The notes under the pieces were generated by a model. That model was not told where the DNA came from, did not search any database, and was given only the letters and a program-made list of their open reading frames with translations. From positions 64,001 through 128,000 of the IMG/VR virus record IMGVR_UViG_3300009506_000002: a stretch of DNA of 64,000 bases; one strand, given 5' to 3'. Position numbers and translations under genes: made by a program. The first letter of the stretch is position 1. Each line of letters starts with the position of its first letter. The stretch comes from a virus. This document shows, piece by piece, positions 1 through 64,000 of this stretch.

Positions 1-3000
1 CGTGTCTGGTTAGAAACGTTGTTCCAAGTCAGTCGGCTGTAGCCGTGATCAGCACTGCCCCAAGGTACGGTAGTAGCCTGGACACCAGACCAAGTTGTCT
101 GCCATGAGTTCCACTCGGTGAATGTCTGGCGTTCAACTGGCTCACCAATTGTCTTCTGCAATGTTGGCAGAGTGACGATGTCGACCCAGTAGTCGGTAGC
201 TGGCTTGAGGTCAACTTCACCCAGCCACGAGAACACGGCGTATGGGTTGACGTTGATAGAGCTTGATGCCTTGCCCTGCGTGATGAAGTCAACAACGGTG
301 TAGTCGAGCGTTACGCTGTTCTTGTGAATCTTGATATTCTTGTTGACTGGGTAGTTCGCATCGTACACGCGGTGAAGCGGTGCATTGTCGATTGTGAACG
401 GGCAACGTACCAGATTCTTCTTCATGTCAAGCGTTGCGCGGAAGTCTGCGTGCTGTTCCTGTGAACCAGCCCAAGAGCTGAAATCGTCAACAAAGATACC
501 GTGCTTGAACTTGGTCAGGCCGTTTGCATCAGTGATTGAGAGCTCGTCAGCCGCCTTCTCCAATGCGTTAAGAGAGGTGTAGTATTCCAGACCAGCAATA
601 CGGGTCTCGAGTTCACCAATATCTCGCATTGTGTAGCGACGGTTGTCAACTGGGGTGATTCCGACATTCACGTCCTTGAATGTGTAAGGAGTGATGTTCA
701 GAACAAACAGAGTCATCGCATCGTCGACGCCGTTTGGCTTGACAGGGTAACGTGATGGGATACCCTTCTTGACACCGAAGTTGCCTTTTGAGTCGATGTA
801 GACGTTGTCAATTCGTGAAACGTAGTAGTCGTACTCCAAGGTCATTGGGGTTGTGCCAGAGACGATGATGTCAGTACCAGCGCCTACGTAGTCAGATAGC
901 TTGCGACGGAAGTCGATGCAGTTACGCAGGTTGTACTCGGTCAGGCCATTCTCAGTCTTGTACTTGTAGATGACCTCATAATCTGGGTATGAGTTCGCAG
1001 CGAAGTATGAACCCAGCGGAGAAACACCGTGAGAGTAGTAGTTGTAGTTGACCTGATAGGTAACGCCAGATTTCAGGTTGCTTACGACACCCGGGCCATA
1101 GTAGTAATCGCGCTGGCCGTTGTCAAGTGTCACAATGTCAAGGTTGACAGGTGTTGCAGCGCCAGCAGGATCTTCGATGACCGAAGTCAGGCCAATAATG
1201 TCCTCATGGGTCAGTGTGATCTTACCGTTTGCATCAGCGGCAGTCTGTGTCTGTCCGACGGTGACCGCCTTGCTACGCGGGTTACCTGAGCCGTTGTTTC
1301 GACCGATCTTGACGACAACGTCGATTGTTTGACCAACCAGACCAGTCAGACCAGAACCTGAGATTGTTGCTGTGTCGTTTGAACCAGAGTTCGGAGCAGG
1401 TGTGGTGTAAGTCAGTGTTGAAAGGTCGATAGGAGTACCGTCCTGCTTAACAACCGCAACCAGGCCGCCCGCAGAAGCAGGTGTCCAAGTAGAGTCAGTG
1501 TCGTCAGCAGTCAGCACAACATCTGGTGTCGCTGAAACAGTCAGGCCAGTGTAGCTTCTCAGTACCTCAAAGGTTGACTGATTGAGAGTGATCTCCTTAA
1601 CGGCTACGCTTGAATCATCAACCGAGATGATTGGTGTGTTCTTGTTTTTGTTGCCGATAACTGGCAGGCCGTCTGCGTAGGTCTCAATGTTAGCCCATGA
1701 TCCTGATGAAGAACCAACGATTGAACGTGCTGAAACGAGGTAGTCTGTCTTACCTTCAGTGTCAGCCAAGAACACGCGCATTTCGCCAACGCTGTTTCGT
1801 GTGACGCAGGCGATTCGCATGGTGATTGGGTTTGAGTTTTTGTCGAGGATCTGAGTACCAGTTCCGCCAGCGCCAGTGTACAGGGTTACCTGCTCGTGGT
1901 GTGAAACGTCAAGCAGACCAGAGATGTCATCAAGGATACCATTCTGGGCGATGTCAACATAAGGACCGTACTCGACGTAACGGGTTACCTGATTCGCATG
2001 CTGGAAGTCACGACCCTTGTCAGTCTGAATTGTTGTCGACGCAATTTTCTCGTATTCGTAACCCAGGACATAGGCTTTACCCGGTTCGAGCGTTAGATCG
2101 AGTTTGGTGGCGTCTGAGCCATTAGTCTGGATGCGGATTGGGAAGTCGCGAACCGTGTAGTTACCTGACTCGTCATAGGTACGACGTGCCATTGTCTCGA
2201 GGATGTCTGCGTATTGTGGCTTGTCCTGATCAAGGATGATCTTGCCGTTCTTGGTGACAACCAGCGCAAAGAAGTTATCGTCAGCGTTGCCAATATCTGC
2301 ATCGGCGTACGATGAAAGCTCCAGCGTTACACGATAGCGGTCAGCACCTGGAGCGTTGAAGTTGAACGAGCCCTGAGCGGGGTCGAACAGTGTAGAGTCA
2401 TCAGATGAAGTTACGACATCCTCAACAATGGTGTAGCCGATGTGGTGGCTACCGGTGTTACCTTCAGCCTCAACAACGTGAGTCTGCTCGTTAACAATGA
2501 CGAAGTGACCATTTGAGTAGATGATGCCTGGCTCGCAGTTTGCGAATGTTGCTAGGCCAACTGAACCTGCGGTTACAGTAGCACGGAACGGAGTTGGGTC
2601 ATTAGTTGCGATGATGTCTGGTGTAACGTCATCAAACGAACCGCCCTTGTACTCAAAGTAGACGATCTTGTTGATTGTGTCAACATGAACAATCTCTGCG
2701 CTGGCATTTGATGTATCGCCAGTGATGGTCTTACCCAGGAAGTTGTTGAGGTCGATGTCAAGACCAGTGTCTGGGTCTAGTGCATCAACCTTGAGGAACG
2801 CGCGCTGGAAATTGACCTTGATGTTTGCGCCAAGGATCGGTGTGTTGTTTTTGAAGATGTGATTCGCAAACTTCGCGACTTGGTTCTGCAGCATTGTCTG
2901 CAGTTGGGTCAATTCACGCGCTTGAACCGCACGAGAAGGGTTGAACAGAACTCGGAGAAAGTTCTTCGCCTCTTCAAAGTCGTCGTAGTAAGGATCAGAA

Positions 3001-3017
3001 TTGTAAGAGTAAGCCAT
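1..3017 (-). CDS. VrlC/DUF4815-like large virion (baseplate/tail) protein, 5' part; runs off the window
   Basis: ATG at 3017 read by hand: MAYSYNSDPYYDDFEEAKNFLRVLFNPSRAVQARELTQLQTMLQNQ, the typical VrlC/DUF4815 N-terminus, with a later APGADRY motif. Absent from the ORF track, consistent with no stop inside the window. Confidence 0.85.
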   Translation of the reverse strand, partial: MAYSYNSDPYYDDFEEAKNFLRVLFNPSRAVQARELTQLQTMLQNQVAKFANHIFKNNTPILGANIKVNFQRAFLKVDALDPDTGLDIDLNNFLGKTITGDTSNASAEIVHVDTINKIVYFEYKGGSFDDVTPDIIATNDPTPFRATVTAGSVGLATFANCEPGIIYSNGHFVIVNEQTHVVEAEGNTGSHHIGYTIVEDVVTSSDDSTLFDPAQGSFNFNAPGADRYRVTLELSSYADADIGNADDNFFALVVTKNGKIILDQDKPQYADILETMARRTYDESGNYTVRDFPIRIQTNGSDATKLDLTLEPGKAYVLGYEYEKIASTTIQTDKGRDFQHANQVTRYVEYGPYVDIAQNGILDDISGLLDVSHHEQVTLYTGAGGTGTQILDKNSNPITMRIACVTRNSVGEMRVFLADTEGKTDYLVSARSIVGSSSGSWANIETYADGLPVIGNKNKNTPIISVDDSSVAVKEITLNQSTFEVLRSYTGLTVSATPDVVLTADDTDSTWTPASAGGLVAVVKQDGTPIDLSTLTYTTPAPNSGSNDTATISGSGLTGLVGQTIDVVVKIGRNNGSGNPRSKAVTVGQTQTAADANGKITLTHEDIIGLTSVIEDPAGAATPVNLDIVTLDNGQRDYYYGPGVVSNLKSGVTYQVNYNYYSHGVSPLGSYFAANSYPDYEVIYKYKTENGLTEYNLRNCIDFRRKLSDYVGAGTDIIVSGTTPMTLEYDYYVSRIDNVYIDSKGNFGVKKGIPSRYPVKPNGVDDAMTLFVLNITPYTFKDVNVGITPVDNRRYTMRDIGELETRIAGLEYYTSLNALEKAADELSITDANGLTKFKHGIFVDDFSSWAGSQEQHADFRATLDMKKNLVRCPFTIDNAPLHRVYDANYPVNKNIKIHKNSVTLDYTVVDFITQGKASSSINVNPYAVFSWLGEVDLKPATDYWVDIVTLPTLQKTIGEPVERQTFTEWNSWQTTWSGVQATTVPWGSADHGYSRLTWNNVSNQT

Positions 3018-3034
3018 GCGCTATTTGTCCCTTC

Positions 3035-3850
3035 TTAGAATTCCAGAACAGACTTGATTTCTTCAAACTGTCCGGTATTACGTGTAATTGGTGGTCTGTG
3101 TTCCAGGTACAGCAGGTTACCGCTGTTTGCAGTCAGATCGGCTGCAAGATAGTTATCATTCGTGCAAACCGCTGGTACGAGGTCCTCAGGATTTTCAATC
3201 AGTGCGATCTTGCGGTAGGTGACGTCAACTGGAAGATCTGTATCCAGAATCTTCGAACGGACAATCACATACTTCGCATTGAGGCTGTGAACTGCATTTA
3301 TATCGCCATTTGAAATCTGAAGAGCAGATTCCTTCGTGCCCCAGTTGACTGGGAGCCAAGCGCTAGACAGCAGGTTTGTCTGGTCGTATGCTGAGAGATC
3401 ATACATGAAATCCCACAGATAGCCGTCACCGTAGTCTGTGCCTTGACCAGTGCCGTTCGGTTCAGTTGAAACAACGCCACCACCTGCGGTTGCACAGCGG
3501 TAAACGTAGTTGTTTGAAGCCAGAACATAAGTGTCCTGAACCCATGGGTTCTCGAGGATTGTATCCAGAGCGACGTAGGTGGCACCTGACGTCCAGTCGA
3601 TTCTGCGAATGGCAGGGCAGATATCAGTGATGGCAATACGGTGGATGCCAATAAGTTCGGACCAGAAGGATGTTTTCTCATCAAGGGCAGTCGTTGGGAT
3701 AGGAGGATTGACTTCATCGACCCACGCTGTCGTTCCCGAAATACCTACGAATAGGTAGTTGCTGACGCTCGGCACCGCGTCAAATTTGTCAATAAAGTTA
3801 AGCGCATCGACTACTCGAAGGCTGTCATGTACGATTGCTGAAGATGCCAT
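3035..3850 (-). CDS. baseplate wedge subunit gp8-like
   Basis: RRIDWTSG, YVYRC, DGYLWDFMY and C-terminal LLYLEHRPPITR..Q.EEIK.VLEF motifs; downstream of gp6/gp7. Confidence 0.8.
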   Translation of the reverse strand: MASSAIVHDSLRVVDALNFIDKFDAVPSVSNYLFVGISGTTAWVDEVNPPIPTTALDEKTSFWSELIGIHRIAITDICPAIRRIDWTSGATYVALDTILENPWVQDTYVLASNNYVYRCATAGGGVVSTEPNGTGQGTDYGDGYLWDFMYDLSAYDQTNLLSSAWLPVNWGTKESALQISNGDINAVHSLNAKYVIVRSKILDTDLPVDVTYRKIALIENPEDLVPAVCTNDNYLAADLTANSGNLLYLEHRPPITRNTGQFEEIKSVLEF

Positions 3851-3889
3851 TTACAAATCCTCTGGAATTATTTTAATTATTTATGCGAG

Positions 3890-5092
3890 TTAGACGATAG
3901 TCACTTCGCTTGGGTTAGAGTACGGGAATGACACATTCGCATTCGTTGCAAAGATGTCAACTGCCAGCGCGTCAAAGTGTTCGGCCAAGAACAGAGCGTC
4001 AAACGGGCTAAGTTCGCGATAACGTTCAATGAAGGCGTACGTCCAAGCCGCTGCAATTGCGCTAGATACCCAGCTCTCCAGCCAAAGGTTGTCGTTTGGT
4101 TGCACAAGCGCGCCAGCGCCTTTCTCCCATGAAATCAGCCACTCTTTACCTACTGCGCGAGTGATTGCGCCAGCTTGCGAGAGCAGACCATCAAGGAAGT
4201 CAACCACGCCAAAGAAGATCGTACCCGCTGGGTGAACGTTCTTGCGGATTGTTCTCCAGTAGAAGTCTGATGACAAACCGCATCGTAGCTGGTAAGAATG
4301 CTCTTGGTAGTAGTAGTTGTCCTGCAGGTACTTGTTTGATGACAGGAAGCCATCAGTGTTCGTCCAGTTACCGTCCTTGGTGTCGATGATAGAAGCACCT
4401 GCAGTCGCAACCGCGGTCTTGATAGTAGGTGAGTTCTCATCGTGCAGGTAGCGCAGCGTCTCATTCTCAATGAAGGCGCCTACGTTCTCAGATACGATGA
4501 GTGCCAACACTGGCGGCAGTACCGGATTCAGTGGGTCATCATCTGGGTGAACTGCTTCTGTGATACCTTCAACGTATGCGGTGTCGCCGGATGAAAGTCC
4601 GATGATCTCCTTGAAGAGCCAGTCCGCAGCCAGTTCGTTGATGGTAGGGAAGGTGTCGTCATTCTTGATGACTGTCAGGTGGGTTGGCTTATGCCACTTA
4701 CCGTCCGAACAGCGCAGGATGTCAACTCGAGGGTAGTAGAACTCGATTGGTTCGTCAAAGATGGTACGGAACAGGAACTTGAACGAATTCTCATTACCTT
4801 TCTGCAGGAAGAACTCGCGGATGTGTTTGATGACCAGCTTGAGGTCAGCTCGCACGCTCTCAGGCATGTCTGGAGCGTATTCCTTTCTCCACTCTTCAGC
4901 GAAGTCGTTGATTGAGTTATCAATGTCTCGTGTGTAGACGATCTTGGTCAGCAAGTCATACGGGTTGCCTTCTTGCTCAAGGAACTCGAAATACTTGGTA
5001 ACAAAGGTGACGAATCCGGAGTGGTTTTCCTTGATGAAATCCGGAATCATTCGCTCTGCGAATATTGATAGTTTCTTACTTTCTGCTGTCAT
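3890..5092 (-). CDS. baseplate wedge initiator gp7-like
   Basis: P.FI.E....FV.F...Y.EFLE, KG.E.S.KFLFR..F, SDGKW, LQDNYYYQ..SY, VHPAG..FG. Confidence 0.75.
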   Translation of the reverse strand: MTAESKKLSIFAERMIPDFIKENHSGFVTFVTKYFEFLEQEGNPYDLLTKIVYTRDIDNSINDFAEEWRKEYAPDMPESVRADLKLVIKHIREFFLQKGNENSFKFLFRTIFDEPIEFYYPRVDILRCSDGKWHKPTHLTVIKNDDTFPTINELAADWLFKEIIGLSSGDTAYVEGITEAVHPDDDPLNPVLPPVLALIVSENVGAFIENETLRYLHDENSPTIKTAVATAGASIIDTKDGNWTNTDGFLSSNKYLQDNYYYQEHSYQLRCGLSSDFYWRTIRKNVHPAGTIFFGVVDFLDGLLSQAGAITRAVGKEWLISWEKGAGALVQPNDNLWLESWVSSAIAAAWTYAFIERYRELSPFDALFLAEHFDALAVDIFATNANVSFPYSNPSEVTIV

Positions 5093-5095
5093 CTA

Positions 5096-6841
5096 TTATC
5101 TCAAGAAGTCTGATGTGATGGTAACTTCACCTTCGGCCAGCAGGATGTTTCGAGCAGAAGCCACGTTGTTAGAAACTGGCTGTGCTGAAAGTGTTACCTT
5201 GTTGCCAATTGTGATGTCGGCATTCCAGTTGTCAAGGATGACCTTACCTGTGTCGTAGTCAATCGTGTGCTTGTTTGATTCACCCAGCACAAGGACGTCG
5301 TCCATGTACAGGTCAACATTGCCAGCAGAGTCATCTTTGAACTGGTATGTTCTGCCAGCAACGGTAGTCCATGGCTTGCTGATAAAGGTGCCTGGAACAA
5401 TAGAGTTCGCAAACTCAAACTCGTAGGTGAAGAAGTCAAGTGTGTTCGGAACGAACTTCTTTGAAATCATCAGTGAGGTTTCGTTGTTCACGATGGCATG
5501 TGCTGCACCGTCAATCGCAGCCAGCAACTTAGAATAGTTGAGGTTTGCATCGAAGTTGCTGGTCAGGTTAGTTGAGAAGTATGCAGTGATCGACGCAGCA
5601 ACAAGCGCTTCCAGCTCTACCTGCGTTTTGGTAGTTGTCTCTTTATCCCAGATGAACTTCGTTGCCGCATCAATGTAGATGTAGTCTGGGTCAATAACCT
5701 CAGGAACAATACCCACAATCTTGAACTTGTCAAGATAGTCGACGACTGATTCCTTGACCGCTGTCGTAGTGGTTTCGCCGTAGTCAGGTTTGATTGAGAT
5801 GAACACCTTACCGAAGATCTTTGGCACATTGCGCTCGCCACCCCAGACGTTGAGACTTTCAATCCAACCGTACTTGTCAAGCAAGATTGCTCTGTAGTCG
5901 TCCTCAGTTACAGCTCGTCCCTGAGCCTGATAAATCTTCGGCGCGATATGGCGGATACTCTCAATTGATTCTTCAGCGCTGCCGCCTGCTGCTTGGCTAA
6001 TTGTCTCGAGGATGAACAGGTTGGTCGCATATCCACCAACCGGGTTAACCAAACTGAATACGTTCGCATAGTTTGCGTCCTTGCCATCAGTCACAAGGTA
6101 ATCGACAATGACCTGATTCTGGTCAGTCAGTTTTGAACCAAGAACGCCATCGCCAAAGTAGATCTCGACCTTGCCATCTGAGGTCTCTTGCATAAAGTAA
6201 GCCTTGCTGGTCGGACCGAGGGATGTGATGTCAGTAGATAGCTTCCACTCAACCGCAGTAGAATCGTCTGCTGCCGCGGTCGCTTTGACTCGGACCGTGA
6301 TGTGATCAAGATCAACGGTGAACTTGTCTGGCAGGATGAATGGCTTAGGAGCAGTCACATCGTAGTTGAAACGGAATGTCTGGTATCGACCTTGCGCAAT
6401 GTCAAAGCTCGCGTTATAATCACCACCGCCTTGATCAGTCAGGCTGTAGGCGTCTGTAGTGACAAACTGGTACGACTGACCGTCAATTGACGATACGAAC
6501 TGGGTGCCCTTTGGCACCTCAATGCTGGCAGGTGATCCTGCAGGGTTGAGAATCTTCAAATTGATATTCGCCACCGCTGCCTGACTCTGACGCGGCATGT
6601 AGCCATGCTCCTTAGCGCGTGACACGATTGAAGAACGAAGCTGTGCAGAATCCATGAAGATTTCTGAGAAGCTCATGTTGCCATAGACGCCCATGTAGTG
6701 GGTCACGTATGTAAGGATGTCCATCAGCACAGTGATACCTGCGCCTTCAAACTCAAAGTCGGTAAACTCAGGCTGTGACTTCAAGAACGTTACGATGTTG
6801 TTCTTGATTCCTTCAAAGTCGAGTTCGGTTGTAGCTGCCAT
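5096..6841 (-). CDS. baseplate wedge subunit gp6
   Basis: LDFEGIK.N, DFEFEG, SAQLRSSIVS.AK..GY.P, YFGDGVLG, QGRAVT..DY, GKVFISIKP. Confidence 0.92.
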   Translation of the reverse strand: MAATTELDFEGIKNNIVTFLKSQPEFTDFEFEGAGITVLMDILTYVTHYMGVYGNMSFSEIFMDSAQLRSSIVSRAKEHGYMPRQSQAAVANINLKILNPAGSPASIEVPKGTQFVSSIDGQSYQFVTTDAYSLTDQGGGDYNASFDIAQGRYQTFRFNYDVTAPKPFILPDKFTVDLDHITVRVKATAAADDSTAVEWKLSTDITSLGPTSKAYFMQETSDGKVEIYFGDGVLGSKLTDQNQVIVDYLVTDGKDANYANVFSLVNPVGGYATNLFILETISQAAGGSAEESIESIRHIAPKIYQAQGRAVTEDDYRAILLDKYGWIESLNVWGGERNVPKIFGKVFISIKPDYGETTTTAVKESVVDYLDKFKIVGIVPEVIDPDYIYIDAATKFIWDKETTTKTQVELEALVAASITAYFSTNLTSNFDANLNYSKLLAAIDGAAHAIVNNETSLMISKKFVPNTLDFFTYEFEFANSIVPGTFISKPWTTVAGRTYQFKDDSAGNVDLYMDDVLVLGESNKHTIDYDTGKVILDNWNADITIGNKVTLSAQPVSNNVASARNILLAEGEVTITSDFLR

Positions 6842-6842
6842 A

Positions 6843-7235
6843 TTATCTTACTCTTTCCAGTATGAATGAAATTTTTACGGGTGTATCCAATCCCAGAACT
6901 CGGAAGTAGATAACAACGTCATAGGCGTTCTGATCTTCGTTGTAGTTCACGTTTATTGAGACGATCTCACCACGAGGTTCGTGCTTCTGAATAACGTCAC
7001 GTATATCTTTGGTCAGCGCATCCTCGATGATCGGGGAAACTGGCTCAAAAAGATAGCCGCGCGCGTTACTACCGAGGTAGTGCTGGAACGGTCTCTCATA
7101 GAAGTTGGTCAGAACCAACGTCTTGATTGACTGCTCGACAGCTCGTTCGTCAGTAACTTTGATGATGTCGCCAGTCACCGGGTGAGCCTTCATGCTCAGA
7201 TCAATGTCGACGTAAACCTTACGAGTGCGCTTCAT
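6843..7235 (-). CDS. baseplate wedge subunit gp25
   Basis: AV.QSIK.LVLT..YERPF....GS.....LFEP and EPR motifs. Confidence 0.9.
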   Translation of the reverse strand: MKRTRKVYVDIDLSMKAHPVTGDIIKVTDERAVEQSIKTLVLTNFYERPFQHYLGSNARGYLFEPVSPIIEDALTKDIRDVIQKHEPRGEIVSINVNYNEDQNAYDVVIYFRVLGLDTPVKISFILERVR

Positions 7236-7247
7236 AATGAATATTTA

Positions 7248-8216
7248 TTACGTCTGTTGCTGGTTAGGTGCGCTGACTGGAACACCTAGGTTACCAATGT
7301 GATCGTGACCGTTGTAGGTATCACGCATTTCTTGCATTGTTCCGTTCGCGTCGTTAACCTGATCAGCCGCCTGAACACTTGCGTCGGTTGAAATATTTTG
7401 GGTTACATGCAGTCTACCCTTGATTGTGTGCAGTGGAGTCTCCTCGGTCACGTTGCCAATGACCTTAAGGTTGCAGTTGCCTGAGATGGTGATATTGCAC
7501 TCACCCTTAATGTGGACATTCTTCTTGCCAGCCACAATCTCATAGCTGTCCTTGACGATCTTATGTACCTCAGTTCCATCCGGATGAACTTCACGGAAGG
7601 TACCTGCTCTATGGTAGTCATGAATACGCTCTGCACCCTCGGTGTCGTCAACTTCAAAGATGTGGCCGCTCTCGCTCTCATGAACGTGATTGAAAGGATA
7701 CTTCGCTGCATACGGAGTTTCTGGCTCGCTCCATTGGCCGCCAGTAGACGTAGGCACATTCTTGTCAGTGCCACTCTTCTTGCCTGGAACAATTGTGCCT
7801 TCAGTTACGCCACGCGCCAAACGGTTGGTGTCTGGCTCACCTTTGTAATCCTGCTTCGGATACTTTTTGTTTGGGTCACCAAAGCCCTCTTCTGTCTGCT
7901 CAGGAACTATTCCTGGAAGCGTGCCAAAGTACACGAGGTTTTGAAGCGCTGAACCGTCACGCGAATAGCCGACAACCCAAGTGCCCTCAACTGGCCCTAG
8001 TGGCGTTTCACCAATTCCGTGCATGTTAGCATTCGTGATAGGACAAACAGGGTGCGCCCAAGGCAGTGAAGCGACAGGGATACCCTCGCCAGTTTTATCA
8101 TCAGGCACGAGTTTTTCGGAGTGGAGACCCACAATGCGCACGCGCACGCGACCCAGCTCTAGCGGATCGTCACGGTCTTCGACAACTCCTTCCCATAGGT
8201 AAAGTCCTTGCATCAT
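7248..8216 (-). CDS. baseplate central spike gp5-like (OB fold plus beta-helix, no lysozyme domain)
   Basis: GVVEDR.DP..LGRVRVR..G.H, LPWA, YP.NHV.ESESGH..E.DDT.GAERI; only 322 aa; C-terminal HxH. Confidence 0.88.
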   Translation of the reverse strand: MMQGLYLWEGVVEDRDDPLELGRVRVRIVGLHSEKLVPDDKTGEGIPVASLPWAHPVCPITNANMHGIGETPLGPVEGTWVVGYSRDGSALQNLVYFGTLPGIVPEQTEEGFGDPNKKYPKQDYKGEPDTNRLARGVTEGTIVPGKKSGTDKNVPTSTGGQWSEPETPYAAKYPFNHVHESESGHIFEVDDTEGAERIHDYHRAGTFREVHPDGTEVHKIVKDSYEIVAGKKNVHIKGECNITISGNCNLKVIGNVTEETPLHTIKGRLHVTQNISTDASVQAADQVNDANGTMQEMRDTYNGHDHIGNLGVPVSAPNQQQT

Positions 8217-8219
8217 GTG

Positions 8220-9497
8220 TTATACCTTCTTCAGGCTGCCCTTGCGTAGTTCAAGGACCTGTGTGTATGATTCTGCTGTGATGACATGCTTGATCTTTGA
8301 GACCAAAAACTTGCCAGACAGATGGCTGTTCATTCGTGGCTTACCGCTGTTCTCCTTCATGGTAGAAGGGATATCCAAGTTGACCACGTTCGCCAGTACG
8401 TGACTTGTGTTACCTGTCACCTCAGCATAAACGATGTAGTTGTCGAGTTGTTGGATGCGTGAGCGGTGAACCTGTCTCCATGGTGTGTCAGCTTTTGAGT
8501 CGTTCTCGTAGTGATATTCACCTGGGAGAATAACCGTAGCTTCCTTGGGGCTATTTGAGCGTAGTCCAGTGAGTGAGCCAGTATCCACAGTCGCGAACTT
8601 GGCGAAGCTGGCTTCATAGTCAAACTCTTCGATGCGGATGTTCTTGTTGATGATGTCGTGATAGATGTATCTGTTGCCGTACAGGCCAGCAGATGCGTTT
8701 GCCAGTTGATCGAAACAGGTAGGCAAAACGAGCGACAAAATCTGGCGGGGATCAGAACGTCTGATTGATTTTTCCTTGTCAGAGAACTTTGAGAAGTCCG
8801 TCATGGTCAAGCTATTGATGGCCTTATTCTTGTGCAGTGCATCCTCGATGATGGTTGAAAGCGCAACAAACTTGAAGCCGTCCTTGTCCTCATAGAACAA
8901 GAAGGTTGAGTCCTTATCTTTGGTTGGAGAACCACCGTCAAGAATATCTGACTGTGCCAAGTGGTTAATAAGCTGAAACGGTGTCCAGTTCGGGCATACC
9001 ACGTTGCGGTCAAAGCGCGACTTCTCAACATACAGCTTCGACGCTGCAATGTCAAGCATATTCTTGCAGACGTTCTCAACAATCTCTGATGCGCGCACTC
9101 CTTGCTCTTCACTGCCAAACGATCTACGCAGGCGCTTCTGCTGATTGAGAATGAATGGCGCAGATGCGAAGAACAGCTTGTAGGTTACGTACTGCTTTGT
9201 GCCGTTAAGAGCATAGTCCTCGCACTTGTAGATGAGGAACTCCTTCTTGAACTTGGCCTTGCTGTTTGTGCTGATTGTGACCACAATCTTTTCTGATCCG
9301 TCACCAATTATCGGGAGAGTCTCGGGCAGATTGTGAGAGTCAAGGAGCTTGACATATCCACTCATGGCGTTCGCGAAGATGTCCTCGTAGAATACCATTT
9401 CTGTGAATACGTGACGGATGTCCACAGATGTACCGTTACGTTCAATCGTCATAGACTCGATGTGAACGTTATTTTGCTCGAAGCCTGTTTCACTCAT
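8220..9497 (-). CDS. baseplate hub protein, gp27-like
   Basis: YEDIF...MSG, LPIIG.E, P.WTPF..I..LA, FLFYE...GFKF, SGKFLVSKIKH; lies between gp53 and gp5. Confidence 0.7.
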   Translation of the reverse strand: MSETGFEQNNVHIESMTIERNGTSVDIRHVFTEMVFYEDIFANAMSGYVKLLDSHNLPETLPIIGDGSEKIVVTISTNSKAKFKKEFLIYKCEDYALNGTKQYVTYKLFFASAPFILNQQKRLRRSFGSEEQGVRASEIVENVCKNMLDIAASKLYVEKSRFDRNVVCPNWTPFQLINHLAQSDILDGGSPTKDKDSTFLFYEDKDGFKFVALSTIIEDALHKNKAINSLTMTDFSKFSDKEKSIRRSDPRQILSLVLPTCFDQLANASAGLYGNRYIYHDIINKNIRIEEFDYEASFAKFATVDTGSLTGLRSNSPKEATVILPGEYHYENDSKADTPWRQVHRSRIQQLDNYIVYAEVTGNTSHVLANVVNLDIPSTMKENSGKPRMNSHLSGKFLVSKIKHVITAESYTQVLELRKGSLKKV

Positions 9498-9963
9498 TTA
9501 GTATTGTCTCAAGTTCTTGTTTGATCAGGTCAGTGTATTCAGGGCGGAGAATCTTGATCTTGCGCTTTGCTTCGTTGACCAGCTCCTCATAGTTGAGGTT
9601 TGATACGCTGGCAGCGCCTACGGTGAACTCATCTACTACGTTGCCATCTAGCTCGTAGTGATGCACGCCAAAGCGACCACCGTCGTTGACGTACTTCTCA
9701 TCCACGTAGGCGAGAAGCTCTTTTGACGACAGTACCCAATCATAGAATGGGTCGATGATGTCGTTCATGATCATGATGAGGATATGATACTTCGGGTCAC
9801 TGTAATATTTCAGTGCAATGTCCTCAATCTTCTGACCCTCGTTGATGATATGAGTCTCGAAGATGGCGATGTTGTCCTTCAGATATTTGTGAATTGACAA
9901 GCGGCGCGAGATGTCGGTCAGGATACGACCATCATATACGATTGTCGGGAATTTGTCAAACAT
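9490..9963 (-). CDS. baseplate wedge subunit gp53
   Basis: MFDKFP.I.Y, IA.KYY, N.IIDPFYDW, HHYE, YE...NE.KR.IKIL.P; start placed at ATG 9963. Confidence 0.88.
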   Translation of the reverse strand: MFDKFPTIVYDGRILTDISRRLSIHKYLKDNIAIFETHIINEGQKIEDIALKYYSDPKYHILIMIMNDIIDPFYDWVLSSKELLAYVDEKYVNDGGRFGVHHYELDGNVVDEFTVGAASVSNLNYEELVNEAKRKIKILRPEYTDLIKQELETILNE

Positions 9964-10793
9964 TAGAACCAACCCTCCGAATCAATATTGTCGTAGTCCT
10001 GTGAAGTGATACGCTCCAGTTCTTTGAACGTCAATTCCAGTTTGATGGCAATAGGATCGCCGCCCTCAAACGTAGACCAAATCTGGTTTGGTGTTGAATC
10101 AACATTGACCTGCGTACATGCACACTTCTTGAAGTTGTGAATGATCTTACCACGCGACTTGTGCTCGATCTCCCAATAGTGCGGATACTGAATCCAACCA
10201 TCTGACTGAGAGCGTGGGACAGAGTGATACTTGAACGAGCGGATGATCGCCATTACAGCGCGCAATTCTTCCTCTGATTCTGGCGCAAGTAGGAAGTTGA
10301 AGGTGAACTCGCGGAAGCCAACGCCCTTGAAGAACAGCTCTGTGTTAGGGTTGATGATTTGACCCTGACGCTTTGAGATGATCTGTGCAGTTTTACCACC
10401 CAGCGCGGTTTGGGATGCAACACGAGTTGCGACGTCCTTCAGCTTGTTCATTGAAGTGTCGGTGACTAGGTTGATAAGCGCACCAATGAGGCCAGTCTCA
10501 GTTTCTTCCCAGTTGATCGCAGTGTTCGACAACATCTGATCAGGGTGATATAGGTAGATGGCCTGTCCTGCAGTGAAATTGATTTTTGCTTCTGCATTCT
10601 GGTCAGGTTGGCTCGTCGTAGACGTAGCCTTCGGCGCCTTGTATGAAGAAGGTCTGTATGGTCTGAACATTATCCAGTGATTCTGGGTGTTCTTTTCGGG
10701 GAACACTAGCGGTGAGTCGAATCCAATTCTTCCAGATTTGCTCTGCGCGCTGGCGTGCTCTTTCGCAGCGATAGGATCGTATGATGTTGCCAT
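9963..10793 (-). CDS. baseplate tail-tube cap gp48-like
   Basis: INPN.EL.F.GV.FR.F.F.F.L.P.S.EE and L.LTFKE motifs; start placed at ATG 10793, directly after a late promoter. Confidence 0.82.
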   Translation of the reverse strand: MATSYDPIAAKEHASAQSKSGRIGFDSPLVFPEKNTQNHWIMFRPYRPSSYKAPKATSTTSQPDQNAEAKINFTAGQAIYLYHPDQMLSNTAINWEETETGLIGALINLVTDTSMNKLKDVATRVASQTALGGKTAQIISKRQGQIINPNTELFFKGVGFREFTFNFLLAPESEEELRAVMAIIRSFKYHSVPRSQSDGWIQYPHYWEIEHKSRGKIIHNFKKCACTQVNVDSTPNQIWSTFEGGDPIAIKLELTFKELERITSQDYDNIDSEGWF

Positions 10794-10798
10794 GACAA

Positions 10799-10821
10799 TA
10801 TTTATACGGCTCCCATAAATA
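10799..10821. promoter_or_regulatory. back-to-back T4-type late promoters (TATAAATA on -, CATAAATA on +)
   Basis: tatttata 10799-10806 and cataaata 10814-10821, between the divergent gp48 and gp4 genes. Confidence 0.8.
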
Positions 10822-10826
10822 ATGGT

Positions 10827-11276
10827 ATGGCTTATAAGGGTGTGTTTCGTCCATCTAATCCTGAGAAGTACCGTGGTGACATTACAAAGATCATCTACCG
10901 GAGCTCTTGGGAGCGTAAATTCATGGAGTTTTGTGACCATAACTCTAGCATTCTGCTATGGAATTCTGAAGGTGTGGTCATCCCATATATTTCTCCAGTG
11001 GACGGAGAGCGACACAGGTACTTTATTGACTTCTGGATTCGTATGCGTGACAAGCACGGCAACATCGTAGAGAAGTTGATTGAGATCAAGCCAAACGCGC
11101 AACGCCACCCACCAAAAGAACCCCAACGCAAGACCAAGAGATATTTTGGTGCTGTGAAAACATACGCGGTCAATCAGGCCAAGTGGAAAGCGGCTGAACT
11201 GATTGCGGAGCAGAACAACATGCAGTTCGTTGTTCTTGACGAATACGATTTGGGTATCAAGAAGAGGAAAAAGTAA
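10827..11276 (+). CDS. head completion protein gp4 (TnsA-like nuclease fold)
   Basis: YKG.F.P.NP.KY.GD...IIYRSSWE, HRYF.DF, EIKP, VNQAKW.AA. Confidence 0.92.
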   Translation: MAYKGVFRPSNPEKYRGDITKIIYRSSWERKFMEFCDHNSSILLWNSEGVVIPYISPVDGERHRYFIDFWIRMRDKHGNIVEKLIEIKPNAQRHPPKEPQRKTKRYFGAVKTYAVNQAKWKAAELIAEQNNMQFVVLDEYDLGIKKRKK

Positions 11277-11849
11277 TTGGCACGCTTTACAGTACCGCAG
11301 AGATTTCTTGATCGTCTGGGCATTGGCAAAAAGCTAAGCCCAAGCCAGCTCGCGCGCGATGCGATGCAGTGGTTCCAAGGAAAGACTGCCAGAAGCATTA
11401 TGAGTGACAAGGAGAAGACTGCCATCCCGAAGCTTGGCAAGATGTACCTATTCCTCTATGATGCAAAGCACAAAGATACACTTCCATATTGGGACAAGCA
11501 ACCACTAATCATCGTGATCAAGAAGCGCGGCAATTCAGTATGGGGCTTGAACTTGCACTATCTTCCTCCTACGCTGAGAATCAAGCTGCTGTCTCAGCTT
11601 ATGGAATACGCATCGAATGATCGCATGGATGAGACAACAAAGTTGCGCGTGACGTACAGCTTCCTGAAGAGTGCGTCAAAGCTAAAGGAATTCAAGCCAA
11701 CGATTCACCGATACCTGTACAACCACACGAAGTCGCAGTTCGCGCTTATTCCTGCCAATGAGTGGAAGTTCGTCACAATGATGCCAATTGCGAAGTGGCA
11801 AGGTGCCAGCTCTGGCACAGTTTACAACGATTCACGAGGTAAGATCTAA
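11277..11849 (+). CDS. DNA end protector gp2
   Basis: GKMY.F.YDAKHKDTLPYWD..PL, GLNLHYLPP..R. Confidence 0.92.
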   Translation: MARFTVPQRFLDRLGIGKKLSPSQLARDAMQWFQGKTARSIMSDKEKTAIPKLGKMYLFLYDAKHKDTLPYWDKQPLIIVIKKRGNSVWGLNLHYLPPTLRIKLLSQLMEYASNDRMDETTKLRVTYSFLKSASKLKEFKPTIHRYLYNHTKSQFALIPANEWKFVTMMPIAKWQGASSGTVYNDSRGKI

Positions 11850-12505
11850 TGTCAAAACTTGGAGATACCAGAAAGCCAACACCTGGAATTGGAACCATTC
11901 TTGACCCCATTCACAACCTCAAGACGATGGCACTTGACTTCGCGCGTCCGAACAAGTACATTGTGCAGCTATTCCCAAACCGACTGAAGATCCCTTTCCG
12001 TTCGGTGCTTGGCATCCCGTTTGATGAGGCGCTCTCGCTGGCGTGCAGCAACGCCGTGCTTCCAGGCAAAAATTACACCACATTCGATGATCGTCGAGGC
12101 TTGCCAAACTCGGCGAAGAAAGCTGGCGACTTGGTCTACAATGATGTGCAGCTAACCTTCCAGGTCTCTTCATTGATGATCGAACACAACGTCATCCAGG
12201 AATGGATGAACTTCATCTATGATGAGAATGGCGAGTTCTACAATTTTCACAAAGATTATAAGACGGATATACATATCATACAACTGAACCAGACACGCCA
12301 TCCGGTCAAGTATGTCAAGCTGATTGACGCTTTCCCGACTCAGATGGGCGACATTGCGCTCGGTTACGATATGAATGACCAGATTGAGACATTCAACGTC
12401 ACCTTCGCTTATCACCATTGGGAGTCAATCGATCTGACAAATGCGCAGGCCACTGTTCCTGACCTAGTCGAGCAGATGGTGAGTAAGATTCCTCAGCTAT
12501 TCTAG
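11849..12505 (+). CDS. tail-tube initiator gp54 (gp19 family)
   Basis: ARPN.Y.V, C....LPG, L.DAFP...G.I.L.Y...DQIETF.VTFAY..W. Confidence 0.8.
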   Translation: MSKLGDTRKPTPGIGTILDPIHNLKTMALDFARPNKYIVQLFPNRLKIPFRSVLGIPFDEALSLACSNAVLPGKNYTTFDDRRGLPNSAKKAGDLVYNDVQLTFQVSSLMIEHNVIQEWMNFIYDENGEFYNFHKDYKTDIHIIQLNQTRHPVKYVKLIDAFPTQMGDIALGYDMNDQIETFNVTFAYHHWESIDLTNAQATVPDLVEQMVSKIPQLF

Positions 12506-12516
12506 GAGATTATTGA

Positions 12517-13242
12517 ATGACATCATTGCCGCAAATTAGCGCACCCGTAAGTAAGACAACCCTTCCATGCTCAGGCATTGAAGTTGAATTTCGTCCGTTC
12601 TTGGTAAAAGAGGAGAAGATCCTCATCATTGCTGCAGAAAGTGAAGATGAAAAAGCAATCGACGCCGCTGTCCTGCAAGTTGTGACCAACTGCACCTTTG
12701 GCAAGATTGACTTTGAGAAGGTGCCAGCCGTTGATCTTCAGTGGATGATCCTGCAACTGCGCAAACATGCAAAGGGCAACAACATCGAGCTGTTCTTCAA
12801 GTGTGAAGCCACGGACGAAGAAGGCAAGAAGTGCGGTCATACCAACGAGATCGTGAAGAAGATTGACGATGTGAAATACTACGGTCCGACCAGCGGCTCA
12901 AAGCGCATTGAGTTGACCGATCAGATCGGCATCAAGATGAAAGTGCCAACTATGAAGGACGCCAAGGACATTCGCATGAATGACTCGGTCGAAGGCATGT
13001 TTGACACAATCATCTCCGCTATGGAAATGATCTATAACGGAGACGAAGTATGGCAGATCGAGAACGTACCACGCAAAGAGCTTGAGGCGTTCATTGAAGA
13101 GCTGCCACCAACCCAGTTTAACCGTGTGCAAGCATTTATCGACAACCTACCTCGCCTCGTGCTTGAAGTAGATTTCGAGTGCAAGAAGTGCAAGCATACA
13201 GAAAAAATTGAATTGACAGGACTAGACTCTTTTTTCGTGTAA
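12517..13242 (+). CDS. baseplate hub assembly protein, gp26/gp51-N family
   Basis: LP.I..P, FRPFLVKEEKIL, two Cys pairs, ends L.GL.SFF. Confidence 0.85.
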   Translation: MTSLPQISAPVSKTTLPCSGIEVEFRPFLVKEEKILIIAAESEDEKAIDAAVLQVVTNCTFGKIDFEKVPAVDLQWMILQLRKHAKGNNIELFFKCEATDEEGKKCGHTNEIVKKIDDVKYYGPTSGSKRIELTDQIGIKMKVPTMKDAKDIRMNDSVEGMFDTIISAMEMIYNGDEVWQIENVPRKELEAFIEELPPTQFNRVQAFIDNLPRLVLEVDFECKKCKHTEKIELTGLDSFFV

Positions 13243-13421
13243 TCGTGATTGACGACACCTTGCAGTCGTTCTATAAGCTGAATTTTGAACTAAGACACGA
13301 ACATGGTTACTCACTGACGGAGATTGAAAACATGCTCCCGTGGGAACGTGAAGTCTTTACCTTCATGATTATTAAACGACTCCAAGAGAAGAAAGAGGCA
13401 CTACAAAATGCCAACAGATAA
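13236..13421 (+). CDS. gp51-C-like hub assembly catalyst (in the -1 frame of the upstream gene; alternative GTG start at 13245)
   Basis: Hand translation RVIVIDDTLQSFYKLNFELRHEHGYSLTEIENMLPWEREVFTFMIIKRLQEKKEALQNANR*, with the YSLTEIENM.PWER motif. Confidence 0.8.
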   Translation, partial: RVIVIDDTLQSFYKLNFELRHEHGYSLTEIENMLPWEREVFTFMIIKRLQEKKEALQNANR

Positions 13422-14877
13422 CACAGTATCGTTCGCAAAAGGCGTCACCGAGCAGCTAAAGCAAAGCAAGTCTCTGGGTGAAATTTCTGACCATTCTCAG
13501 AACATGCTGAAAGAGTTGAAGTCAACGCAGAAGTCATTTGAGATGCTGCAAATTGAACTTGCTCCACAGCGTGAGATTCTCGATGCGGCTGTCAAGGACA
13601 ATTCGTACCTAAAGGATGTGGTTGATCAGCTCGATGGTCTGGTAAAGCTCGATGGTGCAGCGCGCAAGGATCAGAAGATTGGTCTGGCTCGCTTGGCACA
13701 AATCCGCAAGGATCTCGATGGCAATAAGGAAATCAGTGATGAATCACGTGCCATCCTTGACCGCTACATGCAAAGAATCGACGAGGGTTTGACGAAGCAG
13801 TCGAACATTCTGAACTCAATCAAGAAAGCTGCCTATGAGAATATTGACAAGATCACAGGCGGCATTGCCTATGCGCTTGGCGAATCACCGCTTGGAATGA
13901 TGCTGTCTGGCTTCCTGTCAACGAAGATCAAGGAGATCTTCGAGCGCAGACGCGAAGCCAAGAATCAAAAAGCCAACCTTGCCAAGCTGAAGGCGATTGA
14001 AGCTGCAACAAAGGGTGTTGAGAAAGCAGTCAAAGGAAGCAAGCCAACGCGCCTAGATGCTGCACAGGCAGCACCTACACGAACAACTGCTCGTGGAGCA
14101 CCAGTTCGTAGAAAAGCAGGCATTGGCGCTCGTATGACAATGATCATGGTCGCTGGTATGATCAGATTGTTCTCAATGGCAACGAGTGCAGTCACCGGAC
14201 TGGTTAGTGCGGTGTCACTGATTTCGGGCGGTATTCAACTGGCTTGGACTGCCCTGTCTGGCTTTGCATCATTCATCTGGGATATGATCAAGAATCTCGG
14301 TAGCGCACTTGCGCGTCTGATTCCGGGCTTCAGTGGTGACAAGACAACCGCAGGTGGCAAAGCAAGCAAGACAACGAAGCCGGGTGGTAAAGCCACACAG
14401 ATGTCTAAGACTGGCTCTGTGGTGAAGAAGGGTGCTGGCAAAGCGCTCTCAATTGCAGGTCGAGGTGCAGCGCTACTAGGTCCTGCTGCTGCCGTTGCTG
14501 GCGCTGGCTATGCTGGTTGGGAAATCGGATCTTGGCTGAATGATGAACTCAATAGCCTTGTGAAGAACGCAACTGGCGGCAAGTCACAGTCGCTCGGTGA
14601 GTGGATTTACGATAAGACTCATGATGACAAGACACAGAATTTGGTCGCGGCCACTTCTGAAAATGTCAAGGCAGTGAACGGTGCCAAGTCTGGTGCTCTG
14701 GTTCAATCACAGCGCGAACTTGAAGCAATGAGACATCCTACTGCAGAAGGCGCAGGTGGCTCAAGCTCTACTGTGGTTCAAACATCTCAGACAACGAATC
14801 AGGTCATTGCACCACGCATCGATCCTTCGAACCACGACCCATCATTCCTCAAGGCCTCACTCGCAGGCGCAACATAA
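13408..14877 (+). CDS. tape measure protein (gp29 position)
   Basis: Helical, Ala/Gly/Lys-rich, with a central hydrophobic segment; follows the hub chaperones. Confidence 0.7.
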   Translation: MPTDNTVSFAKGVTEQLKQSKSLGEISDHSQNMLKELKSTQKSFEMLQIELAPQREILDAAVKDNSYLKDVVDQLDGLVKLDGAARKDQKIGLARLAQIRKDLDGNKEISDESRAILDRYMQRIDEGLTKQSNILNSIKKAAYENIDKITGGIAYALGESPLGMMLSGFLSTKIKEIFERRREAKNQKANLAKLKAIEAATKGVEKAVKGSKPTRLDAAQAAPTRTTARGAPVRRKAGIGARMTMIMVAGMIRLFSMATSAVTGLVSAVSLISGGIQLAWTALSGFASFIWDMIKNLGSALARLIPGFSGDKTTAGGKASKTTKPGGKATQMSKTGSVVKKGAGKALSIAGRGAALLGPAAAVAGAGYAGWEIGSWLNDELNSLVKNATGGKSQSLGEWIYDKTHDDKTQNLVAATSENVKAVNGAKSGALVQSQRELEAMRHPTAEGAGGSSSTVVQTSQTTNQVIAPRIDPSNHDPSFLKASLAGAT

Positions 14878-14880
14878 CGC

Positions 14881-14910
14881 AAAATGGGGAGCCCGAAGGC
14901 TCCCTATTTC
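14881..14910. terminator. bidirectional intrinsic terminator
   Basis: GGGAGCC-cgaa-GGCTCCC hairpin flanked by A and T runs, between convergent tape measure and gp32. Confidence 0.8.
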
Positions 14911-14929
14911 GTTTGGCGGAGATGAAGAC

Positions 14930-15844
14930 TTAGTCTTCTGCTGCCAGCTTACGGAAGTAATCCAGCGCTTCGTCCTCTTCACCAGGTTCAGCGCCAACCA
15001 CTGGCTCCTCTTTCGGAGTTGCGGTCTTGCTGCCTGCTGAAATACCAGCACCGTGAGGCAGATCATCTTCCTCTTCAGAAAGGTCTGCTGCGGAGCGGGT
15101 TGTTGCAGCGCTACCCAGTACGCGGTCAAGACGTGCTGAAAGATCGTCCCATGACTTGAAGCGTTCTGGTGATACGAACTCCTTCAGCGGGTGAAGCTGC
15201 TCGTAGATATCGGTGATGGTCTTGTCGTCATCAGCGATTGGTGATACTTCCTCGAACTTGGACTTGTCGTAGTTGACGTTGCCCTCGTACTTACGGATTC
15301 GCAGCATGAAGTTCGCGCCTTCAGTGAAGTCAAACGGGTTGATAGCCGGACCGTCTTCCTCAAACTCAGGGAACATGGCGTCCTTGATCTTGTCGAAGAT
15401 CTTGGCGCCGAACTTGAACAAGAAGACCTTGCCTTCGTTCTCGGGGTTCTTCGGATCCTGAATGACCAGGATGTTTGCGATGTACTGCGTACGACGCTTG
15501 CGCTTACGCGCAATTTCCTTGTCGGATTCGATTCCTGAGTTCCACAGGCGACCGTTGTCCTTACATGCAGGACAGTCATTGCCGATGGTAGTTGGGCACT
15601 CTTCGATGTACCAGCCACCGGTCTCCTTGAAGCCATGAGAGTAGACTTTCACCCAAGGTGCGTCTTCGCCCTCAGCAGGCGGCAGGAAGCGGATGACTGC
15701 AGAGCCATTCTTGTTTTCGTCGAGTTGTGGGTAGTAGAAGCGGTCGTCAGAATTGCCCGACCTTTTTGATTCGTTCTCGATTCGCTTGGCGAGATCGCCG
15801 AAAGACATGCGAGACTTTTTCCATGCTGGTTGTTTTGCTGCCAT
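14930..15844 (-). CDS. single-stranded DNA-binding protein gp32
   Basis: DDRF, G.AVIRFLP, YIE.C.TT....CP.C, EGKVFLFKFG.KIFDKI, NYDKS.F, acidic tail ending YF.KLA.ED. Confidence 0.95.
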   Translation of the reverse strand: MAAKQPAWKKSRMSFGDLAKRIENESKRSGNSDDRFYYPQLDENKNGSAVIRFLPPAEGEDAPWVKVYSHGFKETGGWYIEECPTTIGNDCPACKDNGRLWNSGIESDKEIARKRKRRTQYIANILVIQDPKNPENEGKVFLFKFGAKIFDKIKDAMFPEFEEDGPAINPFDFTEGANFMLRIRKYEGNVNYDKSKFEEVSPIADDDKTITDIYEQLHPLKEFVSPERFKSWDDLSARLDRVLGSAATTRSAADLSEEEDDLPHGAGISAGSKTATPKEEPVVGAEPGEEDEALDYFRKLAAED

Positions 15845-15925
15845 TGATTTCTCCTGTTCTGTACAGCGCGGATTAACCGCTAGACATTGATATTATTGAT
15901 TTTTGTGGTTGTTGAGACCACTTAC

Positions 15926-15933
15926 TATTTATG
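15926..15933 (-). promoter_or_regulatory. T4-type late promoter CATAAATA upstream of gp32
   Basis: tatttatg on +. Same motif also at 3878-3885, 7242-7249, 46500-46507, 47250-47257, 57907-57914, 60795-60802 (minus) and 53281-53288, 53654-53661 (plus). Confidence 0.7.
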
Positions 15934-15940
15934 CGATCTG

Positions 15941-16552
15941 TCAGGATTTCAGGAAAATTTCTTTAACTTCATCATGGCATTTCGCTTTGTCAAGATTGAG
16001 GAATGGTGCATACTTTTTGATTTTCAGCGACCATTGCTCATAGATGTAATCGTTCTTCAACATGCGGTCAAAGCGTGCTGAAAAGCCGAGTACGGTATCC
16101 ATGATGATATAGGTTTCAAGGGTGATGTAGCGTTGAACCAACAACCTAAAGATGATTGGCTGTGATCCTTCCTTGACAACGAAGAGATCATTAAAGGTCA
16201 GGCTACGGTTTGCAAGAAAGTCCCGGATGTTTTCCATGTCCGATCTTGCAGTTGTGAATAGGCGGGACATACGTTTGCGCCATGCAAAGTAGATCTCTTC
16301 TGACTCTTGGTTGAGGGTCAGATCGCCCACCCACAAATTCTCATTTTCGACAAAATTGGCAACAAGGTACGGTATGATGTAGTCCATGTTGCGGTTTGCC
16401 AAGCGCTCGAAAAATGCCTTATCGTTGCGCTTTTCATAGGAACTGCGCTTGACCGTGGTCTTTGCGCGGTACTTGATATAGTCGTAGGATGGTGTGTTGA
16501 AGTGGCTCTTCAGCGCGACATAATGCTGAAAAACCTCAAATCCTGAAAGCAA
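15941..16552 (-). CDS. helicase loader gp59
   Basis: Y.ALK.HF....YDY.KY, R.DK.FF..LA, I.LET..I.D, KIKKY.PFL. Confidence 0.9.
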   Translation of the reverse strand: MLSGFEVFQHYVALKSHFNTPSYDYIKYRAKTTVKRSSYEKRNDKAFFERLANRNMDYIIPYLVANFVENENLWVGDLTLNQESEEIYFAWRKRMSRLFTTARSDMENIRDFLANRSLTFNDLFVVKEGSQPIIFRLLVQRYITLETYIIMDTVLGFSARFDRMLKNDYIYEQWSLKIKKYAPFLNLDKAKCHDEVKEIFLKS

Positions 16553-16555
16553 CTT

Positions 16556-16996
16556 CTACCCCAATAAGATTATCGGTGTGCGTGTAAATATACCACATTC
16601 GAGTACTCTTGTCAAGTCTTCATTTGAGACCATCGACACGGTATCGATTATGGCAACGTGGAATGTTGCCAAGGCTGGCATGTAGAGACGTGGCAAGCGT
16701 GAACGGAATGATCTGACATTGAACACACGTTCTTGAGAAATGCCGTACTCACGAATGTACTCGCATCTCCGGCGCTCATCGAATGCAAACAGAGCCGCAT
16801 TGTACTTTTGAGCCAGTGCCACGGCTGCGGTGGTGTGACCAGTACGACGAGACATCTGCAATCGCATGACACGGAAGTCTGTCTCGAATGCTGGCAGTGT
16901 TCTGAGGAATTCTTCAGGCAGAGAGTAGTAGCTGTCGATATGCGCTTCTGCAAGAGCAAGCATCTGATCAGTCAGCGTTGGGATTGAGAGGTTCAT
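16556..16996 (-). CDS. small degenerate P-loop protein resembling a terminase ATPase core
   Basis: MSRRTGHTT (Walker A-like, K>H) and VAIIDT (Walker B-like, E>T). Confidence 0.4.
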   Translation of the reverse strand: MNLSIPTLTDQMLALAEAHIDSYYSLPEEFLRTLPAFETDFRVMRLQMSRRTGHTTAAVALAQKYNAALFAFDERRRCEYIREYGISQERVFNVRSFRSRLPRLYMPALATFHVAIIDTVSMVSNEDLTRVLECGIFTRTPIILLG

Positions 16997-17229
16997 ATCG
17001 GCAGCTCCGCAGTTGTATCTTCGTTGTGTTCTTTCCTGATTAGTTTCAGGCGTCTGGCTTCAATCGTCACTTTCTCGAGCAACGTGCCAGAGATATATGC
17101 CTTTGATGCCTCGACGTCAATGTCGTTTTGCTCACAGACAGCTTGAATGGCGTCCAGATAGGTTGTGCCACGAGCAGCCAGTTTTTCGACCTGTTCTGCG
17201 AAGTGCTGCTTTGAGAACTTAATTGGCAT
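16993..17229 (-). CDS. late transcription co-activator gp33
   Basis: F...VE......TYLDAI...CE.N.ID.E....IS..L.EK...EA..L..I, ends LPI; adjacent to gp59/gp32. Confidence 0.85.
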   Translation of the reverse strand: MPIKFSKQHFAEQVEKLAARGTTYLDAIQAVCEQNDIDVEASKAYISGTLLEKVTIEARRLKLIRKEHNEDTTAELPI

Positions 17230-17456
17230 CAGGACTCTTTCTCTTCGAAATACTTACCGTCCAGGCCGCAGATTGATCTGCGTGCTTCGTCACAGGTCAT
17301 GAAGAGACCTTTACCAGTGACAAGGAACTGGATGTGTGCGTCACTGTACGCATCCTTGTGGATGACTTTTGGTGCAACGCACACATCCAGCCTCTTGAGG
17401 CCGTTCGCCTCTTCTTTATGATGGGTACATTTTCTACAGATTTTTGGTTCACTCAT
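17229..17456 (-). CDS. hypothetical Cys-rich protein
   Basis: CxxC..., C...R...CG..GK.FE; overlaps neighbouring genes. Confidence 0.55.
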   Translation of the reverse strand: MSEPKICRKCTHHKEEANGLKRLDVCVAPKVIHKDAYSDAHIQFLVTGKGLFMTCDEARRSICGLDGKYFEEKES

Positions 17457-17782
17457 CGTAGTGGTTCTCCGAAATAGCGCGTTGCGCATTTGATAGTATG
17501 ATCGACGTTGAAGCCTTCGTCGCGCAGCCCCAGGACAATGGCATAGCGAGCAGCCCGGGCCAGCTCTTCATCATGTGAGTCGAGGTCACCGAGCCACTTC
17601 TCTTCGAAGCGATCTGCCCCAATACTTCCACCATAACCGATCGCCTCACGTGCCTTTTTACCAATGTAGAACCAAGCTGCAAAGAGCTCTCCCCGAGTGT
17701 AGTCACGATAGTTGCGCGGCTCGAAAGCTGTTCCTTCTTTGATGCGTTTGCGCTGGCGCGATGTCATCTTACTGAAATCCAT
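17453..17782 (-). CDS. hypothetical protein
   Basis: ORF with SD (GGGAG), in operon. Confidence 0.6.
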   Translation of the reverse strand: MDFSKMTSRQRKRIKEGTAFEPRNYRDYTRGELFAAWFYIGKKAREAIGYGGSIGADRFEEKWLGDLDSHDEELARAARYAIVLGLRDEGFNVDHTIKCATRYFGEPLR

Positions 17783-17800
17783 AATATACTCCCTTGAGGT

Positions 17801-18340
17801 TTATTCTGCGCCACCCATGAATCGCTGCATGTGCTTAGCCTGTGAGATCGCGTCATCAAGAGCGTTATGGTAGGTACCGATGCGCTCGAATACAATATCT
17901 TCAGGTGCAAGTGCCTTCAGTGTACGGTAGCAGCGGTCGTTCCAGAACTTCCATGGCTGCTCGAGGCCTACTGCGCGGTACGCATGAGACATGATTGCGT
18001 TGTCGAACGCAGCTCCATTGCCCCACAGATAAACAGCCTTGCGGCGGTTGAACCACTCGGTAAATTGCTGCATGCCTGATTTCAGGGAGACATTTGAGTT
18101 CTTGGCTTCAACCAGTACCTTGCGGGCTTCTGGTGCCTGACCCATCCACCACTCGACAGTCTTCGGGTTGATGCTCAGGCCAGCTTCAACGCAGGATTCG
18201 GTGTTGATGGTAATGTAAAAGGTTTCTCCGATCTTGTCGGAAGTCGGGTCGAACTCGACTGCACCAATTGACAGGATCGCCGCAGTGGCAACGGTGTCAA
18301 GGGTTTCCAAGTCGACCATGATATGTTTCAATGGTGGCAT
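17801..18340 (-). CDS. DEDDh 3'-5' exonuclease/exoribonuclease
   Basis: MVDLETL, WGNGAAFD, RCYRTL, HNALDDA. Confidence 0.88.
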   Translation of the reverse strand: MPPLKHIMVDLETLDTVATAAILSIGAVEFDPTSDKIGETFYITINTESCVEAGLSINPKTVEWWMGQAPEARKVLVEAKNSNVSLKSGMQQFTEWFNRRKAVYLWGNGAAFDNAIMSHAYRAVGLEQPWKFWNDRCYRTLKALAPEDIVFERIGTYHNALDDAISQAKHMQRFMGGAE

Positions 18341-18363
18341 TGATACTCCTTATTCGTTATGAC

Positions 18364-18392
18364 AGTCTACACGAAAGAGGTATAACTGTCAA
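18364..18392 (-). promoter_or_regulatory. sigma70-type early promoter
   Basis: TTGACA-17-TAGACT; the -35 supplies the TGA stop of the upstream ORF. Confidence 0.8.
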
Positions 18393-18616
18393 GTATTTTC
18401 TGATACCCACCCGATGGTAGTCCATTGGTGAACTGCGGACAAGAACTCGTTGAACTCAATGCTCCACTTTTGTGGTAGGAATTTCAACGGGTAGGCTTCA
18501 TCGTCCACCCTAACGCCATGCTCAACCAAGAAGTCGATTAACTCCTTTTCAGAGTTGAAAATGGCAAACGGCCTGCCCAAGGTTCTGTGCGGGTAAACGA
18601 AAACGTCTTTCGCCAC
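18389..18616 (-). CDS. hypothetical protein
   Basis: ORF in operon. Confidence 0.5.
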   Translation of the reverse strand: MAKDVFVYPHRTLGRPFAIFNSEKELIDFLVEHGVRVDDEAYPLKFLPQKWSIEFNEFLSAVHQWTTIGWVSENT

Positions 18617-18640
18617 AGGCCGATGTCGCGGGGATAAAAC

Positions 18641-18898
18641 TTAATCCTGCGCGGTCGGGAAGATTGCATCGTAGTCGTCGAGCAGGTCGTTGATTTCAGC
18701 TTCGACCTCTTCCTTGTTCTGCTCGAAGTAGATCTTCGCCAGTTTGCGCAGACGTGCTGGCTTCATACCAGTTGCATCCTTCACGCGGTCGCAGATGCCC
18801 TTCTGCAGGTCCTTCTCTGCTGCAACACGAGTCAAGCTCGCATTGAACTCCTGCAGCGCGCGGCCGATGATATCCTTGTCAGCATTACATAGTGCCAT
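18641..18898 (-). CDS. dsDNA-binding protein DsbA-like
   Basis: E...S.TR..AEKD..K.I, ..KLAK.Y..QN..E; 85 aa. Confidence 0.75.
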   Translation of the reverse strand: MALCNADKDIIGRALQEFNASLTRVAAEKDLQKGICDRVKDATGMKPARLRKLAKIYFEQNKEEVEAEINDLLDDYDAIFPTAQD

Positions 18899-19280
18899 TT
18901 AACACTCCTTTTCTTTGATGAGTTTGTATTCGTATTTGTCAAGCTGTCCTCCCCATCCAGAGAAGCAGGTCAACACCGGTATGCCGTATGACTCGACAGC
19001 TTCAATTGCAGCCCTACGCGGAGGGAGGTCGAAGCCATTTGGTAGTTTTGCAGAAGCCGGGACAACAATTTTGCAATCCCATACTCGGAACTCGCTATGA
19101 TCTATTGGCTCCTCTCCCTCTCGGAGATGTGATGCCAGATAATTGAGGATGCGAGAAGCGGGTTTCAGCCATCGGTCGAAGTTACGGTCAACAGCATTTT
19201 CGAGCCATTCACCATTTGCTCCGGTAGCTTTGTAGTGCTCGTAGGCTAGTTCACGAGCGAGACATTCTTCTTGAGTGCGA

Positions 19281-19706
19281 TCACACATATCTAAACTCCA
19301 GACCTGGTACCCAGGTTTTCTTGAACGCAAGGCAGCGCTCTTCGTATGGCACAAGTCCTTCTTTGCGAATTCGGACAATCACGTCCTTCTCGCCTTCAAA
19401 GTTTTCCAGCCAGTCCCAGAAGTCGCTGACTTTGCCATGATACATTGGGAGCAGGTCAACAAACGAACCGGCCTCGCGCTTGCCAGCATGGAACTCTTCC
19501 CAATATTGATCAGTCAGCTCCCAGGCTGTGATTGATGCGCTATTGAGGAACTCGTGATCCTTGTTGTTTTCAGGGTCGAGGATTTTTGATTCGATCTCGC
19601 GCTCGTCATCATTTGAGAACACTGATTTGGTGACAGTGTATCCGTACCAGATCAGGAATGTGAGTAGCGCAAGCGCGTAGATGTCATAAGGATTAGGTGC
19701 GTTCAT
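19281..19706 (-). CDS. hypothetical membrane-anchored protein
   Basis: N-terminal hydrophobic helix. Confidence 0.55.
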   Translation of the reverse strand: MNAPNPYDIYALALLTFLIWYGYTVTKSVFSNDDEREIESKILDPENNKDHEFLNSASITAWELTDQYWEEFHAGKREAGSFVDLLPMYHGKVSDFWDWLENFEGEKDVIVRIRKEGLVPYEERCLAFKKTWVPGLEFRYV

Positions 19707-20089
19707 CTTTAACTTGCTCCAAAGGGTAGTACACGCCAGAAGGTCCGGTCATGTAAAAGTCTTTCCGCTGTATGCGTAAACGAAACGTATTATACAGCAT
19801 TTCTTCGGCTTTGTCAATAGCCGCCATGTGGTGATCACCTGTCTGACAATGCAGGTCATGGGTTTCATCATCCCACTCGATCAGGGTCACTGGCATGTTG
19901 CACTGCCAGTCCTCACTCCACACCTGGAAGAGTTCTATTTCTGTCCTATTCTGCGCTGTCATTCTGTCCACAGATGCATTGTGAGGGAAGGCGCCCACAG
20001 TCCCTACAGAAACCAGTAGGAGTTTCTTCGCGTTGTCTATAACCGTATGGCTCTGCACCTCGTGCAATGCGCATCTGGTTGATTGCATC

Positions 20090-20269
20090 CTAGGTTGCTT
20101 CCAGCGCTTCTGGAGGAACGTCGGTCATTGGTTGAACACTTACCAACTCATCTGCTATCATCTGTGGGATAGCTTTTCGTAGACGTGCGATCTCCTCAGG
20201 ATCGATTTTGCCGTGAGGATCGAAATGGCTATATCCGCCATTGATACGATCTTCGTGGTTGTCAGCCAT
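20090..20269 (-). CDS. 59-aa protein carrying a major-capsid (gp23) Gol-region-like motif
   Basis: LRKAIPQMIADELVSVQPMT; ATG at 20269. Confidence 0.6.
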   Translation of the reverse strand: MADNHEDRINGGYSHFDPHGKIDPEEIARLRKAIPQMIADELVSVQPMTDVPPEALEAT

Positions 20270-20606
20270 TGAGGATCTGCACTTCGCCTTCGCGAACGTC
20301 TTCTTGATCAGTGACAACTTTCTTGCCATCAGACTCGCCGACAACTTCACGCTCGACCACCGACTTCGGACCCTTGTAGTCCTTCAGGTCTTTTGTGGTG
20401 ATGATGCCTGAACCGTGTACCATTGCGTCATCCATGTCTTTCTCCTTTTCCGTAACTTCAATCCTGAATGTTGCTCCAGGGTGAGGGTGTGGCATTGGCT
20501 CAACTCCCTCAATAATCTCCGCAAAGCTGAAAGGTTGCAGAGGAGGCATGACCCATAAATTGACAGGAGGGAAGCGTAGGTCAGGCCAGTTGATCCTTAA
20601 TCCCAC
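20262..20606 (-). CDS. hypothetical protein
   Basis: ORF in operon; weak EIIEGVEPM motif. Confidence 0.5.
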   Translation of the reverse strand: MGLRINWPDLRFPPVNLWVMPPLQPFSFAEIIEGVEPMPHPHPGATFRIEVTEKEKDMDDAMVHGSGIITTKDLKDYKGPKSVVEREVVGESDGKKVVTDQEDVREGEVQILNG

Positions 20607-21639
20607 CCCTTCTCCTTTGCCAGTTTGTCAACCATATCCTGCAGGTTCTGAACCCACGAGCTTCTCATTGTGAGAATCACACCTTGAGTGCAATCCTCGA
20701 CAACTGGTTCCCATTCGAACTCCAGACCGTCTTGATCATAGCACTCTTTGAGGACTTTTGCAAGTTGTTTCTTGTCGCGTACTTTGAGCGACAGTTCCCA
20801 TCTAACCGGGCTTTCAGTGACGGGTGTCATATCCGAACCTCTCCAGAACTGTACGCGCACGCGCACGAACGGAATCGTCAGCGCTCTTGAGATAATGCGT
20901 CCACCACATTTCGTTCTTCATGTACTGCTCGAACTCCTTGGAGTCAATTGGGAACATCATTTGGAGCTTGGTTGGTGTCAGGTCATGGAGAGTACCCTCA
21001 CGCGCAATATCCCGAAGCATCTCGACCATTGCGTCATGCTCTTCCAGAATGTCAGAGACGATGCCGTCAAAGTCGTCTGCGTTTGCAGTCAAACGATCAC
21101 GGAACTTCTGTGATGGCTTAGTCGTTTGCGATGACAAGTTGCACCCCTTCGATCTTTCTGTTCTCTTCGAGACGCCAAACAATAGCGGTTGAGATGTGGA
21201 ACTCTTCGAGTAGCTGTATGTATTCATCCTTGGTCAACTCGATGAACTCAAGGTTCTCTGCGCCGTGGCGCTGAATCAGCTCGATGACGCGATCATAGAT
21301 GCTGTGCTTAAATCTAACTCTCATCTTGTTCTCCTGCTTTGGCTGGGATAGAAAAGTTGTCAGCATTACGGTACACGATGACCTTGGTTATACGAATTTC
21401 CTTCTCGCGAGGTGTAAGGTTTATCTCCTCGAGTACGTAGCCATGAAAGGTTTCCATGTCCTCACATCTATGGGCTTGCGCTTCACAGCTAAAGTCCTTC
21501 TCCTGTGGATCGGTACCCAGCAAGTTGGTGACTGTCAGCGTGCCTGGGTTCCAATACTTGACATTGAAGTCGTGCGCAGTCCTACCGTTGCCATAGCGAA
21601 TTGGCAACGACAGGAACTCAGAAATATGCAAGCATGGCA

Positions 21640-22485
21640 TCAGACGGCCACCTTGCCTGTCAGCTTCGGATGCGAATGGTAGTTGATCAGTTGGATGTCG
21701 TCGAACTTGAAGTCGTCGATCTCCTTGCAGTCCGGGTTGAGTGCAACCAGAGGGAAGTGGTGCGGCTTTCTGGTCAACTGTTCATTGATCTGCTCAATGT
21801 GGTTCTCGTAGATGTGAGTATCGCCACCTGTCCAGATCAGCTCGTGTGCTTCCAGTCCTGTAACGTGAGCCACCATCTGCAGAAGCAGAGCGTAGCTGGC
21901 AATGTTGAACGGAAGCCCTAAGAAGCTGTCTACGCTTCGCTGGTACATTTGAAGTGAAAGTTTACCATTGATGTGGAAAAACTGGTAGAACGCATGACAG
22001 GGCGGCAGAGCACACTTTCCGTTGGCGACATTGACCGAGAAGGAATCTTCATCCACTGGCAACACTTTTGGATTCCAGGCCGAGCAGATCAAACGGCGGT
22101 CGTTCGGATTTGTGCGCAGCTTGTCAATGATGTTCTGTAGCTGGTCGATGCCAGAACCATCAAAGTTGCGCCATTGCGCGCCATACACAGGACCGAGGTC
22201 GCCGTTTTCATTGGCCCACTCATTCCAGATGCGGACGCCGTTGTCCTGCAGGTACTTGATGTTCGTATTGCCCGAAATGAACCATAGCAGCTCGTGAGCA
22301 ATCGACGGGAAGTGGGTGAACTTGGTTGTCAGCAGCGGGAATCCCTCTCTGAGGTTAAACCTCATCTGGGTTCCGAAAATTGCGTAGGTGCCAACGCCAG
22401 TGCGGTTGTCTTTGTATTCACCTTCATCAAGAATTCGTCTCACGAGATTGAGGTATTGGTACTCTGGGTGTTCCTTCTGATGCAT
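21640..22485 (-). CDS. td: thymidylate synthase (ThyA type)
   Basis: [53 protein letters not shown]. Confidence 0.97.
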
Positions 22486-22496
22486 CTAGGCGCTCC

Positions 22497-22820
22497 TTAC
22501 TTGCAGTCCATTTCGTCTTTGCTGGTTGGCACGAAGCCGATCTTGTCGTATGACGCAATTCGACCCATGCCAAAGAAGCCCGACACGGAGCCTACTGCAT
22601 CAGAGTAGACCACATAGCCACCGTCTGCGGTGCGGCAACCAATTTCAACCATCTGGAAGGTCTTGTCGCCGCCGCCGGTTGAGTATTCACTCGAGACGAT
22701 CTGCTTGCAGGTTGGTGGCTGGGTGCAGGTCAGTGTGCTGGCGTGGGCCTGTGGTGCAACTGCAACCGCCATGATTGCAACGATGGAGAATGCGGCTGCT
22801 GATATGATCATTTTCTTCAT
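22497..22820 (-). CDS. secreted/periplasmic Cys-containing protein
   Basis: Signal peptide MKKMIISAAAFSIVAIMAVAVAPQAHA (AxA site); four Cys in the mature part. Confidence 0.65.
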   Translation of the reverse strand: MKKMIISAAAFSIVAIMAVAVAPQAHASTLTCTQPPTCKQIVSSEYSTGGGDKTFQMVEIGCRTADGGYVVYSDAVGSVSGFFGMGRIASYDKIGFVPTSKDEMDCK

Positions 22821-23057
22821 CTTTTCTCTCCTTAGAGTGTGGTTTCGATGGCCTTCATGAAAATGTATAAAAGCAATCGAGATCTTCATCAACGTAGAAC
22901 CCTAAGCTGTCAAGCAGGGCAATCTCCTCAGATGAATATTGGTTCGGGTTACCGACGTACATGACATCGTGCTCGAAGCTGTAATCACACTTGCCTTCTT
23001 TCTCGGCGATGATTGCCAGCGCGGCGACAAGTCTTTGAATGAGTGAAAGTTCTGCAC

Positions 23058-24083
23058 TCATAGCTTGTCGGTCTCCGCGAACCAAAATACACGCGCAGAG
23101 TTGGAGATGTGCTTGCCGACATCAGCCGCTGTAAAGCCATTCTCCTCCATCAGGGCCTGCTCTTCGTCAAGGATGTCGTTGACAACCCAACGCAGGAAAT
23201 CACCTGTGTTCTTACGCTCGATCTCGATACCATGCTGGCGCATGACATCAAGACCCTGATTCAGACGATTCTTGGTGACAGTAGCAGCCACAAACTCATG
23301 GATAGAGTTCATCTTCTCTACGTCAACCGCAGCAAGCGTCTTGACCTTTGAGGAAGAGTGGCGCTCGTCCTTGACCTTGAACCAGAACTGTGGGTCACGG
23401 TAGCCGTAGGACTCACACTTCCAGACGATGCCTTCGCCGGCGCCTTCCTTGTTGAAGTGCGCGCCGACAGGGCACTGGTCACCGACCTTTTGAGTCAACT
23501 CTGCAAGCTGGGCAGTAGCCAGCTCTGGACGATTGAAGTCAATCTCAATCTTGAATGTAGGGAACTGGCGGATGTGGTAGATGCCCATATCGTTGATCTT
23601 CTGAGTCCACTCAGGATCAGAAGTGACATCCTCAATTGAAGGGTTGCTCCAAGTGTCATCATCCAGGTCGCGGTAGGCGAAGATGACGAACATCTTGTCG
23701 AGGCCTGTGATTGCCACACCCTTCTGAATGTTGCCACCGCACCACTCACCGTAGACTGCCGTGCTGTATGATGCGCCATCCTTCAGCTCTGCAGGGAGAG
23801 CATCAATGAAAGCAGCAAAGCCAGCATTGTCGTCCTCTGGAGTGATGACACGCTCACGCGACTGTGCGTGAAGGTGGCCGCCAGCATCGAAGACTACCGC
23901 AGCGTTCGTGCCGTGCAGCTTGACGCTACCCTCAAAGACGAGAGTAGGATAGTCAGATGTATGTTCGTAGATTGGATTACCTGCGGCGTCTTTGCCTTTG
24001 AAGTCATGATGGAGCTGAACAGATCTTACAACGTCACGGAACTGACGGATTTTGGGGAATTTAATCATTTGGGTCATAATCAC
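23058..24083 (-). CDS. RNA ligase (Rnl2-like nucleotidyltransferase)
   Basis: Motif I KLHGTN, QSR, VYGEWCG, EGIVW, FKVK. Confidence 0.82.
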   Translation of the reverse strand: MIMTQMIKFPKIRQFRDVVRSVQLHHDFKGKDAAGNPIYEHTSDYPTLVFEGSVKLHGTNAAVVFDAGGHLHAQSRERVITPEDDNAGFAAFIDALPAELKDGASYSTAVYGEWCGGNIQKGVAITGLDKMFVIFAYRDLDDDTWSNPSIEDVTSDPEWTQKINDMGIYHIRQFPTFKIEIDFNRPELATAQLAELTQKVGDQCPVGAHFNKEGAGEGIVWKCESYGYRDPQFWFKVKDERHSSSKVKTLAAVDVEKMNSIHEFVAATVTKNRLNQGLDVMRQHGIEIERKNTGDFLRWVVNDILDEEQALMEENGFTAADVGKHISNSARVFWFAETDKL

Positions 24084-24384
24084 CTCTGGTTAAGATAACA
24101 GTCAAGTTTTTGGCGATGTTCAATGCGCCAACAGGGTTCGCTGAATGAACACCGAAGCTAAAGCACTTTGGGATGAAATTTCCCATTTCGAGATCAGTTT
24201 CGATCATCCAGTTTACCACAATCATAGCGGTGTCATCTCCGCCCAGGTCATGGTCAAAACTGATATAGTCAGGGCAGCCTTCACTAAGCATGTAGGAAAT
24301 GGCTTCTGCAGAACTACGCAATATAGCGTCGAACACACCCTTTGGGTCACGATCATCGTCAATGTAAATTCGAATCATGATCAA
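24061..24384 (-). CDS. cyclic-phosphate-processing receiver-like domain protein
   Basis: IYIDD.R.P, ISFDHDLG, VHSANPVG; overlaps the RNA ligase start. Confidence 0.8.
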   Translation of the reverse strand: MIMIRIYIDDDRDPKGVFDAILRSSAEAISYMLSEGCPDYISFDHDLGGDDTAMIVVNWMIETDLEMGNFIPKCFSFGVHSANPVGALNIAKNLTVILTRGDYDPND

Positions 24385-24428
24385 CTCCTGCGTGCTGCAA
24401 TACTACACGAACACGCAGGAGTTGTCAA
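24382..24428 (-). promoter_or_regulatory. sigma70-type promoter overlapped by a 13-bp inverted repeat that covers the SD
   Basis: TTGACA(24428-24423)-17-TAGTAT(24405-24400); CAACTCCTGCGTG 24382-24394 / CACGCAGGAGTTG 24412-24424. Confidence 0.7.
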
Positions 24429-24432
24429 GTTT

Positions 24433-24735
24433 TTATTCGTCGTAGATGAACAGAACATCATCTTCAGTGATGACGGTACACTCCTTGTCGTCCCACGGTC
24501 CTGTCTTGCCAGCGTAGCCAGTGAACAGGATCCGGTCACCAACCTTGACAGACATCTCCTTGCGGGTAGTGCCATCAGGAAGGAAAGCGCCCGGGCCAAC
24601 TGCTACGATGGTGCCGGACTTTGGTGGATGCTCATGCTTCGGGGTATCCGGAAGGATGATACCGCCATCAGAGACGGTCTGCACCGGATCGAGAATCAGA
24701 GCAATACGGTCGAGGATGGGTCTTACGCGCGCCAT
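24433..24735 (-). CDS. groES: GroES-like co-chaperonin
   Basis: RP..DR, GGIILPD, G.IVAVGPG, VKVGD.ILF..YAG. Confidence 0.88.
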   Translation of the reverse strand: MARVRPILDRIALILDPVQTVSDGGIILPDTPKHEHPPKSGTIVAVGPGAFLPDGTTRKEMSVKVGDRILFTGYAGKTGPWDDKECTVITEDDVLFIYDE

Positions 24736-25022
24736 CAGACAGTAAGTACCTTACCGAAATGCTTGGCATAGGCGTCTTCGATGAACTTCATCTCATTGAT
24801 GATCGTTGCATGGAACATCACCTGCGCAGACTTGAGCGGCAGGATGCGGGTTTCGCCCTTGGTCAGGTTGAAGTATGGCGCATAAGGAACCAGCTCCATT
24901 CCGCCCTTGCCATCAGGCATGCCGACAACCGGGTTCTCGATGACTACCTGTTCAGCAGTCTCTTCGACCAGGTACCCGACGAACTCTTCGCCGGTGATCA
25001 GTTTGAAAATTCGAATACTCAT
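24735..25022 (-). CDS. Sm-like/SH3-fold hypothetical protein
   Basis: I.KL.TGEE..G, I.NP, L.PY.PY. Confidence 0.6.
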   Translation of the reverse strand: MSIRIFKLITGEEFVGYLVEETAEQVVIENPVVGMPDGKGGMELVPYAPYFNLTKGETRILPLKSAQVMFHATIINEMKFIEDAYAKHFGKVLTV

Positions 25023-25051
25023 TCGTTCTCCTTGTGGATGTAAAGGTACTA

Positions 25052-25080
25052 ATTGTACAGGTTTTGGGTTAGCTTGTCAA
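25052..25080 (-). promoter_or_regulatory. sigma70-type early promoter
   Basis: TTGACA-17-TACAAT. Confidence 0.75.
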
Positions 25081-25286
25081 GCTCTTTTTAGCTGGCAGCA
25101 ATCCAAGCCCAACCGATAAAGGCAACAATGAACCAGCGCCACGGGCGATAGACTCGCTGATAGCCCTTGCACATATCGCTGATCTGCTTCGGGCTGCCCT
25201 CATAGCCCCAGCCGAGTGTGGAATGAAGCATGAACGCAATAGAGCCGAATACAGCCAAGCCCCAGGCGATGATGTTCAGAAATGTG

Positions 25287-25757
25287 TTAAGCGTTTCCAT
25301 GATAATCCTCCTTCATGATAACAATAGGGTCACCGCCATTGGAATCAAGAATGGCGTCGTTCTGTCCGTCACGCTGAATCGGGATACCCGCAGTTTGCAG
25401 CATATCGAGTTTGATGATTGCCACGCGATCCTGTTCTGACAGGAGAGGCGCGCCACACTCAGGGCAGCGATCATAGAGGTGATCAGCCATGTTCGCAAGC
25501 GTATCAGTCTGATAGCCGCATCCCTCGGTGTCACAGTAGAGCAATCCCTGCAGTGCCGGCGGCGTGAACAGCTCTTCGAGATATGAGCCAGTGATGTCGT
25601 TATCCCAGCCTAGCTCCTCATCGATCTCTGCGCCAGTTACAGCGTCGAACTTCCATGGGCCACAATAGATGAAGCCGTTGGCAATTTCAGACACCTTAAG
25701 GCGCATCTTTGTGCCAGCCAGGTTTCGTGTTACTTGTTGACCTACTTCGATAGTCAT
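25287..25757 (-). CDS. hypothetical zinc-ribbon protein
   Basis: W.FD..TGAEIDE.LGW, CDTEGC, CPECG. Confidence 0.6.
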   Translation of the reverse strand: MTIEVGQQVTRNLAGTKMRLKVSEIANGFIYCGPWKFDAVTGAEIDEELGWDNDITGSYLEELFTPPALQGLLYCDTEGCGYQTDTLANMADHLYDRCPECGAPLLSEQDRVAIIKLDMLQTAGIPIQRDGQNDAILDSNGGDPIVIMKEDYHGNA

Positions 25758-26167
25758 GATTATTTGCTCCTACGCGGTTGATTGCAATCTGATGATACCC
25801 ACAGCAAAAAGCCTGGAAGCATGAAACCCCAACCAAACAAGGTATCGGTATGGTAACCTCCGCCAGTGATGGCAGAGTAGACGGCGTTGGCTCCTGCTAT
25901 GATGAAGCCAAAGAAACACCACACAAGGAGCAAACGCTCAAAGTATGAGGTCTCGTCATTGTAGCGCTTGAAAGGATTCTTCATGAGAAGGACTTCACAA
26001 TGATATAGCCTAGAACACCGGAAGTGGTCACGCTAGATGCGAGAAACGATTTCAATGTTGGGGCTCCACTAAACAGACACCAGGTTGTGTAACCTGAGCC
26101 TGTGAGAATAAATCCTAATGCGACTGCGTCCATTACTTATAACTCCTTTCACTCACAGATTAACGTA

Positions 26168-26196
26168 AGTCTACACGAAAACGGGGCCGTTGTCAA
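26168..26196 (-). promoter_or_regulatory. sigma70-type early promoter cassette
   Basis: TTGACA-17-TAGACT followed by GTGAGTGAAAGGAG leader; the -35 supplies the upstream stop. Confidence 0.8.
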
Positions 26197-26699
26197 GTCC
26201 TGTTCCCATCAAGGGCTTTGTCTACAATGTCAGCGATTGCAGCCATGCCGCGCACAGAGTCGCCGTTGTACAGCATCAGAGTCTCTTCAATGCGGATGAG
26301 GGCTCGAAGGTTCTTGTCACGGTTTCTGGTGAAAGCATGTGCCTTCGCGTGCGCTTCAATGATATGCTTGCCCTTACGGCGGTCGCTGGTATAGTCGAGT
26401 ATCTTATCTCCCCACTTCACAGTCCAGTCGCCGTCAACCAGCTCCCCAAACTCCACGGAGACAACGATGTCATCCACCACACCAAACAGGTCGATGGTCG
26501 AGTTCTGACTTGCCTCTTCCCAGTTTGTCCAGATTACGTTCATCATGTTTTCTTCTCCTCTTGTCTGCGCATGGTGTCAACGTGCGAGAACCACAACCCA
26601 TATCGATGCCACGTACAAAGCGGGTAAGGTTGCGCGCGTATGTGTTCATCTCGGGCATATACCATGCCTGTTTTGCCATGCGTGAGGCTGCTGCCGCGA

Positions 26700-26794
26700 G
26701 ACTAATTAGAGTTTGTCCTTATTGTGGTAAACGCGGCAAAGGTGGCAACATGACTAGGTATCATTTTGAGAACTGCTCTTTAGTCCAAGTTTAA
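26700..26794 (+). pseudogene. relic C-terminal zinc-ribbon of a homing endonuclease-type gene, inverted relative to neighbours
   Basis: RVCPYCGKRGKGGNMTRYHFENC*; AT-rich; same pattern as the relic at 49385-49500. Confidence 0.55.
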
Positions 26795-27017
26795 TTCGCT
26801 TGACTTTGAAGCCACCCTCTTCGAACAGCACAACGAGCTGCTCCATTGGGATGTCAGTCACGACGTCGTAGTCATTAGGAACCTTGCCACTCAGAAGGTC
26901 GCGAACTGCGCCACCGACAATGAAGTTGTTGTCGGAGTGGGCATTCAGCACCATCAAGAAGGGCAGCAATTTGAAAGGGGCATGGTTTTCGAACATAATC
27001 AACTCCTGTTCACTCAC
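26754..27017 (-). pseudogene. truncated CCA-adding enzyme/poly(A) polymerase head domain
   Basis: IVGGAVRDLL.G..PNDYD..T motif, then a stop after under 90 aa within the foreign relic. Confidence 0.75.
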
Positions 27018-27057
27018 TCAATAGTGAAAGTCTACACGAAACGGAACCTTTTGTCAA
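27001..27057 (-). promoter_or_regulatory. early promoter plus leader cassette
   Basis: TTGACA-17-TAGACT..ATTGAGTGAGTGAACAGGAGTT. Confidence 0.82.
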
Positions 27058-27568
27058 ACGATTTTTCTCAAATACTGGTAGGCTTCGAGCAGCTTCTTCT
27101 CAGAGAGATCGGTAAGCACTCGCAGGTTCCATTCCCAGCCAGATTTGCTGAAACTGCCAAGATCGCAGATAAGTGGGTTTATTGATTGGGTATAGGACGG
27201 AGAGCACGACTTGACCAGCTTTAGCAGGTCGCCCTTGTCGAGCTCTACCGGCACCATTTTACAGTGCGAACTTCTCGTTCAGGATGGCGATGACTTCTGG
27301 AGTAAGATCGCTCTTACCATAGTCACCAACACGATAGCTCGGGGTCTCTGTGCCATAAGAAAGGATGACTGACTTCACGACATCATCGATCTGGCGCTTG
27401 CCAAACTCTTTGATATAGTCGGTGATCTGGTTGTCATCGAGGTGGCAAACGTCACAGATCAAGAAGACTGCAATGTCTTCGACAGTGAAATACTGCTCGG
27501 GGAAGCGAATTTGGAAGCCCTGCTTCACCTGATCGTTTGCTGTTTTAACTTTAGTTGGTTTCATGAAT

Positions 27569-27625
27569 AACTCCTGTTCACTCACTCAATGGTGATATTC
27601 TAGCACAAAAGGTGCCGTTTGTCAA
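27569..27625 (-). promoter_or_regulatory. early promoter plus leader cassette
   Basis: TTGACA-17-TAGAAT..ATTGAGTGAGTGAACAGGAGTT. Confidence 0.82.
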
Positions 27626-28923
27626 GCGGTATCTTTCATCAGCTCCAGGCATTGGTCAATCAGTGCAGGTACGGCAGCAATAGCAAGAACATCGCCTTCA
27701 ATGCCCTCATAGCTGTCGGTCACCTGAATCATGCGATCACCTAGTGATGAACACTCGGGCACATAGAAGTACCCGTCCTCGTCAGGCGTGGTGTCAATAG
27801 GTCCTCTATTGCCTACCCACTCCCAGCGCCCTTCCGTAATACCGTCACGTAGGGCTTCGAGCTGCTCGCGCGTGAATGTCACTTCTGTTCTGCCTTCCTG
27901 CGCGCGCGTGCCATTTTGCGGCGGCAGTGTGAACAGTATCCAGCATCGAAACGTTTCTTGTTGTCCTTGATGTACTGGCGCAGGATCTCGGTCTCGCAAC
28001 CTTCAGTCTTGCACATAACGAATCCTGGCATTGGAACGGGAATCTTGTTGATCATTCAGAATCTCCTAATACTTGGTTGACAATGTGGCACGGATTGTCC
28101 TTGCCAGCACGAATATCTTTCAGAGCTTGTACGAGCTTTTCGTTGCGCTCATCAAGAGCGACTATCGCACCATTCAGCGCGCGGATGATGACGTCCTTAT
28201 CGTATTCCATCAGTCCTCCATGTACTTGAGGAACTGGCGTGGGACCTCGATCATCTTGTTGTCACTTGGGATGTTACCGCCTGCACCAATGCGCAGGTCC
28301 TGCAGGAACAGGTCAAGGTTTTCACGCAGACGGCTTGCTCCGCCATCGTTTGATGAACCAGAGTATCCTGCGTCTGATTCCAGCTTATCCGCTGCACGCA
28401 AGACCCTGATCTTTATTCCATATACCGATTGAATCATAATGTACTCTCCTATTGTTCTACTGAATGTTGCTCTCGGGCAGTCTCTCGATGTCGATGAACT
28501 CGATCTGCTCGGGGTTGAATACACGGGTGATGGTGCTATCACCCATCTCAACCTCAAAGGAAATGCTTGGCAGGTCACGCATCGAAGCGATCCGAGCCAG
28601 GTACTTCTCTTTGTAGTATTTCTCGGACACTGGCGCAACCGTATGAGATTCACCTGCCAGTGTGACGACGGTAATCAAGATCATGCTCACTTATTCACCC
28701 CACTGCAGGCGACGCTTGCGAACAAGCTCGATTGACGCAATTGATGGGATGTAGAAGATGTAGTTGCTGCCATGCTTCTGAAAGCGCATGTAGTCCAGTG
28801 ATCCTGGGTCGAGCATCTTCTGATACATCGCATCTGCGTGATCTTCTTCCTGCAACTGTGAACGGAAAGTCTTTCCGTCAACTGTGCGAACTACGATTTG
28901 AAACTTTTTGACGATACGAACCA

Positions 28924-29475
28924 TTATTGGTTGTCCTCCTTCTTGATCAGGTCGTCGACACTTTCCCACTTGCTTTCAGTCTCATTCCAGACCTGTCGCA
29001 GGTACCTTGCGCCGTTTGTGGTGATGTACTCACCTTCACTCCAGGTGTCACCGCGATCGATCAGCTCGATGCCGCGGATTGAAGTATTTTCCCCGCTTTC
29101 ACCTGGGTGCTTGTGTTTGATTTCCAGTACACATCGGATGCGCAGGCCCCCTCGTCCAGTGAATCGGACAATGCTGCCTACCTTCAGGTTCTCGCGTGCC
29201 CAACGTTCACGGCGCTGGTCAGCATCCTGCTTCTTCTGGCGAGTCTCTTTGCGGATACGGTCGTCATCAGGACGAAGCATTATTGCCAGAGCGCCAACAT
29301 CGAGGTTGATCTCCAGAATGCGCTTCTCGAGCTTGCGCTTTTCCTCAAGAAGAGTCTTTTGTTGCGCACGCCAATCGGTTACGTTACGACCAAGTCTGCC
29401 AGTGGCAATGACTTCTGCGCAGCGCTCTTCTTTCAGGCGCTTCTCGCGCTCGTATGGTGATTCCCAACGTCTCAT
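28924..29475 (-). CDS. hypothetical coiled-coil/SH3-like protein
   Basis: ORF in operon. Confidence 0.55.
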   Translation of the reverse strand: MRRWESPYEREKRLKEERCAEVIATGRLGRNVTDWRAQQKTLLEEKRKLEKRILEINLDVGALAIMLRPDDDRIRKETRQKKQDADQRRERWARENLKVGSIVRFTGRGGLRIRCVLEIKHKHPGESGENTSIRGIELIDRGDTWSEGEYITTNGARYLRQVWNETESKWESVDDLIKKEDNQ

Positions 29476-29478
29476 GAT

Positions 29479-29856
29479 TTACTCTACCTCTCCGGTGTAG
29501 AATCCAATGCCTACAATTTTCTGAATCTCGACGACACTGTCGTTCAATTTGCCAATGCTCGAAAGGCCAGTGAACATAGACTTGTCGTTTTCAATGATTG
29601 ATTTAATCAATGCTCCCGCAGGGGTATCGAGAATTTTGATACTTGCGATGATATTGCCATCGTCATCCATGCGCATCGACTCAACGATGTGAGATGCTCT
29701 TGATGGATCATCTGTTAAACCATCAAAGGTGCAGACAGCCGGACCCTTGAACTCTTCGACTGCTTTGCGCAGTGTCTCCTCAGGATAAATGCGACCATAC
29801 GTTGACGTTGGAACGCCTGCCTTTGGAAGATCAATATTGTATTCTTTTGTCATCAT
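29479..29856 (-). CDS. stand-alone prohead protease gp21-like paralogue
   Basis: GRIYP.E.L..AV, SRASH.V, KILDTP.G...K..I, GLSS.G. Confidence 0.72.
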   Translation of the reverse strand: MMTKEYNIDLPKAGVPTSTYGRIYPEETLRKAVEEFKGPAVCTFDGLTDDPSRASHIVESMRMDDDGNIIASIKILDTPAGALIKSIIENDKSMFTGLSSIGKLNDSVVEIQKIVGIGFYTGEVE

Positions 29857-30293
29857 TTACCCCAGTCGAGTTTCAGTGGTTCAACATAAACCAGATTTGC
29901 TTCCAAAGCAGGAATATTTATTGGCTTGCCATCAGGCCGCCAGTCTCCAACATCGTAACTCAAGGTCACGTGCGGGACGAAGTTGTCATACGCATGAGGG
30001 TAGCCTCTGCTTAACCATTCCTCATGGCGGCGCTGAATTCCAGGACTATCGAGTACCAGCACAAGGACATTGCCCGATTCAGTAGGCCATACCTCAAGAT
30101 ACCACGGCAGCGCAGTGAAATTGACTACTTCCCGGATATGTGGCGCTTCCGTGCGCTCCGTACAGTAAAGTACAGTGCTATGAAGCATTCCTTTAGGAAC
30201 CGGGTTAGGAACCTGAATTTCTCGCGCAAAGCGATGTAAGTTACCCATGGATCGGCCATTGTATTTCACTCCTACGTAGACGCCGTCAGTCAT
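29853..30293 (-). CDS. acb1: anti-CBASS 2H phosphodiesterase (T4 57B/Acb1 family)
   Basis: G.YV, VPNPVP...HST..Y, LEVW.T..G..LVLVLDS, PH.TLSY.VG, EPLKLDW: two HxT motifs, collinear with T4 Acb1 as recalled. Confidence 0.88.
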   Translation of the reverse strand: MTDGVYVGVKYNGRSMGNLHRFAREIQVPNPVPKGMLHSTVLYCTERTEAPHIREVVNFTALPWYLEVWPTESGNVLVLVLDSPGIQRRHEEWLSRGYPHAYDNFVPHVTLSYDVGDWRPDGKPINIPALEANLVYVEPLKLDWGK

Positions 30294-30314
30294 GACGCGC
30301 TCTCAACATTGTTG

Positions 30315-30343
30315 ATTCTAGCACGAACGGCTCCTTTTGTCAA
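30315..30343 (-). promoter_or_regulatory. early promoter driving acb1 and the protease paralogue
   Basis: TTGACA-17-TAGAAT. Confidence 0.8.
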
Positions 30344-30583
30344 GTCTTTTTCTTCATCTGCCAGCTTGTAGCCACCGATAACCTGCGCATAACTCACAGA
30401 GAGCGGGAGCGGTTTGACCCCATATCAGTCTCACCGCAGAAGTGCCCCATCCACGGATGCGAGCAACAAAAGCATCCCGATCATCGTCGGCGACCATCTC
30501 GTTGTTCGCATCCCAGATGTAGCCACATTCATACCGAAACGGTGGCTTGTAAAGGGCAAGTGCTGCCGCTCGAAGTTCGTTTG

Positions 30584-31723
30584 TCATACCAGCTCTCCTG
30601 CTTTAACCTTCCAGTCCTCGAACTTAGACTGCTTGCCGAGGTGGTTCTTCAGTTGGTCAACCACAAAGAGGAACACGTCCTCATCTGGGCGATCAAACAG
30701 ACGGAACACGATGTTGCTGAAGGCAGCAGCACGATACTCGGACAGAGCAAAGTCCTTCTTGGTAGAGAACTTGGCCTTGGTAGCCACAGCCCAGGCACCT
30801 ACTGCATCAATCAGCACATGCAGGTCACGGGCAAACTCGCCAAAGTAGACACGGTCAGACTCTTCGATGTATGGCATGATGTCATCAATCGAAGCAGTCG
30901 CGTGGCAGTCAAGAACGAGCTGCGCGGTGATGTGTGGGTGGTTGAACATCTCCTTGATCTTGTGGCGCTTGACGTACCACGGAGACTTGATCTTAACCGG
31001 GCCAGTCTCAACCAGCTCGACTACGACACCCTCATCGTTAGACATGTTCTCAACAACCTTCATGATGTCAACCAGAGTGGTAGACGGACCGAAAGCGAAG
31101 TGAGGAACAGTCTCTACGCCGTACTCGACGGCCTTGCGGAATACAGAACCCTTCTTGTGCTCGTATGCGCCAGTCTTGTTATCGCGTACAGCAATCAGAC
31201 GCAGGAATGCGCGGTCATACTGCACCACGATCTTAGACGGGATGAAGTTCGGGTCGTGGAACTCAAAGATTGGAGTCAGGCCAGCGAAGATGCACTCCGC
31301 AACAAACGCCTTCATGCCAGTGGTCTGAGTCAGTGGGTGATGCTCGAGGTAGCGCTCAAACTCCTCTGCGACACGCTTAGTGCCCCAGATGATCTTACCA
31401 TTGCACAGGAATGGTGCAACCATTGCGCCGTCGAGCTTAGTGGTCACAGACACGATGCCCTCGTTGACGAGGTCGCCAATCTGGGTGTGCTCCTTCTCGT
31501 TGACGTTGAAGAACTTGTGCAGCGGACGACGGATGACCTTGCCAGTTACGTTGTCGAAGATGATACCACGGCACTCGAGCGCCTCTGGTGAATCAAACGT
31601 ATCTGGGAAGGCAACGTTGTAGGCTACGACAGTGTAACCATCGCGCACGTTGACGCCGATCTCATCCTTGTGAGCGACAGCAGCCAGAAACTCGTCTTTG
31701 TTAGTGATGTATGGCAGAATCAT
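30584..31723 (-). CDS. rnlA: RNA ligase 1 (RnlA-like)
   Basis: ECRGIIF, PLHKFFN..E, KLDG, TPIFE, EGVV, KIKS.WY. Confidence 0.9.
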   Translation of the reverse strand: MILPYITNKDEFLAAVAHKDEIGVNVRDGYTVVAYNVAFPDTFDSPEALECRGIIFDNVTGKVIRRPLHKFFNVNEKEHTQIGDLVNEGIVSVTTKLDGAMVAPFLCNGKIIWGTKRVAEEFERYLEHHPLTQTTGMKAFVAECIFAGLTPIFEFHDPNFIPSKIVVQYDRAFLRLIAVRDNKTGAYEHKKGSVFRKAVEYGVETVPHFAFGPSTTLVDIMKVVENMSNDEGVVVELVETGPVKIKSPWYVKRHKIKEMFNHPHITAQLVLDCHATASIDDIMPYIEESDRVYFGEFARDLHVLIDAVGAWAVATKAKFSTKKDFALSEYRAAAFSNIVFRLFDRPDEDVFLFVVDQLKNHLGKQSKFEDWKVKAGELV

Positions 31724-31863
31724 TTAGAAGCCTCCGGGCACAGAACCAGAATAATACCGAACAGAAGCGCGCCACCGTAGAGGATACCTACTACAGCAAA
31801 CGTGGAAAGCTTCTTTTTATCTTTGTTGTTTTGCATCAAAAACTCCTTTCACTCAATAACGCG

Positions 31864-31892
31864 ATTCTACACTAAAACGGTGCCGTTGTCAA
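31864..31892 (-). promoter_or_regulatory. early promoter
   Basis: TTGACA-17-TAGAAT; the -35 supplies the upstream stop. Confidence 0.8.
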
Positions 31893-32365
31893 GCACTTTC
31901 TGGCGCGTCGAGGTTCCAAGGATATTTGACGATCTCGTCGGTGATGACGTTGTGGAAATAGTCAGGAATGAAATCTGACTTGGCTCGCAGGTCAATGGTT
32001 GCGGTGTATGTTTTGACGCCGTGGCCTTCAAGTGCTTTGACCAGTTGGCAGAGTGTATTGCCAGTGTCTGAGATGTCGTCGATGATCAACATGCACAGGT
32101 CTTCTGGGTTTGGTGCTTTGTCACAGTCAGGCGCGTGGATGTGGAGCTCTTTGGTTGGCATCATCCCACGACCTGCAGGAGAGGAGTAGAACGTGATTGT
32201 CAGTGGGAGGTCGAAGTAGTAGGCGACCATCGTAGCGGGAACAAGGCCACCACGCGCCACACCCAGGACATGAGTGATGCCAGAGTAACGGAAGCGGTTA
32301 AAGACGTTCCGCGTGAACTTGTCAATATCTTCGTGGGTACGGGATAGGATCGTTCTGCTCGTCAT
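31889..32365 (-). CDS. type I phosphoribosyltransferase
   Basis: GVARGGLVPA; PRPP-binding LIIDDISDTGNTL; YPW. Confidence 0.85.
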   Translation of the reverse strand: MTSRTILSRTHEDIDKFTRNVFNRFRYSGITHVLGVARGGLVPATMVAYYFDLPLTITFYSSPAGRGMMPTKELHIHAPDCDKAPNPEDLCMLIIDDISDTGNTLCQLVKALEGHGVKTYTATIDLRAKSDFIPDYFHNVITDEIVKYPWNLDAPESA

Positions 32366-32821
32366 GTTTTCTCCACCATTCATTTATCAGCTCCGCACGT
32401 TCGGGCGTGCAGAAGTAGTCATCAAGGCATCCGCCATCTTCACAGACGGGGCAAACTGGCACATCGAAGTAGCCTGTCTCCCAGTCTCCGTCTTGCTCCA
32501 TAGGGCAGTCAGCAATCAGGAACTCACCGCCACAGTCAGAGCAGCGCGCCATGTCACATGAAGGTAGACGCTTTGATTCCTGAATCTGATCGAAGATCTT
32601 CATCAGATCAGGATGACCTGATTCAGTCAACGGCATATCATCCGACATCAGGAACTTCCCAAAGTGAAAGCAGGCGCAGACCTTCTTTGAAGTCAACCTT
32701 GGGTTGTGTCAGTGTCTCCCATTGCTAACGACGCTCTTCAGCACATGAAGGAGGGCAGCAAAGGTGACCACAATAAGGGCATGATTTTGGCATAGGTATA
32801 ATAAACTCCTTCTGAGTGCTA

Positions 32822-32850
32822 AGTCTACTTGCCTTTCTTGGTCTTGTCAA
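32822..32850 (-). promoter_or_regulatory. early promoter inside a gene end
   Basis: TTGACA-17-TAGACT; the -10 supplies the TAG stop of 32825..33286. Confidence 0.7.
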
Positions 32851-33286
32851 GTTTTTTCTGGGCGCGCTTCTGCGCATTGCGGCGCTGCGTCCTACTTGAC
32901 TGATCGAGTCGAGCTTGCAGATTGACGAGTTGCTTCTGGAGATCCTGCACATACTCCCAGACTGTTTGACCAGTGTTTGGGATGACTTGCTCGGCTCTGT
33001 CATCAAAGCAGGTGACCATCTGGTAGTCTTTGCAGCAGACGACCTTTGGTCTGCCTATCCCGTGGCTTTCACACCAATCCTGGATGGCTTTGGTTGCTGC
33101 ATCTTTCTGCTCTGGCACAGATACGCGCGCAGTAAAGATGCGGATTTCATATCCTTGTTCGATGATAGACTTGGCCTTGTTAATCATGGCATCAACGGGT
33201 TCACCGATGTGGTCAGGTGATACCCAACCATCATATCGGGCAAGCGTGCCGTCAAGGTCAAATCCGTACCAGGGTGTTCTAGTCAC
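32825..33286 (-). CDS. HAD-family phosphatase (polynucleotide 3'-phosphatase-like)
   Basis: DLDGTLA, IFTAR, K, FDDRA. Confidence 0.82.
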   Translation of the reverse strand: MTRTPWYGFDLDGTLARYDGWVSPDHIGEPVDAMINKAKSIIEQGYEIRIFTARVSVPEQKDAATKAIQDWCESHGIGRPKVVCCKDYQMVTCFDDRAEQVIPNTGQTVWEYVQDLQKQLVNLQARLDQSSRTQRRNAQKRAQKKLDKTKKGK

Positions 33287-34255
33287 GGTTATCTTCCCTC
33301 TCGAGAATTCTTTTTATTTCCTCAAAGGTCAACTCGTCCCACGTTACGTGAAACCGATTGTCCTCGCACTTCACGCGCGCGCATGAGACCAAGGATGAAG
33401 GTGCATTTTGATTTGTCGATGTAAGGCACTTCGGCACGACCGCCGTTGCCATACTCAAGAATCAGTGGATTTGGTGTTATCATGTGGATTGAATCGTCCC
33501 GTCATCCAAGTCTCATCCATGTGTCCGTTGTCAATGTTGCGCTTGCGCTGATGACGGATAGACATTTTCAGGTTGAAATTCGGATACCAGATTTTGTGAA
33601 AGATATCGAAGGTGCCGAGCGGTACTTTGCTTAGGTCAAATTTACTCACCCCAGAGCTCCCATTCAATTTCAGCAACGGTGACCCGTGATCAAACGCAAT
33701 ATCTGCAAGCGTCTGATCAGCGGCAGCAGCAATCTTTGCATCCAGAGATTTCATGATCAGCCGGGAGGACACCGTATGCAAGCTGCCCGAAGCGGTGGTC
33801 GTCATCCATGTCGGCCTTCTTTAGGGTCTCCGAGCCATCAATGCAGCGCACGCGCACATCGTCAGCAAGGAACGGGAACAGCCACAACGGAATGAGGCGC
33901 ATCGGGTCATCTTCTGACCAACGACCAAAGCGCAGTGTATCCATCTGCTCGCTGGTCAATTCAGAAGGCTGAATCTGGTAGTAGTCAGGAGAGTTCTTCT
34001 TCTGCTTCTCTACAAACGCCGTCATCTGCTCAAAGCAGAATTCGGGACTCCATGATCCCTTGCCACCATACACGATGACCTCAGCCGCACGGTTCATGAT
34101 AAACTGGCGGATGTTCATACATTTTTCAAAGGTTGAGTTTGATTCACTCATTATCTACTCCTAATATTCGATCTTGCCGCGCATGATGGCAACCAGACGT
34201 GATAGCTCCTGCATTGATGCACAGAATCTGTCCCATAATTCACAGATGAGTTCTG

Positions 34256-35587
34256 TCATGAGTGAGTAAACTTCTCAATGATTTCGAGGATTGTTTCAGC
34301 TTCATCCTTATCCTCACGGATCTCTACGAAACGTGGTAGGAACAAAGCCTTGGTCTTGCGTCCTTCTGCATCGATCACGTCATTCGCTTTGACTGTCACC
34401 ACTTTGCCAATGATGTCGTCGCCCCAGAATTCGACGCGCTGCTTGTCGGAGAGACCGGAGCCCACGTTGACCCTCAACAGTCCATCGCTCGATTCGCAGA
34501 CCAAGGCTCCCAGTTTTCCCTGGTTCTTACCAGATCCTTCTTCGCGGTCTACAACGAGCAGCTCGACTTCGTTTTCGACCTTCATCTTGACCTGCTGCTT
34601 GCTGCGAGCATTCTCCCAAGGTGACTTGAGGTTCTTGATGACAGCGCCTTCCTTGCCCTGCTTGAGCATACCGGTGTAGAAGCGAGCAGCCTCTTTGTAG
34701 CCAGAGACGCGCTCGGTTTCAGGCCAGCCGATCATCTCACGAGTGCCAGTATCACGGATGCGTTCCTGCAGGTAGTCGAATCTCTCGACGTATGGTGTTG
34801 CGTAGAAGCCTGTCTTCCATGCTGACACCGGGATGATGTCCCATGCAATGACGCGCACACGACTCGCCTCTTCTGGCGAGATGGTGCCTTTGTTGGCCTT
34901 GTTCAGAATGCCATTTCCTGCTTTGCGCGGAAGGATCTTGCCCGCTTTGTCAACAACGAGCAGCTCGCCATCGATGACGACTTCCTGACCACCTGCAATG
35001 GCAAACAGTTCCTTCTCAAGCGCTCCGAGCAGCTCGAGTGGCTTGCCATTACGTGAGAACACGTCGATGCGCTTCTTGCGCACAACGAAGTTTACTCGCA
35101 TGCCGTCACACTTCTCCTGAATGATGGCAGGATAGTTGATGGCCTGGAGGTTCTTCTCAGAGTAGGACTGGCAAAGCATGACAAGGAACTCCGGAAGGAA
35201 GTCGTCGCCCCATGCTTTGTTACAGGTTGAAGCGGCTACGCCACAACGCATGTCCTTAAGGACAACGCGCTTGAGGGTTTCGCGCTCTTCAGGCAGAAGC
35301 CCTTCAAGCAAACGCTGAAGGTGTGCCTGCGCCGCGTTGCCAGTGACAACACGCTCGGACAGCTTTGACAGCTCTTTGAGGGCGGTGTTGAAAGTAATGG
35401 TGCCCTTCGCATTCTTTGCGATCTCAGGTACCTTTTTGGTATAGAACTGGAGCTGGTTGTCCAGTGCCATCTTGAAAACAAGCTGGAGCAGTGTGTTGCG
35501 TCCCTCTCGCTGCAGAATGGCTACTTTGTCATTCTTGCTGGAGGTTGCTGCCAGCTCGTCGATAATTTCATGTACGTTGCGTTTCAT
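34256..35587 (-). CDS. ATP-dependent DNA ligase gp30
   Basis: EKCDGMR, IDGEL, EGAVIK, W...RS....K.K, VGSG, FLPRF...R.DK. Confidence 0.95.
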   Translation of the reverse strand: MKRNVHEIIDELAATSSKNDKVAILQREGRNTLLQLVFKMALDNQLQFYTKKVPEIAKNAKGTITFNTALKELSKLSERVVTGNAAQAHLQRLLEGLLPEERETLKRVVLKDMRCGVAASTCNKAWGDDFLPEFLVMLCQSYSEKNLQAINYPAIIQEKCDGMRVNFVVRKKRIDVFSRNGKPLELLGALEKELFAIAGGQEVVIDGELLVVDKAGKILPRKAGNGILNKANKGTISPEEASRVRVIAWDIIPVSAWKTGFYATPYVERFDYLQERIRDTGTREMIGWPETERVSGYKEAARFYTGMLKQGKEGAVIKNLKSPWENARSKQQVKMKVENEVELLVVDREEGSGKNQGKLGALVCESSDGLLRVNVGSGLSDKQRVEFWGDDIIGKVVTVKANDVIDAEGRKTKALFLPRFVEIREDKDEAETILEIIEKFTHS

Positions 35588-35606
35588 ATATCTCCTCTGT
35601 GACGCA

Positions 35607-35635
35607 AGTCTAACTTATTTTTGGCCGTTTGTCAA
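35607..35635 (-). promoter_or_regulatory. early promoter for DNA ligase
   Basis: TTGACA-17-TAGACT. Confidence 0.75.
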
Positions 35636-35639
35636 GAGC

Positions 35640-36497
35640 CTAGAATTCGTGAAGGTACTCTGACAGATGACGCAGCCGGTGCTTCATGAAATAGGCCATG
35701 ATCTTGGCACGCGGAGCAACTTCTGCCTCGTCAAACTCGGTGGCGATAGCCTGCTTGATCTCTGACGGAGTACAGGTAAGGTCAACGAGTTGCTTGTTGA
35801 GGTTGTAGCGCTCAATGGTGCATCCTGCATCCTTGCAGATGTCCTCTGGCTTCATGCCAAGCCAACGCTCGAGCTTCTTCGATAATACGCTCTTCTGCTT
35901 CTTGTCAGCCACCATGAAGGTGTCCTCGTCAGACAGAATGTTTGGCACGCCATCGCCAGCATCTCCTCTGATTGTGTGCTCTTTCAGGTAAAGCATTGGG
36001 TCAGCACATTTCAGAAGCTTCTTGGTTTTTGGTGAGAACTGCATGACGCCGGGATAGCGCTGCAATTGCTGAAAGTCTTTGTCCGCGCTGACGATCATGA
36101 TCGGCTCGTGTGCAGCGTACTTGGCAGCAAGGAATCCGATAACGTCATCAGCTTCCGCGCCCTTGACTTCAATCACCTTGTAAGGGAAGTTCTCGCGCAG
36201 ATCGTCCTTGATCTGGTTGATCCATCCGTAGATCATATCCCAATCGAGCGCTGACTTTTCACGTCCCTCTTTGCGCTTGCCCTTGTAGTGTTTGAAGATG
36301 TTCTTGCGCCAGTAACCGCGACCGTCACAGCAGAGAACCACCTCACCATATTCGTCCTTGAACTTGGTGCGGTAGCCACGGATTGAATTGAGAACCATGT
36401 GGCGGAAGAAGTCCTCTGTGAACTCTCCTCGGCGCATGTGGTTTACATCTGCGTGGATGTTTGAGATTACGATCTGTGAAAAGTCAATTAGAATCAA
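35640..36497 (-). CDS. rnh: T4-type RNase H (5'-3' flap exonuclease)
   Basis: LIDFSQ, YWR...F..YK..R, EADD.I, S.DKDF.QL, GD..DG.PN. Confidence 0.95.
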   Translation of the reverse strand: MILIDFSQIVISNIHADVNHMRRGEFTEDFFRHMVLNSIRGYRTKFKDEYGEVVLCCDGRGYWRKNIFKHYKGKRKEGREKSALDWDMIYGWINQIKDDLRENFPYKVIEVKGAEADDVIGFLAAKYAAHEPIMIVSADKDFQQLQRYPGVMQFSPKTKKLLKCADPMLYLKEHTIRGDAGDGVPNILSDEDTFMVADKKQKSVLSKKLERWLGMKPEDICKDAGCTIERYNLNKQLVDLTCTPSEIKQAIATEFDEAEVAPRAKIMAYFMKHRLRHLSEYLHEF

Positions 36498-37082
36498 ATT
36501 CTTGCTCCTTCAATTTCAGGCATGCCGGCATCCGTTGCCATTTCGTGGGTGACGAAGTTGAATTGCTCTTCTTCGCAGAGTTGATCATTCAGCATTTCCT
36601 GCCTCATGACTTCATCGAGCTCTTCAGGAGTCATGACTTTTATCTCGCCAGCTTTGACCAGCTCCACAAAGTCGTTCCATGTGATATACTTATCGTTGTG
36701 GTAGGTCATCAGGTTCTTGACCCAAGGCGCTACGTCCTCACCGCACGTTTCATAGGTGAAGATGAACATACCGAGATCATCAGCACCAACGCGCAGGCAG
36801 GTTTCACAGTAGGCGAAGCTGATAGCGCCCAGAATGCTTGACGCTACTCCGAGTGCTTTGTTCTTCTTGCATACTTGGCAGGTTAGTTCTTCACTCATGC
36901 GATGTACGGCCCTCCGGTTTTTCTTGTTTTGAAGAAGTGGTCTCTAAGTGCTTCCACATTTTTCAGAATTTGCTTTGCCAACAGTTCTGCCGCATCAGGA
37001 TCGAGCGTGGCGGTGATAGACGCAATACCAGATTGTGCTCGTACGAATATCTGTTCCTTTTCGAGGTCGATGCCTGATTCAA

Positions 37083-37574
37083 TCATACTTCCACCTGTAC
37101 GTGATCAGCTTCCCACGGATAGACAACCCATGGGTCATCTTTGGTGAGGTGAACAGCATAAAAGTCGGGCTCGTAGCTTGATCCGTTACGATAATGGAGA
37201 GCAGCAGTGTAGACGCTTTCTACTTGGTGCGTGAGGTGCCCTACAGCAGCCCTGAGCGTGCTTCCAGTGTCGGAAATGTCATCAACTATCAAAACGCGCG
37301 AATTGATGTCTATGCTCGAATGCTTGTCATCAATCCAATTCATGTAGGATTCATGATGCCCGTATGCGATGTCTCTCGCGCTTGGTGTGCGCACTTGCGC
37401 CACTGCCAACGGGAGATGCAGGAAGTGAGAAATGTAGACAGCAGGAACAAGCCCGCCGCGTGAAATACCCATGATATGGGTGAATGGGATATTTGAGTCA
37501 TCAATCTGCTTGAGGAGATTCTCCATCTCCACAGAGTTGATTTCAACTTTCGGGCCGCCTTCAAACGTCGTCAT
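37083..37574 (-). CDS. second type I phosphoribosyltransferase
   Basis: GISRGGLVPA, VLIVDDISDTGSTL, WVVYPWE. Confidence 0.88.
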   Translation of the reverse strand: MTTFEGGPKVEINSVEMENLLKQIDDSNIPFTHIMGISRGGLVPAVYISHFLHLPLAVAQVRTPSARDIAYGHHESYMNWIDDKHSSIDINSRVLIVDDISDTGSTLRAAVGHLTHQVESVYTAALHYRNGSSYEPDFYAVHLTKDDPWVVYPWEADHVQVEV

Positions 37575-37983
37575 GTTTATACTCCTGAATCTTCCAGAGG
37601 AACGTATTTGATGCCATAGTTCTGGCCTTTCTTCACAAAGGTAAAGTGGCCTTTCAGCATAAGAGGACCTTGGCTGGTAACTGCAGACTCACCGAGGTAG
37701 TTCTGCAGGATGCCTGTCATATCCGACATGAACATCTGTACCTGTGCGTTGAACTTGTTTGAATGGAAATAGAACACAGCAGATGAGCGACCGCGACCAT
37801 AGCCCTTGAATGTCAGCACATCTGAGAACACGGTGTTCTTGAAGATGACAACTTCACGCTCTCTGGGCGCGCTCCACCAGTAGGTATTCCAGTAGTCTTG
37901 GAACTGGCCGTCAAGGAAAACCACGTTGCCAATGCCGCCCTTCCAGGTCATATCAATGGCTTTGATTTGTTCAGGCGTCATTT

Positions 37984-39294
37984 TCATAGATCAGCGAGTT
38001 CCTCTGTATATTGTTTTCTGTGGTTGATATTCTGCCACATTTCGATCGCCTTGTCAAGCTCGTAGATTTCAGCCTTCAGCTTGGCAGAATACTCCTGCGT
38101 GACGTTGTAGATCGGCATCTCGAGCAATGAGTTCTGATGCTCACGGCTGAACTTCAAACGACGCATGTCTGCCTGAATGTCAGCCTTGTTCTTGCGTCCT
38201 TGCAAGTCAAGCTCGCCATCAAGAACAGCCTCAACGAAGCGGCGCTTCTCTGACAGGTTGTGCATCTTGTCCTTGTCACGCTTTGTCCATGACTTGTAGC
38301 GGACATTGTACATGCTCAGACGATAGTCACAGAACTGCGCAATCAGGTCGCCTACGTTGTCAAACGTCTTCAGCTTTCCTGTCTCGTCAATCAGTGTGAG
38401 GTTCTCGGTACGGCGTTTGACCAGCTTCAACTTCTTCAGCAGTTCTGCCTCATCGCTATCTTTCAGCTTGCGCGGCAGTGTGACTTCGAAGTGGAAGCCA
38501 TCCTTTGAGCATTTGTCGATGTAGTTGACCAGCGTACCCGCATCTACCATCTTGTCCAGCTCTTTGATGTAGCCTGCGCGGTCATAGCCAATTGGCAGCT
38601 CTACAATGCTGGCCTTAGTCGGGCTCTTGCGCGTGACTTTGCCATAGATGACCCAGCTATCTCCATCAGCCACAACCTTGCCCTTGAAGTCAGGGAACGT
38701 AGGCTTGATTGACTTAGGTTTCTTGCCAGATACCAGATAGCGGCAGCAGTGATCAGCCACATCTGATGGGTCACGCGGCAGAATGTCAGTTGCAAAGCCT
38801 GTCGCAATGCCCTTTGCACCGTTGACCAGTACCCACGGAATGAGCGGCAGATAGAACAGCGGCTCAGGGTTCTCTGGGTCTGGGTGTGACGGTAGGATGT
38901 CCTGATCAGGGAAGAACTTCTCAAAGTTCTTGCTCAGGGAGATGTCCGTGTATCGTGGTGATGCAGCAGACGTGACCATGCGGGTACCGAAAGTACCGTC
39001 ACCCTCGAGCAATGGGATGTTATTGTCAAACGTGCGCGCGAGGCGGATGATCGTGTCGACCATCGAGCTATCGCCGTGGTGATACTTGGCAATCGGGAAG
39101 GTGTAACCCATCAGCGCCAGCGTCTTGATGAACTTGTTCTTGGCTTCCTTCGTAGCAGTGAAGATGGCCTTACGCTGGCCTGGCTTCAATCCGTCAATCA
39201 GTGAAGGGATGGCTCGATTGTAGATTGTGTAGAGCGCATAGTCGCGTAGGTCGGTGTTAGTATGTTGGGAAACTGTGATTGTTCCTTTTTTCAC
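37984..39294 (-). CDS. DNA topoisomerase II medium subunit gp52
   Basis: RAIP..IDGLKP.QRK, YHHGD.S, AASPRY catalytic Tyr, LVNG..GIATGF. Confidence 0.95.
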   Translation of the reverse strand: MKKGTITVSQHTNTDLRDYALYTIYNRAIPSLIDGLKPGQRKAIFTATKEAKNKFIKTLALMGYTFPIAKYHHGDSSMVDTIIRLARTFDNNIPLLEGDGTFGTRMVTSAASPRYTDISLSKNFEKFFPDQDILPSHPDPENPEPLFYLPLIPWVLVNGAKGIATGFATDILPRDPSDVADHCCRYLVSGKKPKSIKPTFPDFKGKVVADGDSWVIYGKVTRKSPTKASIVELPIGYDRAGYIKELDKMVDAGTLVNYIDKCSKDGFHFEVTLPRKLKDSDEAELLKKLKLVKRRTENLTLIDETGKLKTFDNVGDLIAQFCDYRLSMYNVRYKSWTKRDKDKMHNLSEKRRFVEAVLDGELDLQGRKNKADIQADMRRLKFSREHQNSLLEMPIYNVTQEYSAKLKAEIYELDKAIEMWQNINHRKQYTEELADL

Positions 39295-39404
39295 TTAATC
39301 TCCTATTGCAGATGTCAGCGCAAGGCTAACACAGATACAGATAATTGTCAAGATAATGTAGAATCGAGTCTGTGCGCGCCTGCGCACGCGATCAAGAAAC
39401 ATAC

Positions 39405-41237
39405 TCATGACAGCCACTTCTTACGCTTTGAGACATCGTCACCAAAGGCCATCTCGAGTGCTGCCTGACCATGATCATCCATAATAACCGTGTCGATAAC
39501 AGGGTCATTGATCATCTGGTCGTAGACGTCATCTTTCAGTGAGCCGAGACCCTTGGCATACGTGAAGCGCCAAGAAGAATATTGGTCAGAGACCTTGTTC
39601 CACTCCTCAAGTGAGTAGAAGCCCTTAACGTCCTTGCCCTTGCGTACCACGATGATCGGGCTGCGCAAGATTTCAATACGCTTCTCCTCGAACAACTCAG
39701 GCCACATTGAGAACAGGTTCAGCAGTAGACCCTGAATGTTCGCGCCGTCAGTATCCGCGTCGGTGGTGATACGGATTTTGCCGTAGTTGAGGTTTTTGGC
39801 TGGCTTGCCAAACTCAAGGCCAACAATCGCCATGATGTCAGATACGATGACGTTGTTCGCAACCTTACTTAGCTCGTCCTTGTTTCTCCAGTTGAGGGGC
39901 TTACCAGTGAGCGGATAGGCACCGTGGAAGTTGTTGTCACGGACATTGATGAAGTTATTGATCGCTGAATCTCCCTCCATCAGATGCAGGATGCACTTGT
40001 CACGCGCGCGGCTATTGGCCTTGATCTCGTCAGCAACCTTCTTGTTCTTGTTCGCTTTCTGTGCAGCGCGAACCTTCGCCAATTCAGCCTGTCGCTGCTT
40101 GGCTTCAACCCAGTCGACCACTGACTGCACGACCCCACTCTTCAGAACGCCAGCAACCATCTTGTCGCTGACTGTGAAGCAGGTACCGTAGTCACGGACT
40201 TCTGTGATCAGGTTGTCCTTGGTCTGTGAGTCATAACGCGGGTTCATGATTCGCGCATTGATGAAGAGCATCATGTGACTACGGATGACCGCTGGCTTCA
40301 CGTCGATCTTGTTCTTCTTCTTGATGTGCGCCCTGATCTTGTCAATAAGCTGCCACGCGATGTAGTCGATGTGTGAACCACCAACCGATGTCTGATTACT
40401 GTTCACGAAGGATACGTGCTGGAAGCCGTCATCTGATGCAGCAACAGCAATCTTCCAGTCCTCATTTTCATCGTACACGAACTCCTCGCAGTACATTTCG
40501 ATGTACCTCTTGAAGTTGGCAAAGCGGACACGGCATCCGTTCAGGTAGATTTTCAGGTGAGGGTTACATGCTGCCACGTCGGTGACGCGCTTTGTCAGCA
40601 TCTCGATATCACCTGGAGTAAACTTAGTACGACCGAAACGCTTGTAGTCAGGCAACCAAGATACCTCGGTGAAGTTCTGGTGTGACTTTTTGGTCTTGCC
40701 GCCAGAGGTCTCGCCCATATTGTCAGACCATGTCTGTGTGAACTGCATCTTGCCGTCAGCCGTGGTGACTGTGAACTCCTTAGAGAAGATGTTCGTCAGT
40801 GATGCACCCTCACCGTTCTGTCCGGTGAGGTCATTGGTATCCTCGTCGTCGAAGTTCGACCCAGCCTTCAGCTCTGAGAAGATCATCTCAGGAATCCATT
40901 GCTGGTGCTCTTTGTGAACAGCAACCGGGATGCCGCCATTGTCGAACACGGTGATCTGTCCTGTTTGGTGATCAAAGTTGACCTTGATTGTATCCAGATG
41001 CTGTCCCTCAGGACGTTTGGAATGGTCAACAGAGTTGTCGAGAATCTCCTCAAACATCTTGAGTAGTGCAGGGTTCCAGGTTACTTCCTTTTTGACCATC
41101 TGCATCTTGTGATCATGTACGATACACCAGGTGATTGCAGTGTGGTCAACAATGGAACCAAGGTAGCGTCCAGGGCGCTTAAGGACGTGCTCGACGTCCG
41201 AAAGCTTCTGATACTTTTCCTCAAGTGCAACTGTCAT
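39405..41237 (-). CDS. DNA topoisomerase II large subunit (gp39+gp60 fused)
   Basis: EHVL.RP..Y.GS, DNG.GIP-like, GSNF, G.NG.GA, EGDSA, D.D.DG, KGLGS. Confidence 0.95.
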   Translation of the reverse strand: MTVALEEKYQKLSDVEHVLKRPGRYLGSIVDHTAITWCIVHDHKMQMVKKEVTWNPALLKMFEEILDNSVDHSKRPEGQHLDTIKVNFDHQTGQITVFDNGGIPVAVHKEHQQWIPEMIFSELKAGSNFDDEDTNDLTGQNGEGASLTNIFSKEFTVTTADGKMQFTQTWSDNMGETSGGKTKKSHQNFTEVSWLPDYKRFGRTKFTPGDIEMLTKRVTDVAACNPHLKIYLNGCRVRFANFKRYIEMYCEEFVYDENEDWKIAVAASDDGFQHVSFVNSNQTSVGGSHIDYIAWQLIDKIRAHIKKKNKIDVKPAVIRSHMMLFINARIMNPRYDSQTKDNLITEVRDYGTCFTVSDKMVAGVLKSGVVQSVVDWVEAKQRQAELAKVRAAQKANKNKKVADEIKANSRARDKCILHLMEGDSAINNFINVRDNNFHGAYPLTGKPLNWRNKDELSKVANNVIVSDIMAIVGLEFGKPAKNLNYGKIRITTDADTDGANIQGLLLNLFSMWPELFEEKRIEILRSPIIVVRKGKDVKGFYSLEEWNKVSDQYSSWRFTYAKGLGSLKDDVYDQMINDPVIDTVIMDDHGQAALEMAFGDDVSKRKKWLS

Positions 41238-41239
41238 GC

Positions 41240-41881
41240 TTACCTCGTAATTACGTTATAGAGATTGTCGTGGCGATAGACGCGCTTACCAAACCCGTTG
41301 ATCTGCAGAGCAACGCTCTCCTCAACCAGTATTGAGCGAGGCTTCTCGGAGACCGGACGCTCATACTCATCTGGTGCAGATGATCCGTATTGAGAATTCA
41401 TCCTGCGCCAGTAGGATGCGATGTACTTGGCAGCGTCATCTTTCGTCTTATGTATGGAGATTCCATCAGGGCGAGTTCCCCAGCCACGCTCTGACTCTTC
41501 CCACGCAATGACAAAGACCTCTACCTTTGTCTTGGTGAACAGCTCAGGGAAGTCCTCTTGCAGCTTGGCGAGAGTGCGCTTTGCGTCTTCAGTCACTCGC
41601 TCTGTGCGCTTGCGCTCCTGCTCCTGCTCTCGTAGCGCTTCTGCGTTCTCCATCTCATAGAAGATCTGGTCAAGTGACTTGGCAGGACGAACCTCTTGCA
41701 GCTCGTAGCCAACAATCTCACAGCCTTCATAGGCTTTGCGCGGGTTGCGTACCTGACCGAGGTGGCATTTTACGTGTGAAAGCTGCTTCCACATCTTGCC
41801 CTTTTTGGTGAAGTCGGGATCCATGTCACCTGTAGAGAACAGGCCATCAGTGTTTTTGATTTTGAAGATTGTGTCTGTCAT
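41240..41881 (-). CDS. hypothetical two-domain protein
   Basis: F.K.GK.W..L.H N-domain; WEESERGWG.RPDG C-domain. Confidence 0.6.
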   Translation of the reverse strand: MTDTIFKIKNTDGLFSTGDMDPDFTKKGKMWKQLSHVKCHLGQVRNPRKAYEGCEIVGYELQEVRPAKSLDQIFYEMENAEALREQEQERKRTERVTEDAKRTLAKLQEDFPELFTKTKVEVFVIAWEESERGWGTRPDGISIHKTKDDAAKYIASYWRRMNSQYGSSAPDEYERPVSEKPRSILVEESVALQINGFGKRVYRHDNLYNVITR

Positions 41882-41907
41882 AGCGAACCTCTCATGATGA
41901 AATATTG

Positions 41908-41943
41908 AAAAGGATGCGGCAGGACTGTGAAAGTCCCGCCGCG
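41908..41943 (-). terminator. intrinsic terminator
   Basis: GCGGCGGGAC-TTTCACA-GTCCTGCCGC followed by ATCCTTTT on the minus strand. Confidence 0.7.
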
Positions 41944-41947
41944 TAGT

Positions 41948-41985
41948 GTGCCGCTTTTGGAGGTGAGTGATGAGGAGAGCGGCAC
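41948..41985. ncRNA. hairpin with a 22-nt SD/anti-SD loop (candidate regulatory RNA)
   Basis: GTGCCGCT/AGCGGCAC stem; minus-strand loop CTCCTCATCACTCACCTCCAAA. Confidence 0.4.
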
Positions 41986-42259
41986 GTGTAACTTACCCGA
42001 TCTTGGTGACTCGACCTTCGTAGTCAGTGAAGCCGATATCGAACGGCACGTAAATCTTTGTACGCGCACCCTTAGGATACAGGGTGTCTTCAGTCACCAG
42101 AATCATAAAACCATTTTCCAGCTTGTCGACGACCTCACCAACGACGTACTTGTCATCCCTACCCTCACATGGCATGAAATCAAGTGCCTTGATGCTATCG
42201 CCGATATTTGCAACTTTCTCGAAACTCATAATTAACTCCTTTGCTCACTCAATAATGAA

Positions 42260-42288
42260 AGTCTACACGAAGCAGGAGGGGATGTCAA
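42260..42288 (-). promoter_or_regulatory. early promoter cassette
   Basis: TTGACA-17-TAGACT..ATTGAGTGAGCAAAGGAG. Confidence 0.8.
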
Positions 42289-42297
42289 GAACTATTT

Positions 42298-43413
42298 CTA
42301 GCCCTCGACATTCACAACCATGTCTACTTCGTCAAGAGTAGGCCAGACGAATCCGCCCATCTTCTCAACCAGCAGGTGTGACAGGTCCTTACCTTCTTCA
42401 GCGCGACCACGGTTACGCTCGAAGATAGTTGGTGCGCCAGTGTGGAACACAGTAGCCACAACCTTGTAGCCCTTACGGCGTGCTGGGTTGATGAAAGCAC
42501 GGCGGGCCTTCTTGCTCAGGTTCATCATGTCGATGATGACGCTCTTGCCAGTGTTCAGGGACAACTGGAACAGGTCATTCATCATCTTGTTGATAACGTC
42601 CTGATCAACGGTCTTCCAGTTCTTGCCGTAGTCCTTGTAACCGCCAGCCTTACGAACCAGCTCGTCACGGGACAGAACGATGTCACACTTCACGTTCAGG
42701 TCGTTGACCAAAACTTTCTCGCCTGGGTCTGCCAGACGGTTCTGAATGAAGGTTGACTTGCCACAACCCATCGGGCCAACCAACAGGATCAGCCAAGGCT
42801 CATCGTCACTAACTTCTGGCTCAGAGAGAGTCACGAAGTCCATGTAGCGGGTGTAGTCGCCCTTTGAGCCAGCGTGCTCGGCAGCGTAGATGCGGCCTTC
42901 AACGTCAGCAGCGGCAGTCTGTGCCAGCAGGTTGAGGAAGTCTGACTCGCCAGCGAATGCAGCAGCAACGCCAGCATCCTTCTGCTCCTGAGTCTGGTTC
43001 CGGTTGCCCTGCCAGGTGTAGAGCGCCGAGTGCTGTGCGCACAGACGTGCAACAGTGAACATCTGATCCTGGGTAAGCAGGTCGCTGTACGCTTTGCGCA
43101 GAATCTCTACAGCGTAGTAGAAAGACACACCATCATGACCACGGAACGAAACGTAGTTTGTCTCAAGGTTAACCCGGCGAGTGAACGCTTTGCCTACGTC
43201 ATGCAGCAGAGCGGCCAACTGTACTTCGATCGGAGAGCCATTGATGCGCGCCTGATTGACGACCATCATGGTATGCGTCCAGACGTCGCCTTCCGTGTGA
43301 TACGGATTGGTGTCGAGGTCTGAGAAGTTATGGTCAGCATTCTTCATCGCCATTACGAGCTCTGGGAAGTTGCGCATAAAGCGCGCGATCAAATCTTGTG
43401 TGTCTACAGTCAT
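42298..43413 (-). CDS. HD phosphohydrolase fused to a P-loop polynucleotide kinase-like domain
   Basis: H.EGDVW.HT.MV, LLHDVGK, F.GH; GPMGCGKST, LS.D, VIID..NL....R. Confidence 0.82.
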   Translation of the reverse strand: MTVDTQDLIARFMRNFPELVMAMKNADHNFSDLDTNPYHTEGDVWTHTMMVVNQARINGSPIEVQLAALLHDVGKAFTRRVNLETNYVSFRGHDGVSFYYAVEILRKAYSDLLTQDQMFTVARLCAQHSALYTWQGNRNQTQEQKDAGVAAAFAGESDFLNLLAQTAAADVEGRIYAAEHAGSKGDYTRYMDFVTLSEPEVSDDEPWLILLVGPMGCGKSTFIQNRLADPGEKVLVNDLNVKCDIVLSRDELVRKAGGYKDYGKNWKTVDQDVINKMMNDLFQLSLNTGKSVIIDMMNLSKKARRAFINPARRKGYKVVATVFHTGAPTIFERNRGRAEEGKDLSHLLVEKMGGFVWPTLDEVDMVVNVEG

Positions 43414-43618
43414 TCTTACATTACCTTCGTTGAATATGCAGCGCCAGCAGCGGCAAGCGCATCAGTCAGTTCGCCAGCGTCACGCGAGTTAACGGAAATA
43501 GCCAGCTCTTGGTCATCGGCCTCCCAGTTGATGCCGAGGTCGCCGGTGGCCGGGCCAACCTTTTCAGCGTCACTTGCAGTAGGGAAACTAATTTTGATTC
43601 TCATGATAAACTCCTTTG

Positions 43619-43665
43619 CTCACTCAATAAGTGAAGTCTACACGAAACGGAACCGTTTGTCAAGA
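43619..43665 (-). repeat. 47-bp promoter cassette, identical to 46019-46065
   Basis: ctcactcaataagtgaagtctacacgaaacggaaccgtttgtcaaga at both sites; contains TTGACA-17-TAGACT. Confidence 0.9.
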
Positions 43666-43889
43666 CTTTTTCTGCATCGTTGCGTAGATCTCATAGAAGC
43701 CTTCAGTCACACCCGGCCATTCCTCCTGTTGCGATGCCGCAGTTGCCTTTTTTATCTTCGGAGCGCATCTGTGACAATAGATTGGCTTGTGAATATACTC
43801 CTCTGATATCTTGCGGGATGGAGCATGGTGTTGCCAACATCGAGCATTTCCTTTAGTTGTTCGAGTGTGTGGTTCATCTCACTTCCTCC

Positions 43890-44675
43890 TTAATCTAATC
43901 CCATTTCTGCCAGTACATCCATGAACATAGTGGCTGCCCCTGCTGCCCCTGCTGCTGCCTCTGCTGCCTCTGCTGCTGCCCTTGCTGCCCTTGCTGCTGC
44001 CCATGCTTCTGCCCTTTCTGCTGGCCCTGCTGCCCATGCTGCTGCCCCTGCTGCCCATGCTGCTGCCTCTACTGCTGCCCCTGCTGCCCCTGCTGCTGCC
44101 CCTGCTGCAGTCCCTGCTGCTGCCCATGCTTCTGCTGCCCATGCTTCTGCCCCTGCTGACCTTGCTGCTGCCCATGCTTCTGCCCTTTCGGATCGATCTG
44201 ACCCGTCAAGCCACCCGGTTGCCCAAGTGGTAAACGCATCATCCTTGTAGACGCGCATGGTCACCCTGATAGCAAACTCGACCCGCTGCTCGGTAGTGAT
44301 AGCCGGCAATGGCATCTCGCGGACAAGCCTTTGTTTTTTCGTACCAGCTTTTAACCCGTCAAAAGCAACCTCCCCACTATGCTCTATTTCCCACAACTTC
44401 GGATTTATGAAACGTGCGTGTATCAGGTTAAAGATCACCGCAAGCACTGGGTGGCGATACTGGTGCAGTACCCCATCGGTGCATAATTTGTTGCCCTTAC
44501 CCTTTGCGACCCGCCAGCGATTCATGCGGAACTTAAAGCCGCCATGTGTTGTCATCTTCTGCGTGGTCAGTTTGTAAGCAATCATCTCACTTCCTCCTTT
44601 CGTATAACCAATCATCTCACTTCCTCCTTTCGTATAACCAATCATCTCACTTCCTCCTTTCGTATAACCAATCAT
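43890..44675 (-). CDS. hypothetical protein with an Ala-rich low-complexity tail and four tandem in-frame starts
   Basis: AAWAA/AAGAA/AAEAA repeats at 43932-44185; ATGs at 44675, 44645, 44615, 44585. Confidence 0.7.
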   Translation of the reverse strand: MIGYTKGGSEMIGYTKGGSEMIGYTKGGSEMIAYKLTTQKMTTHGGFKFRMNRWRVAKGKGNKLCTDGVLHQYRHPVLAVIFNLIHARFINPKLWEIEHSGEVAFDGLKAGTKKQRLVREMPLPAITTEQRVEFAIRVTMRVYKDDAFTTWATGWLDGSDRSERAEAWAAARSAGAEAWAAEAWAAAGTAAGAAAGAAGAAVEAAAWAAGAAAWAAGPAERAEAWAAARAARAAAEAAEAAAGAAGAATMFMDVLAEMGLD

Positions 44676-44698
44676 CTCACTTCCTCCTTTCGTATAAC
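44579..44698. repeat. 4 x 30-bp perfect tandem repeat containing SD plus ATG
   Basis: caatcatctcacttcctcctttcgtataac x4; 18-bp partial copy at 43874-43891. Confidence 0.95.
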
Positions 44699-44740
44699 GC
44701 CGCAGGCATGGTCGGCATGCGCATGGCTTCTCGATGTGCA

Positions 44741-44769
44741 ATCCTATCATGATTAGACGCCGTTGTCAA
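44741..44769 (-). promoter_or_regulatory. sigma70-type promoter of the Ala-rich gene
   Basis: TTGACA-17-TAGGAT. Confidence 0.65.
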
Positions 44770-45568
44770 GTAATTTCCTGACCAAGGTCGAACAAGACCC
44801 TTGTCCTCAATGATGACTGTGCCGAGGAACGGTTTGTCGATGACGCCTTCCTCAATGCCACCCCAGCCAGTTGGTGCAACACGGATCTTCCGAATCACCT
44901 TGCGCGCGTTAGGATACACCGCAGCCCACAAGAACATGCGGCCATCCTGCATACCAACGGACAGAATCTTCGCGTCAAGTGCCATCTCGATGTTCGGTGC
45001 GACTTCGTACTTGAAAATCTTCATGCCTTCTTCTAGACGAACCACCTTATAGTCACCGTTGAGCAGGCCACCCATTACGTGGGAGAGGTTCCAGCCCTCG
45101 CGCCATGAATCACCATTCTGGCCTGTGACTTCAACCTGCACGTTGTTCTCCTCGTCCTCGATGATCAGGACGGTGGCGTACAGATAGCCAGGTGATCCGA
45201 AGTGTAGGTGAATCTGGTCACCTGATTGTAGAATGCTCATGAAAGGTCCTCCATAACAAGATATCTGCATCCAGCTTCCTGGGCAAATTCGATTGCTTCC
45301 CAGCGGAAGAAGTCTTCACGCGAGCGAGCGTAGTAGAACACGCCGAACTTCTTGCACCATGCCTGGAAGTACTCGTATGATCCATCATCGTAGGGACCCA
45401 TGCCCTCTGGGTAGATCTTTGAGTTGTCAAGCAGGCCGACGTCGATCGAAATCAGGGAAGTCCCTTCAATGGCTTGCGGATTCTTTGGCCCGAAGTCCAT
45501 TGGATACCCGTTCTGCTTTTCATACTGCTCCGGGTCAGTTATCAGGTAGGAATAGATGGATTCGGACA

Positions 45569-45997
45569 TTATGCAGTCACCTCGTAAGGCTTGTCCCACT
45601 GGCCGACGTTGATGTCGATGTACCAACCAACGTGGAAGTAGTCAGACTGGATGTCGGAGTGGTCGAAGTTCTCGATGTCCGAGCCCTTGCCATTCATGGC
45701 ATCTTTCAGCTCTTCCAGGAACTGGCGAACAACACCCGAGTAGCTGTCATGAATCCAGTAGGTGTTCACGTCGATGTAGGTAAGGTCGCTAAAGTCACGC
45801 GGGTTGCCATCAAAGCTAGGCTTGTCTGCGTTGGTCTTGGCATAGTTGCCGATGATGTCGAGCTTGCCGCTCTTGATGTTGACAACAAGGGATGAATGAT
45901 GGCGCACGGCGATAGACGCCTTCATGCCATACTTCTTGAGGACCGCCTTGATCTGCGGTGCCAGTTCTTTCTTCTTCTCTTGGTTCATGTAAGCCAT
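45569..45997 (-). CDS. conserved phage early protein
   Basis: First gene after a promoter cassette; D.SD.Q.DYF...WY..I..G.W.KPY C-terminus. Confidence 0.65.
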   Translation of the reverse strand: MAYMNQEKKKELAPQIKAVLKKYGMKASIAVRHHSSLVVNIKSGKLDIIGNYAKTNADKPSFDGNPRDFSDLTYIDVNTYWIHDSYSGVVRQFLEELKDAMNGKGSDIENFDHSDIQSDYFHVGWYIDINVGQWDKPYEVTA

Positions 45998-46018
45998 AAT
46001 AAATCTCCTCTTTGTTCA

Positions 46019-46065
46019 CTCACTCAATAAGTGAAGTCTACACGAAACGGAACCGTTTGTCAAGA
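46019..46065 (-). repeat. 47-bp promoter cassette, second copy
   Basis: Identical to 43619-43665, exactly 2400 bp apart. Confidence 0.9.
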
Positions 46066-46080
46066 AAAAGATTGCACGAG

Positions 46081-46104
46081 AAAGGCGCCCGTAAGGACGC
46101 CCTT
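46081..46104 (-). terminator. intrinsic terminator
   Basis: GGCGTCC-TTAC-GGGCGCC-TTTCT on the minus strand. Confidence 0.65.
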
Positions 46105-46121
46105 CAATGTGGATGTGTGGA

Positions 46122-46472
46122 TTACTTGCCGAGGTTGAACGCCACTTCTGCGACGTCTTTTGCGCTTGGCTTTTCATCGCCGAACTTGTCAACAATTGCT
46201 TCGTTGACGTCCTGCACAGAAAGCTCGCTGGCATCATTGCCTGCTTTGAGGGCTTTTGCGATCAGCGTCTTACGTGAAACGTCTTTCTTGACGATCTTCA
46301 GACCAACTGTCTCCCACCACTCTTCGAAGCTGCCGGCTTCAACAGCAACCTTTTCCTCAACCTGAGTTTCATCGTTGGTTTCAGTCTCCACCTGTTCGGT
46401 TTCTACGACCTCGGTTACTGCCTCTTCGACGACTTCATCCTTTTTCTTCTTGCCACGCTTCAATAGAGCCAT
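46122..46472 (-). CDS. acidic late protein
   Basis: Preceded by CATAAATA (46500-46507) and AGGAG; followed by a terminator. Confidence 0.65.
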   Translation of the reverse strand: MALLKRGKKKKDEVVEEAVTEVVETEQVETETNDETQVEEKVAVEAGSFEEWWETVGLKIVKKDVSRKTLIAKALKAGNDASELSVQDVNEAIVDKFGDEKPSAKDVAEVAFNLGK

Positions 46473-46488
46473 TTTCGTCTCCTGGAAC

Positions 46489-47067
46489 TTATTGTGTTTT
46501 ATTTATGCTTTCGTGAAGGTACTTCGCGATGTAGTACGCATCAATGAGGTCGTCTACTGGCGAAGGAAGCTTCTTGGTATGCTTCAATCCCATTTCATCG
46601 ATGAGGTTGATGCCAGTCTCTACCACGAATGCAGCAAAGATCTCGTCCTTATCAGCGCGACCGTTGCCAGTGGCGAACTTCTTTGCGGTTGGTGGCGCAA
46701 TGGTGTCAATTTGGATATTCTGACGGTAGAGCTTGTGTTTGAGCAATCCGCAGTTTTCGCCAAGATGAAACACGCGCCCGCGCGCTGCAAAAGCATAGTC
46801 TTCGATAAGTACATGCTCGACGTTGTACTGAATGGCGAAGTTCTCAAAGTTCTGAGATAGCTTGTCAAAGCGCTCCTCAGGTGAAGAGCAAGTTGGTGCT
46901 GGGTTTTGGAATATGGCGATTCGACCATTGAGGTAATATTGGTCGAGCTTCTTATTGTTTGGTACTGCCAAGAAGTAGCAGTTCTCAATGCTGAAAGGCT
47001 TGTCCGCGTCACATACGCACATTGCCGGACTGGTCAGCGAATAGTCAATACCTGCGATCAGCTTCAT
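46489..47067 (-). CDS. RuvC-like Holliday junction resolvase
   Basis: GIDYSL, IEDY, KKFATG.G.A.K, D..DA. Confidence 0.82.
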   Translation of the reverse strand: MKLIAGIDYSLTSPAMCVCDADKPFSIENCYFLAVPNNKKLDQYYLNGRIAIFQNPAPTCSSPEERFDKLSQNFENFAIQYNVEHVLIEDYAFAARGRVFHLGENCGLLKHKLYRQNIQIDTIAPPTAKKFATGNGRADKDEIFAAFVVETGINLIDEMGLKHTKKLPSPVDDLIDAYYIAKYLHESINKTQ

Positions 47068-47222
47068 TATTCAGTGGCTTCCTCTTCGTAGGTCTCTATG
47101 TCATCTGAGCCACAAAGAGAGCAGTATTCGACCGAGTAACGGTCATCGTCCAAGTTGTTGAAGACTGAATAGGCTCCTCCGCAATCTACGCACTCAACTC
47201 TGGTAAATTGTTCTACAAACAT
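47067..47222 (-). CDS. small zinc-ribbon protein
   Basis: Hand translation MFVEQFTRVECVDCGG...YCSLCGSDD...; follows a late promoter; below the ORF-track cutoff. Confidence 0.65.
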   Translation of the reverse strand: MFVEQFTRVECVDCGGAYSVFNNLDDDRYSVEYCSLCGSDDIETYEEEATE

Positions 47223-47278
47223 TCGAACTCCTAGTGGTGTTGTTTGCAGTATTTAGCAGAGGAGCCTATTTGATCAGC

Positions 47279-47548
47279 TTACTCCCAGTTGATGTTCTGG
47301 ACGCTTGAAACTCGGAAGCGGCGCCATCCGTTTACGTCCAGGTCATAGACAGGGACGATGTTTGGATTTGGCTTGCGACCAGAGATTTCAGCGACCTCGT
47401 TGACGACATCAACAGGCTCTGGAAGCAGTTCGGCTTTCAGTGTGCAGCGCATGACGCGCTCTGAACCGTCAACCTTGGTGAACGTTACTTCCGCCACGCC
47501 CTCTTGGAGCTTGGCAATCAGGTCTTCGCGTTTTAGTGGTGTATTCAT
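47279..47548 (-). CDS. SH3/WYL-like phage protein (DUF2693-like)
   Basis: V.FTK.DG.ER.M.CTL, V.DLD..GWR.FR. Confidence 0.75.
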   Translation of the reverse strand: MNTPLKREDLIAKLQEGVAEVTFTKVDGSERVMRCTLKAELLPEPVDVVNEVAEISGRKPNPNIVPVYDLDVNGWRRFRVSSVQNINWE

Positions 47549-47579
47549 TAGAACTCCTGTTCGATCAATAGAGATATGA

Positions 47580-47608
47580 AGTCTACCACACGAAGACCTT
47601 CTTGTCAA
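47580..47608 (-). promoter_or_regulatory. early promoter
   Basis: TTGACA-17-TAGACT; the -35 supplies the upstream stop. Confidence 0.78.
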
Positions 47609-48307
47609 GACATCTTTGCTCGAGCATAGTCGAATGTGATGGTGAACGTAATCTCGTCGTCATCCATGCTTCTGCTTGAACGATAGCCCGACGTGAACGC
47701 ACCCACAATCTCAATATCGATGAGTAGCGCGAACGGTACATGAAGAACCGGATAGTAGCGCAGTGATGCAGAGAACTTCCAGTCAGTCATGACCTTGGCA
47801 TTCTCAAATGAGCGTACCAGTGCCTCAGACAGAAGCGATCCCTTCTTGGCTTTCAGCTCGAGAGTCGTATTGTCGAGGAATCTTGCCACGACCATTTCTG
47901 ACTGTCCGATCTTGTCACCAAAAAGACACTTCTCCCATGGGCGATCTTTCAGCTCGAGCTCTTTGCTCAGGCTTTCAAGTTTCTTGGATATTTCGCCAAG
48001 CTCTTCAGATACTTTGATGGTCATATATTCTCCTGTCAATCATTCCACTTCACAAAGAAGTCTGTGTCCGGATCTTCTATTGTTTCAACATCGAGATTTT
48101 CGATCGTGCATGAGAAGTCATCGTCGGTGGCCTCAATGTTGAGGGTTTCAGGCGTCTGGCTGTGCTCCGGGTGATCGAGTTCAATGTGTGCGGTCAAGAA
48201 CGTAACGTTTGCTCCACAGATAGGACACTTCGTGCAGCATGGAACGCAGTGAATAGCGCCTGATCGATGACAGTCACAGGTGCATTCGAATGACCGTGTT
48301 GCGCAAT

Positions 48308-48718
48308 TCAACATACGACGATCGGGTATCCTGGGAACCAGCGGTCGCCAGTGTTCGGCTCTCTCCATAACGGGACTACAGGCGAACCCGGGAACGGAGA
48401 TGGTTGCCAAGGATTGATTGTGTCCTTTGGCAGATCTTCGATCAGTTTGCGAATATGCTCTTCTGCATCCTTCTCGTCATCCTGCTCTTCTGCATCAGGC
48501 TCAATTTCGTCCTCGACAAGAATCTCTTGCGTCTCGTCGTTTGTGGTGGTCAGTGTATAGTCCGGGGTCAGCTTCATGAATACCAGCCCAAGGTGTTCTT
48601 TGATCATACGAACTTGCTTCTTTGACAAGCTGTCCGCATCTGTCATCTCAAAGAACCCTTGCAGCCAGTAAACAAACTGCTCCGGAGACATTCTCGGTAA
48701 TTTAGTTTGAATCATCAT
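48308..48718 (-). CDS. conserved phage hypothetical protein
   Basis: P.QF.YWLQGFFE, IK.HL.LVF.K.TP. Confidence 0.65.
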   Translation of the reverse strand: MMIQTKLPRMSPEQFVYWLQGFFEMTDADSLSKKQVRMIKEHLGLVFMKLTPDYTLTTTNDETQEILVEDEIEPDAEEQDDEKDAEEHIRKLIEDLPKDTINPWQPSPFPGSPVVPLWREPNTGDRWFPGYPIVVC

Positions 48719-48724
48719 CTCTCC

Positions 48725-49384
48725 TTAGATTTCACATACTCCGTTGGTGCAGGCAAGTGTCTGCATACCTTCGGTGTTGTCTTCGAACTCGTAGTCCTTC
48801 AGTGCTTCCCAATTGATCTTTGGGAACTCTCTGACGAGGCGCTTGTATGTTGCCTCATCGATATCTTGGTACGGGGCCTGCTGGTAGCTGTGCTCGCTGA
48901 ACGGCAGGAATGATACGCCGGAGACCTTGTCAAAGTTATCCCATACCCATGCACCAACTTCCATCCACTCGTGATCTTTCACGTAGACGGTGATTGATGG
49001 CTTATGCTCGCACCAATGGGTCTGGTAGATCATCCACATCTCAAGCTGCTCGATGGCTGTGCGATCAGTTCTCATGACTGCACCTTCTGGTGACTTCATT
49101 GGGAACGAGAACACGGTTGTCGAGTCAGGCTTGGTGATGTCTGGCTCATGCGGGATACCCTGATCCTTCATGAACTGGGTCATCGGATCCTTGTTGTCAG
49201 CGCGCACGGTACGAACGTAGTGTGGCGCGAAGCGGTCGTGCATACCAGACGCAGAGTCGACAAGCTGAGATACTGTGTTGTGTGACACTATACCATTCGA
49301 CAGTTGGTATGAGTGTGTATTTTCAACCTCAATATCAACAGTGAATTGCGGCTCTTCTAATTTTGTTATTCTTTTTAATTTCAT
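48725..49384 (-). CDS. nrdJ: split-intein C-part (36 aa) fused to the class II ribonucleotide reductase C-terminal part
   Basis: DIEV..THSY...NG.VSHN|TVSQL...ASG.H, WCEHKPS.T, SGVSFLP, YQQAPY, terminal ACTNGVCEI. Confidence 0.9.
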   Translation of the reverse strand: MKLKRITKLEEPQFTVDIEVENTHSYQLSNGIVSHNTVSQLVDSASGMHDRFAPHYVRTVRADNKDPMTQFMKDQGIPHEPDITKPDSTTVFSFPMKSPEGAVMRTDRTAIEQLEMWMIYQTHWCEHKPSITVYVKDHEWMEVGAWVWDNFDKVSGVSFLPFSEHSYQQAPYQDIDEATYKRLVREFPKINWEALKDYEFEDNTEGMQTLACTNGVCEI

Positions 49385-49500
49385 TTAGACTCCTTTATTA
49401 CAGCGGTCGAAGTGATGTCTTTTCATTGCTGGAAGAGACTTTCCGTTTTTACCGCACTTTGGACAAATTATATTTGTTCTGGGTATTCTTCCCGACTTAA
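49385..49500 (-). pseudogene. relic 3' end of a homing endonuclease-type gene between the intein halves
   Basis: Start-less frame SGRIPRTNIICPKCGKNGKSLPAMKRHHFDRCNKGV*; AT-rich. Confidence 0.6.
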
Positions 49501-49508
49501 ATATATAA

Positions 49509-51461
49509 TCAGAAATTTACAATTTCGTCATCCGGCGTAAGCTCGTCTACACGCACGTAGCCGTTTGTGGTTTTGAGTTTGTGATTGCCGGTGAAACGAT
49601 AAATTTTACCGTCGTCGGACTCAATCTCATACACGTCTTCGATACCATTGACAAACAGCTTAGTTACGCGCTGCAATTCATCATTCTCGTCATAGACGCG
49701 CAATTCGTCATTTGGTTCAATCCACGTACCTGGCGCACACTCGAATATGTTCAAGTCCTCAGGAGCAAGTCTTGAGAATATTTCAGACATCGACATTACA
49801 CCAGAATCCGTTTTCACTTCTGTTTCCATTGTTGTGCAACCAGATGGCTTGACGCAGGTAATCGAGCGTGATACGTTCACGCCAATCTTGTTCGCCCATT
49901 CGACGTTGGTTTCAATCGCTGTGCGACGCAGGATTTTCAGGATGGTTGGCAAGCGCAGTGCCTTGTTGCCTTCACCACAGAACTCTGCCAGCTCTTCAGC
50001 GGACACCTTCTGGGCACCCATGATCGGGTGATCCATGATGCCAGTGAGGGACACGCCCAGCAGGCACTCTTCCTCTGTGTTGAACTGCCACACCTCATCC
50101 AGGTAGCGGAAGTTAGACAGTGATGACTGCAACGTTCCCAGGATGGTAGCAATGCGCACCTTGTCCTTCAGTGTGTCGAGTGTATCGTTACGACGAACAA
50201 CAACTTCTGACAGGTTACAGAACTGCTTCGGACGCAGGATGATTTCAGAGCACGGGTTTGTGCCAAACGGATGACGGTGGTCACGGCGCGGAATGTCGAG
50301 GCCAGACCAATGTGGTTTGTTGCGCATCTCTTCGCGGAACTTGCCAGCATTGAGAACCTGTGTCTCAGAAGCTACGCGGCTGAAAATACCACGCTCGCCC
50401 GACTGTGACTGATAGAGCGCCATCCACTCTTCCATGAACGCACCCATGTCTGGCTTTTCAGTGTAGCAGACAGAGTTGTTTGCCAGCGCGCGCTGACCTT
50501 CGTTGATCCACCATTGACCCATCTTCGCTCTGCGCATACGGTCATCTGTCAGGTTTGACAGTGAGATCAGGGCTGAACGACGTACGCCGCCAACTACAAC
50601 GATCTCGGCGATCTTGCACATGAGGTCATGGCACTCGATTGATGTCAGCTTGCGGCCATCAGCGTTCTTGAAGATCTCTACGCTGAATCGGAACAGGTTC
50701 TCCAGAGGATCTGGGCCTGATGCACGACCACCAAACGTCTTGAGGCGAGCGCCAGCAGGACGAATCTTTGACAGGTCCCACTTGACACCGAAGTTGCGGT
50801 TGTACAACTCGACCAACAGGATACGGTAAGCAGAAGCCCAGCCGATCTTTGAGTCAGTCACGTGGATGGTGTTGGTCTTGGTGTTGATGGTTGAGATTTC
50901 TTCAACCGGGCAGTTGACGAACGCTTCTGGCAAGCATGACTCGCGCAGTTCTGGGTTCGATTGAATCAGTGGCAGCAATTCAGGGTCTGACTCTGCCAGC
51001 AACTCCTTGAGGATTGAAACGTTTTCTTCATCCGTCTTTACTTCGGGTAGACGCGTGATGTCCTGACGTTCAACAGAGAATCCAAAGCCAGTTCCGCACA
51101 TGAGAATGTACATGGCTTGGTCGAAGAATGTGATGTCATCGCAACGGTTGTAAGAACAGTTGAACGCTGCCACATTGTCACGACTAAGCGCTTCACCTGC
51201 CGTCATCAGACAGCGCATTGAAGGCATCGCTTTCAGCGTCTCGATGTACGAACGGACTGTCGTATCGAGGTAACTCAGGTCAGCCTCAGATAGCTTGCCT
51301 GCAGGGTACTCCTTTTCCATGAAGAAACGGATGTAGCGATCCACGGTCTCAGGGAACGTTTCGCGTCGATCGCCATTCCATCTCGCATAACGCGAAAGCG
51401 CTATGTAATTCTGATAGTCATTGAGCATGTTTTTCCTTTTCCTTTTTAGCATTTTGCCCAC
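49509..51461 (-). CDS. nrdJ: class II (B12-dependent) ribonucleotide reductase N-terminal part fused to the split-intein N-part (109 aa, 49509-49838)
   Basis: MPSMR, FNCSY, GGVRRSALISLS, GTNPCSEI, FCNLSEV, TCVKPSG|CTTMET...FTGNHKL.T..G. Confidence 0.9.
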   Translation of the reverse strand: MGKMLKRKRKNMLNDYQNYIALSRYARWNGDRRETFPETVDRYIRFFMEKEYPAGKLSEADLSYLDTTVRSYIETLKAMPSMRCLMTAGEALSRDNVAAFNCSYNRCDDITFFDQAMYILMCGTGFGFSVERQDITRLPEVKTDEENVSILKELLAESDPELLPLIQSNPELRESCLPEAFVNCPVEEISTINTKTNTIHVTDSKIGWASAYRILLVELYNRNFGVKWDLSKIRPAGARLKTFGGRASGPDPLENLFRFSVEIFKNADGRKLTSIECHDLMCKIAEIVVVGGVRRSALISLSNLTDDRMRRAKMGQWWINEGQRALANNSVCYTEKPDMGAFMEEWMALYQSQSGERGIFSRVASETQVLNAGKFREEMRNKPHWSGLDIPRRDHRHPFGTNPCSEIILRPKQFCNLSEVVVRRNDTLDTLKDKVRIATILGTLQSSLSNFRYLDEVWQFNTEEECLLGVSLTGIMDHPIMGAQKVSAEELAEFCGEGNKALRLPTILKILRRTAIETNVEWANKIGVNVSRSITCVKPSGCTTMETEVKTDSGVMSMSEIFSRLAPEDLNIFECAPGTWIEPNDELRVYDENDELQRVTKLFVNGIEDVYEIESDDGKIYRFTGNHKLKTTNGYVRVDELTPDDEIVNF

Positions 51462-52477
51462 CTGGTCATTGCCATCTTTGCCGCTAAGCCTTCATAGACA
51501 TTTTCGGAAATCACATGCTGAACATCTAGTCCGGCAATAACCATATCATTGATATCTTTCTTTTTGATCGAGGACGGGAATATTACGACAGATTTCCCTG
51601 CCTCAATTGCTTTATTCATCTTGTCAACGGTTTGTGGTGAACGTGGCTCGTTGTCAAAGGCGAATATTTCTTTCTTGGGTCTGACTCTTCCTGAGATTGC
51701 CAGTAGATCGCCACCGGAAGCGGCGAGACAGTTCTGTAGGAATAACGAATCAACCGGACCCTCTACTATGTAAATTGGTTTGTTTCTATCGACTCTATCA
51801 AGTCCGAACACTTTTGGTGCATCGCCGTCTAACTTGATGGTGATGTATTTAGCGCCGGAGTTACGTCCTGGGAGCTCTCGCCCTTGGAACGCGAAGATCT
51901 TTCCTTCTTCATCATAGAATGGAATGATGAAACGCGGATGATCATAGCGCAGCGCTTGTTCCTTGAACACCTTTTTCTTTGCCACGAGGTTTGAGAAAGC
52001 GTAGAACGCAGGTGTGTAGAAGATGTACTTGCGCGCGCTGGCTGGCAACTTGCGAGAGCCCCAATAGTTCTGGTGTTCAATTGGCATGTCCTCAAAGCGC
52101 TTGAGGTAGCCAGTGACCTGCACGTTGTCCTTCACTGATTTGATAGAGCTAAGGTCGAACTTCATCTTGGTAGGATCTGGCTCATCCGACTTGTTCTTGT
52201 TGCCAAACTTTGAGCCAATGCGCTCTGCCAGATATTCTTTGTACAGGTTAGGATCAAACTTCTTGAGGAAGTTCTGGAATGATGTGGCTTCGCCGCAGTT
52301 GTGGCACTTGTACCACAGACGTTCCTTGTGAGCGAAGAAGTAGCCGCGCGCTTTGCGTGAGTCCTTCTGGCTATCGCCACAGAGCGGACATGAACAGTTC
52401 CACAGCCTATTTGACTTCTTGGTATAGTTGCGCAGTCTAAGACTGATCAACCCCAGGTACTTGGTGTCAATTATCAT
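51446..52477 (-). CDS. DNA primase gp61
   Basis: CP.CGDS....KARG, CHNC, FQGR, KYITIK, EG..DSLF, DNEPR, KDINDM. Confidence 0.95.
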   Translation of the reverse strand: MIIDTKYLGLISLRLRNYTKKSNRLWNCSCPLCGDSQKDSRKARGYFFAHKERLWYKCHNCGEATSFQNFLKKFDPNLYKEYLAERIGSKFGNKNKSDEPDPTKMKFDLSSIKSVKDNVQVTGYLKRFEDMPIEHQNYWGSRKLPASARKYIFYTPAFYAFSNLVAKKKVFKEQALRYDHPRFIIPFYDEEGKIFAFQGRELPGRNSGAKYITIKLDGDAPKVFGLDRVDRNKPIYIVEGPVDSLFLQNCLAASGGDLLAISGRVRPKKEIFAFDNEPRSPQTVDKMNKAIEAGKSVVIFPSSIKKKDINDMVIAGLDVQHVISENVYEGLAAKMAMTRWAKC

Positions 52478-52662
52478 TCTTCAGTTTATCTTTATGCCTC
52501 TGGGACTTAACTCGGAAAGCCCACTTAGAATGCTTTGTGCTGAAATAGATAGACGAACGCGCCTTACCTATTGAGTCAGCCAATTTCTCAAGATGATGTC
52601 GATGGTCACAGATGGCATAGACGTTTCCGCCAATGCCAGTTAGTACGATAGGGCGTTCTGCT

Positions 52663-53280
52663 TCAAGCGCCTTTATTCTCGTCATGGATGCTCTCAAGTT
52701 CGCGCGTCATATTTGCGCGCGCTTTCTCCTCGTACTTGAATTGGAAGTACGGCGTCAGGAAGATCTTGCCACGGTTCAGCATATCACATAAGAACCGTGA
52801 GCGACCTGCATCCCAATACTGGCGCTCGAAGTAGAATGTGTACTCATGACGGATGCCAGCCGTGCAGAGACTATAGACGTCCCAATCAGTGCCCAAGTAG
52901 GCACAATCGAGATCGTAGATGTAGTTGTATGCAACCACGTCGGATTCATTGTGACTTTCCGTCCCGATTATTCCGCGTACTACATATTCAATGTCGTCAC
53001 GCCCATAGCCAGCGGTTTCCATGTACTGCTCGGCCAGCGTTGCAGATTCATCTTCATTGAAGTCTCTGTTCGCTTCGTAGACGGCATCATGGAACAGAAT
53101 GATCAGTATGTCGAGTTCGTTGTACGGAAGGTGTTGGTTGTCAACCAAACGGTTATACCCTTCAATCATTTTGTAGACGTGGTGCATCGTGTGATACAGG
53201 CGCACGCCTCTCGAATAGCACGTTGCACAAAGATCGATTGCATCTAGGTGCTTTCTATAAAACTCAGGACGTATCAACAC
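52663..53280 (-). CDS. HD-superfamily phosphohydrolase
   Basis: YH...H, FHDAVY, NE.ESA, D.D...LG, IR.EY, R..FL, A..N...EL. Confidence 0.8.
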   Translation of the reverse strand: MLIRPEFYRKHLDAIDLCATCYSRGVRLYHTMHHVYKMIEGYNRLVDNQHLPYNELDILIILFHDAVYEANRDFNEDESATLAEQYMETAGYGRDDIEYVVRGIIGTESHNESDVVAYNYIYDLDCAYLGTDWDVYSLCTAGIRHEYTFYFERQYWDAGRSRFLCDMLNRGKIFLTPYFQFKYEEKARANMTRELESIHDENKGA

Positions 53281-53297
53281 ACTAAATACCTACACGT

Positions 53298-53678
53298 ATG
53301 GAATTCATCAAACTTACCCCAAAGAACTTTACACTTTACGCGACAAAGATGTACGAAAATCCTCAATGCTCATCCATGGACGAGTTCAATGAGGACTTGC
53401 GCCGTTTTTCATCAGTGAAGCGCCTACTGCTAAGGCTATCACGAAAAGATGATTCTGTCAACATAAGAATGCTCCTCAATCACATTATCATCCTGGACAA
53501 CCTTTTTGGGAATGAAGCTGCCACGCGCATGTTGTTCTTTTACTGTGACGAATGCACATATCCCTATCTTAAGAGCTTCCTTCTGTTCCTCAACATTCTA
53601 CCACAATACATTGCCGAAGTCAACATCCAAGAATTGCCCGCTGATCAGGCGACCATAAATAAGTTAAAGAACCTATAA
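53298..53678 (+). CDS. conserved T4-superfamily hypothetical protein (late)
   Basis: NF.LYA.K.Y.NPQC....EF.EDL.RF, R..LNHII.L.N.FG. Confidence 0.8.
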   Translation: MEFIKLTPKNFTLYATKMYENPQCSSMDEFNEDLRRFSSVKRLLLRLSRKDDSVNIRMLLNHIIILDNLFGNEAATRMLFFYCDECTYPYLKSFLLFLNILPQYIAEVNIQELPADQATINKLKNL

Positions 53679-53692
53679 CGATTGAGGGTACC

Positions 53693-54226
53693 GTGGCTTC
53701 ACCATTAGAGCTGTTCCTTGCATACAAATTTGTCCGCATCATGTCTACTCCGTTTGAAGAGTGGGACGCGTACAAGCTCGGACTGATCGACAAGAAGGGA
53801 ACTAAGCTGAAAGCTGCCAGCACGTCGGATGAGAAGAACGCAATGTCACTCGTCCACATTTTGGCGCGCAACTTGAAGCGCGTGCTCCAGAAGCTTCCGT
53901 TTGGTCAGTCAAAACTTGCGAGCTTTTCTGCCGCACTTTTCCTCCTAAAAGAAGCTCAGGAGCTCGGCGACCCAGAAAAGCTGCTGGAAGGGCTTGTGGG
54001 GCCATCAGACATGGTTTCTGAAAGCATCTCTACCCTACCACCAGGACTGTACAAGACAGACCCCTCAATATTTGAGGATCTAATTATATCATCAGGCGCG
54101 TTCATTGTCAAGGAAGAACTTTTGCCAGTGCGCACCATGTTCGGTGAGAACATCTTTGAAGTGCGCGACCTCGTACATCGCACAACCGTCCTGATGCCAG
54201 CATCTCTATTGGAGCCACTACAATGA
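53693..54226 (+). CDS. conserved T4-superfamily hypothetical protein (late)
   Basis: YKF...M.TPF..W.AYK.G.ID..G, N.KR.L.K.P, AAL.LLKE. Confidence 0.78.
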   Translation: MASPLELFLAYKFVRIMSTPFEEWDAYKLGLIDKKGTKLKAASTSDEKNAMSLVHILARNLKRVLQKLPFGQSKLASFSAALFLLKEAQELGDPEKLLEGLVGPSDMVSESISTLPPGLYKTDPSIFEDLIISSGAFIVKEELLPVRTMFGENIFEVRDLVHRTTVLMPASLLEPLQ

Positions 54227-55242
54227 AAGAAAAGATTGATGAAATGGTAACGACTGGCGGAGCACTTGCCAGCCATTCACCTACCGATGCGCGCCGCAAG
54301 GCACAGGTACTGCCAGATGGTAACTTTGGCGGTAAGCCATATTTCGACTGCTCTCCAGACATTTTTGCCAAGTGCTACAAAGGACGCAAGAAAGGCCAGC
54401 GCTGGTCAACCTATCTCGAGGCTGACAATGAATGGGCGCGCGGCGTGCGTACATGGGCTCGTCAAACTGGCAACCCTGACTTTTTGTTCCGCAATACCGC
54501 GGACAACTCGTTCATGTATGCCCAGTATGGTATCATGAAGGAAGAGACGCAGATCGATGAGGCGACTATTAAGGGCTGGCTCAAGACGTTCATGAAGAAA
54601 GGTCAGAACCGCTCTCCGATGGAGCAGGAATACGTGAAGGCTCAGAAGGCCCTGAAGAAGGAGAACCCGAAGGCTAAGATTGGCGCGATTGGCGTTGATC
54701 AGAATGGCGATATTCGCTTCATGACACTGACCGGAGACGAGTTTGTGTTGCGTAAGGACGGTAGCCTTGAGTTGATGAATGAATCACTCGATGAGGCAAT
54801 GAACATGAAGACCGTCAAGATCGGTTTTCCAAGCAATGAATTGGCAGCAGAAGTGGCCGCTAACCTCAAGAGAGAAAACTTCCTCGAGCTGAAAGTATCT
54901 GGGAAGGTGGTGGAAATCACATACAGACAGGGCACCGCTTATGGTGCGTGGTCGCTCAAGGACCTAAAGCACGCGGTCAAGATGGCCGGAAGAGCCGCTG
55001 GCATGAATGAGAGTGTGGAGATTGATGAGGCAATGAGAATGTCTCTGGCTCCTGCCATTGCCAAAGACTTGAAGGCGAAGGGCGTCACCAAAACAAAGAA
55101 CTCTGAGAAGGAAATCATCTCAATGATCTTCCAGGAGCTCGAGAACTATCCTGCGTTCAAGGGTAACAAGAAGAGAAAGCAGGCCCAGATGCAAGATGAT
55201 GACTTCATCATGGACGTACTAGCAGAGCTTCCAGTTCGTTAA
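54223..55242 (+). CDS. putative internal-head polyprotein
   Basis: Four repeated (I/L)DE(A/M) junctions. Confidence 0.6.
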   Translation: MKEKIDEMVTTGGALASHSPTDARRKAQVLPDGNFGGKPYFDCSPDIFAKCYKGRKKGQRWSTYLEADNEWARGVRTWARQTGNPDFLFRNTADNSFMYAQYGIMKEETQIDEATIKGWLKTFMKKGQNRSPMEQEYVKAQKALKKENPKAKIGAIGVDQNGDIRFMTLTGDEFVLRKDGSLELMNESLDEAMNMKTVKIGFPSNELAAEVAANLKRENFLELKVSGKVVEITYRQGTAYGAWSLKDLKHAVKMAGRAAGMNESVEIDEAMRMSLAPAIAKDLKAKGVTKTKNSEKEIISMIFQELENYPAFKGNKKRKQAQMQDDDFIMDVLAELPVR

Positions 55243-55481
55243 CAGTCCATCCCGTCAATCAACTGAAAAGAACCACCTAATTCAACGTAGGTGGTTTTTT
55301 CTTTTGTTGCGTTGTCAACCACTTTCACAGATGAAAACTTGCCAATCTTGTCCTTGAGCCAAGCATCGAGATCAGCCTTGTTGATCTGCTCCTCCGGACC
55401 AAGACCACCTACGCCGCGTTTCAATTCCGCGACAGTCAGTTCCTTGCGCTTGAGGAATGTGGTGAAGCGAGGGATTGCCAT
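55239..55481 (-). CDS. putative internal head protein
   Basis: N-terminal RFTTFLK leader. Confidence 0.5.
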   Translation of the reverse strand: MAIPRFTTFLKRKELTVAELKRGVGGLGPEEQINKADLDAWLKDKIGKFSSVKVVDNATKEKTTYVELGGSFQLIDGMDC

Positions 55482-56035
55482 TAGGCTTTCAACTTCTTCT
55501 GTAGGAATCCGAACTCACTGTGGAGCTCTTTTGGCATCAGCTTCTTGAAAGCTGCTTCGTCACCTGCTCTGATCAGTTCACGGACTTTGGTTGCGCTGGT
55601 AAAGCGTTCTGTCATCTTAAAGCGGGTCTTGAATTGCTTGGCAGTGTCGAGCTTCTTGTTCACGCCATCGATCTGAGCCTTGTAGCCTTTGATGCGATCT
55701 TCACCTGCATAGATTGCACCGATCTCGAGACCGAGCAATCGAAGGTTTGCCATGATCTCTGGCAAGTATCCCGGAGCCACCTCAACAACCTTCAGGCCAG
55801 GCATTGCTTTTTGCAGCAAGCGCATCTGATCAGATGAGGATAGCGGATTGCGGTTCTTATCGAGCGAGCTCTTTGCTCCCTTGACCAGTGCCACAACAGG
55901 ATTCTTCATCTTCTTGATGATCTTCAGGTGACCCAGATGAATTGGCTGCATACGTCCAAGGAATAGCTCGGCAGGCTTGCTTGCCTTGTTAGGCACCTGC
56001 TCAATGTCAAATGCTTCTTCGAGCTCGATTGTCAT
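55481..56035 (-). CDS. HIGH-superfamily nucleotidyltransferase (cytidylyltransferase-like)
   Basis: GRMQPIHLGH, NPL, AG.DR, SATKVR. Confidence 0.85.
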   Translation of the reverse strand: MTIELEEAFDIEQVPNKASKPAELFLGRMQPIHLGHLKIIKKMKNPVVALVKGAKSSLDKNRNPLSSSDQMRLLQKAMPGLKVVEVAPGYLPEIMANLRLLGLEIGAIYAGEDRIKGYKAQIDGVNKKLDTAKQFKTRFKMTERFTSATKVRELIRAGDEAAFKKLMPKELHSEFGFLQKKLKA

Positions 56036-56487
56036 ACCTTTAACTCCGGGTTGGGTGTTTTGAAGTCAGCTTTTCGCATGACCGTTTTTGCGACCAATTC
56101 GATCATGCCCTTCTTGTTGAGGTTGAGGACGAATGGCACGTTGATATTCGAGGATACGCTCTTAATCACCGCCTGAAAGTCATCTGGCTTTGTGGTCAGT
56201 GTGCGGCCATGCAGAGAGTATGCTTTGCGGAACAGTTCCTCAAGCTCTGCAACAGTGATGTCCTTCTTGTTGCGCGCATCATTCACACGATCAAGGAAGT
56301 GGCGCGTGAACTCAATGTCGATGTTCAATCCCTTGAACAGGTTGTCGAGCATCTTCTCGAGATGATTCAAGTCCTGCTGGGTTACCTTCTTGGCAGCTTC
56401 GGGATTGTTCTTCGCGCACAGAGCCATCAGCTTTGCTTGTGCGTTGACCGACTCATCGAGCCACTGTAGGAAACGCATTACCTTCAT
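56032..56487 (-). CDS. putative RegB/RelE(BECR)-fold endoribonuclease-like head protein
   Basis: IEFTRHFLDR, ELF.K, KTVMRK; leader RFLQWLDE. Confidence 0.45.
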   Translation of the reverse strand: MKVMRFLQWLDESVNAQAKLMALCAKNNPEAAKKVTQQDLNHLEKMLDNLFKGLNIDIEFTRHFLDRVNDARNKKDITVAELEELFRKAYSLHGRTLTTKPDDFQAVIKSVSSNINVPFVLNLNKKGMIELVAKTVMRKADFKTPNPELKV

Positions 56488-56816
56488 GCGTCAAATCCGT
56501 ACCACGTAATGCCGCCAGCACGAGCAGGTGAATAGATCTCCTGGATCTTCTTCATCTTGTGCTTTTTCAGCACAGCAACCACCTTGTCCTTGTCCTCTTT
56601 CGACATGATCTTCGTAGGCATTGTGACTGATACGCGCAGGATGTCTCCAGGCATACCGTGGTAGATCACATAAGGACGGGTTGAAATGCTACGTCGCAGC
56701 GAGCGAAGTGCCTGTGAGACAGCGTCGTCACCTTTGATCTCCTTCTCAGGGAAAGCGGCGAGCATGTCTTTCTTGATTGCTTCGTACTTTGCGAGTTGCT
56801 TGTTTGATAGTGCCAT
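56484..56816 (-). CDS. hypothetical basic protein
   Basis: In the late operon. Confidence 0.6.
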   Translation of the reverse strand: MALSNKQLAKYEAIKKDMLAAFPEKEIKGDDAVSQALRSLRRSISTRPYVIYHGMPGDILRVSVTMPTKIMSKEDKDKVVAVLKKHKMKKIQEIYSPARAGGITWYGFDA

Positions 56817-56818
56817 TC

Positions 56819-57103
56819 TTATTTCCTCTTCATCATCGTAAGTTTACGCTTCGTCGCAGGTTTGTCAAGCAATTCTTCTGCATCCAGTAGCGCACGCGCG
56901 AGGAACCAGTCGTTGCGACCAAACTCGTATTTCAGATTGGCAGAATTACCACTCTTCACCTGATCAGCGATGGTCGACAGCTTGCGCGCAACCATTGAGC
57001 GGAGACCCTTGAGAGTGAGAACACCGTAGCCAGTGATCGCTAGTGTCGGATCATCGGGGTTGAAGTTCTCATACTCATAATAGACAGATACTCTTGATGT
57101 CAT
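56819..57103 (-). CDS. hypothetical protein
   Basis: In the late operon; P.DP...I.G.G...L..L. Confidence 0.6.
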   Translation of the reverse strand: MTSRVSVYYEYENFNPDDPTLAITGYGVLTLKGLRSMVARKLSTIADQVKSGNSANLKYEFGRNDWFLARALLDAEELLDKPATKRKLTMMKRK

Positions 57104-57156
57104 ACGCCCGCCTTCAGTCGGTTAAAGATGTTGCCTTCGTTGATCATGTGGACGAC

Positions 57157-57879
57157 TTAGCCGAGCTGACTTACGGCAAAGCTAACGATTTGTGGTGAGT
57201 ATCCCAGTTTCTTACCAAAGGCCTGCATGTTCTTCTTGACCTTGGCGACATCCCACTTGGCAATATCCTTTCCATACTCCATCTCGAAGTCAGAAATCAA
57301 CTGCGCAGCATCGCTCATCTTGCCCTCATCGAGCATGATTTCAGCTTCTGCTTCGGTCAGCTTCTTCTGGAATGCATCGAGCTTCCAGTAGCTTGTGGTC
57401 TTGCCATTGATCATTGAGGATGTCTTGATTGGCTTGCCATTGTTGAGGTCACTCAGATACAGGTTGGCATCCTTCAGGAACTTGCTCACCTGAGGGCCGA
57501 GCTTGGCAGCATCCTTCTCACTGGCAAACGTGATGCCAACGGATACAAGACCGAACTTGTTCTTTGGTCCGAGCGTTACGCGGGTACCTGGGAACTTGCT
57601 GGCGACAGTCTTGGCAATGCCAGCCAGTGGGTGACCTGATGGTGTACCCTCATCCAGCCGATCTGCGAGGTATTCAGAGAAGCCGATCACATCGCCCTCG
57701 TCAACACCGGCCATCTTCTTGAAGATAGTCATGACGATTGCGTAGAATCGGTCACTCTCGTGATCCATATCGGGATATTGTTTTGCTGCGGCAGCTTTGG
57801 CATCTTGCCACTTCTTTTCGAGTGTGGCAACAGAGCCCTTGCCCATGTCAGCGAGCTTCTTAACGTATGCGGTAGGCAT
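57157..57879 (-). CDS. putative internal-head polyprotein
   Basis: Late promoter at 57907-57914; VDEG, FSEYL..RLDEG and LTE....MLDEG junctions. Confidence 0.6.
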   Translation of the reverse strand: MPTAYVKKLADMGKGSVATLEKKWQDAKAAAAKQYPDMDHESDRFYAIVMTIFKKMAGVDEGDVIGFSEYLADRLDEGTPSGHPLAGIAKTVASKFPGTRVTLGPKNKFGLVSVGITFASEKDAAKLGPQVSKFLKDANLYLSDLNNGKPIKTSSMINGKTTSYWKLDAFQKKLTEAEAEIMLDEGKMSDAAQLISDFEMEYGKDIAKWDVAKVKKNMQAFGKKLGYSPQIVSFAVSQLG

Positions 57880-57916
57880 GGTGATCTCCTTAGAAACGCT
57901 TTTTACTATTTAGTTT

Positions 57917-58240
57917 CTAGGAAACTGTGACCTTGACCACTTTGCCAGTGTCGGTGACTGATACAGACGCGCCGCCCATTGGCATTGAATACGCGCCAGA
58001 CAGATTGCCCTTCTTGAATTCGGTCACCTTTTCACCACGATTCTTCGCGATGTCAGACAGCGCCTTCATTGCTTCTTCAGCAACGCCCTTGCCTGAGTCC
58101 TTCATAGCGATAGCACCGCCAGAATTTGAAACGTCCCAGCCCTTGTTGCCCAGACGGCGCTTCAATGCCATGAACAGTGAGCGCGACAAATCCTTTGCAG
58201 CTTCCTCGGTGAGGTATTCAGAAAACTTCTTTACTTCCAC
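57917..58240 (-). CDS. putative internal head protein
   Basis: Leader KKFSEYLTEE resembles the T4 capsid targeting sequence. Confidence 0.6.
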   Translation of the reverse strand: MEVKKFSEYLTEEAAKDLSRSLFMALKRRLGNKGWDVSNSGGAIAMKDSGKGVAEEAMKALSDIAKNRGEKVTEFKKGNLSGAYSMPMGGASVSVTDTGKVVKVTVS

Positions 58241-58251
58241 TTCTTTCTCCT

Positions 58252-59499
58252 TTACATGAACGTCAGACCGACTTTGTCTGCCGCTCTGCTATATCCATTC
58301 TTTGTTCTTAGTACCACTTTCGGTATCTTTGCAGCTTTGCCCGATATCGGCTTGATGTCGAAATTTGGTGCGCCATCAGGTCTGAATCGGTTCATAATCA
58401 AATAATGAACTCTGCTAATGATAGCAGCTTTGAACATGCTTGTAAAGTCCAAAGTTCCATTCTTTGACTGTTCAACGAGCAGCTTCTCAAGCTCGTATCT
58501 AATATAGCCGTAGTCGGTGATTCCTTCCTTCTTTGGCTTGACCTTGTTCTTGTTGATCAGGTCGGTGAACAGGTGGAGCTGTGACCACCCGTCGATATCT
58601 CTTGATGACTTCACGCCAGCGATTGAGTCGAGGTGCTTCTTGGTAAAGCCAGGTACCTTTGCTGCCATTGCGGCATAGAACGCGCCAGTGTTGACGCTGT
58701 TATCGGTTAGTGCCTGCAGGACTTCATACTCTTGGGTCTTCTTGTAGTGTTGCAGCATCTTATCTGTGCCAATGATCTTGATCAGGTCAGAACCCTTGAC
58801 GGTGTTCGATGCTGATCCACCAGCCTTTGACGACACGCGCACAACTGACTTCTCATCCTTTGAGTAGACGTAGAAGTCAACCAGTGGCTCGTTACCTGAC
58901 ACAGGGAAGAATGCTTTCCAAGACATGTCAATCATGCCAATGTGCAGCAAGTAGAACGGGCCTAGCAGTTCACCAAAGTTCTTCTGGATTTCGTTGATTG
59001 GCATGGTCTTGACTTCAACACTCTTTGGGAGCATCTTTGTGCCTCCCATGTAGTAATCAGTCAAAAGGTGTAGGAAATCACGGATTGACTCTGACAGATC
59101 AGTTCGCTTATCAATCGCAACTTTCACTGCCTTGTGATAGTCCTTAAGGCCATATTTCTTACCAACGAGGTTGTAGAAATCTTGAGGCTTCAACTTATGT
59201 GCTTTTGCGCCCTTAGCCCACGAAAGTCCATACTGTGCAGGGCTTACCATACTTGCAACAGGAGCACCATACTTGAGAAATTGAAGAGTCTTGCTGCCTG
59301 CTTGGATAACTGCAAAGTGGCCTCTATTTTCAAGTTTACCTTTGACCACGCCAGTTCCATTAACCTTATACGGCTTGAGGTCTTTCTCTAGGTCGCGTGA
59401 GTAGCCAATTCCCAAGACCTCGTAGACACCTCCCTTGTACTTGACAAGGTCGCCGATGTGAGACGGGTCAAACAGTCCGCCGACGCTACGCGCTGACAC
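58252..59499 (-). CDS. PD-(D/E)xK restriction-endonuclease-like protein
   Basis: FGELLGP, FP...N.PL.D, VSSK.G. Confidence 0.6.
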   Translation of the reverse strand: MSARSVGGLFDPSHIGDLVKYKGGVYEVLGIGYSRDLEKDLKPYKVNGTGVVKGKLENRGHFAVIQAGSKTLQFLKYGAPVASMVSPAQYGLSWAKGAKAHKLKPQDFYNLVGKKYGLKDYHKAVKVAIDKRTDLSESIRDFLHLLTDYYMGGTKMLPKSVEVKTMPINEIQKNFGELLGPFYLLHIGMIDMSWKAFFPVSGNEPLVDFYVYSKDEKSVVRVSSKAGGSASNTVKGSDLIKIIGTDKMLQHYKKTQEYEVLQALTDNSVNTGAFYAAMAAKVPGFTKKHLDSIAGVKSSRDIDGWSQLHLFTDLINKNKVKPKKEGITDYGYIRYELEKLLVEQSKNGTLDFTSMFKAAIISRVHYLIMNRFRPDGAPNFDIKPISGKAAKIPKVVLRTKNGYSRAADKVGLTFM

Positions 59500-60765
59500 T
59501 TAGAGTCTCCAGAGCATGCCTGAGATTTGGTTGAGAGGAGCGAACAGGCCAGTGAGTTTCAGCAACTCGCCCTTATAGAAGAACGTGATGCCTTCGGTCG
59601 GAACCAGCTTTTCAATGCCGCCAATCTTGTTGATGCGGTCGAGCTCCAGACGCAGCTTGGCAATGACATCTGGGTCAGTTGACTTCTCAAGCGTCTTGAC
59701 TGTAGAGTGGAACTTCTGTCGCATGTTGTCAAGGGTGTGATCAGGGTTGACTGCAATCAAGGTATCGATTCCCTGTAGCACTTCAACACCTACGCGCAGG
59801 AACAGAACCTCGAATGGCAAGTGCATTCGCTTGCTCTCGTTCTTGGCTTCTCTCTTGTCGAAGTTCTTGACCTTCTGCGCCAGTGCTTTGTCGAGACCCT
59901 TGGCGATAGTATTGATATTTGGGGTTTTGATGCCATGCGCCCAACGATTGACCAGTGCCTTCTTGGTTGCTTCATCAACTGCTGCAAAGTTCTTCGCCAC
60001 GTAAGATGTCCAGTATGAGGTTGTGTAGTCCTTGATCGTGTTGTTCCAGCTTAGACGCTGGCCCTTCATGATCTTGCCAAGCTCTGCAATGTGCTTCGCG
60101 CGTAGGGTATCGTAGTTTGGCATCTTCTGCAGACGCAGCTTATCGATCTCCTTGATTGTGAAGGTTGACTGTTTGTGAGCCTGCACTTTTTGGAGCATTT
60201 TTGCCAGCGCTGCACCATCGGCCTTGTTTAGCTGGCTGATAGGCTCGCCCGCTTCATTGTACTCGAGTGTACCGTGGAAGCGCAGTTCATCGACGCCGTA
60301 GTGAATGACGTTTGGGTTAGATGAGTACAACACCTCAACAGACATGAAGCGCTTGCCGTTCATGAAAATCTTGTCGCGTTGATCAGCAGACAGTTCCTTG
60401 ACCGCAGTCTCTAGGTCGCGTGCAGCTTCAACAAAGGCTGTTTCGATTGTGCCACGTCCTGCGAACATTGCCTTGACACCATCAACACCCATTGCATTTT
60501 CGCCTGCGTTCTTGAGGTGACTCTTGTTGCGTGCAGCAATCAGTCGTCCGCCACGCCATGAAACCAGAAGGTTCTGGCCGTCAGTCTTTTCGCGTGACCA
60601 TTCAAGTTCGCCCGAGAGTGACTTGTCGATGATGTCGCGTAGATCTTTGAAAGTGAAGGTCTCGATGTCAAATGGATGAGCGAGGTGACCGAAGCCACCA
60701 CCCTCATCTAGACGTTCTGATTCCTTGAGATAGGTCGAAAATCGCTTAATTGCAGGAGATGCCAT
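59500..60765 (-). CDS. ligase/capping-type (KxDG) nucleotidyltransferase-like virion protein
   Basis: EKTDG (motif I), EGI.F (IV), KLTG.F (V); N-terminal RFSTYLKE..LDEGG..GH..H; start placed at ATG 60765 after late promoter and SD. Confidence 0.65.
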   Translation of the reverse strand: MASPAIKRFSTYLKESERLDEGGGFGHLAHPFDIETFTFKDLRDIIDKSLSGELEWSREKTDGQNLLVSWRGGRLIAARNKSHLKNAGENAMGVDGVKAMFAGRGTIETAFVEAARDLETAVKELSADQRDKIFMNGKRFMSVEVLYSSNPNVIHYGVDELRFHGTLEYNEAGEPISQLNKADGAALAKMLQKVQAHKQSTFTIKEIDKLRLQKMPNYDTLRAKHIAELGKIMKGQRLSWNNTIKDYTTSYWTSYVAKNFAAVDEATKKALVNRWAHGIKTPNINTIAKGLDKALAQKVKNFDKREAKNESKRMHLPFEVLFLRVGVEVLQGIDTLIAVNPDHTLDNMRQKFHSTVKTLEKSTDPDVIAKLRLELDRINKIGGIEKLVPTEGITFFYKGELLKLTGLFAPLNQISGMLWRL

Positions 60766-60974
60766 GTATTCCTCATAGTTGAAAGATATACCACTATTTA
60801 TTAGATGACTCGCCACGTATCAAATTGACTGCGGGCGACATCGTCATGTGGAAAATATCATCTCCTTCGGCTTCACTGGCAGGCAGCCCCACCAGATCAT
60901 TGCCGCGTCTGGCAATCACGACGTAATCGTCAGGCACTTCATACAGTTTTCCTTCATATTCAAGAACAATCATG

Positions 60975-62405
60975 TTACACCTCAAATCCTGCAAATGGGT
61001 CTGCGCTGTACTTGCCTGGAGCATCCTTCGTTGGGTGAGGGAAGCCCTTTGGCAGTTCTCCTGCTGGCTCATGTGTCTGACCAGCACCTGGGTGGGTCTT
61101 GGTAGGATCCTCACATTCTGACAAGCGCATCTGTGCTCGGTCAATATTGAGGATTTCTGCAACGTTGCGCGTAACATCAGAGAATCTGTTCTTCAGTTGC
61201 TTCAACTTCATCTGACCCATCTGCGTAAGCTGATCGGTTACAATGATACCGATCATAAGGTCAGCCGTTGCTGGCAAGCCTGCTGATTCAGAAGTGTTGC
61301 TCAATTCAAGGTCAGAGCTTCCCCAACCGTCTCTGTTCGTCTGAGTAGATGAAATGATTGCAACATCCTGCTCTACAGCCAAGCCGCGCAGTTCTTCTGC
61401 AATTGACTTGACCAGCACGTAGGTGTTCTCACCATTTCTGATTCTGCTTGACGCGCAGATGTTCAGGTAGTCGATGAAGATGACATCTGGAATAAAGCGC
61501 TTCTTGATACGAAGCTCGCGCAGCAGGTGTCGGATATGGCCTACGTGCGCGCTGGCAGTAGGATACTCCTTTACCATCAGTTTGCCTGTGGTCTTTGCTC
61601 TTATTTGCTCCAGGCGACTGTCAAACGTTTCCTTAGGCAAACTCCTCAGATCAGCAATGTCAACACCCATAAGGTTTGCGTCGATACGCTCAGAGATGCG
61701 CTCTTCCGCCATTTCCATCGTGATATACAGGACATTCTTGCCCTGCATGAGGAAGTCTGCTGCCAGATGACACTTGACCAGTGTCTTACCTGCGTTGGTT
61801 GGCGCAAGCAGGATTGTCAGCGTTTTCTTTGGCAGTCCGCCGCCAGTGATCAGGTTGAGCCACTCAATCAGGAAGCGTAGGCGCTTCTCTTTCTTGTGGT
61901 AGAATTCCCAACGTGCGTCTGCGTTGTCAAGGTAGTCGTGACCGATGTTTGAATCGAACGAGACAGAGAGTGCATCTGCCAGCAACTCTGGAATCATGTT
62001 CTTGGTGCGCTTTTTGTCCTCACCTTGAATGATGCCAATTGAGTCCATGACCGCCAGATACACTGCCCTGTCCGAACAATAGGTCTCGGTTGTATCAATC
62101 AACCACTGAAAATCTGGCTTCTCACGTTTCGCAAACTGGGCAATCTCACCGACCTTGTTGATGATGCCCTTCATCTCGTCCTCAGTTACGTCAGAGCGAG
62201 TCTCGAGTTCCAGTACAAGCGCTTCCTTGGTTGGTGGGTTGCTGTACTTTTTGACAAAGATATCGTACTCGTCAAAGATGATACCGTTGACACGGGACTC
62301 GAAATATTCGCGCTTGAGATATGGCGCAACAGTACGAGCATAGGGCTCGTTGTAGATCAGTTGAGTGAGGATCTCGTCCTCAATCGAAACGTGTTCCAAA
62401 TCCAT
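60975..62405 (-). CDS. replicative helicase gp41
   Basis: A.T..GKT, LYITMEMAE..I..RIDAN, KEYPT, IDYLNIC, K.IAEELRGLA, TQTNR, SES.GLPATAD, KQLKNR. Confidence 0.95.
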   Translation of the reverse strand: MDLEHVSIEDEILTQLIYNEPYARTVAPYLKREYFESRVNGIIFDEYDIFVKKYSNPPTKEALVLELETRSDVTEDEMKGIINKVGEIAQFAKREKPDFQWLIDTTETYCSDRAVYLAVMDSIGIIQGEDKKRTKNMIPELLADALSVSFDSNIGHDYLDNADARWEFYHKKEKRLRFLIEWLNLITGGGLPKKTLTILLAPTNAGKTLVKCHLAADFLMQGKNVLYITMEMAEERISERIDANLMGVDIADLRSLPKETFDSRLEQIRAKTTGKLMVKEYPTASAHVGHIRHLLRELRIKKRFIPDVIFIDYLNICASSRIRNGENTYVLVKSIAEELRGLAVEQDVAIISSTQTNRDGWGSSDLELSNTSESAGLPATADLMIGIIVTDQLTQMGQMKLKQLKNRFSDVTRNVAEILNIDRAQMRLSECEDPTKTHPGAGQTHEPAGELPKGFPHPTKDAPGKYSADPFAGFEV

Positions 62406-62758
62406 TAAATGGCTCCGATGTGGACTTCACCTTGATCGTGAGTTGCTTCCGTTTTTGAAGGCAGTTGCCCTACGTACTCATCGATGATATTGATGGCAGC
62501 GGCCATTACCTTGCTGTCAAAGTCAGCGGGAATTTCCTGCTCAAAGCCGGCCACGATCTTGTAGTCGACGTCGAGTACTGGCATACCTGCAGACTCATCC
62601 ATCTCGGTGTGGATGTCATCAATCCGTATGGTGATGCCATCGATCAGAATACCCGTGCTGCCAGGATGGCCTTCAAGCTTCTGATCTTCCTCGAGCTCTA
62701 CCAGTTGAAAGGTAAAGCCCTCTTCGCCTTGATATGGTTCTACGATTTTTACTGTCAT
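62405..62758 (-). CDS. hypothetical protein at the gp40 position
   Basis: Between uvsX and gp41, matching T4 gene order; acidic. Confidence 0.45.
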   Translation of the reverse strand: MTVKIVEPYQGEEGFTFQLVELEEDQKLEGHPGSTGILIDGITIRIDDIHTEMDESAGMPVLDVDYKIVAGFEQEIPADFDSKVMAAAINIIDEYVGQLPSKTEATHDQGEVHIGAI

Positions 62759-63300
62759 TCGGATTCGTCCTCGTCGGTTAGAATTGCGTTTTCAGCCAGC
62801 ATGTACTTCTTCTCAATGTCCTTGACGAACGATGTACCTTCAAGGATTGGAGCCCAGAACTCCTTGGTCGAAGTCTGCTTGCGGTGTGTTTGCTTGTCAT
62901 CAGGAACACATGGTCTGGTGAAATAGCCGTTTCGTGGCTTGACAACATGACCAAACTCTTCCGCCAGTTCAAGAAGGCCTGACCACTTATCGACACCACC
63001 GTCGAACTTGACAGTGACAATGATCTTGCTCTTTTCCTTGACGTATCGAGACTTCTCGATGTTGATGACGAAGTTGTAACCAGCCAGATCCGAGCCTTCC
63101 TTCTCTTGCTGGCGTCCTACAATCCAGATGGTGTCTGAAGAGTAGATGCCGCCGGTGCCGCCTGATACAACAGCCTTTGAGAACATCTCCTGGGTATTAT
63201 GTGAAATTAGTCCGTTTCCAAGAACATACGAATGAGATGGCGTCTCAAAGTCATATACCCGGTCTCTCCTAACATTATGTCGTATGTTTTTTATTTTCAC
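62755..63300 (-). CDS. uvsX: split-intein C-part (35 aa) fused to the UvsX recombinase C-terminal part
   Basis: VYDFE..SHSY..GNG.ISHN|TQEMFSK.V.SGGTG..YS, GRQQ.K, EKSR.VKEKSK, SGLL. Confidence 0.9.
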   Translation of the reverse strand: MKIKNIRHNVRRDRVYDFETPSHSYVLGNGLISHNTQEMFSKAVVSGGTGGIYSSDTIWIVGRQQEKEGSDLAGYNFVINIEKSRYVKEKSKIIVTVKFDGGVDKWSGLLELAEEFGHVVKPRNGYFTRPCVPDDKQTHRKQTSTKEFWAPILEGTSFVKDIEKKYMLAENAILTDEDESE

Positions 63301-63985
63301 CTTTCTCTCCTCTTTTCCATCGCATGCCGTAGACTGGGTTGCCCGGCCCTCGGCGCTCTATGCTCATTTTTCTATTTCTTTCGGTGTAATCATATGCCTT
63401 TGTTGCTGCAATACGCCGAGCTTCTTGCTCTGGTGTAAAGTTTGCTCGAACAATCTTAGATGCATTCGATCTTCGCAATCTGCGAGCTTCTCTCAATTTG
63501 TCCTCGAGTCCGTTACAAACCGACCAATGACGCAATGATGAATTTACATTGTGCATAGACATTGAGTATTTTTCCGATATTTGTTGTACTGTATAATTGC
63601 CCATGACATACAAATTCCAAATAACCACACATTGATCGGAATAATCACAAAACCCATACTTTCTTGCCCAAGCATCACGAACCACATCAGAATGCCTCGC
63701 ATTCGTAATCCTTCTCACCCACCCATATAGTTTATTGTTTCTTCCGGGTAGTGAGGTTGACATCATAACACAAGCAAAAACCAACCCACTCACTTCCGGA
63801 TGCATCTTCAACAATAGCAGATGCGCCGTATAGTGTTCCTCAGGAAGAAGTTCGACAAGATTTGATTCGTCGTCTGATCCTCCCATACATCTGGGTAATA
63901 TATGGTGCCTTTCTAGATATTCGTTCAGAATATTCCTTTTTCTTGCTCGATCGATAAGTCTCTCGTAGTGTTTGCGATAATTCAT
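63275..63985 (-). mobile_element. free-standing HNH homing endonuclease upstream of the uvsX C-half
   Basis: Y...Y..LI..A, E.HHI.P.C.GG.D...NLV.L..EEH..AH.LL; C-terminal HTH-like and G..NP.YG motifs; AT-rich. Confidence 0.85.
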
Positions 63986-64000
63986 ACGTTCTAAACCCTT

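Follow-up and report, generated by a model that had tools for sequence, protein, structure and literature searches.

The window analysed here is a 64,000-nt stretch (positions 64,001 to 128,000 of IMG/VR record IMGVR_UViG_3300009506_000002) within a 142-kb contig of an uncultured T4-like phage. An initial annotation proposed that four short ORFs in this window are miniature look-alikes of virion-assembly proteins. All four are present, each on the minus strand: ORF1 (146 aa, 16556..16996), ORF2 (59 aa, 20090..20269), ORF3 (125 aa, 29479..29856) and ORF4 (144 aa, 47605..48039). For each of them the annotated frame is the best by codon usage, and all resemble real genes. The full-length genes of gp23, gp21, gp17 and gp19, to which the ORFs had been likened, are found in the same genome, all outside the window. 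Across the whole genome, gp21/ORF3 and gp23/ORF2 are the only pairs in which a virion protein is linked to a small early ORF. A 14.5-kb stretch had no match among phage records in megablast, related-locus searches of viral, metagenome and genome collections with ORF3, ORF2, Acb1, gp59 and P0003 brought up no relatives, and in word-indexed homologue searches ORF3, ORF2 and ORF4 each retrieved only itself. Apart from the PF23474 match of acb1, the neighbours of ORF2, ORF3 and ORF4 could not be annotated by PHROG and Pfam searches, and there was no homing endonuclease among them. Late-promoter motif counts in the window are not above chance, and nothing was therefore inferred from these motifs.

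The assignment of a gp21 protease-like domain to ORF3 holds firmly. The protein matches phrog_207 (E 1.4e-9) and the phage's own gp21 (E 2.5e-6), PDB 5JBL matches the ORF3 family profile (E 1.1e-9), and the AF2 model (pLDDT 89.9) has 5JBL as its top Foldseek match (TMq 0.68, prob 1.0). ORF3 is reduced to the core beta-barrel; it has neither the blocking segment at the N-terminus nor the tail at the C-terminus. Its 125 aa compare with about 210-245 aa for full-length proteases, and the alignment stops before the DVVSDPS segment. In the T4 record, the catalytic residues of gp21 are His85 in ELNHP and Ser140 in VSSRG, and both are absent in ORF3 when it is aligned to its own gp21 and to T4 gp21, while the conserved non-catalytic motifs NGRIYP, SH and LDTPxG are retained. 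Compared to T4 gp21 (MEROPS S77, Pfam PF03420, PDB 5JBL), ORF3 shares the core fold and the NGRIYP, SH and LxTPxG motifs, whereas it lacks the catalytic His and Ser, a segment of about 25 residues at the N-terminus and a part of about 50 residues at the C-terminus, and it shares an early-type operon with acb1 that is remote from the head genes. ORF3 is genuinely homologous to the gp21 prohead protease, and it is a pseudo-enzyme.

The loss of the active site extends to the large family of ORF3, made up of dead mini-proteases of 110-160 aa. A search at E<=1e-3 gives 184 cluster representatives, most of them 110-150 aa in length and colinear from end to end. None of 135 short family members keeps both catalytic residues, compared to all 205 of 205 full-length proteases, and nine further members are likewise catalytically dead. 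Within a sample of 40, phrog_207 matches 39 and PF03420 matches 26. Family members share 19-37% identity, and the motifs are nonetheless kept. The 135 short members from the representative search all lie on short singleton contigs. Two degenerate DNA patterns around NGRIYP retrieved almost exclusively full-length proteases; a pattern tailored to the short family had one match in IMG/VR and 34 in metagenomes, about 10 of these being true members, and all 23 of its matches in genome_contigs are due to chance. We considered whether ORF3 might still act proteolytically or in processing through other residues, with injected polyproteins or defence proteins of the host as substrates. Such an activity would fit the conserved SH motif and a Ser-Ser pair that ORF3 has two residues downstream of where the canonical Ser would be. 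Against this, the catalytic columns vary strongly in the family (25 Met and 13 Pro, among others, at the His position; 40 Arg and 28 Gly at the Ser position), the near-invariant residues are Y24, T78 and G81 only, and no alternative invariant nucleophile column is apparent. We consider residual cleavage extremely improbable.

ORF3 is preceded by acb1 (29853..30293, minus strand), which encodes the anti-CBASS 2H phosphoesterase. The gene is intact, with a PF23474 match of E 3.5e-29 (101.8 bits, the cut-off being 27) and both HxT motifs (HST and HVT). The acb1 stop and the ORF3 start overlap as ATGA, in agreement with the translational coupling noted earlier. About 20 nt upstream of acb1 lies a sigma-70-type promoter match (30315..30343, minus strand; TTGACA-17-TAGAAT with a TG extension, 11/12). 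From the promoter match and the overlap, one early-type promoter would make ORF3 and Acb1 as translationally coupled products. The four ORFs had been assumed to be expressed before the late virion proteins; from this promoter match, early expression is predicted for ORF3 alone. Among the other phages examined, no dead mini-protease gene lies beside acb1, and the arrangement is unique to this phage.

The relatives of ORF3 in other phages have neighbours of a similar kind. A NADAR gene is found within 1.7 kb of the dead mini-protease gene in four of seven contexts, at distances of 3 nt (L268), 595 nt (L283), 1065 nt (L266) and 1655 nt (LR756511.1), and in G001 at 5 kb; the two contexts lacking NADAR are both from the jumbo phage G016. 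L268 also carries an ADP-ribosylglycohydrolase and a NUDIX gene, and in G016 one copy of the dead protease follows a metallophosphoesterase with a 4-nt overlap and the other is flanked by an RNase T-like exonuclease and a NUDIX gene. As a base rate, a single NADAR occurs in 27 phage records that add up to 3.07 Mb, and neither the 239 loci built around full-length proteases nor the loci of chance hits contain one. The phage studied here has no NADAR. Phage orphan NADARs neutralise DarTG1 (PMC11825919). The NADAR-linked contexts may share ancestry and so are not counted as independent events, and because accessory genes abound in the early regions of big phages, guilt by association is a weak argument. 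With these limits, the acb1 operon and the NADAR, nucleotide hydrolase and ADP-ribose hydrolase neighbours of the ORF3 relatives lend real circumstantial support to a counter-defence role for one of the four ORFs, ORF3. The genes of Acb1 and orphan NADAR (anti-CBASS and anti-DarTG1, respectively) lie next to dead mini-protease genes or close by, and like them they are early accessory genes; their products, however, are enzymes that erase a signal or a modification, whereas ORF3, with its active site gone, would have to act by binding.

A rival reading is a role in head assembly, in which the ORF3 family would bind or co-assemble with pentameric gp21 to delay its activation, or form a minor part of the core or scaffold, in the manner of T4 Inh. 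The gp21 protease is a pentamer under tight self-regulation (PMC9958956), Inh is a 'minor head protein inhibitor of protease' in T4, the motifs of the family are common to the active proteases, and a 142-aa BFVD homologue of ORF3 is automatically named 'prohead core scaffold protein'. Because of that scaffold label and the example of Inh, an assembly role keeps some weight. It is set against the sigma-70-type promoter, the coupling to acb1 and the distance of about 50 kb from the gp21-gp23 head genes, against the absence from ORF3 of a C-terminal part found in all full-length proteases, and against the neighbours of its relatives, which in the contexts seen include NADAR, NUDIX and phosphoesterase genes and never head genes. 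Inh restrains gp21 as one mechanism proposed for ORF3 would, but it is a late head component in which no sequence relation to ORF3 is seen. We regard an assembly role as unlikely, though not negligible.

ORF2 is packed tightly between its neighbour genes. Within it, residues 23-49 (window 20123-20203) are a copy of the gp23 Gol segment and align to T4 gp23 92-118; we take the T4 Gol peptide to be gp23 residues 93-122. When the complete set of 2734 six-frame segments of the genome is searched, a Gol-region profile of 62 gp23 segments finds gp23 at 2.5e-24 and ORF2 at 1.2e-8, with the next match at 1.3, and a second Gol profile gives E 1.9e-8 for ORF2, so the likeness first suggested for this peptide is well founded. 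PF07068, in which the HK97-type capsid domain spans about 376 profile positions, matches ORF2 at positions 3-32 only. The motif reaches 31.7 bits with the gp23 family profile and follows the family consensus VSVQPM, not the allele of the phage's own gp23. Because the motif is consensus-like and third-codon-position identity to the phage's own gene 23 is only 50%, ORF2 is not a recent copy of that gene.

We also weighed a reading of ORF2, and possibly of ORF4, as neutral debris: a piece captured from a gene-23 allele, left in an open frame by chance and without function. ORF2 is a singleton of 59 aa with likeness to gp23 over only 27 residues, no homologue was found in 5.8 billion proteins or in IMG/VR, and ORF4 is a singleton too. 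The family-profile score, the consensus match and the lack of recent copying argue against debris, as do a start codon, a coding score positive in the right frame only and the abutment of both neighbours with no spare DNA. Comparable stand-alone Gol-motif ORFs also occur in two other large phages, and T4 retains gp61.1. Neutral debris seems to us a distinctly poor explanation. T4 gp61.1, a 54-aa hypothetical protein encoded upstream of primase, is like ORF2 a small early-region ORF that copies an N-terminal segment of the phage's own capsid protein (gp23 residues 57-93; 46% identity over 37 aa, E 1e-8). Its segment surrounds the gp21 cleavage site, immediately precedes the Gol region and has no Gol profile match, whereas ORF2 copies the Gol segment itself and adjoins no primase gene. 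Together, ORF2 and gp61.1 suggest that short pieces of the capsid protein N-terminus are split off by phages time and again to become separate genes. Such pieces have been annotated for decades and, to our knowledge, never explained.

The likenesses proposed for the other two ORFs fare less well. ORF1 lies between gp59 and gp33 and was thought to keep a terminase-ATPase core. It does carry a terminase-like Walker A motif, and the P-loop pattern [ST]R..G[KH][ST] is found in ORF1 and gp17 only; the Walker A Lys is changed to His (SRRTGHTT, compared with SRQSGKTT in gp17) and IIDT replaces the Walker B D-E pair. PF03237 gives no match on ORF1 at E<=10, a 48-sequence terminase-ATPase profile gives E 18 with an hhalign probability of 2%, the closest folds are SF1-helicase P-loop domains (AAA_19/AAA_30), and tblastn against phages returns nothing. 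ORF1 is a member of a small viral family that is widespread, and as judged from its sequence it is a generic inactivated P-loop protein for which derivation from terminase is not supported. The tail-tube-like C-terminus attributed to ORF4 finds no backing: PF06841 does not match, and the AF2 model (pLDDT 51) has no fold match with TM>0.35. The hints are weak, namely an Atlas feature score of 0.91 to clusters that partly carry PF06841, and a TM of 0.55-0.62 to Hcp on this poor model. ORF4 was also tried as a relative of the dead proteases for its similar order of secondary structures, and profile comparison shows no relation. It is an orphan with no recognised fold.

The four ORFs had been read as parts of one possible arsenal of early decoys, acting in concert against the sensors Avs, Lit/CapRel and CBASS and against a sensor of the tail tube. 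The triggers on which this idea was built are established (PMC12991175, PMC3014915, PMC9712102). The protease activity of T4 gp21 cuts a CD-NTase loop and switches on CBASS (PMC12991175, a March 2026 preprint), and phages escape type I CBASS through prohead-protease mutations (bioRxiv 10.1101/2023.05.21.541620). The Gol segment, a 29-residue region that is the most conserved part of gp23 and binds EF-Tu, drives cleavage of EF-Tu by Lit (PMC3014915). ORF3 and ORF2 truly mimic known immune triggers, and G016 combines two dead mini-proteases with two partial Gol-motif ORFs. However, the resemblance of ORF1 to terminase fails profile and fold tests, that of ORF4 to tail tube is not supported by them, and the ORFs are dispersed and unlinked, separated by 4-27 kb with no shared regulation shown. 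What CBASS senses is the activity of gp21 and not its shape (PMC12991175), so that mimicking the shape would not be the obvious counter, and the free Gol peptide is a co-factor of Lit in T4 (PMC3014915), so early expression of ORF2 could trigger the defence and not blunt it. A four-part system is thus not upheld, and we consider it very unlikely.

The explanation we favour, with confidence somewhat short of even, is that ORF1 to ORF4 are separate genes of which two encode true mimics of virion proteins, ORF3 being most likely a counter-defence protein that binds without cutting and ORF2 a likely binder of the Gol partner. ORF3 would blunt protease-sensing immunity either by occupying the cleavable activation loop of CD-NTases or by keeping free gp21 inactive outside proheads, and would thereby complement Acb1, which destroys the CBASS signal. 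ORF2 most likely binds the partner of the gp23 Gol segment, which in T4 is EF-Tu domains II/III. Residues 23-49 of ORF2 correspond to the segment that acts in T4 Gol/Lit/EF-Tu exclusion, yet ORF2 is a free-standing 59-aa product and not part of a capsid protein. An anti-immunity role for ORF3 and ORF2 is plausible and testable, though unproven.

A broader proposal, to which we give little credence at present, is that dead mini prohead-proteases are widespread and undescribed counter-defence pseudo-enzymes that blind protease-sensing immunity, with its CD-NTase 'tripwire' loops in CBASS, because they bind the bait loop or muzzle free gp21, and that they are carried in cassettes with Acb1, NADAR or ADP-ribosylglycohydrolase, and that stand-alone Gol-segment peptides play the matching role against capsid-sensing or EF-Tu exclusion. 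In the literature found, no phage countermeasure at the protease-sensing step of CD-NTase is described. If ORF3 suppresses CBASS triggered by gp21, it would represent a new, pseudo-enzyme mode of immune evasion, and the dead mini-proteases, a large unnamed phage family, would gain a function.

The window covers bases 64001-128000 of a 142,377-bp IMG/VR contig that belongs to a divergent T4-like phage; the contig has a GC content of 49% and carries direct terminal repeats. The collections searched contained no close relatives of this phage. Recognisable genes around the finding encode gp32, gp59, gp33, an Rv2179c-type exoribonuclease, an Rnl1-type RNA ligase and Acb1. The initial annotation had read four short ORFs here as dispersed miniature look-alikes of virion proteins that together form an immune-decoy system, and full-length copies of all four proteins were indeed located elsewhere in the genome, outside the window: gp23 (genome 39207-40478), gp21 (genome 41537-42187), gp19 (genome 44923-45417) and the large terminase (genome 47086-48672). 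The four ORFs all lie on the minus strand within tightly packed co-directional gene arrays. Using a codon-usage log-odds score trained on the 42 longest genes, we obtained positive values in the annotated frame only (0.16 for ORF1, 0.33 for ORF2, 0.57 for ORF3 and 0.43 for ORF4; means of 0.62 for long genes and -0.79 for off-frames).

ORF3 (29479-29856, minus strand), which had been described as a gp21 protease-like domain, is a true homologue of the gp21 prohead protease, so that this part of the annotation is borne out strongly. It matches PHROG 207 'head maturation protease' (E 1.4e-9) and the phage's own gp21 (E 2.5e-6), and cyanophage gp21 is ~37% identical to it. The top PDB match of its AlphaFold2 model (40 homologues; pLDDT 89.9) is T4 gp21 (5JBL; TMq 0.68, prob 1.0), with herpesvirus proteases next. 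The catalytic residues of T4 gp21, read from the T4 record, are His 85 (within ELNHP) and Ser 140 (the leading Ser of VSSRG), and both are absent from ORF3. The 5JBL chain has Ala at both positions, consistent with an inactive crystallisation mutant.

We next examined how widely this loss extends. When 1.84 billion representatives were searched exhaustively with HMMER, 184 family proteins were found at E<=1e-3, most of them 110-150 aa long and end-to-end colinear with ORF3; among 40 sampled relatives, 39 match PHROG 207 and 26 match PF03420. When all proteins were aligned to one model, the His and Ser were kept in 205/205 full-length proteases from IMG/VR loci, whereas the 135 short proteins keep the His in 2 cases, the Ser in 17 and both in none. 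Nine members identified later are likewise dead, including forms of 212 aa and 297 aa. BFVD matches show that the cultured phages Yersinia phage fHe-Yen9-04 and Klebsiella phage vB_KvM-Eowyn also encode a family member. Pairwise identity within the dead family is 19-37%, and the NGRIYP, SH and LDTPxG motifs are kept while the active site is lost. ORF3 thus belongs to a large, old family of dead mini-proteases, which rules out the explanation that ORF3 is gene debris.

ORF2 (20090-20269, minus strand) corresponds to the Gol segment of gp23, which we take to be residues 93-122 of the T4 protein. Pfam and PHROG gave only marginal matches, to the gp23 N-terminus. We therefore searched 2734 six-frame genome segments with a profile of 62 distinct Gol-region segments from gp23 homologues, and only gp23 itself (2.5e-24) and ORF2 (1.2e-8, 31.7 bits) stood out, the next best segment scoring 1.3; the gp23 Gol-like peptide named in the initial annotation is therefore strongly confirmed. 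A second Gol profile matches ORF2 with E 1.9e-8, and residues 92-118 of T4 gp23 align with ORF2 residues 23-49. ORF2 agrees with the family consensus (VSVQPM) and not with its own gp23 allele, and its identity to its own gene 23 at third codon positions is 50%, indicating that it is not a recent duplicate. No ORF2 homologues were found among 5.8 billion proteins or in IMG/VR.

ORFs with a free-standing Gol motif are also present in other large phages. A 238-aa protein on the 236-kb contig G019 (L251:3988-4704) carries the full Gol motif at residues 132-168 (E 2e-11) without other capsid-protein similarity, with a NADAR gene ~5 kb off. In the jumbo phage G016 (IMGVR_UViG_3300030385_002649, 370 kb, complete), two ORFs each carry half of the motif (297158-297229 and 328450-328500), and an adenosine deaminase gene lies immediately upstream of one of them; G016 thereby has both mimic types found in the window, dead mini-proteases and Gol-motif ORFs. 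In T4, gp61.1 (54 aa; NC_000866.4 18966-19130) is 46% identical to gp23 57-93 (E 1e-8), which directly precedes Gol and spans the gp21 cleavage site, and the Gol profile does not match gp61.1. The N-terminus of gp61.1 also resembles the capsid-targeting leader of internal proteins. Judging from ORF2, the G019 and G016 ORFs and gp61.1, detached short pieces of the gp23 N-terminus are a recurring, unexplained feature. Gol is a 29-residue region that shows the highest conservation within gp23 and binds domains II/III of EF-Tu (PMC3014915). Because the free Gol peptide acts as a Lit co-factor in T4 (PMC3014915), a decoy effect of ORF2 is not self-evident.

The other two look-alikes fared less well. 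ORF1 (16556-16996, minus strand), between gp59 and gp33, carries the P-loop SRRTGHTT, compared with SRQSGKTT in gp17, and this motif type occurs genome-wide only in these two proteins, so the proposed terminase-ATPase-like core was right at the motif level. Beyond the motif, the likeness to terminase did not hold: PF03237 matches gp17 only in the genome even at E<=10, a terminase-ATPase profile of 48 sequences gives E 18 against ORF1 (hhalign probability 2%), and phmmer against the phage's own proteins and the PDB returned nothing. A terminase fragment is thus not demonstrable. Atlas assigns ORF1 to a well-populated family of viral hypothetical proteins 140-160 aa long, and its model resembles SF1-helicase AAA_19/AAA_30 domains (TM 0.58-0.63). 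By its motifs, ORF1 is a degenerate P-loop protein, with Lys changed to His and without the Walker B Glu. The tail-tube-like C-terminus claimed for ORF4 (47605-48039, minus strand) was not confirmed. Pfam and PHROG searches gave no match, PF06841 misses ORF4 though it finds gp19 and two other tube-like proteins, no homologues were found elsewhere, the AF2 model (pLDDT 51) has no fold match, and ORF4 shows no relation to the dead-protease profile. The only hints of a tail tube come from Atlas, in which ORF4 scores 0.91 by features against clusters with 16-29% PF06841 members and the poor model reaches a TM of 0.55-0.62 to Hcp; the tool itself puts the chance occurrence of such scores at 4-10%. 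ORF4 shares its last 4 nt with a gene for a WYL_2/Sm-like SH3 barrel protein (47279-47608), after which comes a RuvC-like gene (46489-47067).

Comparing all proteins of the genome with one another yields ~10 paralogue pairs, among which only gp21/ORF3 and gp23/ORF2 pair a virion protein with a small early ORF. The window also holds two paralogues of 163-164 aa (31889-32383 and 37083-37574; phmmer E 2.3e-20). Since the ORF2 and ORF3 genes lie 9 kb apart and have no shared element, we treat them as two independent cases; a single four-part system is unsupported, and the immune-decoy interpretation as a whole is partly supported.

As the initial annotation stated for one of the ORFs, coupling to acb1 is seen, and the ORF concerned is ORF3 (29853-30293, minus strand; PF23474 101.8 bits, both HxT motifs): the TGA stop of acb1 overlaps the ATG of ORF3 in an ATGA. 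A promoter-like site (30315-30343, minus strand; TTGACA-17-TAGAAT with a TG extension, 11/12 match) precedes acb1 by about 20 nt, and sites of the same type occur at 27597-27625 and 31864-31892 on the minus strand. The three are nearly identical and share their spacers in part, which suggests a phage-specific early promoter consensus. From the overlap and the promoter match, it is reasonable to infer that acb1 and ORF3 are co-expressed early. An Rnl1-type RNA ligase gene (30584-31723) lies directly upstream of the operon, and an Rv2179c-like 3'-5' exoribonuclease gene (17801-18340) lies near gp33; islands of repair or counter-defence genes typically contain such nucleotide/RNA-end enzymes.

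The contexts of other dead mini-proteases were gathered via homologue-locus searches and pattern scans. Besides one full-length protease, G016 encodes two dead mini copies (223974-224351 and 206889-207230), one overlapping the stop of a calcineurin-like phosphoesterase gene by 4 nt and the other flanked by an RNase T-like exonuclease gene and a NUDIX gene. In three metagenome loci, a NADAR gene follows the dead protease after 3 nt (L268), 595 nt (L283) and 1065 nt (L266), and these three proteases are mutually only 25-30% identical. L268 (contig Ga0233415_10002155) holds a compact cassette (L268:5708-8361) in the order ADP-ribosylglycohydrolase, dead protease, NADAR, YdjM-like and NUDIX-NrtR. 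NADAR also lies 1655 nt from the dead protease in megaphage LR756511.1 and 5 kb away in G001. As controls, NADAR occurs once in 27 phage records (3.07 Mb in total), and it is absent from 239 loci with a full-length protease at their centre as well as from the chance-match loci of the same pattern scans. The association is striking, but the contexts may share ancestry. Orphan NADARs of phages are proven anti-DarTG1 factors (PMC11825919). The source phage itself has no NADAR, and no Acb1 adjoins another family member in the contexts of relatives found.

T4 gp21 alone switches on CBASS (Hobbs and Kranzusch, PMC12991175), which requires the protease active site, the trigger being a cut in a disordered CD-NTase loop with I/LxE-type sites (PMC12991175). 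A dead protease still able to bind CD-NTase loops could block this trigger, or could do so by binding gp21 itself, and either block would sit upstream of Acb1's step. The main rival is a role for ORF3 in head assembly, in line with T4 encoding Inh, an inhibitor of gp21, and with gp21 being a self-regulated pentamer (PMC9958956). We prefer a block of the CBASS trigger through loop or gp21 binding as the putative mechanism, and a counter-defence role for ORF3 is plausible. The link to acb1 matters here: gp21 triggers CBASS, and a dead gp21 copy could act ahead of Acb1.

Follow-up and report, generated by a model that had tools for sequence, protein, structure and literature searches.

The analysed stretch of viral DNA (64,000 nucleotides, hereafter the window) carries, directly behind the gene acb1, a gene whose 125-aa product is a shortened paralogue of gp21, the prohead protease of T4-type phages, and is referred to here as mini-gp21. 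It is near certain that mini-gp21 is a homologue of gp21 and that it is catalytically inactive. Sequence comparison places it among a large group of unannotated viral pseudoproteases (the minis), in which the catalytic triad is generally lost. An anti-CBASS reading of acb1 together with mini-gp21 may be regarded as plausible on the analysis presented here.

The window corresponds to bases 64001-128000 of an IMG/VR record of 142,377 bp with direct terminal repeats. The phage is T4-like, with a 142-kb genome. Its full-length gp21 (216 aa, with an intact catalytic triad) is present in the head module, adjoins the scaffold and gp23 genes, and has 54% identity to cyanomyovirus gp21. The best identity of its gp23 in IMG/VR is 83%, and identity to the nearest long contigs is ~50%; the top two gp23 relatives, at 83% and 61% identity, are each represented by an 11-kb fragment. 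A search of cultured phages at the DNA level identified nothing near-identical to the window. In a k-mer protein search with the acb1 product and mini-gp21, each query retrieved itself alone, and single-sequence scans of IMG/VR with mini-gp21 and with Acb1 returned zero relatives.

The acb1 gene (29853..30293, minus strand) encodes a 146-aa 2H phosphoesterase that matches phrog_755 and Pfam PF23474 (E 3.5e-29; 101.8 bits, cut-off 27), with residues 3-145 covering profile positions 1-142 of 144. Two H-x-T/S motifs are present, H38-S-T40 and H108-V-T110. The product resembles Acb1/T4 gp57B in its full-length HMM match and paired motifs, but it is only ~39% identical to the RB69/T4-type proteins (39-40% to the 57B gene of RB69-like phages). 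On these criteria, it is an ordinary member of the Acb1 family. It is the sole Acb1 match across this genome, and Acb1-like sequence is present in 1,356 of 50,697 phage records. The Acb1 enzyme family degrades the cyclic-nucleotide signals of CBASS.

A sigma-70-type early promoter (TTGACA-17-TAGAAT with an extended -10 TG; 30315..30343, minus strand), matching 11 of 12 consensus positions, opens the transcription unit. The window has 12 promoters of the type TTGACA-N17-TAGA[AC]T where 0.04 would be expected; each of them is on the minus strand, and the spacer AACGG..CCGTTTCGTG is common to many of them. The acb1 region is thus clearly organised as a series of early transcription units. Of the T4-type late motif TATAAATA, the window has a single copy, at position 10799, and none was found close to acb1 and mini-gp21. 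The two genes therefore belong to one early transcript and open an early operon driven by the host RNA polymerase. No promoter or terminator was detected on the minus strand from 30315 to 27787, and the next promoter of the TTGACA-N17-TAGA[AC]T type (27597..27625, minus strand) likely marks the end of the acb1 transcription unit.

The acb1 and mini-gp21 genes overlap in an ATGA at 29853..29856 on the minus strand (TGA at 29855..29853, ATG at 29856..29854), a GGGG run is located 5-8 bases upstream of the mini-gp21 ATG, and the two genes are probably translationally coupled. Four-base overlaps are found in at least eight gene pairs in the window, where tight packing is usual, so the overlap is nothing special and the coupling says little on function. 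A 183-aa ORF (28924..29475, minus strand) is probably carried on the same early transcript, as it starts 3 bases past the mini-gp21 stop; it showed no significant family match, with a sub-threshold match to Pfam MIX23 (E 0.1). A preliminary description of the region had noted the TTGACA-17-TAGAAT promoter before acb1, the two HxT motifs and the ATGA overlap into a 125-aa ORF; the promoter was seen at 30343..30315 on the minus strand, the motifs (HST and HVT) were borne out within the PF23474 match, and the coordinates of the overlap agree.

The mini-gp21 gene (29479..29856, minus strand) encodes a protein matching residues 37-173 of T4 gp21. The motifs on which the preliminary description had based the assignment as a gp21 paralogue (GRIYP, ASH, ILDTP.G and GLSS) are all present, as G21RIYP, A54SH56, I75LDTPAG81 and G97LSSIG102. 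The protein matches phrog_207 (head maturation protease) with an E-value of 1.4e-9, the phage's own gp21 by BLASTP (E 5e-10, 28% identity), cyanophage gp21 genes by tblastn, and gp21 by profile-profile comparison with hhalign (probability 99.9%, E 4e-33). A Pfam search with the mini-gp21 of the window gave no match at E <= 1, PF03420 included. It had been considered that the paralogue might be the only gp21 in the genome; this is not the case, as the genome has two phrog_207 matches, mini-gp21 and the 216-aa gp21 of the head module, about 52 kb apart.

An AlphaFold model of mini-gp21, computed with 62 family sequences, had a pLDDT of 90.8 and a pTM of 0.81. The best structural match by far was T4 gp21 (PDB 5JBL), with a Foldseek TM of 0.78 and, in VIA-align, a Z of 13.0 and an rmsd of 2.1 Å over 118 aligned residues, pairing model residues 1-123 with gp21 residues 37-173. 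Herpesvirus proteases were the next structural matches, with a VIA-align Z of 7 or below. As modelled, mini-gp21 represents a near-whole gp21 protease core without the N-terminal extension or the C-terminal 40-65 residues. A capsid-targeting sequence at its N-terminus was considered and ruled out, the N-terminus being strand 1 of the barrel. In common with T4 gp21 (Peptidase_S77, PF03420, 5JBL), mini-gp21 has a beta-barrel, herpesvirus-protease-like fold and the motifs GRIYP, SH and LDTPxG. It differs in its length (125 aa compared to 212-216 aa), in its missing terminal regions and in its location in an early accessory region, not the late head module.

The triad of T4 gp21 consists of His, Ser and Asp (PMC5694885), which in T4 numbering are H85, S140 and D168. 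All three residues were present in 59 of 59 full-length gp21 sequences; the 5JBL construct has Ala at both the His and the Ser positions. In mini-gp21, unlike in T4 gp21, the His85 loop is deleted, with no His before residue 56, and Gly occupies both of the remaining columns (Gly97 for Ser140 and Gly118 for Asp168), an assignment on which MAFFT, hhalign and the family HMM aligned to 5JBL agree. A single dissenting alignment (hmmalign with the full-length HMM) places Ser99 of mini-gp21 in the Ser140 column, with the His and Asp still missing. The SSIG of mini-gp21 had previously been described as standing in for the usual SSRG; the resemblance is present, but the register is ambiguous, since in three alignments SSIG sits two residues out of register with SSRG and Gly97 takes the serine position. 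With the catalytic His and Asp gone and the Ser at best displaced, mini-gp21 is a pseudoprotease.

The family to which mini-gp21 belongs was examined by a HMMER search of 1.84 billion cluster representatives, which identified 184 proteins at E <= 1e-3, mostly 105-170 aa in length, viral and unannotated. The closest relative is an independent metagenomic protein with 46% identity. Among the aligned family members, 38 of 62 matched Pfam S77 at E < 0.01. The catalytic His is present in 6 of the 135 minis of <= 170 aa, the Ser in 22 and the Asp in 28; none of the 135 has all three residues, and 85 have none of them. The clusters closest to mini-gp21 in the ESM Atlas are all viral; among the nearest 30, 18 were unannotated and virus-only, and three of these comprise proteins of 124-154 aa with 57-67 members each. 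A FastTree analysis of 128 shared columns parted 126 full-length gp21 sequences from 142 minis by one branch with a support of 0.96, a split that is subject to sampling bias from how both sequence sets were gathered. Allowing for this bias, the clean split suggests that the minis are an established lineage and not repeated recent truncations.

The preliminary description had also raised the possibility of a repurposed early protease that cleaves host defence proteins, which would require a rebuilt active site, with His56 paired to Ser99 or Ser100, for instance. His56, in the ASH motif, is retained in 124 of 135 minis, and a pair of serines is present in both mini-gp21 and its closest relative (P0002), at the Ser column in one alignment. 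Set against this, full-length gp21 retains His56 to the same degree (57 of 59) and T4 has Ile in its place, so the role of this residue is structural and not catalytic. In addition, the Ser is unconserved at both candidate columns across the mini family, the loop bearing the catalytic His is deleted, the Asp168 position is Gly, and the full triad is kept by no mini. An active protease is thus very improbable, and the proposal was rejected. That mini-gp21 is instead a decaying, functionless duplicate of gp21 would fit its truncation, the loss of its catalytic residues and its 28% identity to the phage's own gp21, but its reading frame is intact, its fold model is confident, it has 46% identity to an independent metagenomic protein, and it falls in a large conserved family apart from real gp21. 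Decay is extremely improbable on this evidence, and the existence of a separate conserved family indicates that mini-gp21 is no recent copy of the phage's own gp21.

The genomic context of other minis was analysed in three scans (A2, A4 and A5), which returned 77, 65 and 80 loci, mostly full-length gp21, and only 2, 4 and 1 complete minis, respectively. L142 and L058 represent one contig stretch, so the scans yield six loci in five distinct contexts. The mini at L058/L142 follows ThyX. At L139, the mini is coupled behind an ADP-ribosylglycohydrolase (ARH) gene and precedes genes for NADAR, a Nudix/NrtR protein and an RnlA-type ligase. The mini at L145 is located directly 3' of a truncated 296-aa Gp23-like ORF, the one at L170 sits in a tRNA cluster, and LR756511 encodes a fused 297-aa form near a gene that is NADAR-like by eye. 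No Acb1 was found beside the minis within the fragments at L058/L142, L139, L145, L170 and LR756511. The minis that could be placed occupy accessory regions and not head modules. The variety of these contexts (ThyX, tRNA cluster, truncated gp23) fits a role unrelated to CBASS equally well.

A second gp21 or mini was also sought in other T4-like phages. The 24 T4-like IMG/VR records identified by way of gp21 have one gp21 each and no mini, and of the 80 closest gp23 relatives, the five long records contain a single gp21 but neither a mini nor Acb1; three of these 29 mini-free records are 93-100% complete. In cultured phages, 2,607 gp21 matches were present in 2,603 records, such that a second gp21-like gene is almost never seen. 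As this also applies to cultured T4-like phages that carry Acb1, a protease paralogue beside acb1 should be rare among them.

Among cultured phages, minis were identified by tblastn in the jumbo phages of Eneladusvirus only, namely Serratia phage BF, the Erwinia phages pEa_SNUABM_* and Yersinia phages fHe-Yen9-03/04; they include gp116 of Serratia phage BF (154 aa) and g109 of Yersinia phage fHe-Yen9-04 (144 aa). These proteins belong to the same family as mini-gp21 (A1 HMM, E 4e-26 for gp116), group with the minis in the phylogeny and, like mini-gp21, represent a second gp21-like gene. They differ in that gp116 of Serratia phage BF has lost the His alone, with SSRG and the Asp retained. The BF mini has 18% identity to mini-gp21 of the window, at a tree distance of 2.85 substitutions per site. 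In BF, gp110 is an Acb1 (PF23474, E 3.6e-15) that lies upstream of the mini on the same strand (~4 kb, six genes), and it forms part of an island encoding Nampt, Acb1, a zinc-binding protein, SIR2, a Nudix/cREC protein, a membrane protein, PhoH and the mini. The cREC part of the Nudix protein is a cyclic-phosphate-processing domain. The Eneladusvirus Acb1 is very divergent from that of the window. Two distant lineages thus bring the uncommon Acb1 and mini genes together, which is suggestive. Two instances are too few to establish a rule, and clustering is to be expected of accessory genes in any case. With respect to the neighbourhood of acb1, which it had been suggested to analyse for short gp21 paralogues, direct adjacency was seen in this genome only, whereas co-location within ~4 kb was found in one distant lineage.

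A link between prohead proteases and CBASS is reported for T4 in a 2026 preprint, in which gp21 suffices to activate a type II CBASS (PMC12991175). The protease cuts the activation loop of the CD-NTase, and its active site is required; protease-sensitive loops of this kind are present in about 24% of CBASS operons (PMC12991175). The earlier statement that prohead proteases trigger CBASS therefore has a literature basis, but the accompanying term "sensor decoy" is not appropriate, as the reported sensor responds to cleavage and not to the protein. For a copy that does not cut, the only ways to act would thus be to shield the loop or to poison gp21. A literature search retrieved no description of an inactive gp21 copy that serves in immune evasion.

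A counter-defence role for mini-gp21, in which it would blunt host surveillance of prohead-protease activity, is a tentative proposal that falls somewhat short of an even chance. Given its early expression and missing C-terminal region, mini-gp21 would probably be a cytoplasmic, non-cutting mimic of gp21, and would not be located inside the prohead. It may occupy protease-sensitive tripwire loops, of which the activation loop of the CD-NTase is one example, and prevent the cut; alternatively, it may draw free gp21 into inactive mixed oligomers until the protease is incorporated into the prohead. Acb1 would then clear the residual signal, such that the alarm is prevented first and the signal erased second. 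It is rather unlikely that such a role is aimed at CBASS specifically, and we similarly consider it doubtful that the minis are dedicated inhibitors of protease-sensing immunity that form a two-layer module with Acb1. Deletion of the catalytic-His loop may also damage any substrate-binding groove, which counts against a counter-defence role.

If the preprint holds and CBASS is switched on by the head protease, phages face a dilemma, as this protease is indispensable. Dead protease look-alikes that form a widespread family, are made early and are encoded near Acb1 in two distant lineages would be a candidate escape at the sensing step and, if this is true, the minis would be the first anti-CBASS factor working at that step. 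Even without a link to CBASS, the analysis defines a large unannotated viral pseudoprotease family, with 184 HMMER matches and many Atlas clusters.

The same observations could also be explained without any functional link, with mini-gp21 a conserved accessory protein that has some other binding role (to a ligand or nucleic acid, for instance, or in regulating an unrelated host process) and adjoins acb1 by packing. The number of four-base overlaps in the window and the start of the next gene 3 bases past the mini-gp21 stop are consistent with this, as are the positions of other minis beside ThyX, tRNA genes, a gp23 fragment and ARH/NADAR genes, with no Acb1, and the fact that giant-phage cryptic proteases have been without an assigned role since 2017. 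Against coincidence, two mini branches separated by 2.85 substitutions per site are both near Acb1, Acb1-like sequence is carried by only a small minority of phage records (1,356/50,697), and the activity of the parent enzyme is a reported CBASS trigger. We give the absence of a functional link about the same weight as the counter-defence role, as a real possibility that we would not favour over its negation. A role in morphogenesis, in which the dead copy tunes head assembly (through gp21 restraint, as a chaperone or through protease copy number) and has no part in immunity, is more doubtful. The gp21 protease is a pentamer that is kept inactive by its N-terminus (PMC9958956) before assembly, T4 encodes the gp21 inhibitor Inh, and mini-gp21 retains nearly the whole core fold, which makes mixed oligomers conceivable. 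T4 Inh is annotated as restraining gp21, as in one of the mechanisms proposed for mini-gp21; it is an annotated head protein of 226 aa, and the likeness is by annotation alone. The promoter of mini-gp21 is of the early type and distant from the head genes, and a late promoter was not found close by. A mini is missing in 29 further T4-like records and in almost every cultured T4-like phage, which indicates that it is not needed for head assembly. A morphogenetic role is thus unlikely.

Protease paralogues of a comparable type have been reported previously. A 2017 study of giant phages reported cryptic proteases (SPN3US gp117, 201phi2-1 gp206 of 145 aa and PhiPA3 gp143 of 136 aa), paralogues that are truncated and presumably inactive, and assigned them no function (PMC5694885). 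Like mini-gp21, they are a second, C-terminally truncated copy beside the real enzyme; by the published description, their catalytic His is also unaligned and they are of about 135-145 aa. They differ in belonging to giant phiKZ-like phages and in being extremely diverged from T4 gp21, whereas mini-gp21 is of the T4/cyanophage gp21 type, is encoded by a 142-kb T4-like phage and is coupled to acb1. Mini-gp21 is a variant of these known but unexplained protease paralogues, now with a directly testable hypothesis, and through it the cryptic-protease observation, made in giant phages, also covers ordinary T4-like phages. In BFVD, the mini-gp21 model has proteins of ~140-146 aa from cultured jumbo phages among its neighbours by structure.

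The TTGACA-N17-TAGA[AC]T motif constituted a phage-specific early promoter family, with 12 sites identified by a motif scan of the window, all on the minus strand (18364, 26168, 27029, 27597, 30315, 31864, 32822, 35607, 42260, 43635, 46035 and 47580). A spacer of the form AACGGnnCCGTTTCGTG, which comprises a small dyad followed by a T run, was common to many of the promoter copies. By its sequence, this spacer resembles a terminator or operator placed inside the promoter; one early promoter copy (31896-31880) was scored as terminator-like in a scan of the window.

The early unit of acb1 and mini-gp21, the truncated paralogue of the prohead protease, also contains a 183-aa ORF (28924-29475, minus strand), which starts 3 bases past the mini-gp21 stop codon. 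This ORF had no match in PHROGs, and Pfam returned only a sub-threshold match to MIX23 (E 0.1, below the cut-off). Its N-terminal half is charged and, by eye, looks like a coiled coil. A type I phosphoribosyltransferase of 164 aa (31889-32383, minus strand; PF00156, E 1.5e-16) has its own early promoter copy and lies upstream of both acb1 and the gene for the RnlA-type ligase.

The early region of the window also encodes an 86-aa gp23-like ORF (20090-20350, minus strand). A BLASTP comparison with the major capsid protein gp23 of the same phage aligned residues 31-76 of the ORF with gp23 residues 54-93 (35% identity, E 6e-7). Pfam scored the Gp23 match at 19.1 bits, which falls short of its cut-off (24.4). 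The stretch common to both proteins contains AIPQMIADELVSVQPM, and the matched part of gp23 is presumably the region named Gol by T4 workers. Together with mini-gp21, the ORF would bring the number of miniature head-protein copies in this phage to two. Two cut-down head-protein copies, with no head module around them, were likewise observed in the metagenome contig JACCDV011279280.1 (locus L145, plus strand). A truncated Gp23-like ORF of 296 aa (1283-2173), matching PF07068 over profile positions 130-311 of 376 (E 2.4e-12), shares its last bases with the beginning of a mini-gp21 ORF of 145 aa (2163-2600).

In the metagenome contig Ga0233415_10002155 (L139:2-1517, plus strand), a 158-aa mini-gp21 is flanked 5' by an ADP-ribosylglycohydrolase gene, with a 4-base overlap at the stop codon of that gene, and 3' by a NADAR gene. 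Beyond NADAR, the downstream genes include one for a Nudix/NrtR-type protein and one for an RnlA-type RNA ligase. A fused form of the family was identified in the uncultured 595-kb phage LR756511.1 (L081:5872-6765, plus strand), as a 297-aa ORF with a mini-gp21-type domain at residues 42-172 (E 1e-36 with A1, an HMM of the family). The N-terminus of this ORF is hydrophobic and signal-like, and its C-terminus is extended by ~125 aa. The LR756511.1 genome has a second gp21-like match.

Among cultured jumbo phages, an accessory island comprising, in this order, Nampt, Acb1, a phage zinc-binding protein, SIR2, Nudix-cREC_REC, a membrane protein, PhoH and mini-gp21 was conserved between Serratia phage BF (56521-66925; L330) and Yersinia phage fHe-Yen9-04 (L331), and has the appearance of a counter-defence island. 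The Acb1 is annotated as "RNA ligase", and the Nudix is fused to a cyclic-phosphate-processing cREC_REC domain.
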